Positions 1 to 64,000 of a stretch of 64,000 nt of DNA are shown here, piece after piece; position 1 is the stretch's first letter, and each line of letters starts with the position of its first letter. The stretch is from Octopus sinensis. Taxonomy: Eukaryota. The notes beneath the pieces are model-generated. The model had not been told where the DNA came from and did no database searches. It saw nothing but the letters and a program-made list of their open reading frames with translations. The position numbers were made by a program, and so were the translations under genes. The stretch spans positions 98,890,001-98,954,000 of the forward strand of contig NC_043001.1 in NCBI RefSeq assembly GCF_006345805.1, in the 5' to 3' direction.

Positions 1-244
1 TTTTAATGATGTGAAAATAAACAAAATTTAACTGAAATTAACTACAAAAAGACAAAATAGATTCCAAAATGATTCAAAAAAGGATTCTCGAAAAAAATAG
101 ATTCCAAAATTTAAAAACGCAATAAATTCCAAAATTTTAAAAAACAGTGGGAACTTGGTTGCCAACCCAATATATATTATATAAGAGTCAATGTCTTTAT
201 GTGTGTTTGTGTATTGTGTATAGACTCGAAAACTACTAGACCAG

Positions 245-1020
245 TCCTAATGAAATTTGGAATACAAAATCCAAGCCAAGGGAGAAGGGTAATGCTATAT
301 GTTTCATACAATTTTGAGGTGACATAAAGGGAGCAGAACCTCCATGAAAATTCATATATTCAGATTCTGATGAAATTTGAACCATAAGTATTAGAAATAA
401 ATTTTAAAATATTCTTAAAATTTCCATTTCTTTGGATGATTCTAAGACCTCTTAACTCCCAAATTTTAGTCATTTTTCATGGACCAAAATTGTTGAATGG
501 ATCCTTATGATATTTGGAACTTAGATTCAATGCATAAGGGCAGGTATAATGCAGTATGTTTGGTTTGAATTTGAGGAGGCTTAAAGGGAGCAGAACCCCT
601 CATGAAAATTTATAAATTTCCGATGTTGATGGAACTACAACCATGGGTAATTGGCACAAATCAAGAAGTATTCCCAAAGTTTCCACTTCTCATGAGCATT
701 CTAAGACCTCCTAATGGGGGCCTTAACTCCCAAATTTTAGTCATTTTTTATGATCCAAAACGAGGTCAAAAGGACTGAATGGATCTTTATGAAATTTGGA
801 AATTATATTCTATGCATAAGCATGGATGTAATGCAGTATATGTTTGAAAGTGAGGGGGCATAAATGAGGCCATGAAACTTCATATATTTTTGCTGTTGAT
901 GAAATTTTAATCATAGATATTAGACACAAATGAAGTAATATTCCTAAAATTTCAACTTCTTAGGAAGTTAGTAAGACCTCTTAATGGGGGCTTAACCCCA
1001 ACAATTTAGTCATTTTTCCT
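245..1020. repeat. Three diverged ~255-280 bp tandem units, probably the internal array of a non-autonomous Helitron/Helentron-like element starting ~170
   Basis: Units start at ~248, ~503 and ~785 (ATGAWATTTGGAA...GAGG...CATGAAA...TAAGACCTC...TTAGTCATTTTT). The upstream TATATTATATAAGAG...AAAACTACTAGACC...ATGAAATTTGG resembles rolling-circle element 5' ends (family assignment inferred). Confidence 0.6.
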
Positions 1021-1916
1021 AAGCCACTGCGAATACAATTGTAGTTTTGGAAGCTGTACAGTCATCTGAGGATACAAGATAAGCATTATTTGTAATTCAA
1101 TGGTACAACAGTGTAAGAGTTTTCTTTGAGATAGACTGTGATTTCTGCAATGAGGTGTATAAATTGTAAAGAAGAAGTATCTTTGCCTCCACTGATTCAG
1201 TTGCAAAGCGTTAATTTGAGTAAAGTTATTTGGTTGCAGACTTCCTTTGAGTCTTTTTATTATCACTGGGTCAGAGATATTTTCTAGATGGTAACATTGA
1301 TTTCAAGGCCTTTCCAAGAAAACTGTACAGACTTTTGTTTGTATGACTGGATGCATATGATGTCAAATAATTTTCAACATCGAAGCCATAGGGAGTGCTA
1401 AAAATAGCTCTGAAGTGGTAGTCCAATACAACAGCTCTACTAAAAACTAGGAGAAATATATATCAAATTTAGGTTTAATCAATTCATGAATATATATCAA
1501 TGAATTTATTTATTCTTTCCAGTATCTAGTAAAAAAAATTTTTTGTGTGAAACTTCATTTTCTTTTTTATGAATTTTAACTTTGGGGGGGAAATTGCCTT
1601 ACTTATAATCATCATTAAAATGTTACCTATCTTCTTAAGTCACTCTAACAATAACTTATGATAGATCTCTGAAACATTATCAGAAGCCAATGTATATTGA
1701 ATGCATTTCTAGCAAAAACAGTTCTCAGAATATTGATCATTGTTTAAACTGCCAGTCATTAAACCTGATGACTTGTGGCCCACTAGAAAATGCATCAACA
1801 AAAATATATCACACACCAACATCAAGAATGTAATCCTAAAACCTATGTCTGTGCATATAACGCTGGCTTTTCTTCAATTAATCAAATATGCTCTGTAACA
1901 TTTGGTATGTGTTTAA

Positions 1917-2366
1917 CCATTTAATATTTTAAACTGGCCATATCCAGTCCAAATATTCTACTTGTTTTATGCTCAATCCAGTCTGATCTAGTCTCTCACA
2001 CTTACCATTCAATGTCATTCTAAAAACAAACATCACATCATTGAAATCTCAAAGCTATGAGAGAACTCAGATTTATTAATAATCTGTAGGGACACTGTAA
2101 TTCATTGAGTTTGTGTATGATTAATGGGCTGGATAGGTACTGATGAAGGAGCAAAAACTGAAATATGTAATATATGCCTATTACTGATTTTTCATCTTCA
2201 ATCTCATTGTTGTTTACATCAGGTGTCTCAGATATGAAAACATCATAACAAAATCAGTGCTGGCTGTGATTTCTATAAAAAATCTGTAGAGATAACCTTG
2301 AAGATGTTCAAAACAATGGGAATAAATATGCTTCACATTTGACAGAGTAATCTGAATGCTAAAGGG
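1917..2366. mobile_element. piggyBac-type MITE with TTAA target duplication, apparently interrupted by a ~240 bp insert (~2065-2305)
   Basis: TTAA at 1913-1916 and 2367-2370. Right end AATGCTAAAGGG; left end CCATTTAATATT (9/12 match to its reverse complement). Confidence 0.6.
2132..2182 (+). ncRNA. Minimal type I hammerhead-ribozyme-like motif
   Basis: Stem I GATAGGTA/TGCCTATT (8 bp, 2 G-U); CTGATGA at 2140-2146; weak 2-bp stem II; GAAA at 2160-2163; stem III ATAT/ATAT; AUA cleavage triplet ending at 2174. Confidence 0.5.
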
Positions 2367-2902
2367 TTAAAAAGACAGCATTTAGGGCAAATAGAAACAT
2401 AATTTTCAACATCATTACAATATTCAGACCACCATACTTCTGGCCACTGTATATATTTCTAGTGACTATAGTACCAAAATGTACAGCTTTTATGAAAATT
2501 TGTCACAATACCAAATGAACAACAATGTTCCTATTGCAAATAATCATTGTCAACTGTCAGTGAGTCCTGTGTTTAATTGCTTCATAGGGTCTTTCAATTA
2601 TCAAGCAATTATTCCATCTATTCACCTGATTAACAACCTTAGACAAAACTGTACTTCAGTGTAACTTAATGAAGATCATTGAGTTGACTTTGCTGACCCC
2701 AATGCTGAAGACATTGCTTGACTCCTTGTTGCTGCTTGAATCAGCATCAATTTCATGTACTTTCTCAAATTGTTACCCTGAAGACCAGCAGACAAATGTA
2801 ACATATCAAAAGCAGGAGACTTATCCATATTATGGGTATAATCATGTGACCCTTTCTGACATGCATCCGCTGCCAGGTTGGGTGGTGCTTGATGCCATGG
2901 AA

Positions 2903-3295
2903 TAAAATAAACAAAGTTTAGATCAGTTCAAAAATGTTTGAGGCATAATTAGCCTGTAAGACAGCATTTTCACTGTGATTTGCCATGAGGAGAAATTTTT
3001 GCTTTAGGCAGCCCCCCATATATCTTGTTCCAAACTGGCAGCAGATGCATGAGGTAATATCTGCAGATTTTTAAAAGAAAGTGAAGTCTTCCAATCATTT
3101 TGGAGTTGGCTTGCTGGGTATCTTATACTGAAGACAGCTAAGAAGATAGAAATGCATCCATAGGGTTCACTCTGAACTGACTTTGGTGTTTCTAACACCT
3201 TTTACCAAAAGTGAGAATTTTTTTCCATGGCAAACCGTATTGAAAATGCCTATTTCCCAAACATATGTGAACTGATCTAAACTTTGTTTATTTTA
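2903..3295. mobile_element. MITE with long imperfect terminal inverted repeats
   Basis: AAAATAAACAAAGTTTAGATCAGTTCA..ATGTTTG at 2904 is mirrored by CAAACATATGTGAACTGATCTAAACTTTGTTTATTTT ending at 3294. The imperfect IR extends to ~95 bp; possible TA duplication. Confidence 0.7.
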
Positions 3296-3471
3296 CATCA
3301 AGGCTTCAAGCAACACCCATATATAATAAACAATAAGTCAACTGAGATTTAAACTATGCAGTGAAAAGCAGAGCTATAAAGCCAACTGGTGAAAGTGGAG
3401 GACATATTTCAGTGTTATTAGACCTCCATAGTAAAGCATATTCTACTCAGTTGACAAGAATAAGTGTAATC

Positions 3472-3508
<37 letters not shown>

Positions 3509-5402
3509 GTATATATGCATTCTTAGGCTTCCAACACTAACCATTACACAGTCTTTTCTTTTCAAAGTGCTGATCCCCTCGAATTTCATCCCAAGCTGTC
3601 AACTTGAAACTTACTCAAGAAAAACATAAATTTTGTTGACCTTATTGGTCTTAGAGAGACCTGTGAAAGCTATGACCAGAGCCCCTTCCTCAGGAGCATG
3701 GAAATAAAAGAGATAAAACAAACAAAAAAGGAGTAAAAAAGGACAGGATGTCTTTCATTTGTTTTATAACAGTATTGTTGCAGGAGTTTTGTTTGACAAT
3801 GTCATGTGACCGAAGACAGCAGTCTTGGGTTGAAGAGTATTTAAGGAAGCTGCTGCCTTTTCAGGAAAGTCAAGTTTGCTTTGTTTCAATGACAATGTAA
3901 TAGTGGTGCTACTGGCAGGGTTTTGAGAATTTATACAGTCTGATACAGATGGAAAAGCCAATACTCTATAAATATTTTCTCAATTTTGTTTCGTAATAAG
4001 GTGGAGTAGGCTGTTTAATTATTGCTAATACAAACTGTCAAACTAATTACTATGTTAATTGGTGGAATTATATTCTAATATAATTCACTACTCACAAATG
4101 GAATAACATCCTGCAAAGAAACAAGAGGAGTTAAATATTTCCTATTTCTCAGAAACAGCAGAGTGCCAGAATGAACAGTAAGCAGAAGTGTGGCTGACTA
4201 AATTCTTTTCACAACCAAGGAATCCTTTTATTTAAAGGTAAGATCTACTCAATAAGCTTATTTTGTTAACTAACAACAAACTTGTCTCAGCTCAGTTTCA
4301 TCATTTAAGCTGGAAGATATATGAAACTGATTAATTCTACATTTTACACTGCAGCATTGTAAAAGTTTTGAACACATTTCACAGACACTCCCACTCTCCC
4401 ACCATATTACCTCTGTTTGCCCCCCCCCCCACTGTATCTGTTAATCCTAAATTAGGAACAGCGGAACAGCTGCTTTACAGTATTAGTCTTGTTTCTCTGT
4501 GCTCTGTGTCCAAAACTCACCAGTGCTACTCTTTCACATTCATGTAGTCAAATCCTGTTTCCTTTATCCCCTAAGGTTAATGATGCATCTGTCAACCCCA
4601 ACTTTTTCAACTAACAATTTTCACAAACCACACATCTCTAGCTTGATTGAATTATTTTTAGTATTCTTCATCTTTACCTTTCAGCTCTGTGTAAAACATA
4701 GGTCCTCAACATATAACTTCCAAGTCCTTCTCTTATCCTGTGTAATTGTTTTCTCTATTGGCATGCCTAGAAGAACGTCATCAGTCACTGAGACAGAGAA
4801 ATTCCTTCCTTGTCTATTGAAACAGGTAGGTTTGTTTTGCTTTCCCTTGATATTTTCATTGCAAAAAATGTTTTTAATGCAGCAAACCTATTAGCCATAT
4901 ACACAACCACCAACCTGAAAGACTATATATTTTATAATCAGATGAAGCTAATTGAGCCAGATTTCTACAGCTGGATGCCTTTCTTGTCACCGACCCTTAC
5001 CTGCTTCCAAGCAAGATAATGTTTCCCCATGGCCAGTCATGTTTATGCCAAATATTGGGAATGACATCCATTTATAAACCTCACGTGATGTCAAGACAAG
5101 GAAACACATCTGCGCTCACACATAGATTTATATATATATATATGTGTTGGAGGAATAAAGGTAGAATGAGGTATTTTTGCCTCTTGGCTGAAACAGCTGT
5201 AAGTTATTTTCCCAATTTATATTCCTGTATGTTATATTTTAATAATTACTGGTATCTTTATATAATAATATATTTTTATATGTAAAGCATAATATGTTAT
5301 ACATGTATATTCTTGTAATTGTCATTTTAGTAAATAAATAAGTTGACATAATATGTCTAGAAGTTGACGAACCACCTATTGATCCCCTCCATTTTCTTAT
5401 TG

Positions 5403-5443
<41 letters not shown>

Positions 5444-5848
5444 CACACAAACACATACATACACACCCAACACATGATAGGTTTCTTTCAGTTTCTATCT
5501 ACCAAGAAGCTAGACAGTGGGACTGAACCCAAAACCATGCCTTGCTTGCAGACAAGCTGGTGACACCATTCTTTGTACTTCCTGGAAGGTATCCCACACA
5601 TACATACAAAATCTACACACACACACACACATCATCAGACCTTGTGCAGCCTCCTGGCTTGCCAGTCCTCAGTCAGAGTGTCTAACCCATGCCAGCATGG
5701 AAAATGATCATTAAACATTGATGATGATGATGTATGTATGTATATAAGCAAATCAAAAACAAGTGAAAAAGATGTACGCAGTGAATGTATTAGGCAAAGA
5801 ATAGTCTGAGAAAAGCATGTGTGTGGTTACATGGCTGAAGTGACGTAT

Positions 5849-6005
5849 GTGCGTGGCTGTATGGTTGAGAAGTTCATTTCCCAGCCATATGGATTTGGGT
5901 TCAATCCTACTGCATAGCTCCTTGGTCAAGTGTTTTCTGTTATAGCCCTGAGCCGACCAAAGCCTTGTGAGTGGATTTGGTAAACAGAAACTGAAAGAAA
6001 CATGT
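5849..6005 (+). mobile_element. tRNA-derived SINE (copy A specific)
   Basis: A-box-like TGGCTGTATGGT, B-box-like GGTTCAATCC, followed by the body TTGGTCAAGTG...TATAGCCCTGAGCCGACCAAAGCCTTGTGAGTGG. Confidence 0.7.
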
Positions 6006-6344
6006 CATCTCTCCATCTGTCTGTCTGTCTGTCTGTCTCTCTCATTGTGTTTTCTTGTCTTGACATCATGTGATTGTTGTAAATGGATGTCATTCATTTC
6101 CAATATTCTGCAAAAACATGCTTGACCATAGAGATATATTATTGCCAATAATATGCATTCCTAATATCTAGGCATAAAAATCTGAATAAAAAAACAATGT
6201 ATATCGTACATGAATAAATATGGTATACTTGCATCTCAGTAACCCAATCAGTTATATTGCTTGGACACACTGTAAAAACAATTATAACTAATCTCTAAAT
6301 TAAGTAGAAGGCTACACATTTGAGAGATGGATAAAGACAATCAA

Positions 6345-6510
6345 ATAGACTCACCTCTCCCTCGGTACTCTCCCAGTATTTATTTTATCAATACTGGAAA
6401 GATGAAAGGACAAAACAACTATAGCAGTATTTGAACTCAGAACATAAAGATATGCAACTGAATACTGTAAGGCATTTTGTACAATACTGTAACTATTCAT
6501 TCCAACTAGC
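6345..6510 (-). mobile_element. Degraded tRNA-derived SINE just upstream of TLR exon (also 33422-33585)
   Basis: Reverse strand TTCTGAGTTCAAATACTGC...CTTTCATCTTTCC...GATAAAATAAATAC matches the better-preserved SINE at 26318-26550. Confidence 0.6.
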
Positions 6511-6665
6511 ACTCTGTAGGGACACTGTATAATTGGTGGGGGTTTGTATTAATTTTATTTATGCTTCTTAATTTTAAAAATCATTGAATTAAAATAATTA
6601 AAAGATTACCATTTCCTATGTTTGTCTTTGCAGAAACAAACATCAAAATAAAGAACATTGTAACC

Positions 6666-7884
6666 ATGAAGCTTTTACTGATAGTTTTTATATGCATTAT
6701 GTCAATATGCATCGTTAATACTACTTGTCCGGAATCATGCCAGTGCAACAAAGAACAAACAAAAGTTTCATGTAAGAGACAATCTCTAACATCAGTCCCT
6801 AAATCATTGCCGACAACTACAGAAGTTCTCTCATTGGAATATAATTTACTACGAGAAATTACAGCAGAGTCTTTCAAAAATTTAGTTAAACTGAAAGAAC
6901 TGGTTTTAACATCAAACAAAATTTCAGTTATCAGAAAAAATAGTTTTAAATACCAATCCAAACTGGTCTCTCTTTACTTGATCAACAATATCATCCATAC
7001 CATTGAAAATGGTTCTTTTGTTGGGGCCATTTCTTTAGCTAGTATTTATCTGAATTCAAATCAACTAAAAGATGTTCCATGTCTTTATGGTTTAATCTCA
7101 TTGAAACATCTACTCATAAATACCAATCAAATTTCAGAAGTATTCTTTCCTGCTGAATATAGGCAAATAAAAAATCTCACTTATATAAATCTTTCTAATA
7201 ACAAAATAAACCGTCTTACTGTTAATTCTCTTATGAATTTAAATGAGTCAAATATAAAGAAGATCTCATTTTCAAGAAATCAAATCACAAATATTGAACC
7301 AGAAACATTTCGTGTCCTAAGTAACATAAATTCTTTGAATCTTGCAGAAAACCCTTTCACAGCAGATGTCCTTAAAAACTCTCTCTATGCAATGAGAAAT
7401 TTTAACCTTCGCTCTTTGGATCTTTCTGGATTAAAAAAGATAAATGTTCTTGCAGATAACATATTTGAAGCATTACAAAATACTTCCCTTCAAACACTAA
7501 TCTTAAGTCATAGTAACATCTCACGTGTCAGCAGCAACACATTCAAACTATTAGATTCTCTTGAAGTTCTGAAGCTAGATTTTTGTCAAATTGCCAGTTT
7601 AGAAGAATCTACATTCACAAATTTGACTCATTTAAGAAGGCTCTTTCTGAATGGCAATTACATATCTAAGCTAACAGCAGTTTTCCCATCGAAACTACTT
7701 TATTTGTACCTGAACAGTAATAAGATTCAGAAAGTCCCAAGCAAAGTTTTTGATGAGCTGTTTCATTTGATAGAACTTCACCTACAGTACAATAAAATTG
7801 TACAGTTCGACAAAGACGCATTTATAGGCCTGGAGAATCTCAAGACTTTGAAGTTACAACACAATCATATTAATGTTATTCCAG
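6666..7884 (+). CDS. Toll-like receptor copy A, coding exon 1 (signal peptide, LRRNT, LRRs); join(6666..7884,9171..10462), 836 aa
   Basis: ATG in ACCATGA context after a splice acceptor (TTTGCAG, 6633). Hydrophobic signal MKLLLIVFICIMSICIVNT, LRRNT CPESCQC..VSC, repeated LxxLxLxxN. Donor CCAG|GTGAGT, phase 1. Confidence 0.95.
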
Positions 7885-8639
7885 GTGAGTAATAAAAGTT
7901 ATCTTTTAAAGCAGACAAATAGCATTATGCTTTATTGAGTCTCAAGAAAGAGACACAGTTGATTTTGATGGTGGTGTGCCACCCTCCTGGCTGAGGAGTA
8001 AAAACAAAATGCCTCAGTAGATATAGTGCTGAACAACTAATCCTTATGTTAAAGTATTCTTCAAGCACTTGTGTATTTAGATACAATGCTTGTTTATTTA
8101 GGGAGTGCATTTATGTATTTAGGGAATTATACTTGTCTATTTAGGGATTTTCTTGTCAATTTAGCACTTAATTTTATATGCCTCGGTATTCAGTATCGTC
8201 TGAGAATGCTACTTATCAGAAACTATCTTTTCATCTACTTGGGGCCTGAAATATGGAGGGCTGCACCATTTAAGCTCTATGAACAGGCTGTATCAAAGGC
8301 ATACTGCTATAAAAAGTGACAAGAGTAAGAAAGTTAGATGATTTCCTATAAAAACTTTAATTAGAGGTATTAGTTAGAGTTTGTGAGGAGAGACTACTGC
8401 AATGGGTGTAATTTTCTAGATGAAGAAAAACCCTGTTATTTAATATTATAGCATCAGGTCAGTCATGACTGAGCAGAACAATGACTGTTGATGTTCCAGC
8501 TTTGAGCAACCTTTCCTTTTAGTGGGTATTTCTAGTGCTACATTTGCCAATGCTTCCTTCTTTTTTAAGACTGAGGGCTTGGAATTTTGAGGAAAGTATC
8601 ATGGTTTGTGAATACATTATACATGAGGGAGTAAAAGAA

Positions 8640-8887
8640 AGTAGTAAAGTTCCTTCCTGAATCATATAGACTCATAGGGATAGTTTCCATGGCATGAATA
8701 TATTCCCCACCTAGACAGGACACTAGTCTGTTGCAGGATTACTCATTTTTACCAGCCGAGTGGACTGGAGCAAAATGAAATGAAGTGTTTTGCTCAAGAA
8801 CACAACGTGTGAGTTGGTCCAGATATCAAAACCACGATTTTACAATTATGAGTCCAACACCCTAACCACTATGCCACATGCCTCCAC
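8640..8887 (-). mobile_element. tRNA-derived SINE in the TLR-A intron (orthologue 35716-35963)
   Basis: Reverse strand GTGGAGGCATGTGGCATAGTGGTTAGGGTGTTGGACTC tRNA-like head, then GTGTTCTTGAGCAAAACACTTCATTTC core. Confidence 0.75.
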
Positions 8888-9170
8888 TATGCATGAGGGA
8901 AGTAGAACTAAAATCAAGATAAAATAAGTTATTGAAGGGTAAGATACATATGTTTTGGGTTTATAGAACAACTTATTCTTACATCAATGCATAATTGATA
9001 TATGAAAGAAGTAAGGTGTGAGGAAAAGGTGCCGCCATCGGTCAAGGCTGCTGCACAACTAATGTGCAATGCCTGGAACTGGGTATGAGGATAATGAAAA
9101 CATGTACCTGACATTATGATTATAGAACGTTGTGATGTATGATGCAATGTTTATCTATTATTTCTTGCAG

Positions 9171-10462
9171 GTGGTTTATTTTCTACATTGGCTGGTCTGT
9201 CAGATTTACAACTTGGTTCCAATGACATAACTACTATACCTGAAGAAATTTTCATCAGACTAAAATCCCTGAGTTTTCTGGATCTATCCAATAATCATAT
9301 TTCCAAGATGCCCAAAAGTTTTTCAAAAGAGTTAACTCGAATAAGAAAATTATATTTAGATTCTAACAAACTTGGGAAATTCTTATCTACTGACAAAAAG
9401 GGCTTCCTGCTGAGTGGTCTTAAAAATTTGGAAAGAATTGATTTATCTTATAATGAAATTCAAGGCCATTTGTCTAAGAAAATCTTTCAAAACAATAAAC
9501 ATCTGAAATATATCTATTTCAGGGGAAATAAAATTACTGGATGGGAAAACAACACATTTGAGGTAACAAATTTAACACTGATGGAACTTGATGTCAGTAA
9601 TAACTTCATAATTACTTTTGATAGTGATTCTTTAAAGTATATAAACAGGAAGAAAAAGTTCAACATTACTTTGAACCCATTTGCATGTGACTGCAATCTT
9701 CGTTGGTTCAGGGACTGGTTAAATACTACAACAGTAGATATTGTAGACAAAAACGACTTGATGTGCAACAGTCCTCCAGATTGGCAGGGCAAGAAATTAC
9801 TTGATTTCAGTCGGTCAAAGATAGATTGTACTGACTATACGCTTTACTATATCTTAGCTGGTGGAGGTGGAGGTTTTCTCTTAACTGTTGTCATAGTTAT
9901 ATTTGCATACACTAAACGTTGGTACATCAAATTTAAGATGTTTAAACTTTATCAGTATGTACAGAAATCAGGCAATGAAAAAGAGTATGAAGCTATACCT
10001 GGAGATGACATGTATTTCGATGGGTACATCAGTTACTCTGACAAAGATAGTGAATGGGTTGAAAAGTATTTGATGCACACGTTTGATAATGGAGAAAATG
10101 GAGAAAATAAGAACAATGGAAACTTTAAACTTTGCTTTCGAAACAGGGACTTTGCTTATGGAAAATATATTATTGGAATGATAGAAAGTTCTCTGGCTGT
10201 GAGTAAGAAAATGATAGTGGTTCTAACACCATATTATAAAAAGGACAAGAGATGTGAATTTGAATTGCAACTTGGTATTATGAAGCTTAATATAAGGAAT
10301 GTGATGCCTATTGTGCTCAAAAACTTACAACCAAATCAGATTCCCAATAGTCTGAAAGAAATCTTTGAAACAAATAAATTTATTGAATGGGACAATAATG
10401 AGTATGCTACAAATTTTATAAAACGTAAACTGGAAAATTTCCTTAATGAACAGAACCTCTAA
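9171..10462 (+). CDS. Toll-like receptor copy A, coding exon 2 (LRRs, LRRCT, TM, TIR)
   Basis: Acceptor TTCTTGCAG|GT restores the frame (IP-GGLFSTLAGL). LRRCT NPFACDC...C...C; TM YYILAGGGGGFLLTVVIVIFAY; TIR box1 FDGYISYSDKD and LCFRNRDFAYG; stop TAA at 10460-10462. Confidence 0.95.
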
Positions 10463-10833
10463 ATATATATAGTTCATAACTATTAAGTATGTATGTATAT
10501 ATATATATATATATATATACTCTTTAAGGGTCAGCTTGTAAATTCATGATGCAATGTAAGCCACAGTCACTTCTGTGGTATAAAGACAAATCAAAAGATA
10601 ACTTAGAGTGAAAACTTTGAAAATCTTGCTGGAAAGAGTGCATTTTCCAAATTTCAAATCTCAAAAGGTACTTCATCCAGAGTAGTTACTGGAAAAGAGG
10701 AAAAGAATCAAGAAAACAAAAGTCTTCCTGCAAAGCATCATTGTTCACATTGTAATTTTCCATTTGCTGTCTTTTTATTTAATCCTGAAAATATTTTATA
10801 TGTAAAGCATGTACTCATTAATTTTTTACCCAT

Positions 10834-10919
<86 letters not shown>

Positions 10920-10929
10920 GTATATCTAT

Positions 10930-11558
10930 AGTTCATAGATGAGAATCAGATATTCCCCATATAGAATACACTTAGTAGTGCTCGAGATTTAAACTTGAGC
11001 ATGTATAGAAGTAAATGTAGAGAGAAGCGAGTTCGACAGATCAATATATAAAGTATATCAAATACATGAAATACAAAAAAATGTTTATATATGTTTACAT
11101 ACAAAAAGGTCCTACTTACAGAGAATACGAATAACATAGAGAATTAAAGGTGTTGAAGAAAACTAATACAAATCCAACAGCTGTTTCTGGGGGCTCAGTG
11201 GTTCAAAATAATGTTTGTAGATTAATTCCATTGTAGAATGAGACAAGCCTCCATCTTCAGGGAAGAGATCTTATGTTTGAGGTGTTGGAGGAAAGAAGTT
11301 CAAAGATGGAATGATTTTTGTGGAGAGTTAAGTGTATCAGCAGGGAATTGGGGAGGTATTCAGAGAAAGAATAGTAGAAGGAGAAAATAAATTTCATGTA
11401 AACATATGTACATTTTGTATTTCATGTATTTAATATACTTTATATATTGATCTGTCTAACTTATCCCTACATTTACTTCTATATCTGCTCAAGTTTAAAT
11501 CTTTTGACCTCTACTAAGTGTATTCTATATGGGACTATCTGATTCTCATCTATGAACT
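10930..11558. mobile_element. Foldback element: ~170 bp inverted arms (10930-11100, 11396-11558) around a ~295 bp core with a hammerhead motif, flanked by (TA)n; probable inverted PLE pseudo-LTR
   Basis: AGTTCATAGATGAGAATCAGAT...ATGTTTACAT is the imperfect reverse complement of ATGTAAACAT...CTCATCTATGAACT. PLE origin is inferred from the hammerhead and the inverted architecture. Confidence 0.7.
11173..11263 (-). ncRNA. Type I hammerhead-ribozyme-like motif, intact core
   Basis: Minus strand: TCC-CTGAAGA-TGGAGGCT...AGCCCCCA-GAAA-CAGCTG-TT-GGA. Stem II 7/8 paired, palindromic stem III ACAGCTGT, GUU triplet, 3-bp stem I. Confidence 0.65.
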
Positions 11559-12004
11559 GTATATATATATATTTAATTATATATATATATATATATATAT
11601 ACTCTCTCTCTTTCTCTCTGTGTATATATATATATCAACAAGCACATGTCAACTGCTACATACAGCAAACACACACACATTAGCCTCACATATACACATG
11701 TCCATACACATACTCAGACATCCATACACACACACACAGTTGCCCACACATACATACTCACAAACTAGCCCCTATTCTACATACACATTCACACACACCA
11801 TTATGAGATATACACACGTGCTAGCGCACCTTAGTTTGTTGTGGTCACCATTACTGCTGTTGTTCTTGTTGTTATCATCGTTATCATCATCATCATCATC
11901 ATCATCATCACCATCATCATCATCATCTCCTCCATTCATTCAGTCTCTTTTTTTCCAGTTATCTGGAACACACACATGCACACACACACACATATATATA
12001 CACA

Positions 12005-12500
12005 TTTAATGTCTGTTTTCCATTCTGATATGGGTTGGATGGTTTGACAGGTGGTGGCTAGGCTTCATATCTGTTTTGACATAGTTTCTAGGCTAGATGC
12101 CCATCGTAATGCCAACTACATTCTAAAGTGTACTGCTTCCATACCTGAAATTTCTTCTCTAGTTCTGCTAGTGACTCAGCAAGGTCATCAGTGTAGATAA
12201 GTTCGCAAAGGCAGCCAATCATAAATTCCTCTGTTATAGCCTGGAGGACTATGATAATCAAGAAGGGACTGAGAACCAATCCCTAGTGAAATCCTGCTTG
12301 CACTCTAAATTCTTTGCTATACTCATTGGCAACTTTCACTTTTCTGACAAGGTCTCTGTACATGGCTTTTACAGCTCTCACCAACCATTTATCTATCCCT
12401 AGCTTCCACATTGCCCTTCGGATAAGAGAACGGGGTACCCTGTCAAAAGCTTCCTCCACGTCAACAAAAGCCAGATACAGAGGTTTATTTTTGGCCAAGT
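12005..12500 (-). mobile_element. Internally deleted RTE-clade LINE fragment (RT core joined to 3' tail)
   Basis: ORF pieces KPLYLAFVDVEEAFDRVPR, GLVLSPFLIIIVLQAITEEF, LIYTDDL, followed by the same 3' tail seen at 16008-16146. Confidence 0.8.
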
Positions 12501-12653
12501 ACTCCTGCTATTACCTCACCAGGAAGATGACAGTAGTGCTTCTTCCTGACACAAAACCAAACTGTCTCTTTTAGGCTAACTCTCTTCCTATTAATTGAGC
12601 TGTGGTCCACCAGGTCCAGCAATTTGATGCCTCTGTAATATACATACTTGTGT

Positions 12654-12691
<38 letters not shown>

Positions 12692-12695
<4 letters not shown>

Positions 12696-14446
12696 CATTA
12701 ATCAACACATACCAAGAAGGACTCACGAACAAGGAGTATGAATACATCACTAACTTCAAATGCAAATCGAGTTTGTTCTATGGTATCCCTAAGGTACACA
12801 AAAGCCAAACCATTAGAGAAACGTGCAAAACATCCACCGACACACTCATCAAAATCCCTTCACCAAATGATTTTAAACTAAGACCGATAATAGCAGGACC
12901 AGCATGTGAAACTCACCGCCTCAGCAATTTCTTAGACACACTCCTTAAACCTTTCCTAAAACACATCAAAAGCTACGCAAGAGACGATATAAATATGCTC
13001 AACCACCTCCCTAAAACAGTCAATGAGAAAACCCTTCTAGTATCATTCGACGTAGTTAATCTTTATTCTAACATCCCTCACAACCTAGGAATAGAAGCGA
13101 TCACCTTCTGGCTGAATAACTACCCCCTTGAACTCCCAACTCGCATAAACAAAGACCTTATAATAGAAGGACTTAGATTCATTTTAGAGAACAATTATTT
13201 TATTTTTGACAATGATTTCTACAGGCAAAGATCGGGAACAGCGATGGGCACGCGTACTGCACCATCTTTTGCCAACCTAGTGATGGGATACCTCGAGAAA
13301 ATTCTATACCGGATGACACTCGAGAAATATGGAAACACCTTCGCCACCTATATCCATAACAACTGGAAAAGATACCTCGATGACTGTTTCATCATCTGGG
13401 ACAAAGGTATAGAGAAACTTGAGGAATTTAAAATACTATTAAATGGAATAAATGACAATATACAATTCACGATGGACCACAACGAAAAAGAATTACCATT
13501 TTTAGACATCCTCATTAAGAAAACCGGCAACAAAATAGAGACAGATATCTACTATAAACCGACAGACTCTAAACAGTACCTACCCTTTGATTCATGCCAC
13601 CCACAACACACTAGAATGAATGTCCCTTTTTGTTTAGCTAGAAGGATTTGCACCATAATATTAGACACAAACACCCGACACACACGTCTCCAGGAACTTA
13701 GAACCACACTCGCAAATAGAAACTATCCACAGCCCCTAATAGACAGTGCAATCCAACGGGTACTTAAATTAAGTATAGAAGACCTGAGACAAACAAAACC
13801 AAAAAAGAAAGAACAATTAAAAACCCTTCCCTACATTTCTACACACAACCCACTCAACAATGAGGCCTTCAACACCATACTACAAAGCACAGCCCTACTA
13901 AAGGGAGACCCAAAGATGAACCGGATCCTCGAAACACACACCATCATTAAAAGTAAACGGCAACCAAAATCCTTGAAAAGGATCTTAACCCAAGCTACAC
14001 TGCACTCAACATCAACCACAAAACCAGCAGTTAGAAAATGTGGAAGGCCCAACTGCGGAATCTGTGTCATCTTGAAAGAAGGATCAGAATTTATACTGGA
14101 ACAAGGCCACCAGTTCACCATTAGAACAAACTTCACCTGCGCATCAGAAAACTTAATTTATGTCATAACATGCGCAGGCTGCAATAGGCAGTATATAGGC
14201 CATACAAAAAATAGCTTACGTAACAGGATGGCGGTGCATAAATCACAAATTAGAAACCCTGATTACCGCAAAATACCGGTCAGCGGACACATAGATAGAT
14301 GTGCTGGAAATGTAAATCCGAAATTTACAACTAACCCGCTCTATAAATTCAGTGACAACGCAACCTTCACACAACGCCAAAATAAAGAACTATATTTCAT
14401 AAAAAAATTTAGACCAAGTTTAAACACCCTGGGCCAGGTATACTAA
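12692..14446 (+). CDS. PLE reverse transcriptase / GIY-YIG endonuclease (N-terminally truncated, no internal stops)
   Basis: FYGIPKVHK, LRPIIAGP, SFDVVNLYSNIP, GTAMGT, RYLDDCF, LPFLDI, YYKPTD; Cys linker CGRPNCGIC (Neptune-like); LIYVITC...QYIGHT, RMAVHKSQI. The ORF's nominal start at 12602 lies in flanking microsatellite. Confidence 0.92.
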
Positions 14447-14617
14447 AACAAAAGATAAGTCCTCCGAAAAGAAGAAGCAAAATTCCACCACGACCGCTAC
14501 TTCAAACAGACACTCACTCTGACGGAAATATACCCAAGTAAAAAAAAGGGAAAAAAATTCTTTCATGCAAATCTGACCCTGATACATACGATACAGCTAT
14601 GGGTCAGACCCGATTCT

Positions 14618-15105
14618 GATTGGTCAACAAGTTGATGACGTCTAGCTCAGCTAGAATGGACAGGATACAAACGGGGGACAGTCATTAGTCAGAATATTGA
14701 TGACGTCCTTTTCTGCTTGAATAGTCACCTAACAAGTACAGACAGGGTGCAGATCTAATGTAGCTATAAGTCGTGATTGGGCAGAATCTGCATGACGTCC
14801 CGTTCTGCTTGACTAACGAAGCGACTGGTCAGGACAGGAAACAAACAAGAGGCAGTTATAATGCAGCGATTGGTCAAAATAATGATGACGTCCCGTTCTA
14901 CTTGACTAACGAAGCGACTGGTCAAAACAGGAAAACAAACAAGAGGAAGTTATAATGCAGCGATTGGTCAAAATAATGATGACGTCCCGTTAAAGCCACC
15001 TAACGAAACGTTGATGACGTTGGTCGAAACGTTGATGACGTCACACTACGCTGAATTGACCACCTAACAGGCATTATAAAACCGAACACTTCACAAAAAC
15101 TCATT
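14618..15105 (+). promoter_or_regulatory. Promoter-like array in PLE 3' region: 5x ATTGG-N12-TGACGTC, 2 extra TGACGT, TATAAAA
   Basis: Composite units at 14618, 14683 (ATTAG variant), 14775, 14868 and 14962. TATAAAA at 15075-15081; TCATT at 15101; CCACCATGG at 15125-15133; donor AG|GTAAAA at 15152/15153. Confidence 0.6.
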
Positions 15106-15404
15106 AGAACCACCCAGCGAACATCCACCATGGGTCATCACATTTGCTTAAGGTAAAAATGAATTCCTCGCTCTTTCGGAAACATCAATCTTCTGTATTG
15201 ACCGCTTTCCATCACTTTGATCTGTTTTTTGTATTGAATACGTATCGCCACCGTGGGCCACTGCATCGAACACTTTGAACATATACTTCAAACTATATAT
15301 CAACTATACATGAACTATATATCAACTATACATGAACTCTAAGATGTCTGACTCCGTTGTGTATTATAAATGAATTTCTTGTGTTTGACGGCATGAGCTG
15401 TCTT

Positions 15405-15477
15405 TTTTTATATATAACTTTTTTTGATAAAGTTCATTTCAGGAACTGAAACATGTTATAATGTATATATATAAAAA
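15405..15477 (+). ncRNA. Decayed hammerhead-like motif in the PLE pseudo-LTR
   Basis: C(T)7GATAA (from CTGATGA), stem II AGTTC/GAACT, GAAA at 15448, stem III ACAT/ATGT, GUA triplet, AT-rich stem I. Confidence 0.45.
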
Positions 15478-15521
15478 TTAAAAATTGTATAATACAGCAG
15501 CATTTTCGAACTTCATTTTTT

Positions 15522-15557
<36 letters not shown>

Positions 15558-15560
<3 letters not shown>

Positions 15561-16143
15561 GTCTCACCAAGGAAATGACTAGAGACCGAGACCTATAGAA
15601 GTATGCTGTGCGTGAGAAGACCCGGCAAGACTAGTGAGGCCATAACCCATGGCCTCTACCTGGGACGTAGTCAGTCCACCTGTGCATACCTTCCTTCTTG
15701 TGACACTTGTGAAGACGTGTTGAGGCAAGTGAAAATCAAACCAAATCAAAATAGATGAACATCAATGGAATTTGTATCTTTGTGGCACATAAGAAAACCA
15801 TCCGAACGTGGCCGTAGCCAGTACCGCATCGACTGGCCTCTGTGCTGTGGGCACGTAACAAACACCATCCGATCGTGGCCGTTCGCCAGCCTCGTCTGGC
15901 ACCTGTGTCGGTGGCACATAAAAAACACCATCCGAGTGTGGCCGTCTGCCAGCCTCGTCTGGCACCTGTGTCGGTGGCACATAAAAACACCCACTACACT
16001 CTCGGAGTGGTTGGCGTTAGGAAGGGCATCCAGCTGTAGAAACACTGCCAGATCTGACTGGCCTGGTGCAGCCTTCAGGCTCCCCAGACCCCAGTTGAAC
16101 CGTCCAACCCATGCTAGCATGGAAAGCGGACGTTAAACGATGA

Positions 16144-16146
<3 letters not shown>
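15558..16146 (+). mobile_element. RTE LINE 3' end (ORF tail, 3' UTR with ~63 bp tandem repeats, (GAT)n tail)
   Basis: GLTKEMTRDRDL...REKTRQ matches the end of the RTE ORF at 54600-55200. Three plus units of GTGGCACATAAAAAACACCATCCG... at 15782-15990. Confidence 0.8.
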
Positions 16147-16188
<42 letters not shown>

Positions 16189-16405
16189 TGTCTTCAAAGC
16201 AAAACTGGATCTCTTCCTGTCAAGGATTCTGGATGAGCCTATCTCATGGCAGAATACACAGATGCGGTCAGAATCGTAAGACTCCCTCCTTCACTAAATG
16301 CCTCATATCAAAGGGGGTTTCAAATAGTGAAAATGTTGTAAAACTCGTGGTGGTGTCTCAGCATGACCACAGTTTTTGAGCTGAAATTAGTTAAAGATTT
16401 AAAGA

Positions 16406-16437
<32 letters not shown>

Positions 16438-16494
16438 TCTTTAAATCTTTAACTTTTGCTTTCAACATGTGATCTCTTAAGCACCACCAGCTCA

Positions 16495-16690
16495 AATATT
16501 TTCTCCTCTGTCTTCCCTCCTTGGGATCTTTCCTTCTCCTTGTTTCCGACGAAGAGCTCCGCTCGAAACGTTAAACCCTCCTTCCCTTCTTTCCTGAGCG
16601 TCAATAATACTTTAATTGTTCCACGTCCTGCGTTGCTGTGTTTTTTTCTCTTTTTTTTCTCTTTTTTTCTGTGTTTTCTTGTTTGGATTA

Positions 16691-16695
<5 letters not shown>
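16495..16695 (+). mobile_element. Short PLE pLTR-like repeat bounded by (TA)n downstream, with hammerhead-like motif at 16542-16576 (sister copy ~26595-26775)
   Basis: GTTT-CCGACGA-A-GAGC-TCC-GCTC-GAAA-CG-TT-AAAC; flanks align with 26600-26775. Confidence 0.6.
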
Positions 16696-16728
<33 letters not shown>

Positions 16729-17902
16729 ACAGTGTGTTTGGTGTTAGAAGGGGGCATCCAGCCATAAAAACCCTGCCAAAACAGATACTGGAGCCTGGTG
16801 CAGTCTTCTGCCTAGCCATCTCCTGTCAAATCATCCAACCCACGTTAGCATGGAAAGCAGATGTTAAGCAAATTTGTTCATGTGTGATGAACCAGTTACA
16901 AACACTAATGTCTTTTACTGTCCTCTTGTTAACTTCAGCTATACTGTCCCATTTTTTTTAATTGAATTCCTCCCTTCCTCTAGTTTTTCTGCTCCTTTCT
17001 CTTCCAAATCTTTACCTCTTCCTCTTTCTTCTTTATCCTTCTCCCTTATACTGATGCTTATCTTCATTTCCTGCCCCCATACTTGTACTATTCCTACAGT
17101 GTTTTGCCTATCAATGGGCCTAATGAGAAAGCCTATCAATAACGAACCTACTAATGGCTACTGGAAACAGCTGTAAGTTAAATTTACAACAATAAAGAAA
17201 AATATGTAATGACCATTATTTATGCCTTGTCTTTTATATCATTCTGTGTAAAATCAGTATAACTGGAGCACAAACATGGATTTACAATATACAATAGTGA
17301 TGAACTATAACCTCAGACCCTGCCACAAGATCACACAGAGTTCTTTACTAATCTCAGCAATATTGTTAGCTTAATGTACTAACAGAGTTTATAAAGTATT
17401 TTGCCCAAAATGATAATCCCCCCACAAACAATATATATATATATTATTTCAGAGGCAAGGAAAAGTAAATGAACAAAAAAACATTATGCCCCTTGTTCCA
17501 TTAGTTGGAACCGAACCAGCACTCCAGTTGTTCAGACAATGGTATTTCCTTTGTCCTGTCAAAGACCACGATTATTAATGGTCGAAGGCAGTGAACTATG
17601 GCCCCCACACAGTTATGGAAAGTTTTAAAAAATTGAAATGCTGGGACAACGTTATAAATATGGCTAGCATTAAGTTAGTTGGTCAGTCAGCGAGAAACCA
17701 TGAGAGGGTCAGTGTGAGCGGAGCGGACAAGGGAATGAGCTAGAGATGGTGGAGTCGGTGAGAGGCAGCCACAAAGATGACAGCCAGGATCTAGAGAGAG
17801 ACAGACAGTGAGTGGGCAAGAGACAGGACGAGAGGTAGTAAGGAAGATGACAGTGAAGGGGCAGAGAGAGACATAAAGAAGCCGGACTACTATAGTGGGG
17901 GT

Positions 17903-18575
17903 TGTGATGTTCAGGGAGTGTTGCAGGCGTGGAACATGCGGTAATGTTTTTTATTTGTGTTTTGAATTTCGATGTTCAAATAGAGTCGATGTGTTGTTGT
18001 TTTTAGAAAAAAGCAGTAGAAACTTTGAGAACTGTCGTGTAAAAAAAAAAAAAAGCGTGTTGTTGGCTGTTTTTAAGAGAAAAGAAAAGAAAGAAAAAAA
18101 AGAACTTGGAAATGTTTTAAAAAGGAGAAGGAAACTTTTTGATTGTGTTAAATGTAAAATGATGTGTCTTGGAAAAGAAAATCGAACAGTATTGTGTCAA
18201 ATGTTCAATGATTTGTTTTTCAAACTCTGTCTTACGTTTAAATGCAATTGATTGTTCTTCGAACTCTGTATTATGTTTAAATGCAAATGATTGTTCTTCG
18301 AACTCATGTTTAAATGCAAATGATTGTTCTTCGAACTCCGTACATGATTTGTCAACCTTTGTTTTGGAATGCTTTGATTTTGTTTTGAAAAAAAAAAGCT
18401 AAATTACGCAACTTCCGCTGTCTCTTTCTTTTGTTGTGGTTGTGTTGGTTCCTGGCTGTGTTTGCCACCTTCCCCTCCTTTCCGTGGTGGATTTCCGGTT
18501 TACTGAGTGTCGCTGTCGCAACTTAGGGCTCATGATGGAATCGGAAGGCCCTGGGCCCTTAGTGGCGGTGTAACA
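17903..18575 (+). mobile_element. Possible LTR (TG...CA) preceded by a purine-rich tract; copy A specific region
   Basis: AGTGGGGG directly before TGTGATG; ends GGTGTAACA; GC-richer than the flanks. No clear TSD and no internal coding sequence seen. Confidence 0.3.
18235..18340. repeat. 3 tandem copies of TTTAAATGCAA(A)T(T)GATTGTTCTTCGAACTC
   Basis: Direct repeats with a 33-40 bp period. Confidence 0.8.
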
Positions 18576-18589
18576 ATATATATATAGGT

Positions 18590-20390
18590 GCAACTTTGGC
18601 ATGTGGTCTACAAGGGAGATTACTTGGGGTTACTTTTAAATTATTTTGTACATACTTGGCATTGTAAATGTATTTAATCAAATTCTTACTATTTTAATAA
18701 TAAGAAAATCATATAATAATTAAAATAAGTGTGTAAACCACCCACCAAAGTAAATTTGCTCTTGGAGATAACACGGAAAATAGCACTAGCACAAAGTAAA
18801 CTAAAAAGTAACCTAAAGTAATCTCCCTTTAAATTGTAGATCCCACGCTCAAGTGGCACCTTTTTTTCTCTTACTAAATGATGTGAATTTAGTGCTGATT
18901 TCTTGTAAAAATGCAACTGCTTTCATCTTGCCATTGATCACATTGTAAAAATCTTTTGCCAACATCTTACAATCAACATTGTCCCATTGCATAAATATCT
19001 TAGAAGCCTAAATAGGACCCTTACCTTCATAAAAATTCTACATGGAGGAATTCGGAATTCCAGGTGGCTCAGGAGAATCAAGGAACTTTGTTGGGTAATG
19101 GACAGCTTGATTTTCATCAAGGACTGAATCAACTGATTTGCACTCTTTAATGATTGTTGGGATCTTATTTGTTAATCCTTGCAACTGTTTCATTTTTTTG
19201 AGCAAGAATTGCCCTTTCACACAACCATTTATGAGAACTACAATTATTACTTAAGTCTGGAAATACCCTGTTCTTCAATTCAGCTAGGGAATTCACCATG
19301 ATAGCAATATGAGCCAAGCTGATATCACCATTCCTATCAAATGGTACTTTCCCATTTCCTAATTGGAGGAGCCAGGTTGAAAATTGTTCTACACATTGGT
19401 CCCCATGTAATAACGCTCACACATTAGTATTGAAGGAGAATTTTTGTATTTTATTCCATAGGTGCAAAGACTTAATGCATGCTTTTATTTCATCAAATCT
19501 TCTTCGCCTTGGAATGTCTGGTAATGTCTCTCTGAAGTCTTAAAATAATAATAATAATAATTGTGTACAGTGCTCAGGTGCACTACAACTCATCTAAAGT
19601 GTATATATAATCAGGTGTAGTTTCGGCGGATTTCGGAAAGCATGAGGGCCTTAAAAGATGCAGTGTCATGGCAGTCAACAACTGACGCAGGCAGTTTATT
19701 CCATGCTTCAGCAACTCTGAGCGTGAAACAATGTTTCCGAAAGTCATGGGAGCTGTATTGTTTTCTGACTTTGTAGGCATGTCCACGTGTGTTAGACACA
19801 TGGAGATCAAAAAGGTGTTCAGTGTTGTTGTTGGTGAGGTGGTTGATAACTTTGTGGGTGTTTACCAAGTCCGTCGCCAAACGCCGGAGCTTCAGTGAAT
19901 CCATGCCCAGGGAAACAAGGCGCTCAGAATATGGTAGGTGTCTGATGGAGGGTATGCGTTTGGTTGCACGTCGAAACTCATGTAACTCCCTCCATAGATT
20001 TATTGTTGCCTCTGATGTCCTGTAAGATCTTACCAAGAGCTTCCACTGCACCTCTATGTGACATGGTGCATTCATCCCAAATGATAAGGTGGCATTGGCA
20101 CAACACTTTTGGTGAACTTGAATCTTTTCTTATGTTACAAAATGGACTGTCATTTGTGACCTGGTTTAGCAGTAATTTAGAAGCAGAATGGGCTGTTCAC
20201 CCTCCTGAGAGGAATAGTGGCAGAAAAGCCAAACAATCCTACAGCAACTGCAATTCTTTTTTCTTGCCTTACCTTGGAGAGAAGCAATGTTGTTACAAAT
20301 GTTTTACCTGTGCCATCAGGAGCATCAAAAAGGAAAATTCCTCTGCTTTTTTCTGGTGATTGTGGAACACCGTATGCACACACATAAACA
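18590..20390 (-). mobile_element. Helitron Pif1-type helicase pseudogene fragment (copy A)
   Basis: LFDAPDGTGKTFVTTLLLSKVR, IIWDECTM, LQLGNGKVP, LNKIVLAQKNETV, KFLDSPEPPGIP across frameshifts and stops. Confidence 0.85.
19541..19972 (-). mobile_element. CR1-like LINE 3' end inserted into the Helitron remnant (copy A only)
   Basis: RRATKRIPSIRHLPYSERL...TRGHAYK...WNKLPASVV; (TAA)n tail. Copy B has the empty site GAAGTCTT-CTGAT-GAAACTC. Confidence 0.85.
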
Positions 20391-21489
20391 CAGACACATA
20401 TACATACAGTATCAAACATGAGATGAAATGGACATGTGTGTGTGAGTGATAGAGAGCACGAATGAAGGGGTATGTTGTCATGTATACATACATAAATAAG
20501 CATACATATTTTTTGTATGTATGTGTGCATGTGAGAGAGCGAATGCCACTTAGACATCACTCACTCTCTCTTATGCACACATACATGAAAAAAAGATGTA
20601 TGCTTATGTATTCATGTAAGTACACATACATGACAACACATCCCTTCACTCTCTCTCTCTCACACACACACATACATAAATGTATACCAACATACATACG
20701 AAAACACGTGTGTGTGTGCGACTGACTACAAATACAAAGAGCTGAACATCACACACAAAAAGTAAATAAATTTTACGGACATTAATGAAGTGTGCAGGTT
20801 CAAGTGAAAGAATGCCCATATTTTTTTTTGGGACGACTCGTGTTGAATTGCAAATTTTAATGTGATATTTGTGTAATAATGAAATCAAACCTGGAGTGTG
20901 TGTGTGAGTGAGAAAGAGAGGGGGAGAGAACATTGCAAACAATGAATGAAATAAGCATAAAATGAAAAAAATTGTCTCAATAATAATACATTAAAAATCT
21001 CTCGTATGAAATATTTGAATTTGTGAACTTAGTAAATATTTGTTTCAGTAATTTATTGTAGTTGTTTCGAAAGAGTAAATTAAAATGGAAAATTTCACAG
21101 TTGCTATGTCAAAACTGGAAGTTGACGTTGAGAAACCTTTTTAAAGAAGTGAATCATAAATATAAAGCAATATTTATTTTTAATGGAAAAATAAACTGAT
21201 GACCCTATTACGTATCCAAGTTTAAATTACTCATGCATCCCAAGTTTTCTCAGGAAAAGCGAAAATACATATACGCCTTGATTGTTGGCCTATTTTGTGT
21301 GTGAGGAAGTTTGACAGCACTGCTCTTATCTGTACCATACTGAGCTGTTGGTTTCAGCCGGTATTGTAAAGAGAAGAGTGTCTAGTTGTTTTTTGAACAC
21401 ATCCACATCCACATCATGTAGGGTTCTTAATTTTTGTAGCAGAGCATTGAAGAGCTGTGGGCTTTCAAACCCTAAGCTATTGCAGTGCC

Positions 21490-21860
21490 TGGTCCTGAAT
21501 TTAGATGGAGTGGATGGTATCTTTGGTACAGTATAACAGCATCCAGTTCAGGTATTTGTGTAACACTCAATGCCAAAATTAGGTACTAGTCCATCCAGAA
21601 TTTTTCATATGTAAATTATTACAGATCTGTCATGTCTTTGTCTCAATGAGTAAAGACATAGTTTTTTCGGCCTCTCCCAGTAGCTCATCTGCTGCACTGT
21701 TACAATTTTTCTAGTGTAGTAACATTGGACTGCTTCAAGCTCTGCTGTTAGTTTGGCACTAAGTGGTGACCATAACAGAACAGTAATCCAGGTGGCAAAA
21801 AACAAAGATCCTCCACAGGGTCAACATAACTTCTTGAAGGACCTTAGTAATCATCCTGCT
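21490..21860 (-). mobile_element. Degenerate CR1/L2-like LINE fragment
   Basis: LWSPLSAKLTAELEAVQCYYTRKI...SYWERPKKLCLYSLRQRHDR, typical of the RT C-terminal region. Confidence 0.65.
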
Positions 21861-22034
21861 AGTTGACTGCACTTTATTGCCATCTTGGTAATGTGCATAT
21901 GAAATGCTGCATCATTACACATACTGATCCCCAAGTCATTATATATACTATAAAATGATTATATCAGTGGCCTAGGACTGAAAAATGACCATATAGGCAA
22001 CATTATTTTTTTTTTACATATATAATTATAAAGA

Positions 22035-22870
22035 TTAGCAAGGATATCCAGCGTTGCTCGGGATTAAAATGGCATAGTTTGTGTATAATATATTTCAGTT
22101 ATGTTGAAACAGGTGGTATGGGAAAGTGCAGCATTGACAACAAAATATTTAAGGAGTAAATGATGGGCTAATTCAACTAAGCAGCATGCTATGCATCTGT
22201 TTGGAGTATTTCAGGCCCTAACCTGTCATGGAAAATTGGGGGTGGGGGTCATGTAATTTTTGAACGCACCAAAAAGCTGTCAGTGGATATACTGTCTTTT
22301 GCAGCAGTTGGCACTGTGTCTAACACGGCCCATCATCTGAAATTTTGACACCTCCTTCAGGTTTGTTGTCCTACATCACTCATTAAGTAAATTTAGAGGA
22401 ACTGTGGTTGTTCATTTGTGGGTAACAGGGAACCAATGAGGTAATAGACTTGCCCTTGAACTTTGATGCCGGCATAAATTCATGTTTAACTATCTTCTTA
22501 GATGCAGTAAACGATGTCATTTGAAATGCAGAGTTATATTGTCTGATATTGTTCAGAAAATACTTTGACTGGATATAAGTGCCTTCTAGAGGATCCATAA
22601 AACATTGAGTAGAAGCTGGTAGTGCTGGCAAAGTTACCTGACCGCCTGAGCAGCACATATTTGTTTTATTTGAAAATTTTAAAGCTCTACAGAAACAACA
22701 ATTTATGTTTAGCATACCAGTTTGGACAGAGTTATCATTTTTATAAGAACAGGGTGGATCATACCTGAAAAGAGCTTCAGGAGTTGTGAAAAACGAATTT
22801 GTATGTAGTCTGTTTCTGAGGGCTATTCTATTGGGCCTCTGTCTAATCATTAAAACATTGATTTAATGAC
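22035..22870 (-). mobile_element. Helitron remnant: N-terminal Rep-region fragment joined to a 3' terminus
   Basis: CCFCRALKF...MCCSGGQVTLP...SKYFLNNIRQYNSAFQMTSF. The minus strand ends CCCGAGCAACGCTGG...GCTAA|T at 22035. Confidence 0.7.
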
Positions 22871-22945
22871 CCAGCATTAAGAGCTGCAACATGCATTGGC
22901 TGATCTTGAGAACATCTCATTTCACTTCTCTTTTCAGACTCTCAT

Positions 22946-23023
22946 GTAATCTCTTCAGAAACAAGTATAGAGCAAGGAGGATTGTAATCCTCCTTGCTCT
23001 ATACTTGTTTCTGAAGAGATTAC
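22946..23023. repeat. Perfect 78 bp palindrome (38 bp arms, 2 nt spacer)
   Basis: GTAATCTCTTCAGAAACAAGTATAGAGCAAGGAGGATT-GT-AATCCTCCTTGCTCTATACTTGTTTCTGAAGAGATTAC. Confidence 0.95.
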
Positions 23024-24789
23024 GTCTTCTCTTTGGTGGCATATTTTTTTCAATATTTTAAACAAAAAATTATGAACATAGAAAGAAATTATACATTAAT
23101 CCCTATTTTGTAAGCAGTTGTATATATATATAGTATGCTTTTATTTTTGTATGCAGTATAAATTAACCAAATAGAAGCCCATGTATGAACCGCTAATTTA
23201 ACGATAAATGCCACAATAATTATTATAGATAAATTTCTTAATATACATATATATAAATATACATATACATAAAGTATGCACATGTATTAAATGTTAATTT
23301 AAGGGTAAATATGTAACTGTAAATACCTTGCAACTGCAGTAATAATTATCAACTGGTAACTGAACGGCATATGAGTATTTTTATATACATTGGACCTGCC
23401 ATCTCATTGTTTTTGTCAAGAGTTTCACCTCCAGCCATTTGTTATGTCAACACATACACTAACACCATTCTGCTGTGGTGGCTCATTTTGTGTTTTTTCC
23501 CGCTCATTCTGTATAACTTTATTTGAAGAGAGCAGAAATTGAAAGAGGAGAAAGCGAAAAGGACTACAAGAAAGAAAGTGAAAGATGTATGTACGTGTAT
23601 ATGAAATGGACGTATGTGTGTGTGTGAGAAAAAGAGAGAGATAGAGTGAGTGAGTGAGTGAAGGTGTGTGTCGTGATGATTGATATCTTTTAAGATACAC
23701 ACACATAGAAAATGTGACATCATATAAAACGTTTATGATAGTTGATTTATGGAAAAGATTATGATGTTAATTTTTGAAATGCAAATATGTGAATGGAAAT
23801 TAAGTTTAATTTGTAGTACTGAATCTTTTGATACACCATACGTCAAAATCAGTGACACGGTTTTGAAATGCAACAACATTCTTCTTTGTGATCTTCACCA
23901 AAATTTGCAAGCAGATGCTCAATAACGTTGAACCTCATAAAACACATGACCATATTTATGAGTGGTAGAGTGGCTTGGTGATGCATTAAAGTGACAAATC
24001 TCTTAATAAGGTTTAGTATTAGAAATCTCACATTGCTGTCCAGAGATATTTCTAACAGATGAAAGAATGGAAAATAAATTGTTTATATAACATAGATGTG
24101 TATGTGGGCATGCAATAAAAGACCAAGTTTAAAATACATTTTCAAACTGGACCCATTCACTATAGGTATGAGGCATGCTTCTTATACATCTAGTGTCTAC
24201 TGTAAAATAAAGTCAACTAACAAATTAGGATTACACCAAGACAAACCAATGGATTAAAGAATGAAACAGGATACTAGAAATGGCTTCTGCAGCAGAGATC
24301 CTCACAGAGTGAAATAGATGCACAATGTAAAATCTTATTACATTGTAAAATATAGATGAAGAAAAAAATTTTTTCATTTTTCATCTTATAAGATATTTAA
24401 AAGAAGTATTTACAAAGATATTCTACTGAATAATTTTAACATTTTTAAAAATTGCTGAAATGAATAAGTTAAAAATAATATTCCTGAAAAAAGGAAAAGG
24501 ACAAATGAAAAAATGTAACGAAAAGTAATTATTTTTTTCTATTTTTGTTTTCTTTCCCTTCCTTTTTATTAACCTTTTATTTTTTCTGAAATTTATTATG
24601 TTAACATGGGAGAAATAGAAAAAAATTCTTTTCCTTTCTCACATGGAATAATTCATTCATATCACATATTTTCTTCTGAATAATTTTAAGGTCATAAATT
24701 CTTTGCACGGGTTTTACTTAAATTCTGACAAATTAATTAAAAGTGCACCAACAACTTTATCACCCAGACAACATAGATTTGTATCAATG

Positions 24790-25130
24790 TCACTTTGAAC
24801 CAATCATGCAAATATTAGAATGTGTACTATTAATTTTAAACAGAGATATTCTGTGCATCTAAACTCATTTAAATATGAAGAACATAGCAAATCCACATCC
24901 CTAGCCAACCACATACACCTTCTGATGAATAGGAAAGTACCATATAGGATATTCTGGGCCATAATAGATTCTAGTGTCCCATACCAAGGCCAGCACTCCA
25001 CATGTGAACTCTGCCTGAAAGAAGCCCTCTAAATATTAATTTATAATTCACTGCAATTACTCAATAAACAACATGAATCATTTTCTACATGCAAGCATAA
25101 GTTCTTTCACAATTTCAGATTCTTCCAAAG
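24790..25130 (+). mobile_element. PLE GIY-YIG C-terminal remnant
   Basis: FKQRYSVHLNSF...TSLANHI...WAII...CELCLKE, then LLNKQHE...CKH after a stop. Confidence 0.7.
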
Positions 25131-26317
25131 GTCAAAATGCAAGCAAAATCAACACACATAACCCTTGCCTATAGATATCCACTGTCATAACAATACAATC
25201 CACTAGCTAGCTTTAATTCCTTAAATTTAAATTTTTAAATTTTTAATTTGACTTTTAAATTTTAATTCTTTAATTTGTATCCTTTATCCCTTTAATTGTA
25301 GTTTTATCCTATACATACCTCCTTAAGCTAGGCATCTATTTTTAGCTATCCCTACTGACCACTCCACATCTAACCTAGATTTCATCTATTTAATTAATAG
25401 ATATAAATACCTATTTCTTTATTACCCACAGAGGGCTAAACACAGAGGGGACAAACAAGGACAGACATAGGTATTAAGTCGATTACATCGACCCCAGTGT
25501 GTAACTGGTACTTAATTTATCAAATACCTTCCACTTCCACTTCACCAAAACCTTAATACCTGACTGCTCAACCTGAACCAGACACTTACTTACAAGAATA
25601 ACACTGGAATCTTAGCTGTATCATTTATATTTCTTATTTTTTATTTTTATTTTTCATTTTACATTACTTTTACTCTCATTCATTCTTTTCCCCACACCCA
25701 TCCCATTCCTGTCTTTTCTCTCTTTCTCCTTCTTCTCTCACTTCTATCCACTCACTCACTACCCACTTCTGTCTTTCTCATTCTATATACCCATGCAGAC
25801 CATTTACTTACTAGCTAAACACTTCAACATGACCATATCATTCAAAATACTGCCTGGATTTACTTAGGATTATACCTAAGGGCCTATACTTTCATGGAAA
25901 TACAGACCAACCTCCATACCCTCTGGAAAAAGATGAACTGTGAACCTTATTCTCCTTTCTGTATTCTTCTATCTACTTTTAATTCAAATTCACCTTACCC
26001 TAATTAAATTATTATAAATGACATGAGATACTTGTCCTACATTGGTTTTCATTGTCCTTTACCTCTAATATATACCTGCTAACATGGAAACACAATACAG
26101 ATCCCTAGCTCCAGCCTCAGGTGTGAACTTGGAACCATATAGGTGACCAACTATAGCACTAAATCAGCATACCTATTCACATAGATCACCAGTGAACTAA
26201 ACCTCTCAGACTGGTAGTTAGTGACTTTAGGATCAGGAGTAGGAGGACAACCAGAAGACGACCAACATGGAGAAGAAGGATCTGGAAGCTTAAAGATCCT
26301 GCGATATATATATATTA

Positions 26318-26550
26318 AAGGTGGCAAGCTGGCAAAATCGTTAGCATGCCGGGCGAAATGCGTAACCGTATTTCGTCTGCCGTTACGTTCTGAGTTCAAA
26401 TTCCGCCGAGGTCGACTTTGTCTTTCATCCTTTCGGGGCGATAAAATAAAGTACCAGCTACGCACTGGGGTCGATGTAATCGACTTAATCCGTTTGTCTG
26501 TCTTTGTTTGTCCTCTCTATGTTTAGCCCCTTGTGGGCAATAAAGAAATA
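26318..26550 (+). mobile_element. tRNA-derived SINE, well preserved
   Basis: GGCAAGCTGGCAAAATCG (A-box region), GAGTTCAAATTCC (B box), central GACTTTGTCTTTCATCCTTTCGGGG...GTACCAG; the 3' part is also present inverted at ~25430-25520. Confidence 0.8.
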
Positions 26551-26643
26551 CATATAACTATATATACATATGTAACCACGTGTGTACCATTGGCGATTTT
26601 TTTTTCCTCCGTCTTCTCTTCCTTAGATCTTTCCTTTTCCTAT

Positions 26644-26678
26644 GTTTCTGACAAAGAGCTCTGCTCAAAACATTAAAT
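26644..26678 (+). ncRNA. CpG-decayed hammerhead-like motif (sister of 16542-16576)
   Basis: GTTT-CTGACAA-A-GAGC-TCT-GCTC-AAAA-CA-TT-AAAT; three CG>CA changes relative to the reconstructed core. Confidence 0.5.
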
Positions 26679-26775
26679 CCTTCTTTCTTTCCTTTCCTGA
26701 GCATCCAATAACACTAAATTTGTTCCACGTCTTCGCGTTGTTGTGTTTTCTCTTTGTTTTCATGTTTGGATTAAC

Positions 26776-26912
<137 letters not shown>

Positions 26913-27125
26913 GGAATATAATTCCAAACTTACAGGGTAAAATTCAATTTAGCAATTCTAAATCTAATTTCACAATATATATATATATAATTTAGAGAAA
27001 AACCTCTATTAAACAACTCAATAGTGAAAGACGTTATTCAGACCATATAGAAAAGATATACTATAAAAACCTTATTCTAATAATCAATAAAGTACATAAA
27101 CAATAAATAGTAAATAGTAGTAAAA

Positions 27126-27228
27126 AGACTATATGCGTTTCATGGCTATATTTTCAAATAGATAATAAAACAAACTCAATTCGATCTAAAATTAAATCTA
27201 TTTAAAAATATAGTCACTCATCAGGTCT
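27126..27228 (-). ncRNA. Hammerhead-like motif with 22-bp stem II
   Basis: Minus strand AGAC-CTGATGA-GTGACTATATTTTTAAATAGAT...ATCTATTTGAAAATATAGCCAT-GAAA-CGCATATAGTCT. Stem II has 1 mismatch and 2 G-U; the stem I/III register is ambiguous. Confidence 0.55.
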
Positions 27229-27889
27229 AAAATAATAATAATAATAATAGAATAAATGTACGTATCTTAACTCATGCTTATTATCAAATAAATATAGAAA
27301 AATATGTGTATTAACTATAAATAATTGAAAAACATTTAACAATATTTCTTAAAATAAAAGCATAACTTATCTTATCAAAGAATTTCTGTTAACTAAAAAT
27401 TTAAATGAAATACATAGAACTTAGCATTTATAAGAAATATATCACGTGAAAATATGGCATAAATAAAAAATTATAGAATAAAAAGATAGAAATATGTATT
27501 TAAGCTATTAAAATTACAAACTGTATTTTAGCTGTGAGAATAAGAAAAAATTAATTGTAATATACCATTTACTCGAAAAACTGTAAAATCTAAATAATTT
27601 AAAACTAAAATACATAATATACATAAATTAAGCTAAATTTCTATAATTTAATCTATTTTCATTCATTAATTTATTTATTTTATAAACATCTGAGTTTCAT
27701 CTTATTCTGATTATGTAATATACACTATATAATCTGGTGCTAATTTATACACATTTTACTACTAAAAATGATAACTACAGCAATTAGTAACATAAAACAG
27801 GGTTTATATATATACACAAATTAGCTAAACTTATTATATAAGTAATTTAACTTACGTCTACATTTAATTTTTCGTTTTTTCAATTAAGA

Positions 27890-28010
27890 AATCATTGACA
27901 GATAATATAGGTAAAAGAATATCGTTACTTTCTTCTAATTTTGAGATTTTCCCAAAATGCACACCTTATAATGAAGCCCTGCAGGAAGCAGGATATAGTA
28001 GTAATATTAA
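27890..28010 (+). mobile_element. Small PLE RT thumb-region remnant
   Basis: IGKRISLLSSNFEIF...YNEALQEAGY, a PLE-type motif. Confidence 0.55.
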
Positions 28011-28037
28011 ATTCTTTAATAATTCTAATTCTAATTA

Positions 28038-28114
<77 letters not shown>

Positions 28115-29712
28115 ATGTATATATGTGTGTATGCATGTATGTATGTATATATTCCTTCTTAGGCTCCCAACACAAACCAGTACACATGGCCTTTTCTTCT
28201 CAAAATGTTGATCTTCTGGAATTTCTTCCCTGACTGTTTGTCTTGCAGCTGTCAACTTGCAACTTATTCAAGAGAAATACTGATTTCGTTGACCTTACTG
28301 GTCTCAGAGGGACCTGTGAAAGCTATGATCAGAGCCCCTCTCTCAAGAGCAAGGCAACAAAAGAGATAAAACAAAAAAGGAAAAAAGAAAAGACTGGATT
28401 CCTATCATTTGTTTTATAACAGTATTGTTGCAGGAGTTTTGTTTGACAGTGTCATGTGACCGAAGTCAGCAGTCTTGGGTTGAAGAGTATTTAACGAAGC
28501 TGCTGCCTTTTCAGGAAAGTCAAGTTTGCTTTGTTTCAATGACAATGTAATAATAGTGGTGCTACTGGCAGGGTTTTGAGAATTTATACAGTCTGATACA
28601 GATGGAAAAGCCAATACCCTATAAATATTTTCTCAATTTTGTTTTGTAATAAGCTGGAGAAGGCTGCTTAATTATTGCTAATACAAACTGTCAAACTAAT
28701 TACTATGTTAATAGGTGGAATTATATTCTAATATACTTCCTTAGTGACAAAGGGAATGACATCCTGCAAAGAAACAAGGGGAGTTAAATATTTCCTATTT
28801 CTCAGAAACAGCAGAGTGCCAGAATAAACGGTAAGCAGAAGTGTGGCTGACTAAATTCTTTTCACAACCAAGGAATCCTTTTATTTAAAGGTATTTTCTC
28901 CTAGACTCAAAGCTTTTGAAAGGTACGATCTACTCAATAAGCTTACTTTGTTAACTAACAACAAACTTGTCTCAGCTCAGTTTCATCGTTTAAGCTGGAA
29001 GATATATGAAACTAATTAATTATATGTTTTACACTGCAGCATTGTAAAAGTTTTGAACACATTTCACAGACACTCCCACTCTCCCACCATATTACTTCTG
29101 TTTGCCCCCCCCCCCCACTGGTATCTGTTAATCCTAAATTAGGAACAGCGGAACAGCTGCTTTACAGTATTAGTCTTGTTTCTCTGTGCTCTGTGTCCAA
29201 AACTCACCAGTGCTACTCTTTCACATTCATGTAGTCAAATCCTGTTTCCTTTATCCCCTAAGGTTAATGATGCATCTGTCAACCCCAACTTTTTCAACTA
29301 ACAATTTTCACAAACCATACATCTCTAGCTTGATTAAATTATTTCTAGTATTCTTCATCTTTACCTTTCAGCTCTGTGTAAAACATAGGCTCTCAACATA
29401 TAACTTCCAAGTCCTTCTCTTATCTTGTGTAATTGTTTTCTCTATTGGCATCCCTAGAAGAATGTCATCAGTCACTGAGACAGAGAAATTCCTTCCTTGC
29501 CTATTGAAACAGGTAGGTTTGTTTTGCTTTCCCTTGATATTTTCATTGCAAAAAATGTTTTTAATGCAGCAAACCTGTTAGCCATATACACAACCACCAA
29601 CCTGAAAGACTATATATTTTATGATCAGATGAAGCTAATTGAGCCAGATTTCTACAGCTGGTTGCCTTTCTTGTCACAGACCCTTACCTGCTTCCAAGCA
29701 AGATAATGTTTC

Positions 29713-29819
29713 CCCATAGCCAGTCATGTTTATGCCAAATATTGGGAATGAATGACATCCATTTATAAACCTCACGTGATGTCAAGACAAGGAAACACAT
29801 CTGCGCTCACACATAGATT

Positions 29820-29864
<45 letters not shown>

Positions 29865-30116
29865 GAGGAATAAAGGTAGAATGAGGTATTTTTGCCTCTT
29901 GGCTGAAACAGCTGTAAGTTATTTTCCCAATTTATATTCCTGTATGTTATATTTTAATAATTACTGGTATCTTTATATAATAATATATTTTTATATGTAA
30001 AGCATAATATGTTATACATGTATATTCTTGTAATTGTCATTTTAGTAAATAGATAAGTTGACATAATATGTCTAGAAGTTGACAAACCACCTATTGATCC
30101 CCTCCGTTTTCTTATT

Positions 30117-30211
<95 letters not shown>

Positions 30212-30347
30212 AACACATACATACACACCCAACACATACACACCCATGGCCAGTCATGTTTATGCCAAATATTGGGAATGAATGACATCCATTTATAATC
30301 CTCACGTGATGTCAAGTCAAAGAAACACAACTGCGCTCACACATAGA

Positions 30348-30352
<5 letters not shown>
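29713..30352 (+). repeat. ~110 bp direct repeat (29713-29821 and 30243-30352); single copy in copy A at 5027-5128
   Basis: CCCATRGCCAGTCATGTTTATGCCAAATATTGGGAATG...CTGCGCTCACACATAGA occurs twice. Confidence 0.85.
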
Positions 30353-30386
<34 letters not shown>

Positions 30387-32127
30387 CACATATATAAATT
30401 TAAAATAATTAGAGGCATAGATTAATGAAATAATACACAAAGCATTCAGTAACAACGATAAACATAAAAAATACACAAAGAAATTAACTCTAAAATATCT
30501 CTTGTAGCAATATCTAGTAGTCACTGTTAATTATTGTCTGAGGGTTCAATGAAGATATTTGCTTGTGATCTCGTTTTCCACAACCTCACACATACAAAGA
30601 ATACTTATTTGTAACTTGCTATTATTTGTTCTAAAACAAATGAAGGTGTCTATCACCTCCTTCACTGAGTTTCAGTGGACTTCTTGTAAAGATGTTGTTG
30701 TTGTTGTTTAGTCACAAACTGTTTCTTGGACAACATTATCCATTGTGTCATTCTTTAAAAGTAATAGGATATTTTTTAGGAGTGATTTGGCTGGTACTTC
30801 AAGCAAGTAGATCAACCACATTGATGGTCTCTGGCAGAACATTTGCTTCATGGCATGAAACTTTTAGTTATTTATTACTGATAAGATAATCTGTGTAAAT
30901 ATCATTAACTCTCATACACATTAGGTAGCAGGGGGTCCTGAACCTATCAAAAATGAACGATTTACTATCTAGGCTTCTAATATAGAATTACCTGCAGATT
31001 CATATGGATGAACATTCCTTATGATTGGCATGTTAATCCTATGTTCAGCTGAAGATTCTAAGGGTCCAATGAAGACAGTAGCACCATGCACATATACCAT
31101 ATCAACTACTCTATAAAGAACATACCTACACTTTGCAATAGCCTATACATGAGAATGCTCCCATGAAAATGCTCCTGGAGAGCATTCTTATGTATATGTT
31201 GTTAACAGTTCTAGTTGAACATATGCATTGGATGGCCTTATCTTTTTCTGAAATGACAGCTTCTGTCACTGAACACTACAAAAGACAGACAGGCAAATAC
31301 CTACCTGTCTTTGTATCTTAGAAACCCAGCACCCTTTGAAGCTGACCTCCTAGATCAAATATCTGTATTTACTTACATAAAATTTCATAAGTACACTAAC
31401 CTTTTCTGAGTTAAACTAACACTAGAAAATTTAGAAAATCAAAGAAACAGATTTGTCTTTTCTGATAAGACTAAACATGTATAAGTAGTAGAGCGAGATA
31501 GATATGATGAATTGTTACATGAGGCTATAGAAAATATAAAAGGTAAACCAGACTTATAATGACATTGATGAAGAGGCAAAATATCTAAGTAAATTATGTC
31601 AAATTAACAATATTATAGAATGTTAACCTAAAAGGGAAGCATTTATAGTTTTGAAAGACTTTAGATCTGACTTCACAAAATAATGCACTAGTAGGCTAGT
31701 AAACCTTACAAAAATGGATTAGTAGCCCAAAAATACTGTGGAATATAAACAATACTAGGGAAGTTAAGATCATTCAATTTGATATAATGGACTTTCATGC
31801 CTTCAAGTCAATCTTCATCACTTTGTCCCAAGTTTTCCTTTTCTCTCTCTTCTTTGGGCTTCATTAACTTGGAGGGCTAAGCACTTTTGTATGCAGCAAT
31901 AACTTTCCATATGCATCACATGCCCATAGCAGTGCGATCTCCTCTCTTGTATATTACACTTGATTTCTTTTATACTCAGTTTTTTCCTTTAAGCTCAATT
32001 ATATTCTAGCATTCATGCACATCAACATTACATATCAATCAGATCATACTAGCATAATTTCTTTCTAATTTTTTGCTAGCCTTCAACATTCTTATTACCA
32101 TTCTTACTACCATGCAATGTAACAGTC

Positions 32128-32890
32128 CTAACCAGAAGCATCCCACAATGAGCCCTTCACACTGAGGGGAAAGATCCTTGTTGCCACTCGAGGTAGTAGC
32201 TTCCTGAACGTTTCCCAACCCATTCTTATCCTGATTAAACTTTCAGAGCAAACACCTCCCTTGCTAATTATGTCTCCTAGGCAACAAAAGCTATCAACTA
32301 CTTCTAGTGAACCATCTGAGCATTTAAGAATCCTTTTTTCAGTACACCCATAGTACATATTTCTCCAAATCATTCTATGAGTATGCCTTTGATTTTGGTA
32401 CACCTTTTATATATTCATAGCTTATACTAGGTACAGTGTATTGAGTTTATACTTACTCCTTTACTACATATCAAGCAAAGCTAGTTTCTTGATGATACTG
32501 GGATCCTATCTTCTTTCCTATCTAGCAAAACCTTAGTCTTTGTTAAGTTTACTCTGATGTCTCAATTTTAGGTTTGGCTTCCATGCCAGAAATTTCCTCT
32601 CTAATTCCACTCTAGATTCAGATTTGAGAACTAGATCTTCAGTATATAGGGTTTCTTATGGACAGAAATTCCTCTGTGATGGCCTGTTGAGCTAAGATAA
32701 ATAGGAGATGGCTGAGGACCAAGACTTGATGGACATCAAATTTGTCATTGAAATCATTGTTGACTTTCACTTTACTTACTGCATTATTGTACATAGCTTG
32801 TAAAGACCTCACAAGCCATTCATCTACCCTTAGTTTCCTCATTGACCACCATTCTACTGAATGTGGTACTTTATCAGATGTCTTCTCCAA
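32128..32890 (-). mobile_element. Degenerate RTE-clade LINE fragments (copy B specific)
   Basis: DKVPHSVEWWSMRKLRVDEWLVR, LSHLLFILAQQAITEEF, LEVVDSFCCLGDII...RIRMGWETFRKLLP. Confidence 0.75.
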
Positions 32891-33740
32891 GTAGAAGGAG
32901 AGAGAAAGTTATCCTCAAAACAAAGACTTAGCTTCAATGTGTGCAACAGAATAAACTCTGCTAAAGTCACCCAAGGATCAGGTGGTAGTGTTGAACTGGG
33001 TGAAGGATTAAGTCTATTGCATAGGAAGGCCAAAGTGGGATTTGAATTCAGAATGGAAAGAATTGGGAAAAATACCACAATGCATCCAGACCAGTATTCT
33101 TCAATTCAGCTGAGCCAACACCCTAGAATGCTACTTTGATTTTTAACAAAAAGTATGAAAAGCAAAGTTGACCAGCAAGATTTAAATTCAGATCAAAAAG
33201 AGTTGGAACTAATGCTGCAAGACATTTTATTTGCTGATCGAGTGATCTTTGCCAATAATATGCATTCCTAATATCTAGGCATAAAAATCTGAATAAAAAA
33301 ACAATGTATATCGTACATGAATAAATATGGTATACTTGCATCTCAGTAACCCAATCAGTTATATTGCTTGGACACACTGTAAAAACAATTATAACTAATC
33401 TCTAAATTAAGTAGAAGGCTTAGACTCACCTCTCCCTCGGTACTCTCCCAGTATTTATTTTATCAATACTGGAAGGATGAAAGGACAAAACAACTATAGC
33501 AGTATTTGAACTCAGAACATAAAGATATGCAACTGAATACTGTAAGGCATTTTGTACAATACTGTAACTATTCATTCCAACTAGCACTCTGTAGGGACAC
33601 TGTATAATTGGTGGGGGTTTGTATTAATTTTATTTATGTTTCTTAATTTTAAAAATCATTGAATTAAAATAATTAAAAGATTACCATTTCCTATGTTTGT
33701 CTTTGCAGAAACAAACATCAAAATAAAGAACATTGTAACC

Positions 33741-34959
33741 ATGAAGCTTTTACTGATAGTTTTTATATGCATTATGTCAATATGCATCGTTAATACTACT
33801 TGTCCGGAATCATGCCAGTGCAACAAAGAACAAACAGAAGTTTCATGTGAGAGACAATCTCTAACATCAGTCCCTAAATCATTGCCGACAACTACAGAAT
33901 CTCTCAAATTGGCTTATAATTTACTACGAGAAATTACAGCAGAGTCTTTCAAAAATTTAGTTAAACTGAAAAAACTGGTTTTAACATCAAACAAAATTTC
34001 AGTTATCAGAAAAAATAGTTTTAAATACCAATCCAAACTGGTCTCTCTTTACTTGATCAACAATATCATCCATACCATTGAAAATGGTTCTTTTGTTGGG
34101 GCCATTTCTTTAGCTAGTATTTATCTGAGTTCAAATCAACTAAAAGATGTTCCATGTCTTTATGGTTTAATCTCATTGAAACATCTACTCATAAATACCA
34201 ATCAAATTTCAGAAGTATTCTTTCCTGCTGAATATAGGCAAATAAAAAATCTCACTTATATAAATCTTTCTAATAACAAAATAAACCGTCTTACTGTTAA
34301 TTCTCTTATAAATTTAAATGAGTCAAATATAAAGAGGATCTCATTTTCAAGAAATCAAATCACAAATATTGAACCAGAAACATTTCGTGTCCTAAGTAAC
34401 ATAAATTCTTTGAATCTTGCAGAAAACCCTTTCACAGCAGATGTCCTTAAAAACTCTCTCTATGCAATGAGAAATTTTAACCTTCGCTCTTTGGATCTTT
34501 CTGGATTAAAAAAGATAAATGTTCTTGCAGATAACATATTTGAAGCATTACAAAATACTTCCCTTCAAACACTAATCTTAAGTCATAGTAACATCTCACG
34601 TGTCAGCAGCAACACATTCAAACTATTAGATTCTCTTGAAGTTCTGAAGCTAGATTTTTGTCAAATTGCCAGTTTAGAAGAATCTACATTCACAAATTTG
34701 ACTCATTTAAGAAGGCTCTTTCTGAATGGCAATTACATATCTAAGCTAACAGCAGTTTTCCCATCGAAACTACTTTATTTGTACCTGAACAGTAATAAGA
34801 TTCAGAAAGTCCCAAGCAAAGTTTTTGATGAGCTGTTTCATTTGATAGAACTTCACCTACAGTACAATAAAATTGTACAGTTCGACAAAGACGCATTTAT
34901 AGGCCTGGAGAATCTCAAGACTTTGAAGTTACAACACAATCATATTAATGTTATTCCAG
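33741..34959 (+). CDS. Toll-like receptor copy B, coding exon 1; join(33741..34959,36247..37526), 832 aa
   Basis: Paralog of 6666-7884; acceptor at 33708, donor CCAG|GTGAGT; 9 aa differences from copy A. Confidence 0.95.
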
Positions 34960-36246
34960 GTGAGTAATAAAAGTTATCTTTTAAAGCAGACAAATAGCAT
35001 TATGCTTTATTGAGTCTCAAGAAAGAGACACAGTTGATTTTGATGGTGGTGTGCCACCCTCCTGGCTGAGGAGTAAAAACAAAATGCCTCAGTAGATATA
35101 GTGCTGAACAACTAATCCTTATGTTAAAGTATTCTTCAAGCACTTGTGTATTTAGATACAATGCTTGTTTATTTAGGGAGTGCATTTATGTATTTAGGGA
35201 ATTATACTTGTCTATTTAGGGATTTTCTTGTCAATTTAGCACTTAATTTTATATGCCTCGGTATTCAGTATCGTCTGAGAATGCTACTTATCAGAAACTA
35301 TCTTTTCATCTACTTGGGGCCTGAAATATGGAGGGCTGCACCATTTAAGCTCTATGAACAGGCTGTATCAAAGGCATACTGCTATAAAAAGTGACAAGAG
35401 TAAGAAAGTTAGATGATTTCCTATAAAAACTTTAATTAGAGGTATTAGTTAGAGTTTGTGAGGAGAGACTACTGCAATGGGTGTAATTTTCTAGATGAAG
35501 AAAAACCCTGTTATTTAATATTATAGCATCAGGTCAGTCATGACTGAGCAGAACAATGACTGTTGATGTTCCAGCTTTGAGCAACCTTTCCTTTTAGTGG
35601 GTATTTCTAGTGCTACATTTGCCAATGCTTCCTTCCTTTTTTAAGACAGAGGGCTTGGAATTTTGAGGAAAGTATCATGGTTTGTGAATACATTATACAT
35701 GAGGGAATGAAAGAAAGTAGTAAAGTTCCTTCCTGAGTCTTGTAGACTCATAGGGATAGTTTCCATGGCATGAATATATTCCCCACCTAGACAGGACACT
35801 AGTCTGTTGCAGGATTACTCATTTTTGCCAGCCGAGTGGACTGGAGCAAAATGAAATGAAGTGTTTTGCTCAAGAACACAACGTGTCAGTTGGTCCAGAT
35901 ATCAAAACCACGATTTTACAATTATGAGTCCAACACCCTAACCACTATGCCACATGCCTCCACTATGCATGAGGGAAGTAGAACTAAAATCAAGATAAAA
36001 TAAGTTATTGAAGGGTAGGATACATATGTTTTGGGTTTATAGAACAACTTATTCTTACATCAATGCATAATTGATATATGAAAGAAGTAAGGTGTGAGGA
36101 AAAGGTGCCGCTATCGGTCAAGGCTGCTGCACAACTAATGTGCAATGCCTGGAACAGGGTATGAGGATAATGAAAACATGTACCTGACATTATGATTATA
36201 GAACGTTGTGATGTATGATGCAATGTTTATCTATTATTTCTTGTAG

Positions 36247-37526
36247 GTGGTTTATTTTCTACATTGGCTGGTCTGTCAGATTTACGACTTGGTTCCAATG
36301 ACATAACTACTATACCTGAAGAAATTTTCATCAGACTAAAATCCCTGAGTATTCTGGATCTATCCAATAATCATATTTCCAAGATGCCCAAAAGTTTTTC
36401 AAAAGAGTTAACTCGAATAAGAGAATTATATTTAGATTCTAACAAACTTGGGAAATTCTTATCTACTGACAAAAAGGGCTTCCTGCTGAGTGGTCTTAAA
36501 AATTTGGAAAGAATTGATTTATCTTATAATGAAATTCAAGGCCATTTGTCTAAGAAAATCTTTCAAAACAATAAACATCTGAAATATATCAATTTCAAGG
36601 GAAATAAAATTACTGGATGGGAAAACAACACATTTGAGGTAACAAATTTAACACTGATGGAACTTGATGTCAGTAATAACTTCATAATTACTTTTGATAG
36701 TGATTCTTTAAAGTATATAAACAGAAAGAAAAAGTTCAACATTACTTTGAACCCATTTGCATGTGACTGCAATCTTCGTTGGTTCAGGGACTGGTTAAAT
36801 ACTACAACAGTAGATATTGTAGACAAAAACGACTTGATGTGCAACAGTCCTCCAGATTGGCAGGGCAAGAAATTACTTGATTTCAGTCGGTCAAAGATAG
36901 ATTGTACTGACTATACGCTTTACTATATCTTAGCTGGTGGAGGTGGAGGTTTTCTCTTAACTGTTGTCATAGTTATATTTGCATACACTAAACGTTGGTA
37001 CATCAAATTTAAGATGTTTAAACTTTATCAGTATGTACAGAAATCAGGCAATGAAAATGAGTGTGAAGCTGTACCTGGAGATGACATGTATTTTGATGGG
37101 TACATCAGTTACTCTGACAAAGATGGTGAATGGGTTGAAAAGTATTTGATGCACACGTTTGATAATGGAGAAAATGGAGAAAATAAGAACAATGGAAACT
37201 TTAAACTTTGCTTCCGAAACAGGGACTTTGCTTATGGAAAATATATTATTGGAATGATAGAAAGTTCTCTGGCTGTGAGTAAGAAAATGATAGTGGTTCT
37301 AACACCATATTATAAAAAAGACAAGAGATGTGAATTTGAATTGCAACTTGGTATTATGAAGCTTAATATAAGAAATGTGATGCCTATTGTGCTCAAAAAC
37401 TTACAACCAAATCAGATTCCCAATAGTCTGAAAGAAATCTTTGAAACAAATAAATTTATTGAATGGGACAATAATGAGTATGCTACAAATTTTATAAAAC
37501 GTAAACTGGAAAATTTCCTTAATTAA
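36247..37526 (+). CDS. Toll-like receptor copy B, coding exon 2
   Basis: Acceptor TTCTTGTAG|GT; LRRs, LRRCT, TM, TIR. A GAA>TAA change removes the last 4 residues (EQNL). Confidence 0.95.
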
Positions 37527-37563
37527 CAGAACCTCTAAATATATATAGTTCATAACTATTAAG

Positions 37564-37606
<43 letters not shown>

Positions 37607-38009
37607 TCTTTAAGAGTCAGCTTGTAAATTCATGATGCAATGTAAGCCAGTTATTTCGGTGGTATAAAGACAAATTAAAAGATAACTTAGAGTGAAAACT
37701 TTGAAAATCTTGCTGGAGAGAGTGCATTTTTCCAGTTTCCAAATTTCAAATTTCAAAAGGTACTTCATCCAGAGTAGTTACTGGAAAAGAGGAAAAGAAT
37801 CAAGAAAACAAAAGTCTTCCTGCAAAGCATCATTGTTCACATTGTAATTTTCCGTTTGTTGTCTTTTTATTTAATCCTGAAAATATTTTATATGTAAAGC
37901 AAGTACTCATTAATTTTTTACCTATATATATATATATATAGAAATTCAGGGTGAATACTTGATAAATGTAAGCACCTGTATATGCCAGTTAGTGGCATAG
38001 GTGATAGGA

Positions 38010-38324
38010 TATATGTATCAAATGAAATAAATGAAAAACAGGACGCAAAGGATTTAGCGATACATATGTTTTGGGTTTATAGAACAAATTATTCTTACAT
38101 CAATGCATAATTGATATAATAGATAGATTGTACGCGGCTGAAGAAGGTTTTTGATCTATCTATTATATCAAATTTTTGTTGTTTTTGTAAAATCTCAGAA
38201 AATAATTAAAAATTCACATTTTTTATCAAATTATTATGTAAGAATAAGTTGTTCTATAAACCCGAAACATATGTATCGCTAAATCCTTTGCGTCCTGTTT
38301 TTCATTTATTTCATTTAATACATA
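38010..38324. mobile_element. Foldback element (arms 38010-38128 and 38153-38324) inside a copy B-specific insertion 37941-38320 in (TA)n; probable inverted PLE pLTR pair
   Basis: ~90 bp near-perfect outer IR plus an 18-bp inner IR (TTGATATAATAGATAGAT). A 60-bp piece of the same family lies in both TLR introns (8943-9003, 36019-36079). Confidence 0.75.
38134..38279 (+). ncRNA. Discontinuous type I hammerhead-like motif, sense to TLR-B
   Basis: GCGG-CTGAAGA-AGGTTT...(~105 nt)...AAACCC-GAAA-CATATG-TA-TCGC; palindromic stem III ACATATGT, GUA triplet ending at 38275. Confidence 0.6.
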
Positions 38325-38351
38325 TATATATATATATGTATGTATATCTAT

Positions 38352-38969
38352 AGTTCATAGATGAGAATCAGATATTCCCCATATAGAATACACTTAGTAG
38401 TGCTCAAGAGATTTAAACTTGAGCAGGTATAGAAATAATTGTAGGGATAAGAAAGTTGAACAGATCAATATATAAAGTATATCAAATACATGAAATACAA
38501 AAAAATGTATATATATGTTTACATACAAAAAGGTCCTACTTACAGAGAATACGAATAACATAGAGAATTAAAGGTGTTGAAGAAAACTAATACAAATCCA
38601 ACAGCTGTTTCTGGGGGCTCAGTGGTTCAAAATAATGTTTGTAGATTAATTCCATTGTAGAATGAGACTAGCCTCCATCTTCAGGGAAAAGATCTTATGT
38701 TTGAGGTGTTGGAGGAAAGAAGTTCAAAGATGGAATGATTTTTGTGGAGAGTTAAGTGTATTAGCAGGGAATTGGGGAGGTATTCAGAGAGAGAATAGTA
38801 GAAGGAGAAAATAAATTTCATGTAAACATATGTACATTTTTGTATTTCATGTATTTAATATACTTTATATATTGATCTGTCTAATTTATCCCTACATTTA
38901 CTTCTATACCTGCTCAAGTTTAAATCTTTTGAGCACTACTAAGTATAATCTGATTGTCATCTATGAACT
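38352..38969. mobile_element. Foldback element, orthologue of 10930-11558
   Basis: Arms 38352-38524 and 38820-38969. Confidence 0.7.
38597..38687 (-). ncRNA. Hammerhead-like motif, duplicate of 11173-11263
   Basis: Same core, stems and GUU triplet. Confidence 0.65.
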
Positions 38970-38970
38970 G

Positions 38971-39027
<57 letters not shown>

Positions 39028-39613
39028 GTGTGTGTGTATATATATATATATATATACATACACTCTCTCTCTCTCTGTATATATATATATCAACAAGCGC
39101 ACATCAGCTGCTATATATAGCACACACACACACAGTCGTCCACACATATATACTCACACTTGTCCCCAATCACACATACACATTCACACACACCATTATC
39201 AGATACACATGTGCATTTGCGCGCCTTAGTTTGTTGAGGTCACCATTGCTGTTATTATTATTATTATTATTATTATTGTTGTTGTTGTTGTTATTGTTAT
39301 TGTTGTTATTATATTACCTCCCTTTCATTCAGCCTCTTATTTCCAGTCATCTGGCTATGTTGAATGATTGAACTCTGCATATTTTTCTCTATCTGTTTTT
39401 TGTCATTCTCTCTCCATTTTTTTTTTTTTGCCTCTTAATCATTTTCCGAAGAGTGTAGGCACAAAATATAAAATACTTTTCCATTCTCCTGAGCATTAAA
39501 CCAATATACCTTTTTGATGTTCCTACACCTGTCTTCATCTTTTGTTTTCTGTAAATTTGAACTATATATATATATATATATACGCACACACACACACACA
39601 TAAATATACATAT

Positions 39614-40110
39614 TTAATGTCTGTTTTCCATGCTGGTATGAGTTGGATGGTTTGACAGGTGGTGGCTAGGCTTCATATCTGTTTGGACATAGTTTCTATG
39701 GCTAGATTCCCATCGTAATGCCAACTACTTTCTAAAGTGTACTGCTTCCATACCTGAAATTTCTTCTCTAGTTCTGCTAGTGATTCAGCAAGGTGATCAG
39801 TGTAGATAAGTTCGGAAAGGCAGCCAGTCATAAATTCCTCTATTATAGCCTGGAAGACTATGATAAACAAGAAGGGACTGAGAACCAATCCCTAGTGAAA
39901 TCCTGCTTGCACACTAAATTCCTTGCTTTACTCATTGGCAACTTTCACTTTTCTGACAAAATCCCTGTACATGGCTTTTACAGCTCTCACCAATCATTTG
40001 TTTATCCCTAGCTTCCAGATTGTCCTCCAGAAAAGGGAGCGGGGTACCCTGTCAAATGCTTTCTCATGTCAACAAAAGCCAGATACAGAAGTTGATTTTT
40101 GGCCAAGTAC
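39614..40110 (-). mobile_element. RTE LINE fragment, orthologue of 12005-12500
   Basis: VLSPFLFIIVFQAIIEEF...LIYTDHL; clearly more diverged from copy A than the TLR gene is. Confidence 0.75.
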
Positions 40111-40306
40111 TCCTGCTATTGCCTCACCAGAAAGATGACAGTAGTGCTTCTTCCTGACACAAAACCAAACTGTCTCTTTTAGGCTAACTCTCTTCCTAAT
40201 TAATTGAGCCGTGGTCCAGCAATTTAATGCCTCTGTAACACACACACACACACGTGTGTGTGCACACACACATACACACAAACACATACATGCATACATA
40301 TATATG

Positions 40307-40349
<43 letters not shown>

Positions 40350-40699
40350 TCTCGGAGTTGTTGGCATTAGGAAGGGCATCCAGCTGTAGAAACTCGGCCA
40401 GATCAGATTGGAGTCTGGTTCGCCAGACCTCAGTGAAATCGTCTGACTCATGCTAGCATGGAAAGCGGACGTTAACTGATGATGATGATGATGATGATGA
40501 TATATATGTATATATGTATATATATGTAAGGTGTCTTCAAAGCAAAACTGGATCTCCTCCTGTCAAGGATTCTGAATGAGCCTATCTCACGGCAGGATAC
40601 ACAGACAAGGGCAGAAGCATGAAATTCCCTTCTTCACCAAATGCCACATATCATAGGAGGTTTCAAAGAGTGAAAATGTAACAAAACCAATGTTTATAT

Positions 40700-43244
40700 G
40701 TAGGTGCAACTTTGTTATGTGGTCTACAAGGGAGATTACTTGAGGTTACTTTTAAATTATTTTGTACATATTTAGCATTGTAAATACATTTTATCAAATT
40801 CTTACTATTTTAATTAGAAGAAAACCATATAATAATTCAAATAAGCGCGTAGATCTCCCACCAAAGTAAATTTGCTCTTGTAGATAACACGGAAAGTAGC
40901 ACTAGCACAAAGTAAACTAAAAAGTAACCTAAATTAATCTCCCTTTAAATTGTAGATCCCACGCTCAAGTGGCACCTTTTTTTTTCTTATTAAATGATGT
41001 GAATTTAGTGCTGATTTCTTGTAAAAATGCAACTGGCTTCATCTCAAAGCTGATCACATTGCAAAAAAGCAACTGCTTTCATCTTGACACTGATCACATT
41101 GTAAAAATCTTTAGCCAACATCTTACAATCAACCTTGTCCCATTGCATAATTTAGGAGGATCTAAATATAGGACCCTTACCTTCAGAAAAATTCTACATG
41201 GTGGAATTCCAGGTGGCTCAGGAGAATCAAGGAACTTTGTTGGGTAATGGACAGCTTGATTTTCATCAAGGACTGAATCAACTGATTTGCACTCTTTAAT
41301 GATTGTTGGGATCTTATTTGTTAATCCTTGCAACTGTTTCATTTTTTTGAGCAAGAATTGCCCTTTCACACAACCATCTATGAGAACTACAATTATTACT
41401 TAAGTCTGGAAATACCCTGTTCTTCAATTCAGCTGGGGAATTCACCATGATAGCAATATGAGCCAAGCTGATATCACCATTCCTATCAAATGGTACTTTC
41501 CCATTTCCTAATTGGAGGAGCCAGGTTGAAAATTGTTCTGCACATTGGTCCCCATGTAATAAAGCTCGCACGTTAGTATTGAAGGAGAATTTTTGTACTT
41601 TATTCTATAGGTGCAAAGACTTAATGCATGCTTTTATTTCATCAAATCTTCTTCGCCTTGGAATGTCTGGTAATGTCTCTCTGAAGTCTTCTGATGAAAC
41701 TCATGTAACTCCTCCCAAAGATTTATTGTTGCCTCTCATGTCCTGTAAGGTCTTATCAAGAGCTTCCATTCCACCTCTATGTGACATGGTGCATTCATCC
41801 CAAATGATAAGGTGGCATTGGCACAACACTTCTGGTGAACTTGAATCTTTGCTTATGTTACAAAATGGACTGTCATTTGTCACCTGGTTTAGCAGTAATT
41901 TAAAAGCAGAATGGGCTGTTCACCCTCCTGAGAGGAATGGTGGCAGCAAAGTCAAACAATCCTACAGCAACTGCAATTCTTTTTTCTTGCCTTACCTTGG
42001 AGAGAAGCAATGTTGTTACAAATGTTTTACCTGTGCCACCAGGAGCATCAAGAATGAAAATTCCTCTGCTTTTTTCTGATGATTGTCGAACACCGCACGC
42101 ACACACATACACAGAGTCATATACATCTTTGAAACGAAAACATCCCTCCCTCCTGCACCCTGTAACAATGGTGGCCTCAATAAAGTGGGGCATCAGGGAC
42201 TTCACTACCAAGCAGGTCCTGTTGCACTGTTTAGGTGGATAAAGCATGTACTCTTTATCCCATTTGAGTTTTATTGAATGATTGCGTAAAATTTTCTTAA
42301 CAACAGGATATATTCTAAGTCTACACATGCACACACACTTGGAGTTATTGTTGTTGTTTTGAGTAAAAACATGCTGTTTGAGGTGTTCCACTCATTGGAT
42401 GGTAGGTTCTTTAGTGGATGGATTAAAGCAGTGGTTTATTTCTAGTATCATTATATCATCGAAGATTTAATGGCAGGAGATAAGTTTCAGCGAGGGCTAT
42501 CCTTTGTTTTGAGTTACAGAGTTGTCAATAATCTATCAACTGTTAAGGTACAACATTTGGTAAATTCTGTAAAAAATATTTATTTGTTTTTTCAACTGGA
42601 ATTGTACATTTTGTTTGATGTCAGCAAAAAGTGCAAAGAGAAAGAAAATGATAGGGATGGTGGAATGCGAGATATAAAGTGTGTATGTGTTGATGTGTGT
42701 GTGTGAGGGAGAGAGAGTGACAGCATACATTTAAAAAATTTTTTCTCGCATCTTTTTTGAGTGATTGACTGACTGAGAGAGTGTGTGATAGCGTAACTAC
42801 TCTCTCTGTCTCTCAGTCAAACGCACACTAAAAAAATTGCAAGAAAAAGTAAATAAATAAAATTTACACTATGTCTCTCTCTCTCTCTGTCTCATACGCA
42901 CAGTAACACACACCTCTTTCTCTGTCAATCACTCACACACTCACTCAAGAAAGATGCGAGGAAAAATAAATTTTAAAATGTAGTCACTCTCCCTCACACA
43001 CAGTACAGTTCGCCATTGCAAGAAGGGGACTTAACTCATGTTACAAATTTGGTAAAAGTTAAGGTTGAAAATCGATTTTTACTTGTATCCATGGGTGCCT
43101 CAGGAAAAATAAGTTGACAAAAGCACAGCCATGGTCGTGACCAATGTCCCCCCTCAAACTGGAGCGACATGCGTGCTAATTTGTGGACGTGCATAAATTA
43201 CATTCATGTACACACACACACATCCTACCTTTTATAGATATAGA
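40700..43244 (-). mobile_element. Helitron remnant (copy B): rearranged Pif1 helicase fragments plus probable 5' terminus
   Basis: DAPGGTGKTFVTT, IIWDECTMSH, RAILAQKNETV, PPKLCNGTRLIV; a second fragment PPKQCNRTCLVVKSLMPH at 42120-42300; subterminal IR ~42698-42790/42905-43001; A|TCTATATCTATAAAAGG at 43244. Confidence 0.75.
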
Positions 43245-46200
43245 TACATGCACATTATATACATATATGTATATACAGACACATACACATATATATAATC
43301 TTGAAAAACTGTATCGATTAAAATACTTGAGAACCTTTAACGAATATATAAATTACAGGAACGAATTTCAAAAGATACATCATGTCAGAATTTAAAAGTA
43401 CACCACAGGATCACTTAGTAAACCATTAACGTCTAGTTTGCATCTGCTTGATGTTGAATGATTCTAATGTTAGTTATCTCTTGTGCCTCTTTTTTTTTTT
43501 TTTGGTCTCTACAAGTGTCTTATTTAAACATTATCTGCTTGAAAGACAACTGACAAACAGTCTTGCTTTTTCAGCTCAATAAATGGCAGAATAAATTATT
43601 TCAACCAGGAAACACTGAGTAGCTATAATTGCAAGATTTGTGGTTTTTAATTTTAGATTTTATACATATGAGAGTGGAGCAAATCAAATCCCTTTCTCTT
43701 TTCAGCAGGAACAAAGAACCTATCGTATGGAAAAAAAAATCTCTTTATACTACATTTCAATATCAAATTGATGCAAAGCTTTTCAAGTTTTCTAGAAGTA
43801 TACACCTTGCTTAATAGTCAAAATGGATAGTTCTGTGTTCGTTGTTTAACTGTTAGTAATAAGAATGGAACAGGAAATAAACTGCTTGTTCTGTTTACAC
43901 TGTAACTGTTAAAGTTATGACTGCATGGATCTTGTAGGAAGATATTCCAAATAACCTCATTATCACAAGTACACAAACACATGTAGTAGCACTTAAACTC
44001 AAGGTGAGGAGTTTGGCATTTGAATATGGGAGTTGACTTTATAAGAAGATAACCCAGTTTTGAGTGGTAAATGTTAGTACTAGTAAACATTGCTTGCATA
44101 ATTTTCTTAAGTAACTGGACACCTGAAGCTTCATTCCTGGGTCATGCAACTAGTAGCTTCGATTATCATAATGTAACCTGTGTTTTCAATATCTGTGGAA
44201 CTGAGAAGTATGGATTTACTCCAGATAAAGTCTGAAAACTTGATAAAAGTCAATGTATGACAGTGAAGTCCATGAAAAATCATTCCTGAAAAAGAGGGCA
44301 AATAAGCTGGGATCATAGTATCATCAAACTATTGGTAACTTTGTTGTGTAATCAGTGCTATAGGTAACATTTCTTTCTATATATCTTTCATATTGTTCAC
44401 TCGAGTTCCCTTTAAGAACCATTTACTGTGGTGCACGACTATGCTCTATTAGTGTGGCGCATCCCACCAGCTGGATGACAATAGCAAAATTTCCTGCTTT
44501 TATGTATTTATAGTACACCAGGTAAAAAAAAAAAAAGGATTTTAACATTCATGACAATCAGGTAAGTCACACAGTGTAGTAATCATTCCTGATATCCAAG
44601 AGAATGGAGTAATATTGTTTCCCCCTACAGTTTACACAAGCTGCCCCTTGAAGGGACTGTTCTAGAGTCTTTCAAAAACCAGTACAACTCTGCTGCCAAC
44701 AAATGGATGAAGGCAAACAGTGTGATGATATTCATGGATCACTTGGGAAGATATTTCTCAAAGAAATATCTCCCACCATCAGCAGGTCAAGTCACAGAGG
44801 AGTAACATTTATTCTCAAGACCATAACATCTTAACTGAGGGTGATTTTTGCTCCTTCCAATGTGACATCCTTTAAACATTGAAGACTCCACTACAACAGG
44901 TGTAACAACTAATTCCATTGGCTAATTCTATGGCTGTAACATCAAACCAACCAGAACCTACATGTTCATGTTTCTTAATGCCAAGGGACATTTATCCTTT
45001 CACTGAAGCTGGCCCAAGTGAAGACAAGAGAAAACATAAAATGTTGTTCATGGCATGTAACTAGAATAATGTATGTAGTGATAATAATGAACTGTTGAAA
45101 CTGCTATTTTATAATCTGACAAGCTGTTAACTAGTGCGGGCAATGTCTTTCCTGTACCAAACCAGTTTTAAAAATAATACATTTCTCTTAACTCTTCAGT
45201 ATTTCTTTTTAATTGTCCCTAAAACCTATCTCATTCAGTTTGGTAGTCAAATTTGTTTTAATCTAAAACCAAAATCTCCACCTAAGGTTTTGTTTTTACC
45301 AACTAATTTGTAGCCTTGTGTTAGCGTAAAAATTACCTTATTTTTTGCATCTAGAGTACAAGACACCATTAAGATAACTGCCCGCTAATTTCTGTAGTGC
45401 CTTTCATTTTTCTGGAATTCATAACATAAGTACTTGTCAAATACTGGGGTTAACTGCTTATGCCTTGCCTCATATCTTAACTGAACAAAATGTTTTGTAG
45501 TATTTATCTGTCTCTTTATATTCCGAATATTACTCTTTTATTCCTCCAGGATATTAATCACCCCAAAATTTATGTAGTTCTAACGTTATAAATCTTTATA
45601 GGAATGATTAAACAGCCATATTAAAGTATAAAATTTAGCTCAAGGTTTGCAATTTGAAAACAAGTAGTCAACTTTCATCTTTAGACATTTATCTCTCACA
45701 AGTTAGTTGATAAAATGAGTACCAGTCATAGTTGGTTCCCTACAAAATATGTGGCCTTATGCCACTGTTAAATCTTGTGAATTTGATAAGCTAATTATTC
45801 ATTTCCCTGAGAAGGAACATTTCTTTAATTGCAAAATATACAAAGTACTATAGAAAAGTTCAAACTATTTTGTACAGGGGTTAGCAAATAGGATTTATTA
45901 TAAATTTTCATTATTACATGCTTCTACAAAAAAATTACAATACAATTTAATTATAACATGCAAATATGAATCCTAGCTTGCAAGTTGTCATCTTTCAACC
46001 TGAAACTAAGTGTTTGTTGTCAATGTCAGTGTACTGAGTTGCCTCATCAAGACTAAGTTCTTGATCACTTAGTCCAACTAGTAAGAAACTATAATTCATC
46101 AGTGTTCTATTTACATAACAAAACTGAATTCAAATCCTCCTGTGAATACAAATGATTGATTGATTGGTATTGTATCTTGGAAGAAACAGGGATCTAAACC

Positions 46201-47187
46201 CTCAATGACAAACTAATAATGTAAGCTTACTTTTTATACATGCACACGTTTTATGCATTTTACCAAGGCAGAGACAATTTTGTAATTGGGGAAAAAGCAT
46301 GGTTGATTGATTCAGTTTTAACTTTAACACTAATACACACACACACACAAAGAGAGAGAGAGAGTATGCTAATAACCACAAGGAAAGTTCATACTTTTGT
46401 AGAAAAGCCAATCCATTTTAGGATGGTGGTTGTTGAGAAAATATTGACAATGACCTTCATATAAAGTCATATAAAACATCAGCATTAGCAGACCTATACA
46501 ACCCAATACCTTTTGGAATTTTTTTTCTTATTATTGAAAGAGAATAGAGAAGAAAAATCTCAGAATCTCCTGAATGACACTACCAAAACCATCATGTAGA
46601 ATAATTGATAATAAATTAGAAATTTTAGTAACAAATTCTCAGATTTATGAAAGAAGTGAAATGATGACATTCCAAGTGACATTAATATGGTTTCACAAGC
46701 ATAACATTGAAAGCAGAGAATAGAATCAAATCATAAGGAGCTTACTTTCATATTTAAGATGCTCACTGCATTATATAAAACAATATCAACAAATATTTAT
46801 GATGATTATATAGTTTATTTAAAGACCCAGCAGTTTAGAAATGGAAAAAAAGTTGGTTTAAATCATTCAAGTCAAATACAAGTGAAATCAAACTGATCTA
46901 TGAAAATAAACAGAAAATGTTCTTTTATATATATATTCATATACAAAAGAGAGGGGAGGAAAAATATAATGGTGATGTAAAAGGATGACAAAAATATCAC
47001 ACAGCTACTGATGGCTGTGAATAACGACTGAATCTTCTATCTCCTTCTTTCTAGGAGATCTGGGACTGATATATATGGTAAGCTACTTGCTTGTAGCTAC
47101 ACTAAAGGATGGCAAAGTACACAGAAAAGAGCCTTTCATAGTCACTGTTCTTTATGTTCCTGAAACTACACATTAATTTAAAACAAA

Positions 47188-50100
47188 TTAATGAGGCCTT
47201 GGCCAGCGTGGTGGGCCACTTGGTCTCATGCCACGTGGTGGTCCGCCTCTCCCTTCAAATCTTGGGGGTCGTCGAGGCCCCATTCCACGCATATTACCTT
47301 GATTCCAACCACCAGGGCCATTGAAGTCAGACCCATGATCGCGTGGAGCCATTCCTCGGGGCCCTCCTCGACGTGGCCCTCCATCAAAACGAGGTCGTGG
47401 TCCACCAGGTCCATCAAAATTAGGACGTGGTCCTCTTGATTGATTCATTGCACCTCGATGCCCCATAAAGCGGCCGGGAGGTCCATGATCTCTGTTCATG
47501 TCACCAAGACCACCAAAGCCACCAAACTGTCCAGGACCCATATCCATACAACGATCCCCTTCAGGGAAGAAATCTGGTCTTCCCATTCCAGAATGATCCA
47601 TTCGCCCTCCTGGCCCACTGAAACGGCCCATTTGATCCATTCGATTCTCACCAGAATCTACATCCCTGTCGGGGCGCCCACGGTCTGAACGCCGAGTGTC
47701 TCTTTCAGGTTTGTCCCCACTGTTCTTGTCTTCATTTGAACCACTACGATCAGTTTTCTCATTTCTCTCACTCTTGTCAGACACATTACTACGTTCTGAT
47801 TTCTCAGTTGCAGTTCCAGGCCGATCTGTTTTCTCATTTGTTGCACTCCTCTCATTTTTCTCTCCACTACCACGATCTGCTTTGTTTCCACTTTTCTCTG
47901 ATTTCTCCCCACTACTCCCACGTTCAGACTTCTCGCCTGAGCTACTGCGGTCAGCTTTCTCTGTACTGCTACTACCTCCACCACTACTACTACTGCGATC
48001 TGTTTTCTCATTGCCCCTATCCGATTTGTCATTGCTGCTACTACTGCCACTACCACGATCAGAGCGGTCTCCACCACGATCAGACCTGTTGCTATCACGA
48101 TCTGACCGCTCACTACTACGATCTGTACGACTGCTGTCTCTTTCAGACCTATCAGAGCTACCACGCTCAGGTCGGCTACTGTCACGATCTGATCGGCTTT
48201 CTCTTTCTGAACGGTCACTGCTACGATCCAGCCTATCGCTTCGGTCAGATCTATCACTTCGGTCTGGCCGATCCCCACGATCAGACCGATCCCCACGATC
48301 AGACCGACCTTCACGATCAGAGCGTCCGTCTCTATCAGATCTATCTCTTTCAGAACGACCATCTCTGCGATCAGATCTGCCATAGTTGCTTCGATCTGAT
48401 CTACCATAGTTGCCACGATCTGATCTTCCATATCCACCACGATCAGATCTACCATATCCACCATGATCAGATCTGCCCCCCATGTGGTCAGGTCTGCCCC
48501 CCATGTGGTCTGGTCTCCCACCCATATGATCAGGTCTGTTACTCATATGATCAGGCCGCCCTCTCATCTGGTCGGATCTTCCCCCCATCTGGTCAGATCT
48601 TCCACCCATCTGGTCAGGCCGCCCACCCATGTGGTCAGGTCGTCCCCCTAATTGATCCATTTGTCCGCCCATGTGGTCAGGCCTTCTATTCATATGATCT
48701 GATCGTTGGTGGCCCATATTTGAACTACTGTCCCCATAATTCCCTGACAAGCCCATCCCTTCTGGAATCTGGGTTGAAATAGCCGGAGAAGGATCAGCAT
48801 CACTCCATCGGGTTCTCCGCTGATTTTCACTGCGACCTCCTGGCTTTTTAACCTCATCTTTTGGTTTTGATGATGAATAATCAGAATATCCACCACCACC
48901 GCCATAGTTCCCTTGACTATCTGGCTTATCCCCACCCCACCTCTGTCTGCCTCCAGACTGCCACTGATTCTCATTGCCAGGACGTGGCTGGTTATAACCT
49001 GAGCTTGATAACATAGAGCTACTGCCTGATTGTCCTATATCAGACCTGTAGCCATGCTGATCAGGTCGATTACTGTTGTCAATGCCACGATTCCCAGGTT
49101 GATCATAACCTCCATATTGACCCTGCTGATAACCACCATATGATTGCTGACCGCCAACATTGCCACGCTGGTTTGGTTGGTTAATACCACTGCCACCGCT
49201 GTTATATTGATTGTTTTGATTGTTTGTACCATAAGATCCTTGGTTTTCAGAATATCTGTTGCCACCACCATAGAAGTTCTGGTTGCCCCCAGAAAACTGA
49301 TTATTATTGCCGCCACTGCTGCTGCCACCACCACCACTTCCACTGTTATTATTTCCAGAATTACCATATTGATTTTGGTTTCTTCCATAAGAAGCTGACT
49401 GGTTGCTGCTGTACTGTGTTGGCTGAGAACCACTATAGTAATTAGATTGATTAGTATACTGGTTAGATTGGTTGGAGGTTGGGCTTTCTGAATAAGACCG
49501 CTGTTGATCACTACTGTACATGCTTACTTGATTATATTGGCCAGGTTGGCTAGAACTATACTGGCCCTGATTGCCAGGTGGCTGTTGGTACCCGCTATAC
49601 TGGTTAGTGTTAGCACCATAAGAAGCTGGTTGAGCAGATCCAGATCGGTCTGGCTGGCTAGAGTTATAAGAGCTCTGTTCTGTCTGACCATATGTTGAAT
49701 CTGATGAACTGTTGTATTGTTGCTGGCGTTGGTTGTAATCATAAGAATAGTTACTGCTCTGATAGGCTGGCTGCTCATTGTAAGGTGGGGAAGTGTACTG
49801 TGACGGCTGGCCACTGTAATTTGACTGCATGCCCCATGCCTTTGTATCAGTGCTTGTAAATTGAGGGGGTAAATTGAGCTGAGACTGGTTGTAAGAAGAA
49901 TACTGATCATTGTAACTACCAGGTTCTTGTTTCATAGGAGGTGGAGGTGGGGGTGGAGGGGGTGCAGAAGTGTTGGTGGGATTAGCAGTGCCATACCAGT
50001 TACCAGGGCTGCTATTTACTGTACCACTGACACCGCTGCTGCCACCACCGCCACTGCTACCTGCAGATCCAGCAACCCCACTGCGAGCTGCAACATCTGC

Positions 50101-50640
50101 ATCTGTACTGGAGTAGCTACCCTGATAGGACAGTGTTCCGTAGCTTGGGTTCTGAACATTGTAGGAAGCTGGGGTACTTTGGTCTCGATTGCCCCAACTA
50201 GAAGAACTAGTTTGGTACCCGTAACTGCCAGTCACTGACTGAGAACCATAGCTGCCGGCAGCACTGTTTGAACTACTGCTAGTGTATTGCCCACCATAGC
50301 CATCATAGGCTGAACGAGACTCTGGTTTGACATGAATGTCTTGCCACTGTGGAGAATTTTCTTCACCTTCACCACCATACTCCTGTTTGATGAAATCAAG
50401 AGCACTACTTGGGTCGGGTTTGATACGTTTCTCAGGAGGTTCTGTAACATCAGTTGCAGGACCCCATCTTGACTGGCGCCCTTCAAACCGATCTTTGTTA
50501 CCAGGAGGAGGTGGTGGTGGAAGCATTGGAGTTCTCTGTCCAGGAGGAAGATCCATTTGTGGTTTTTCTACTTTAATTATTTGGTGTGGAGGAGGAGGTG
50601 GTCCTTGTGACATCCGTGGAGAAAATGGCTTTTGTGGGCT
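47188..50640 (-). CDS. HNRNPUL1: HNRNPUL1-like, terminal coding exon (1150 aa low-complexity domain)
   Basis: Acceptor TTGCAG|AGC, phase 0, matching the upstream exon; uninterrupted ORF of Pro-rich, SYGQ-rich, R-x-D repeat and RGG/GPR segments; TAA at 47188-47190. Confidence 0.85.
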   Translation of the reverse strand, partial: SPQKPFSPRMSQGPPPPPHQIIKVEKPQMDLPPGQRTPMLPPPPPPGNKDRFEGRQSRWGPATDVTEPPEKRIKPDPSSALDFIKQEYGGEGEENSPQWQDIHVKPESRSAYDGYGGQYTSSSSNSAAGSYGSQSVTGSYGYQTSSSSWGNRDQSTPASYNVQNPSYGTLSYQGSYSSTDADVAARSGVAGSAGSSGGGGSSGVSGTVNSSPGNWYGTANPTNTSAPPPPPPPPPMKQEPGSYNDQYSSYNQSQLNLPPQFTSTDTKAWGMQSNYSGQPSQYTSPPYNEQPAYQSSNYSYDYNQRQQQYNSSSDSTYGQTEQSSYNSSQPDRSGSAQPASYGANTNQYSGYQQPPGNQGQYSSSQPGQYNQVSMYSSDQQRSYSESPTSNQSNQYTNQSNYYSGSQPTQYSSNQSASYGRNQNQYGNSGNNNSGSGGGGSSSGGNNNQFSGGNQNFYGGGNRYSENQGSYGTNNQNNQYNSGGSGINQPNQRGNVGGQQSYGGYQQGQYGGYDQPGNRGIDNSNRPDQHGYRSDIGQSGSSSMLSSSGYNQPRPGNENQWQSGGRQRWGGDKPDSQGNYGGGGGYSDYSSSKPKDEVKKPGGRSENQRRTRWSDADPSPAISTQIPEGMGLSGNYGDSSSNMGHQRSDHMNRRPDHMGGQMDQLGGRPDHMGGRPDQMGGRSDQMGGRSDQMRGRPDHMSNRPDHMGGRPDHMGGRPDHMGGRSDHGGYGRSDRGGYGRSDRGNYGRSDRSNYGRSDRRDGRSERDRSDRDGRSDREGRSDRGDRSDRGDRPDRSDRSDRSDRLDRSSDRSERESRSDRDSSRPERGSSDRSERDSSRTDRSSERSDRDSNRSDRGGDRSDRGSGSSSSNDKSDRGNEKTDRSSSSGGGSSSTEKADRSSSGEKSERGSSGEKSEKSGNKADRGSGEKNERSATNEKTDRPGTATEKSERSNVSDKSERNEKTDRSGSNEDKNSGDKPERDTRRSDRGRPDRDVDSGENRMDQMGRFSGPGGRMDHSGMGRPDFFPEGDRCMDMGPGQFGGFGGLGDMNRDHGPPGRFMGHRGAMNQSRGPRPNFDGPGGPRPRFDGGPRRGGPRGMAPRDHGSDFNGPGGWNQGNMRGMGPRRPPRFEGRGGPPRGMRPSGPPRWPRPH

Positions 50641-51169
50641 CTGCAATTATAAAATAAAAAGAAAACTCAATATATAATTCAAACAACAAATGAATTCAAT
50701 GAATTCGTAAATAAAGAAGAGATTTTTTTGTTTTTCTGATGGATTGGTTTTGATGGGAGGAAGAGGGAAAGTTATCCTTAGACTAGAGAACCAACCTAAA
50801 TACCTTTAACATTTGGACCTTGATAAAGGTACTCAAAAGCCTAAGAACAGTAAGCATCTCTGATGAGCTTACAGACAATTTCCATTCAATCGAATTTCTC
50901 TCACAAGGCTTCAAGTAACCTGGGGCTATAGTTAAAGACCCGTCCCCAAAGCCATGTGATTTCATAATCACATGGTGATGCCAGCACCTATACTTGTTAT
51001 GCAGTTTATAAGATGAAATAAAGGTAATGAAGATCTATTTTACCCATTCAAACAGAGAAAGAGAGAAATACATCCACATGTTCTAGAAAAAAAAGATCGT
51101 TACAAATTATAAACTTTTACTTTATATTCTTTAACAAACGATCATCACAATCATTACTTTTCCTTTTAA

Positions 51170-52830
51170 CCCTTTCATTACCAAACTGCCCAAAGCTACC
51201 CGAAAAAAGTTCTGGTTCATATGACCAAAGCACTCAAACCTGCCTGTAATCACATATTCATATTTAAATGAGAATTTCAGTGCAAATCTCATTAGTACAT
51301 TCATGAAAACATGCGATTCCACTTGTTGACAGTTGAATTGCAGTTCCCGACATCGATTGACTGATATATAAGCTTTGTGGATTTGGGGGGATTTTTTTCT
51401 AATTTTTTTCTGATCAATGTTTTGGAATTTGTAATACTGAAAAAAAAATGGATACTAGCTTTATTCTATCAAGCAGTGAGTCAGAATTTGAAGGATTTTC
51501 AACTGAAGACCTTGAGAAATCTACTAAATTTGTAACTGAAAAATAAAATGTGGTATTTGATAATGAATCTGATGTTTCATTTTCCGAAAGTCAATGTTGT
51601 GATTCCAACAACTCTGATGACAGCAATAAAGAAAACGAATTTACACCTGAATGGAGTAAGAATCTGGAAACTTACTTTTAGCAATTTTTGTGAAGAGGCT
51701 GGACCAAGTCACAATCTTTCTCAGGAAAGAAAACCAGTAGACTATTTCCTTTTATTTTTTCCTTTTAGCTTGTTTCAAATAATTACAGTGGAAACAAACC
51801 TTTACGTTGAATATAAACAAAGTGAATAAAAAGGATAGTGTGTGGTTTCCCACAAACATAGATCAAATTACAGCATATTTTGCCATAAATATTATTATGG
51901 GCGTTAAAAAGCTACTCAGAATTACAAATTACTGGAGTAGCGATGAACCCTTTGGAGACGAATATGTCTCAAGTATAATGACAAGGACGTGGTTTCTAAA
52001 ATTAAAGCAGTATTTACATGTGAGAGACATGAGCAGTACACCAGTACATGGAGAACCAGACTTTGATCTCTTATTTAAAATAAGACCCCTCATTCATTGT
52101 GTTCAAAACACATATAAAACATTTTACAAACCAGGGAGATATCTATCCATTGATGAGAGTATGGTGGACCATAAAGGCCGAGTATGTTTTTGATAATATA
52201 TGCCAGGAAAGCCCACAAAACAGGGGATCAAAGTTTGGAAGAATTGCGAATCAAATACTGGGTAGTGCTCTGGATTTGAACTTTAAACAGACAAAAGAGA
52301 CAATTATGTAAGCCAGCATAGCCTAGGGTATGATGTGGTCTGGAGTTTATCACTTCCAAACCATAACCAGGGCCGTATATTATTTTTTGACCGGTTTTTC
52401 AGTTCGGTCAAACTTGCTGAGAATTTAGATGCTATGGCAACACATACATGTGCTACAGTAATCGCTAGTAGAAAAGGACTGCCACTGGATATAAAAAAAG
52501 GTGAAATAATTCAACTGCAGAAAGGAAATCTGCTAGCAACCACATACAGAGATAAGAGGCAGATCAATTTTCAGTCTACCTGTGCACATCCACACGTAGA
52601 TGAACATGGCACTTCATTTGCAAACCTCAATTATAACAGGTACATGGGTGGTTGTAGATCGGGGAAATGGTGGCGATACCTGGTTTGGTATATAGTAAAT
52701 ATGAGTATTGTTAATGCATTTATACTATACACCAAACTGGGACCAGATCGAAAGCAATGCAACCATCTGCAATTCTGAGCAGATATAGCAACACAATTGA
52801 GAGCTGGTTAATCCTCAAAAAAATAAATAA
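51170..52830 (+). mobile_element. piggyBac transposase pseudogene with left TIR, in an HNRNPUL1 intron (antisense)
   Basis: TTAA|CCCTTTCATTAC at 51166-51181; YLSIDESM, YMPGKPTK.GIKVW, FFDRFFSSVKL, YNRYMGG, KWWRYL. Stops and frameshifts present; the third catalytic Asp region (after YMGG) is deleted; right TIR not found. Confidence 0.85.
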
Positions 52831-53441
52831 CTGGTGGTAGTTACTTTACAATGAGTTAGGCCTAACGATAACAACTGTCGTCTCATACTGTCTCCAATAA
52901 ACCCTCTACATCCGACTTCGATTGGAAAATGTTCCACTTTCCAGCCTGTGTCTTCACATTTCTAGGAGGTTTACATAACAATATATCTTTCGAGCCTGAG
53001 CGGTGTCTATGTTATCTTCATGAGGTACCGTTAATTTGACTGCATTCACAACTTTCTTTCCTTTACCCCACATAAAAATGTCTGGTTTTTTCGCAATAGA
53101 GATGGGAAAGAGTCCCTGGCACCCTGGATGATGATAGGAATTCTAAAATATATTTTGGTCAAATAAACAATTAACTCTATAAGTCAATAAAATTATTTAT
53201 GAAGGAGATAAAAGCTTTTGAAAGTGGTGGTGGTGGGGGGATTACATATAAATAACAGAACTCCATAGAAGACAAGTGAAGTTGAAATGTCACTGCTAAT
53301 TATCTACTGTGTCACTACTAGTAATTTAATAGACACATTTTCACAACCATGATATAAAATATATATATCTTTTCTTGAGTTGGAAAATAATTCATGTGAA
53401 CAATGTGTATGTAAAGTTTCTGATAATAAAAGCATACTAAC

Positions 53442-53517
53442 TTGTTCAGCTGATCGATTGTCATGCTTAAATAATTTATCTCTTGAAGGCCTTTTATTTT
53501 TACCTTCAATATTGTAC
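53442..53517 (-). CDS. HNRNPUL1: HNRNPUL1-like exon (Q-YNIEGKNKRPSRDKLFKHDNRSAEQ)
   Basis: TTTGCAG acceptor, GTTAGT donor; the phases (2 in, 0 out) bridge the neighbouring exons; YNxEG matches the family. Confidence 0.85.
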
Positions 53518-54034
53518 CTGCAAATAAAGAATTGGAAATATAAATAAATAAATCAATGAGGATGAGAAAAGACATAATTTCAGTAGCAACAGTCAATTCT
53601 TGTTTTACAAGTAAATATCCAGATAAATATTGATTCAGGAATTAGTTAACTTATACAAGTAGAAGTAATACCTAGCTTAAAATGAGAACATAACAGGAGA
53701 CAAGCAATAAGTTTTCTAGCTTGTACTATTTTAGCAAAATTGTAATTGGAATCACATACTGAAAGTACTAAATAATAAAGGTGAGGTAACTATAGTAATC
53801 TAATTAATCAAATGATTTAAGTGTATACATAAAGCAAAACTGAAGTAACTTCAAAATATTCACAAAATATGCCCCAAACATTTACAATATGAATTGATAT
53901 TGTTGCAAAAGTGCTAGATGTACAAAAGTGATTAGAGCTAGAAAGTGAGGGGGGGGGGGACAACCTGTCAAATGGAGCTGGTTCTGGATTGGTCTAGGAT
54001 GTTTTTGTGTAAATCAGTAGTCATCATCATCATC

Positions 54035-55200
54035 GTTTAACGTCTGCTTTCCATGCGAGCATGGGTTGGACAATTTGACTGAAGACTAGCGAACCAAATG
54101 GCTGCACCAGGCTCCAATCTGATCTGGCAAAGTTTCTACAGCTGGATGCCCTTCCTAACGCCAATCACTCCAAGAGTATTGTAGGTGCCTTTACGTGCCA
54201 CCGGCACGAGGGCCGGTCAGGTGGTACTGGTAACGGCCATGCTCAAGGGGTGATTTTTACGTGCCACCTGCACTGTCAACGACCTAGCTCGAATATTTTT
54301 CACGTGCCAGTAAGGCGACGCTGGTAACGATCCCATTTGAATGGTACTTTTTACGTGCTACCAGCACGGAAGCCAGTCAGCTGCTCTGGCAGCGATCACG
54401 CTTGGAGGGTGCTCTAAGCGCTCCACTGGCACAGGTGCCAGACATCGAATTTGATTTGATTTCGATTGCACTTGCCTCAACAGGTCTTTGCAAGCAGAGT
54501 TGAGTGTCTGCTGAAGGAAAGGTACGCATAAGTGGGCTGGTTACACCCCTGGCATAGGCCACGGGTTATGGTCTCACTTGGTTTGCCGCGTCTTCTCACG
54601 CACTGTATATTTCCAAAGGTCTCAGTCACTAGTCATTGTCTTGGTGAGGCCTAATGTTCGAAGGTCGTGTTTCACCACTTCATCCCAAGTCTTCCTGGGT
54701 CTACCTCTTCCACATGTTCCCTCAACCGCTAGGGCGTGACACTTTTTCACACAGCTATCCTCATCCATTCTCGCCATATGACCATACCAGCACAGTCATC
54801 TCTCTTGCACACCACATCTGATGCTTCTTAGGTCCAACTTTTCTCTCAAGGTACTTAAACTCTGTCAAGTATGCACACTGACATTACACATCCATTGGAG
54901 CATACTGGCTTCATTCCTTGTGAGCTTACGCATGGCCTCAGCAGTCACGACCCATTTATCAATGCCATGTAGCATGGCTGTTCGTACACATGCGTCATAC
55001 AGTCTACCTTTTACTCTGAGCGAGAGGCCCTTTGTCACCAGCAGAGGTAAGAGCTCTCTGAACTTTGCCCAGGCTATTCTTATTCTAGCAACTACACTTT
55101 CAGCGCACTCTTCCCCGCTACTGACTTGTCACCTAGGTAATGGAAGCTATCAACTACTTCTAGTTTTTCTCCCTGGAATGTGGCGAAGTTGTTCTCTGCA
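54035..55200 (-). mobile_element. RTE LINE 3' fragment in intron
   Basis: LEVVDSFHYLG...RIRIAWAKFRELLPLL...WYGHMARMDED...GRGRPRKTW; the 3' UTR and (GAT)n tail are homologous to 15558-16146. Confidence 0.85.
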
Positions 55201-56016
55201 CATTTTCAGTGTTTATTGCTCATGAGCATCTGCCACATACAAAAACTATCTTCCCAGTTAGCCTTCCTTTGATATTGCTGCACCTCTTATGTGTCCATAG
55301 CTTGCACTGGGTAGCAGTAATTATATAAAAGATACTTATATAAAAGCAGTATTCCATAGTGCTATTTATCTTTTATTTAATATATAATTTAGTTAATACT
55401 AAACCTGCTTTGTTGATGATATAGTCAGTATTTCAAAAGTAATACACATAAATTATCACAAATTCATTTTGTTTTTACATTCAGTCTTTCATGTTGTCAT
55501 CAACAATAAAAAAAAATTAAAGTTAATTTTTACAATGCAATCATGGGATATATTTTACACATGTTATTAAATTTTCGCTGAAATCTAAATATGTATTCTT
55601 GAGTGTAAATGTTTATTTTTTTTTTATTAAGAGCTGGAGTCTGTCTTAAAGGTAGTGTTGATTTGGATTTCTTGATCACAATACCAACAATATCATAATA
55701 TCAATTAAGGGAACTCTAGTAGACCATGAAAGAGATGGCGAAAGTTCTGGGATTATGGAAACCCTTTGTCTGTAAGCTTGAAGGTGTTTAACTTTGAAAT
55801 AGTTAACTGCTAAACAATGTTTGTGGCCACACTAGTTTGTATCCAACACCAATGCGGCTTACAGTCATTTATGTTTCTAAAACATTACTCCAATCCTCTC
55901 TTGATTCTTAGTGAATATTTCCTTATCATAACTGCTGGTTTTGATGTTCAAGCTATAGAAACTTAGCCACTAAATGGCATACAATTCACACACAAAGAAA
56001 AGCAAGCAAAACTCAC

Positions 56017-56149
56017 TGTTCAACTAATTTAATAGATTTTTCTTTTGGTAATTCAATATATTCAATGATATCATATAGTGAAGAATTGTCTTCAGGCAAA
56101 GAAAAGTTTGCTTTCATTTCTAGTACAGCCTCTTCAGGAATAACTTTAC
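56017..56149 (-). CDS. HNRNPUL1: HNRNPUL1-like exon (GKVIPEEAVLEMKANFSLPE...LVEQ)
   Basis: TTTCAG acceptor, GTGAGT donor; AVLEMKANF is a conserved family motif. Confidence 0.92.
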
Positions 56150-56222
56150 CTGAAACAAATTATAAAAAGTGAAGTTTATACATGTAAAACACTGGACTTT
56201 GCAACAACAACAACAACAACAA

Positions 56223-56263
<41 letters not shown>

Positions 56264-56669
56264 AGAGTAAATGTCTGAACACATCTTTTCAGAGACTGGA
56301 CCACTGGCTATATATCACACTGGCTGTAACAGTTCCACATGACAAACTAACATATATTTGAAATATAATTGTTATATAAGGACTTTGGTATAGATATAAA
56401 ATACCAAATTGTGTATCAACAATATACCAGCTCTACTTGTGTAATTAAGAAACAGATATGGAGAGTAATCTATTGAGTAGGTGATAAATATCAGCTTATC
56501 TAAAACTGCAGCAATTTCTACAATTTTCTCCATTTTTCCATCAAGTAGAAGTCTGACCAACAATAAAGATATGTACAGACTTCAATACTTTCCTAGGGAC
56601 TAAGATTACATCATTCAGTTAATAACACTTCGATTTTGTATTTTACAAAAGAAAGAAAATTTAACCTAC

Positions 56670-56834
56670 CATCTTCTTTAGTCCTTTTATTTGAGCGATG
56701 AATTAATTCAGAATCTTCACAAACAAGAACAGCTGCTTTTCGATAAAATCCTTGGAAATTTCGCATCTTGCGCTTACGGGCACTAGCATAAACATTAGTT
56801 TGGTCAAGGATCAAATTTTTTCGTCTTCTGGAAG
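56670..56834 (-). CDS. HNRNPUL1: HNRNPUL1-like exon (ASRRRKNLILDQTNVY...TKEDG), P-loop NTPase/PNK-like domain
   Basis: TCTCTAG acceptor, GTAGGT donor; ILDQTNVY motif. Confidence 0.95.
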
Positions 56835-57497
56835 CTAGAGAAAGGGAGAAAAAATTTTGTAACAAGTCTAATGTCTTCTAGTTGACTGGATCAACAGAGG
56901 TATATTATTGTTACAATTTTATTAATCTCACAGGGGCAACATTCCTCCCACACCCTGCTCAATCTGTTAATTCTACAATTGCACCCATTTGTTACAAAAG
57001 TTAACTGCATCTATTAATAAAAAAGTTTTAGCAGGTAATATCTATAAATATATACATTAAGCAATATATTTTGCACTTCATAGCAGTAGCTCAACATGAA
57101 CTGTTCAAGAGAAAGTTAACGATAGTTCACTAAGGCTGTAATGTTACAAACAAATTTCTTCCTGCCATCAAGTGTACCAAATAAGTTGTGTGTAAGCATT
57201 CAAATGTATTTGGATTAGATCAAAGTCCATTCACTCTTGCTACTTATTTACATACAATCTTTCAATATTATTTTAGACATTCAGACAAATTTTAACAAAA
57301 AGCACTACTTAAAAGTATATGCTGCAATGATTACAGAGTTTGTTGTTCAACCACTAGGACTACACTGATAAAACAGACTTACGATTAAAGCCTGAGTGAC
57401 AAATTAGCAGAAAAAAAATAATAAGCAAACTGATTTGCAAAACTCACAATATTCTTTTTTATTGTTTACACTATAGAAAGTCAAATACAATTCTTAA

Positions 57498-58582
57498 CCC
57501 TTTCGTTACTATATTTCTGACCAAAATACACCCCTCATGAGTTTTAATTAAATTCTAAAATAATCATGAATCTAGGCTTGTTTCATTAACTGTAACTTTT
57601 TTTACTTATCAACATATTAATGTGATATTTGGAACATAATTAAAGAAAGGGTTCTTAATCAATTCTATTGCATAACTTTTGTCTCAAAGTGACTTTAATT
57701 ACAGGTAAATTGAGCAAAAGGTAAAAATATTAAAATTTTAAATTGAGCAAAAGGTAAAAATATTAAAATTTTGTTTAAACATCACCATAGAAAATGAATC
57801 ATCAGCTAATATTCAAATGGGTATGCAACAAAATTTTGATAAAGAAGAATTGTGCACATCACTATATCATCAGTTGAATTTAATGCACAACAGGTGTACC
57901 ATAAAGGTGGAATAAAATGAAATACTGGAATCCACCGTAAGTTTGACTGAACTAAAGAAATCGGTCAAAAAATAATATACGGCCCTGGTTATGGTATGGA
58001 AGTGATAAATTCCAGACCACATCGTTCCCTAGGCCATGCTGACTAACATTATTTTCCCCGTATAAAAACTAAATCCACACAGTACCCAGTATTTGCTTCA
58101 CAAATTTTCCGAAATTTGAACCCCCATTTTGTGTTTGTTTACATTCTGCGTAAGTTTGTTTCCGCATTGATCGCTTCAAACAATAACTTCCAGACTACAT
58201 CATACCCTAAGCCATGCTGACTAACATTAGTTTCCCTGTATAAAAACTAAATCCACAACAGTACCCAGTATTTGTTTCACAAATTTTCCAATTCGGAATC
58301 AATGCTTGATAACATGAAACTCCTCTCCATTTTCAAAGTTGAAGAAAAGTCGATGCCGAAAAAAATGTGGAAAAAAATCTCCCAAAATTCAGGGAATTAA
58401 AATTACACGTCGATCGTTGTACAAAACTGTAGATGAACTGTTTACGAAGCATAATCACGTGTTTTCACAAATGTACTAAAGAGATTTGCTCTGATATTCT
58501 CATTTAAATATGAATAGGTAAATTCGGGCAGCTTTGGTCACATTAACCAAAATTTTTTTCGGGCGGCTTGGTAACGAAAGGG
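57498..58582 (-). mobile_element. Non-autonomous piggyBac deletion derivative (1085 bp), same family as 51170
   Basis: Perfect 12-bp TIRs CCCTTTCGTTAC/GTAACGAAAGGG; TTAA on both sides; the internal piece matches 52200-52400; contains a ~100 bp internal duplication and a 33 bp tandem repeat (57707-57772). Confidence 0.92.
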
Positions 58583-58586
58583 TTAA

Positions 58587-59314
58587 TCTATAATCTATAA
58601 TATAAATTGCAAGTGGACGATTGTTGTATTCTTTCTTGTCTTGAGGTTCACAGCCAAACGGCTGGGTGGATTCGCGTGAAAAATGGTACACATGTGGAGA
58701 TAGGTGCATAGATTGGAATGCAAGTTTGTATTTTTTTCCTAGCCCCCATACTTACTGAGAAAATCGATCAAAACTTTTTGGCTGCTATATCTACCTGGTC
58801 TAGCTACCATGTAGAGGTCTGAACTAAAGTTCACATATTTGCATTTCAAAAATTTAACAATCTTTTCCATAAATGAACTAGTGTAAAAATTTTATACGAT
58901 GAGCACACACGCGCGCGCACACACACACACACGTCCATTTCATATATCTTCTTTCAATTTCTGCTCTCTGCAAATAAAATTTTTATGGATACAACTGCTT
59001 ACAAAAATAGGGATTAATGTATAATTTCTTTCTATATTCATAATTAAATCAATGTTTTAATGATTAGACAGAGGTCCAATACAATAGCTCTGAGAAACAG
59101 ACTACATACAAATTCATTTTTCACAACTTCTGAAGCTGTTTTCTGACAAATAGTGGGGTGGAATCAGGAAATTTTCATACAGCTGGAGGCTTCAATCGAA
59201 ACAGGGGACCCAAAATGATAAGATTGAGAAATGCTGTTATAGATTATGCCTAACCGAAAACGATCACAGCCACATCATCCAAACAGACCAGGTGAAACCG
59301 GGCTTAACTGCTAG
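58587..59314 (+). mobile_element. Complete non-autonomous Helitron (728 bp)
   Basis: A|TCTATAATC... 5' end; 3' hairpin-like CCAGGTGAAACCGGG then CTAG|T. Confidence 0.8.
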
Positions 59315-60449
59315 TATTAAATAATTGTTGTGATACAAGTAAGGAGGTATAATGTCACTGGATCTCTTGCCCATTACACTCCTACTAAGTCAATATTTAC
59401 AGCCCCATTAGTTAACTTCTCACCTATCCCTGTTAATCATGTTCATTGTACAATGCCATCAGTGTAAATGAAGAAGAGCATTAGATTTATCCATATTCAC
59501 TCTTTCCACTACTGCATCCATCATCATTATCACACTACCTTTCTAAAACAACAACTCTTCTATCACCCTTACACCACAACGAGATTGTAGCTCTGCTACA
59601 TAGCCTCCTGGTTACAAGAGGGCAACAGGTCTGTCTTTATACATTACCTACAACCATCATTCCCTCTCCACCATGTAATTCCAAGTTGACATTTAGCATT
59701 CTAACTTACTAACTCCGCCCTAAGTTACTCATTTTTGGATTTCTACTGTCATTACTTCCTACCCTATTCCCCTCTTTGTTCTACACACCTTAGATCACTG
59801 AATACTCTCTACATTCTACATTTACTGTGTACAAGGCTCCCCACCCTCCTGTGCTAGTTCCACAATGTACCCACTTCCAGTAAAGTACTCCTACAGTGAC
59901 TGGTAATAGAGAAAACCTCTCTAGTGCTGCTAACATGAAACGTGTAATTAGTACACACTGTAAAGTGGTTGACAAATGAGTAGAGAAAACATAGGATTGC
60001 GAAGTCCCTATAATCCTAGCTCACCTCTTCAGTGTTGGTATGACAATAAAAATGCATCCACTAGTAGAATACCAAGACCAATGACACATACAAGTAGCAG
60101 TCTAGGGGAAGAATGGTTCCCAATAAAAGATGACTTAGATTGTGATGACCTGTCCAACCCATTCCAACATGGAAAGCTCAATACAATGATGATAATGTAG
60201 AATGTTGCAGAAATAGATGAAAATAATTTGATATAGGAAGAAAAATTACCAAAAATTTGGAGAACATGAAATTTGTATTGAAAAATGTTGGATGGTGTAT
60301 GGCAAGTATTTAGTGAAACCATATTACTAATGTAGATTTACTTCAATATTCTGATTCAAATATGAATAAGCAAATTAAGTGATCTCAAGTAGTGTGGTAC
60401 AAAAATGATTTAAAAGGACAGACACACACAATCACAAACAAAAACCTAC

Positions 60450-60666
60450 CAATCTGAAACATTTTATTGAGACATCCTGTTGCTTTCTGAATAAGGACAT
60501 CCCATCTGCCATGGAAAAATCTTTTTCTCGGTAATCCCATCACTCTCATTTTATCAATTAGAGAATCTGTACCAATAACATAATATTTCTTATCTGGATG
60601 GTTTTTGCACATATTTAAAGCCCATGAGGTCTTGCCACAGCCAGGCAAACCAATTAACATCATCAT
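60450..60666 (-). CDS. HNRNPUL1: HNRNPUL1-like exon (MMMLIGLPGCGKTSW...KMFQI), Walker A
   Basis: TATAG acceptor, GTAGGT donor; DKMRVMGL and GRWDVLIQ.AT.CLN are closer to HNRNPUL1 than to HNRNPU. Confidence 0.95.
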
Positions 60667-61144
60667 CTATATAAAACAAAGAAAAACATTTTAAAAAATC
60701 AAGCATGACACAGTTACAGGAATCAAATACATAACAATAGTAATATTGAAGATATTAGGAAACACAAGATTCTAAGTTGGTAACACATGACTTACATCAA
60801 TCTCTTGATAAAATTGCTATTTTGTGTTACCATTACAACAACTGGTTTAGATTTCAATATATTTTAGAATTAGAATGATGCTCTAGTCTTTAACATTGAT
60901 GAAACAATATTTTTAAAATATTAAGATTAATATGACTAAAAAGTTATATATTGTTGATACTAATGTTAGATGACAGAAGCAAGAGTTCATGTCTGTAATT
61001 GAAGCAGTAGCAGCTGTGATACACAACAGTGTATCTAAATAACAACTACACGATGGTAATTTTACTTTTCCGATAGATCATTAACCAAATACTGTTTAAC
61101 AGAATCTCTTACATTATTTACATTTGACGGATATTTGTCCTAAT

Positions 61145-61320
61145 CTTGTTTGTTGTTCGATTCCAAGCAGGTGTCTTGGGGAAATTTCAAACCTGGGTTC
61201 TCATTCCTAAGGTATTTTTTGATCTTGTTGCTATTATTATTCAGGTCACTGCTTGGAATCGAACTCAGAATCTTGGGGTTAGTAGCCTGCACTCTGAACC
61301 ACTACGCCATATGCCCGTGG
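61145..61320 (-). mobile_element. tRNA-derived SINE
   Basis: Reverse strand GGGCATATGGCGTAGTGGTTCAGAG...GAGTTCGATTCCAAG (A and B boxes). Confidence 0.75.
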
Positions 61321-61344
61321 ACAATTATTGAGTGAATTTTTAGG

Positions 61345-62165
61345 GCTTATAAATCTAATGTTTTCCTATCCTTCCTTAATACCAGTTCCCATATGCTACT
61401 CATATCTGCACTCGGTCTGCTTAGGAGGTTGTTGTGTCCTAGCATATGTGCTGCTTCTTTTAGTTTCAGTATTTTCCAGTAGTGTTCTCTATTATTTTAA
61501 CTCCATCCCACAGGGGGAGGCGCTCTCATATTTTTCCATACATGATCAACTATACCCGATTTATCAATAACTCGTGTCACAGCTTTGCGATGTTTGTCTA
61601 CCCTTTTTTTTGAGGGGGCAGCATGTTTCACCTTTGCATAACCTACCACAGCTGCATGGGATGGAGTACATGCAGTCTTTGGTCGTATTCTCTTCTATTG
61701 GTGGTTTTACCTGAAGGAAATATTTGCGAAGTGTTGTATTACTTTTGATTACTGTGCTGATGTCATATGGGCCACATATCTTTTGTATCTTTTTGGAGAG
61801 GCCTTTCATATAGAGTAGACAGACTGGACAGTTTATTGGTTTCATCCTCTCTTTTCTTCATAAGTGGAGTGGATGGTATTTTTGGAGGGTAGTTGTTGCT
61901 TAACAGATTGTTAGTGAGCTTGATCATTTCTTCATGGAGTGTATCACGATCGCTACTTATATTCTTTGCACAATGTTTTAGGCACCGAGTAATCCCTCTC
62001 TTTACACTGTATGGATGGTGGGAATATAAGTTGAGATCACCCAGTGAAGGTCGGTTTGCGGTATGTGGATGTCCTGAACTCATTCATGGTGCGTGGTATT
62101 AATACGTCCAAGAATGCTAACTGGTTGTCTTTTTCCATTTCCATGGCTATATTGAGTTCACATGA
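61345..62165 (-). mobile_element. Degenerate PLE fragment (RT C-terminus and GIY-YIG)
   Basis: LAFLDVLI...YRKPTFTG, HHPYSVKRGI, NNYP, DCMYSIPCSCGRLCKGET, HRKAV...KLKEAAHM. Confidence 0.8.
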
Positions 62166-63497
62166 TCTAACAGCACTTGGACATTTTCCTGGTGGGGGCC
62201 AGAGTATAAAAGGTGTCATCAACATATTGCAGCCACAGGGTTATTTTAGAGAGTTGGTACAAAAAATATGTAGTCAACTTGAGGCTGAGAGAGATTAGGA
62301 AGTTATATATTGAAGGGTCAATTTAAATAATTAGCTTACGAAAGTAAGTATTAGTAAATAATACTTTCATAAGCTAATTATTTAAATTGACCCTTCAATA
62401 TATAACTTCCTAATCTCTCTCTCTCTCTCTCAGCCTTAGAATTCATTTTTGTTATATTTTGTCCCCTTCAAGACAGTTTAAAATTTACATGTTTAAATTA
62501 ACAATTATTCTCTTTCACCTAATGTTAACTTGGAGGTAAACAATGTTATTATTCAAGGCAAACTAATTTGACCAGTGAATATTGGTTATTGATTTATGTT
62601 GGTGATATGATACACACAGCCCCACATCAAAATAAATAGTAGATTCTCTTCAATAAAGTTAGTGTTACTAAAATGCATGTGTTGGGGGGGGGGGGCAGTA
62701 GTTAGATTGTAATCATAGAGTATGGCAAATATCATCTATCCCAGAGATTTAACTAAACAAATTTGTTTCTAAATGCTACACCTAAATGTTGTTCTATGAT
62801 TATCAGAGTTTGCAAACTTAGAATCATAGCAATCATGTTAATCAAATTAGTTCAATTAACAAATGTAAATGAATGTGGATTCAACTTTACAAGTAATTGT
62901 TACTATTTTGAACTATACCATGTAATTATTTTCTAGTGTTACACAAGCCACTATTCTATATTAAATTTTTTTTTAAACTAAGAATACTGGAGAATTCAGA
63001 GAGCTTAGATTTGCTTGAAATGATTTGGAATTATCATTTTAGATCTTTAAGCCATGGACTACAAAAAATACCATTTTAATACCAAAGATGAAATTAAAAA
63101 GACTTCGTAAACCTTTCTTCTCAGTTTCACATAACTGATCATCAGACAGAAATGAACTTTTTGAACTATACAAAAACTATTGTACCATTCCAAGGGTTTC
63201 AATTCTCCCCGATGATTAGTTATTAAAACTTGGAGCAAGCAAACAGTTTTCAGTTTCAATAAAACATTCTCTCTCTTTCTTTCTCTCTCTCTCTCTCTCG
63301 CACACACAATCTCTCTCTCTCTCTCATGTGCATGCAATTTACAGCGGAAATTCATAAAAAATAAACCAAAATTGCAAGAAGTCTGTTGTATATTTACTAA
63401 ACCTTAGAATAATTATTAATTTGCAATTCAACTGCACAAAATATCCAGCTAAAATTGCTGAAACAATCCAACAGAAACTAATGAAATAAACACTAAC

Positions 63498-63627
63498 CTC
63501 ACATTCACTCTTTGTGTTAGGACATTTAGAACCCCGTACTCTTTCATTTACATGAACATGGTCAATATAAACAAAACCAGGTGGCGGTGGAAACCAGGCT
63601 GCTGTTTGTCCAAAGTTTACTTTGAAC
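63498..63627 (-). CDS. HNRNPUL1: HNRNPUL1-like exon (end of SPRY domain: FKVNFGQ...KSECE); upstream exons lie beyond the window
   Basis: TTCTAG acceptor, GTTAGT donor; phase-0 join to MMMLIG; NFGQ...ER.RG..P..K.ECE matches the family. Confidence 0.92.
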
Positions 63628-64000
63628 CTAGAATGAGAGAGAAAAGAATGAAGGTTGATTTCATATTGTAATTAAACAGTAAAACAGTTATTCTGAAACT
63701 GAGACCCCTCCTCCCACCAAAAATAAAACAACAGAAGTTGGAAATAAGATATTTAAAATATAAAGGTAAACTTTTCATTTCTAGCCTCATGTTAATTATA
63801 ACTAAATTATTATTTAAAGCTATGTTTGAGCAGTACGATTTAAATTCTAAAACAAAGCATATTGTTAATTAGATGAGTAAAACAGTAAATAAATGAGATA
63901 TCTTATTAAAGTAGCTAAATGCAAGTGGGGATGAATAAGTTAGCTTAGTAAATAAATGATGCATGGTTTGATCCCAAAGTGTAACACCTTGAGTAAGTGT

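What the first reader, a model, noticed from the sequence alone, without database searches (positions are those of the whole stretch)
6666..37526. Twin TLRs diverge almost only at the concave ligand-facing LRR positions
By-eye comparison (A>B) gives 14 ectodomain substitutions: K33E, K37E, V54S, S56K, E58A, E78K, N130S, M190I, K199R, Q420R, F442I, K466E, Y522N, R524K. Eleven sit at positions 3, 5 or 7 of LxxLxLxxN, which are the solvent-exposed concave beta-strand residues, and two more flank the LRRNT strand. I found only one synonymous ectodomain change (R566). The cytoplasmic part has 4 replacements, 4 synonymous changes and a stop. Many changes alter charge, and three adjacent codons (54, 56, 58) each differ by two nucleotides. 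This resembles the hypervariable pattern of lamprey VLRs and plant LRR receptors, and suggests strong diversifying selection or patch exchange to change ligand specificity.
Basis: partly seen in the sequence, partly recalled or inferred. Interest (0 to 1): 0.85.

Follow-up and report, generated by a model that had tools for sequence, protein, structure and literature searches.

The report
Octopus twin Toll-like receptors, converted yet divergent
Two neighbouring octopus immune-receptor genes are kept nearly identical by copying sequence between each other, yet they stay different at the inner-surface residues likely to contact a ligand. This is a clear new example of a known way in which such receptors evolve.

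Summary
Copy A (6666-7884 + 9171-10462) and copy B (33741-34959 + 36247-37526) differ by 14 ectodomain replacements and 1 synonymous change. The cytoplasmic part has 4 replacements, 4 synonymous changes and E833*. Eleven of the 14 replacements lie at positions 3/5/7 of LxxLxLxxN (P≈5e-9). An AlphaFold model puts its beta-strands there.

The window is Octopus sinensis CM016863.1. O. vulgaris has both loci in the same order, so these are two real genes, not haplotypes or sequencing errors. Eleven of the 14 replacements are shared by both species.

The lack of synonymous change comes largely from gene conversion:
- The gene body is 98.3% identical, while the flanks differ by about 5.4%.
- A 1297-bp tract has no differences. 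The O. vulgaris pair differs at 47 sites across the wider 7079-8406 stretch.
- An upstream third copy, or allele, has an A backbone carrying B's N-terminal patch.

In tracts with no fixed neutral difference among 1041 sites, 14 replacement differences persist (P=2.6e-6). The rate ratio dN/dS (omega) is 0.23-0.29 in the cytoplasmic part.

Verdict: concerted evolution with selection keeping the concave-face differences. This is a new member of a known kind, like the avian TLR1/2 genes and plant R genes. The ligand is unknown.

The parts
4685..4825 (+). Copy A upstream non-coding exon (acceptor CAG|CTCTG, donor CAG|GTAGGT); it splices to the acceptor at 6631
   Evidence: Its peptide is present in the RefSeq read-through model P0123 and was located in the window
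6666..7884 (+). Copy A CDS exon 1: signal peptide, LRRNT and LRR1-15, up to codon 407 phase 1
   Evidence: ORF and GTGAGT donor; Pfam LRR_8 E = 2.7e-66
7885..9170 (+). Copy A intron (GT-AG, phase 1)
   Evidence: Splice sites read directly; the same junction occurs in O. vulgaris and Argonauta
9171..10462 (+). Copy A CDS exon 2: LRR16-22, LRRCT, TM helix 629-654 and TIR; stop at 10460-10462 (836 aa)
29372..29512 (+). Copy B upstream non-coding exon
   Evidence: 6 differences from A in a 191-bp stretch that contains the exon
33741..34959 (+). Copy B CDS exon 1
34960..36246 (+). Copy B intron (GT-AG; the acceptor reads TAG where A has CAG)
36247..37526 (+). Copy B CDS exon 2; TAA at codon 833 (832 aa)
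   Evidence: The same stop occurs in both O. vulgaris copies. O. bimaculoides has Glu at this codon and Argonauta has Asp at the aligned position
6142..10848 (+). Homogenised gene core of copy A (98.3% identical to B)
   Evidence: Self-BLAST and alignment
33249..37940 (+). Homogenised gene core of copy B
7262..8558 (+). Tract of 1297 bp with no A/B difference. This is the A-to-B gene-conversion tract in the O. sinensis lineage (A coordinates)
   Evidence: permutation gave 0 of 200,000. vulB differs from A at 47 sites over the wider 7079-8406 stretch. Of the 24 such sites that O. bimaculoides covers (7379-8406), it marks 15 as A-derived
34337..35634 (+). The same conversion tract in B coordinates (B is the recipient)
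6762..6897 (+). N-terminal island of divergence: codons 33, 37, 54, 56, 58, 78 (LRRNT strand, LRR1, LRR2). Nine base differences, all replacements, shared with O. vulgaris. The B counterpart is 33837-33972
   Evidence: no fixed neutral difference among 585 neutral sites in 6142-7078
9210..9522 (+). C-terminal island: codons 420, 442, 466, 522, 524 (LRR16, 17, 18, 20). All are replacements, all are derived in B, and all are shared with O. vulgaris. The B counterpart is 36286-36598
3480..5443 (+). Upstream flank of the duplicated block (A). It is 88.7-94.9% identical to 28114-30158
10896..12609 (+). Downstream flank of the duplicated block (A). It is 87-93% identical to 38318-40218. Homology continues at 15995-20405 against 40345-42126
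12690..15530 (+). Penelope-like retroelement (RT + GIY-YIG) inserted only in A's downstream flank. It is a marker that distinguishes the loci, not part of the receptor
   Evidence: Pfam RVT_1 and GIY-YIG; absent at the matching place in O. vulgaris A and in the upstream O. sinensis copy

Best explanation
The finding covers two real, intact, tandem Toll-like receptor genes of Octopus sinensis.

Each receptor has one cysteine cluster, about 22 LRRs, a TM helix and a TIR domain. Its ectodomain fold is closest to TLR3.

The duplication predates the O. sinensis / O. vulgaris split. Since then the two gene bodies have repeatedly copied sequence into each other (interlocus gene conversion, also called concerted evolution). 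This wipes out neutral differences.

Replacement differences survive on the concave beta-sheet, at positions 3/5/7 of LxxLxLxxN and in the LRRNT strand. They form two islands, LRRNT-LRR2 and LRR16-20. Selection most likely keeps them there, because they give the two receptors different recognition surfaces. Copy B carries most of the derived states.

Conversion also moves whole blocks of these residues between loci.

Shown here: the two loci, the mosaic structure, the conversion tracts, the site-class pattern and the purifying selection elsewhere.

Inferred: that the concave face binds a ligand, and that the differences change specificity.
For: 1. Two loci. The window equals O. sinensis CM016863.1 at 100% identity. 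O. vulgaris OX597818.1 carries collinear A and B loci about 25 kb apart, each matching its own flanks. All five CDSs are intact.

2. Conversion.
- The core is 98.3% identical, while flank mismatch is 5.4%.
- A tract of 1297 bp has no differences (0 of 200,000 permutations).
- O. vulgaris B differs from A at 47 sites in the wider 7079-8406 stretch. O. bimaculoides covers 24 of them and shows 15 of those A-type states to be derived. So sinB received A sequence.
- At sites 8880 and 9007 the paralogues share a state within each species but differ between species.
- The upstream copy sin1 has A-type flanks and an A-type 3' half, but B-type codons 33-199.

3. Selection.
- 11 of 14 replacements lie at positions 3/5/7, P = 4.5e-9.
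- The independent vulB-only set has 9 of 26 at 3/5/7 and 15 of 26 at x positions, P = 1e-3 and 9e-6.
- For vulA against vulB, dN at 3/5/7 is 0.147 against ectodomain dS of 0.040, Fisher P = 3e-4.
- Omega is 0.25 for the rest of the ectodomain and 0.23-0.29 for the cytoplasmic part.
- In the homogenised tracts there are 0 fixed neutral differences in 1041 sites, against 14 fixed replacements in 698 sites, P = 2.6e-6.
- A is fully conserved between the species (0 N, 3 S). B's exon 2 is identical between the species.

4. Structure. The AlphaFold model (pLDDT 88.3) places strands at HCS positions 3-5.
Against: - No ligand is known. The nearest solved fold, TLR3 (TM-score normalised to the target, TMt, 0.75), binds dsRNA on a lateral face, not the concave one.
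- In the only clearly unconverted tract (O. vulgaris codons 200-406), omega at positions 3/5/7 is about 1.9 and is not significant (P = 0.28). Repeated adaptive substitution is therefore not proven apart from the persistence argument.
- Conversion lowers dS, which inflates pairwise omega.
- N130S, M190I and K199R are confined to O. sinensis. Their age relative to the conversion is unclear.
- There are no population data and no copy-specific expression data. Only the A type has a matching cDNA record, AUR53649.1 from O. vulgaris.
- No model coordinates were available, so exposure and clustering in space were not measured.
Confidence: 0.75

Rival explanations
1. A recent burst of adaptive change. 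The gene bodies were fully homogenised shortly before the O. sinensis / O. vulgaris split. The concave replacements then arose quickly by positive selection, mostly in B. No selection against conversion is needed.
For: Nine of the 11 polarisable trans-specific replacements are derived in B. No fixed neutral difference surrounds them. Three further replacements (N130S, M190I, K199R) and no synonymous change arose in O. sinensis B alone.
Against: - Three codons within 15 bp each need two base changes, with derived states on both lineages (A: S54V, A58E; B: S56K). This fits older divergence better.
- O. vulgaris B keeps an old tract with dS 0.074 that shows the same site pattern.
- Synonymous divergence there exceeds that of the adjacent intron (7.4% against 1.5%, P = 5e-4). 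That is expected if conversion is tolerated outside the LRR-coding part but not inside it.
Confidence: 0.15
2. No adaptive meaning. The x positions of LRR strands are simply unconstrained, and the patchwork of conversion tracts happened to leave those differences behind.
For: In the unconverted O. vulgaris tract, omega at positions 3/5/7 is not significantly above 1. dN at the concave sites (0.09-0.15) is at or above the upper end of the oldest neutral divergence seen (flanks 5.4%, dS 7.4%).
Against: - Neutral sites would be homogenised along with their neighbours, yet 14 replacements persist among 1041 neutral sites with no fixed difference (P = 2.6e-6).
- The same residues are kept in two species.
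- The other variable repeat positions are also little constrained in LRR proteins, but carry few changes (P = 2e-6 against non-consensus positions only).
- A shows no replacements at all between the species.
Confidence: 0.07
3. Assembly artefact. A and B are two haplotypes of one locus placed in tandem, or the differences are sequencing errors.
For: - The O. sinensis assembly has 5.2% duplicated BUSCOs (PMC10700109).
- The upstream copy sin1 differs from A's flanks by only 1.13%. That is close to octopus heterozygosity (1.22%) and below the 1.4-1.5% divergence from O. vulgaris.
- So sin1 itself may be an uncollapsed haplotype.
Against: - For A against B, the flanks differ by 5.4% and by indels.
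- Both loci sit collinearly in the purge_dups-collapsed O. vulgaris assembly (PMC10700109).
- The diagnostic differences are shared across species.
Confidence: 0.03

Closest known systems
Vertebrate TLR1-family paralogues: avian TLR1A/1B and TLR2A/2B, mammalian TLR1/TLR6 (Huang et al. 2011, PMC3125219; penguin TLRs, PMC8788240)
   Same: They are adjacent TLR paralogues with nearly identical gene-converted regions. Positive selection is predicted at functionally important ectodomain residues.
   Different: The octopus gene is unrelated: a mollusc receptor with one cysteine cluster and a TLR3-like fold. Here conversion covers most of the ectodomain and leaves two small islands of replacements. 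The selected sites lie on the concave strands, not in a lipopeptide pocket. One conversion tract is dated by comparing sister species.
Hypervariable solvent-exposed xxLxLxx residues of plant LRR resistance genes in tandem clusters (my own knowledge: Parniske et al. 1997; Michelmore and Meyers 1998)
   Same: Replacements exceed synonymous changes at the x positions of the beta-strand motif. Sequence is exchanged between tandem paralogues.
   Different: The octopus array has two or three copies, not a large cluster. The loci are stable orthologues across the two species, and the A copy is strongly conserved.
[quoted passage not shown] 2023, PMC10279657)
   Same: Tandem duplicates show episodic positive selection that is stronger in the extracellular LRR region than in the TIR domain.
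   Different: [quoted passage not shown] This is a minimal pair, not an expansion. The papers I searched do not mention conversion in this pair.
Lamprey and hagfish variable lymphocyte receptors
   Same: Variation is concentrated on the concave beta-sheet positions of an LRR solenoid.
   Different: VLR diversity is made somatically from cassette arrays flanking an incomplete germline gene. Here both germline genes are complete, and the window holds no LRR cassettes.
Vertebrate TLR3, the name given in the databases
   Same: It is the best solved structural match (3ulv_A, TMt 0.75, 24% identity). It also has a single LRRCT cysteine cluster, and the BB-loop proline is replaced.
   Different: The name rests on best-hit annotation, and orthology was not shown. 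TLR3 binds dsRNA on a lateral face, whereas the octopus differences lie on the concave face.

Membership tests
Toll-like receptor with a single cysteine cluster (sccTLR / V-type) | N-terminal signal peptide and an LRRNT cap | tested here: met
   Hydrophobic helix at residues 3-16, followed by CPESCQC...VSC. The Pfam LRRNT score of 19.3 bits is below the 25.8 cut-off, but AlphaFold gives the cap strand at 33-35.
Toll-like receptor with a single cysteine cluster (sccTLR / V-type) | A continuous LRR solenoid with one membrane-proximal LRRCT cysteine cluster | tested here: met
   LRR_8 E = 2.7e-66. There are 22 regularly spaced strands, then NPFACDC...C...C. No internal cysteine cluster is present.
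Toll-like receptor with a single cysteine cluster (sccTLR / V-type) | A single TM helix followed by a cytoplasmic TIR domain | tested here: met
   Helix at 629-654. Pfam TIR scores 37 bits against a cut-off of 21.3, and TIR_2 scores 32.1 against 28.
Orthologue of vertebrate TLR3 | Phylogenetic orthology, and dsRNA binding on the lateral face | tested here: inconclusive
   TLR3 is the top structural hit, but at 24% identity. TLR13, TLR5, RP105 and TLR4 score close behind. No phylogeny was built and no binding residues were examined.
Concerted evolution of tandem paralogues by interlocus gene conversion | The gene body is much more similar than the flanking duplicated DNA | tested here: met
   1.2% mismatch in the core against 5.4% in the flanks.
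Concerted evolution of tandem paralogues by interlocus gene conversion | Mosaic history: different segments group the copies differently, and some states are shared by paralogues within a species | tested here: met
   - 6762-6897 groups sinB, vulB and sin1 together.
- 7079-8406 sets vulB apart from all the others.
- 8559-10848 groups sinA, vulA and sin1 together.
- Sites 8880 and 9007 are species-specific but shared by the paralogues.
Diversifying selection on solvent-exposed LRR residues (the pattern of plant R genes and VLRs) | Replacements are concentrated at the x positions of the LxxLxLxxN strand | tested here: met
   11/14, 18/37, and an independent 9/26 at positions 3/5/7.
Diversifying selection on solvent-exposed LRR residues (the pattern of plant R genes and VLRs) | dN significantly above dS at those positions | tested here: inconclusive
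   The excess is significant against ectodomain-wide dS in both species (P = 3e-4 and 3e-6), but conversion lowers dS. In the unconverted tract omega is about 1.9 with P = 0.28. Site models such as PAML or MEME were not available.
VLR-like somatic cassette assembly | An incomplete germline gene flanked by partial LRR cassettes | tested here: not met
   Both germline ORFs are complete. tblastn finds only the four TLR exons in the 64 kb.

The most novel reading that the evidence does not exclude
The array may work as a small germline cassette system. Interlocus conversion would move whole concave-surface modules (the N-terminal island at codons 33-199 and the C-terminal island at codons 420-524) between the loci. 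Octopus populations would then carry combinatorial receptor alleles (A/A, B/A, B/B and so on), kept by balancing selection. This would be a population-level route to recognition diversity in an animal group reported to have the smallest TLR repertoire among molluscs. The chimeric upstream copy, if it is really an allele of the A locus, would be the first such recombinant seen.
Probability: 0.2. Interest if true: 0.7.

Novelty: new member of a known kind. Interest (0 to 1): 0.5.

Why it matters
Cephalopods lack adaptive immunity and are reported to have few, little-varied TLRs (PMC10279657). This pair shows that even a minimal octopus TLR array evolves by the same two forces as vertebrate TLR1/2 genes and plant R genes: conversion between copies, and selection on the LRR face.

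The sister-species comparison catches one conversion event in the act. It also marks out 11 residues in two surface patches as candidates for specificity. That makes ligand hunting by A/B ectodomain swaps practical.

The case is also a warning for methods. Pairwise dN/dS between young-looking paralogues can be inflated by conversion. Current gene models are wrong here too: the RefSeq model fuses three genes, and the ENA model of O. vulgaris B is truncated.

Tried and rejected
- I looked for an ectopic donor of the dense patches (A and B codons 52-60; vulB and A codons 220-229), allowing up to 4 mismatches, on both strands of the window and all fetched loci. Only the patches themselves matched. 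A templated micro-conversion from another local LRR is therefore unsupported. Donors elsewhere in the genome could not be searched.
- I looked for further TLR fragments or cassettes in the window by tblastn. None were found.
- Exact-sequence look-up of A and B in the protein collection found neither, because the public O. sinensis model is a three-gene fusion.
- O. bimaculoides could be used only in part. Its contig is 3.3 kb with N gaps, and its N-terminus is known only as protein.
- I searched the literature for an earlier description of this pair. I found only a genome-wide count of 14 TLRs in O. sinensis, cited at second hand, and general mollusc surveys.
- Pfam gave no hit for the downstream low-complexity ORF.
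- I rejected haplotype mis-assembly for A against B, sequencing error, pseudogenisation of B, and a VLR-like cassette system. The reasons are given under the rival explanations and the membership tests.
Full report
**What is there.** The window is AT-rich animal DNA. It matches Octopus sinensis assembly GCA_006345805.1, chromosome CM016863.1, at 100% identity: window 1-40526 equals locus L003 18583-59108. The rest of the window lies beyond the end of the fetched locus and was not compared.

The window holds two copies of a two-exon gene.
- Copy A: CDS 6666-7884 and 9171-10462, 836 aa.
- Copy B: CDS 33741-34959 and 36247-37526, 832 aa.
- Each has a phase-1 GT-AG intron of about 1.29 kb.
- Each has a non-coding upstream exon, at 4685-4825 (A) and 29372-29512 (B).

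The protein is a Toll-like receptor.
- Pfam gives LRR_8 at E = 2.7e-66 and TIR at 37 bits.
- An AlphaFold model (mean pLDDT 88.3) shows an LRRNT strand, 22 evenly spaced LRR strands, one LRRCT cysteine cluster, a TM helix at 629-654 and a TIR fold.
- The closest solved structures are TLR3 ectodomains (3ulv_A; TM-score normalised to the target, TMt, 0.75; 24% identity).
- Public records call it 'toll-like receptor 3' (O. vulgaris CAI9723303 and cDNA AUR53649) or 'TLR13' (O. bimaculoides).

**Checking the observation.**
- There are 14 ectodomain replacements and one synonymous change (R566).
- The cytoplasmic part has four replacements, four synonymous changes and E833*.
- Codons 54, 56 and 58 each differ at two bases.

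Eleven of the 14 replacements sit at positions 3, 5 or 7 of LxxLxLxxN. The AlphaFold strands fall at positions 3-5 of each repeat, and K33 lies in the LRRNT strand. The register is therefore structural, not just pattern-matched.

The enrichment is far beyond chance. P is about 5e-9 against all ectodomain residues and 2e-6 against non-consensus repeat positions only. The rate ratio dN/dS (omega), by the Nei-Gojobori (NG86) method, is 3.0 for the ectodomain and 0.23 for the cytoplasmic part. At positions 3/5/7, dN is 0.094, against 0.0026 for the ectodomain outside the five HCS x positions (2, 3, 5, 7, 8).

**Two loci, not haplotypes or errors.** The duplicated block runs from about 3480-20405 against 28114-42126. 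Its flanks show 5.4% mismatch plus many indels. A Penelope-like retroelement lies only in A's flank, at about 12690-15530.

The chromosome-level O. vulgaris assembly, which was collapsed with purge_dups (PMC10700109), has both loci in the same order about 25 kb apart. Each matches its own O. sinensis flanks at about 98.3-98.7%. All copies are intact. This includes O. vulgaris B, whose public gene model is wrongly truncated at M190.

Eleven of the 14 ectodomain replacements (codons 33, 37, 54, 56, 58, 78, 420, 442, 466, 522, 524) and all the cytoplasmic differences are shared by the two species. N130S, M190I and K199R are confined to O. sinensis, but they occur in two separate copies there.

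**Why synonymous differences are so few: gene conversion.**
- The gene core (6142-10848) has 1.2% mismatch, against 5.4% in the flanks.
- Between 7262 and 8558 there is no difference in 1297 bp (0 of 200,000 permutations).
- O. vulgaris B differs from A at 47 sites in the wider 7079-8406 stretch, which takes in 26 extra replacement codons. O. bimaculoides covers 24 of these sites (7379-8406) and shows the A-type state to be derived at 15 of them. O. sinensis B therefore received A sequence, so this is an A-to-B conversion after the roughly 2.5-My species split (date from PMC10700109).
- Other evidence of exchange: sites 8880 and 9007 are species-specific yet shared by the paralogues, and O. 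vulgaris A carries B's stop codon and some B-type bases in the sequence after its stop codon.
- The RefSeq model XP_036359036.1 is a fusion of three genes. Its first unit lies upstream of the window. That unit has A-type flanks and an A-type 3' half, but B-type codons 33-199. This is a direct case of patch exchange.
- That unit differs from A's flanks by 1.13%. The divergence from O. vulgaris is 1.4-1.5%. Octopus heterozygosity is about 1.22%, and the O. sinensis assembly has 5.2% duplicated BUSCOs (PMC10700109). The unit may therefore be A's other allele rather than a third gene. I cannot decide this here.

**Evidence for selection.** Two tracts have been homogenised: 6142-7078 and 8812-9648.
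- In these tracts the A type and the B type show no fixed difference at 1041 neutral sites (non-coding plus synonymous).
- They show 14 fixed replacement differences at 698 non-synonymous sites (Fisher P = 2.6e-6).
- Conversion has thus removed the neutral differences around these codons but not the replacements, in both species.

An independent set supports the same pattern. The replacements seen only in O. vulgaris B show the same bias: 9 of 26 at positions 3/5/7 and 15 of 26 at x positions (P = 1e-3 and 9e-6).

For the O. vulgaris pair:
- dN at positions 3/5/7 is 0.147, against an ectodomain dS of 0.040 (P = 3e-4).
- Omega is 0.25 for the rest of the ectodomain and 0.29 for the cytoplasmic part.
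- In the middle of exon 1, synonymous divergence (7.4%) exceeds that of the adjacent intron (1.5%; P = 5e-4). This is expected if conversion is tolerated in the intron but selected against across the LRR strands.

Copy A has no replacements between the species (0 N, 3 S). B's exon 2 is identical between the species. Polarising with O. bimaculoides and Argonauta hians (63% identity; a single copy with the same downstream neighbour) shows nine of the 11 shared replacements to be derived in B and two (S54V, A58E) to be derived in A.

**Limits.**
- In the one clearly unconverted tract, omega at the concave sites is about 1.9 and not significant (P = 0.28).
- Conversion lowers dS, so the pairwise omega of 3.0 overstates adaptive change.
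- What is firmly shown is that replacement differences at concave positions are kept despite homogenisation. Whether they also turn over adaptively needs site models on more species.
- 'Ligand-facing' is an inference from general LRR structure. No ligand is known, and TLR3, the nearest fold, binds on a lateral face.
- I could not obtain model coordinates, so I could not measure exposure or clustering in space.

**Mechanism proposed.** A type I receptor pair arose by tandem duplication. The duplication is roughly 5-7% neutral divergence old, and so older than the 2.5-My species split. It happened around or after the split from O. bimaculoides, although this dating is rough.

Interlocus conversion keeps the scaffold, the signalling domain and most of the solenoid identical. 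Divergent selection holds two concave patches apart, one at LRRNT-LRR2 and one at LRR16-20. Seven of the 14 changes alter charge. The two receptors therefore most likely recognise different ligands or partners.

Occasional conversion across a patch creates new combinations. Examples are the erased LRR5-15 differences in O. sinensis B and the chimeric upstream copy. The conversion and the site pattern are shown here. The link to binding is inferred.

**Comparison and novelty.** This is the pattern described for the vertebrate TLR1 family, which combines gene duplication, gene conversion and positive selection (PMC3125219; PMC8788240). It is also the pattern of the solvent-exposed xxLxLxx residues of plant R-gene clusters, and of ectodomain-biased positive selection in expanded invertebrate TLR families (PMC10279657). 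It is not VLR-like in mechanism, because both germline genes are complete and there are no cassettes.

I found no description of this octopus pair in the searchable literature. It is a new member of a known kind. It is a clean, well-dated example in a group said to have small and uniform TLR repertoires.

Noticed in passing
window 12690-15530 (ORF 12602-14446, + strand): A Penelope-like retroelement (reverse transcriptase plus GIY-YIG endonuclease) is inserted in A's downstream flank. It is absent at the matching place in O. vulgaris A and in the upstream O. sinensis copy, so the insertion is recent.
   Followed up: partly
L003 1-15836 (O. sinensis CM016863.1, just upstream of the window): This is a third TLR unit with A-type flanks and B-type codons 33-199. 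Its flanks differ from A's by 1.13%, which is within octopus heterozygosity. It may be an uncollapsed haplotype rather than a third gene.
   Followed up: partly
public gene models for window 6666-37526 and for L001: RefSeq XP_036359036.1 (2622 aa) fuses three separate TLR genes through the upstream non-coding exons. ENA CAI9723304 (O. vulgaris B) starts at M190, although the ORF is intact from M1.
   Followed up: yes
window 4685-4825 and 29372-29512: The shared upstream non-coding exon lies outside the homogenised core, in the flank that is about 95% identical (6 differences in a 191-bp stretch that contains the exon). Any promoter near it would lie there too. The two copies could therefore differ in regulation.
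   Followed up: no
window about 10140-10157 (A) and the matching place in B; residues 732-737: The TIR BB-loop reads RDFAYG instead of the usual RDFxPG. The conserved proline is Tyr in all the Octopus copies examined (O. sinensis, O. vulgaris, O. bimaculoides) and Leu in Argonauta. TLR3, from my own knowledge, also lacks this proline. This may bear on which adaptor is used.
   Followed up: no
window 47188-50646, - strand: An 1152-aa low-complexity ORF, rich in S/G/Q/N and with many SDR/GRPD repeats, has no Pfam hit. A 75-78% identical gene lies just downstream of the single TLR in Argonauta hians, so the neighbourhood is conserved.
   Followed up: partly
window 7312-7867 compared with L001 (O. 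vulgaris B), especially codons 222-228: O. vulgaris B has 8 base changes within 20 bp across the LRR8 strand (NSLNLAE against DCLKIGI). This is far denser than in the surrounding sequence. No local donor sequence was found.
   Followed up: partly
window 10491 / 37568-37577: A (TA)n microsatellite just after the stop codon differs in length among all five copies.
   Followed up: no
window 10852-11100 against 11396-11635 (also 38318-38524 against 38820-39055): Inverted repeats of about 84% identity lie just downstream of each TLR copy. They may be a foldback or MITE-like element within the duplicated block.
   Followed up: no
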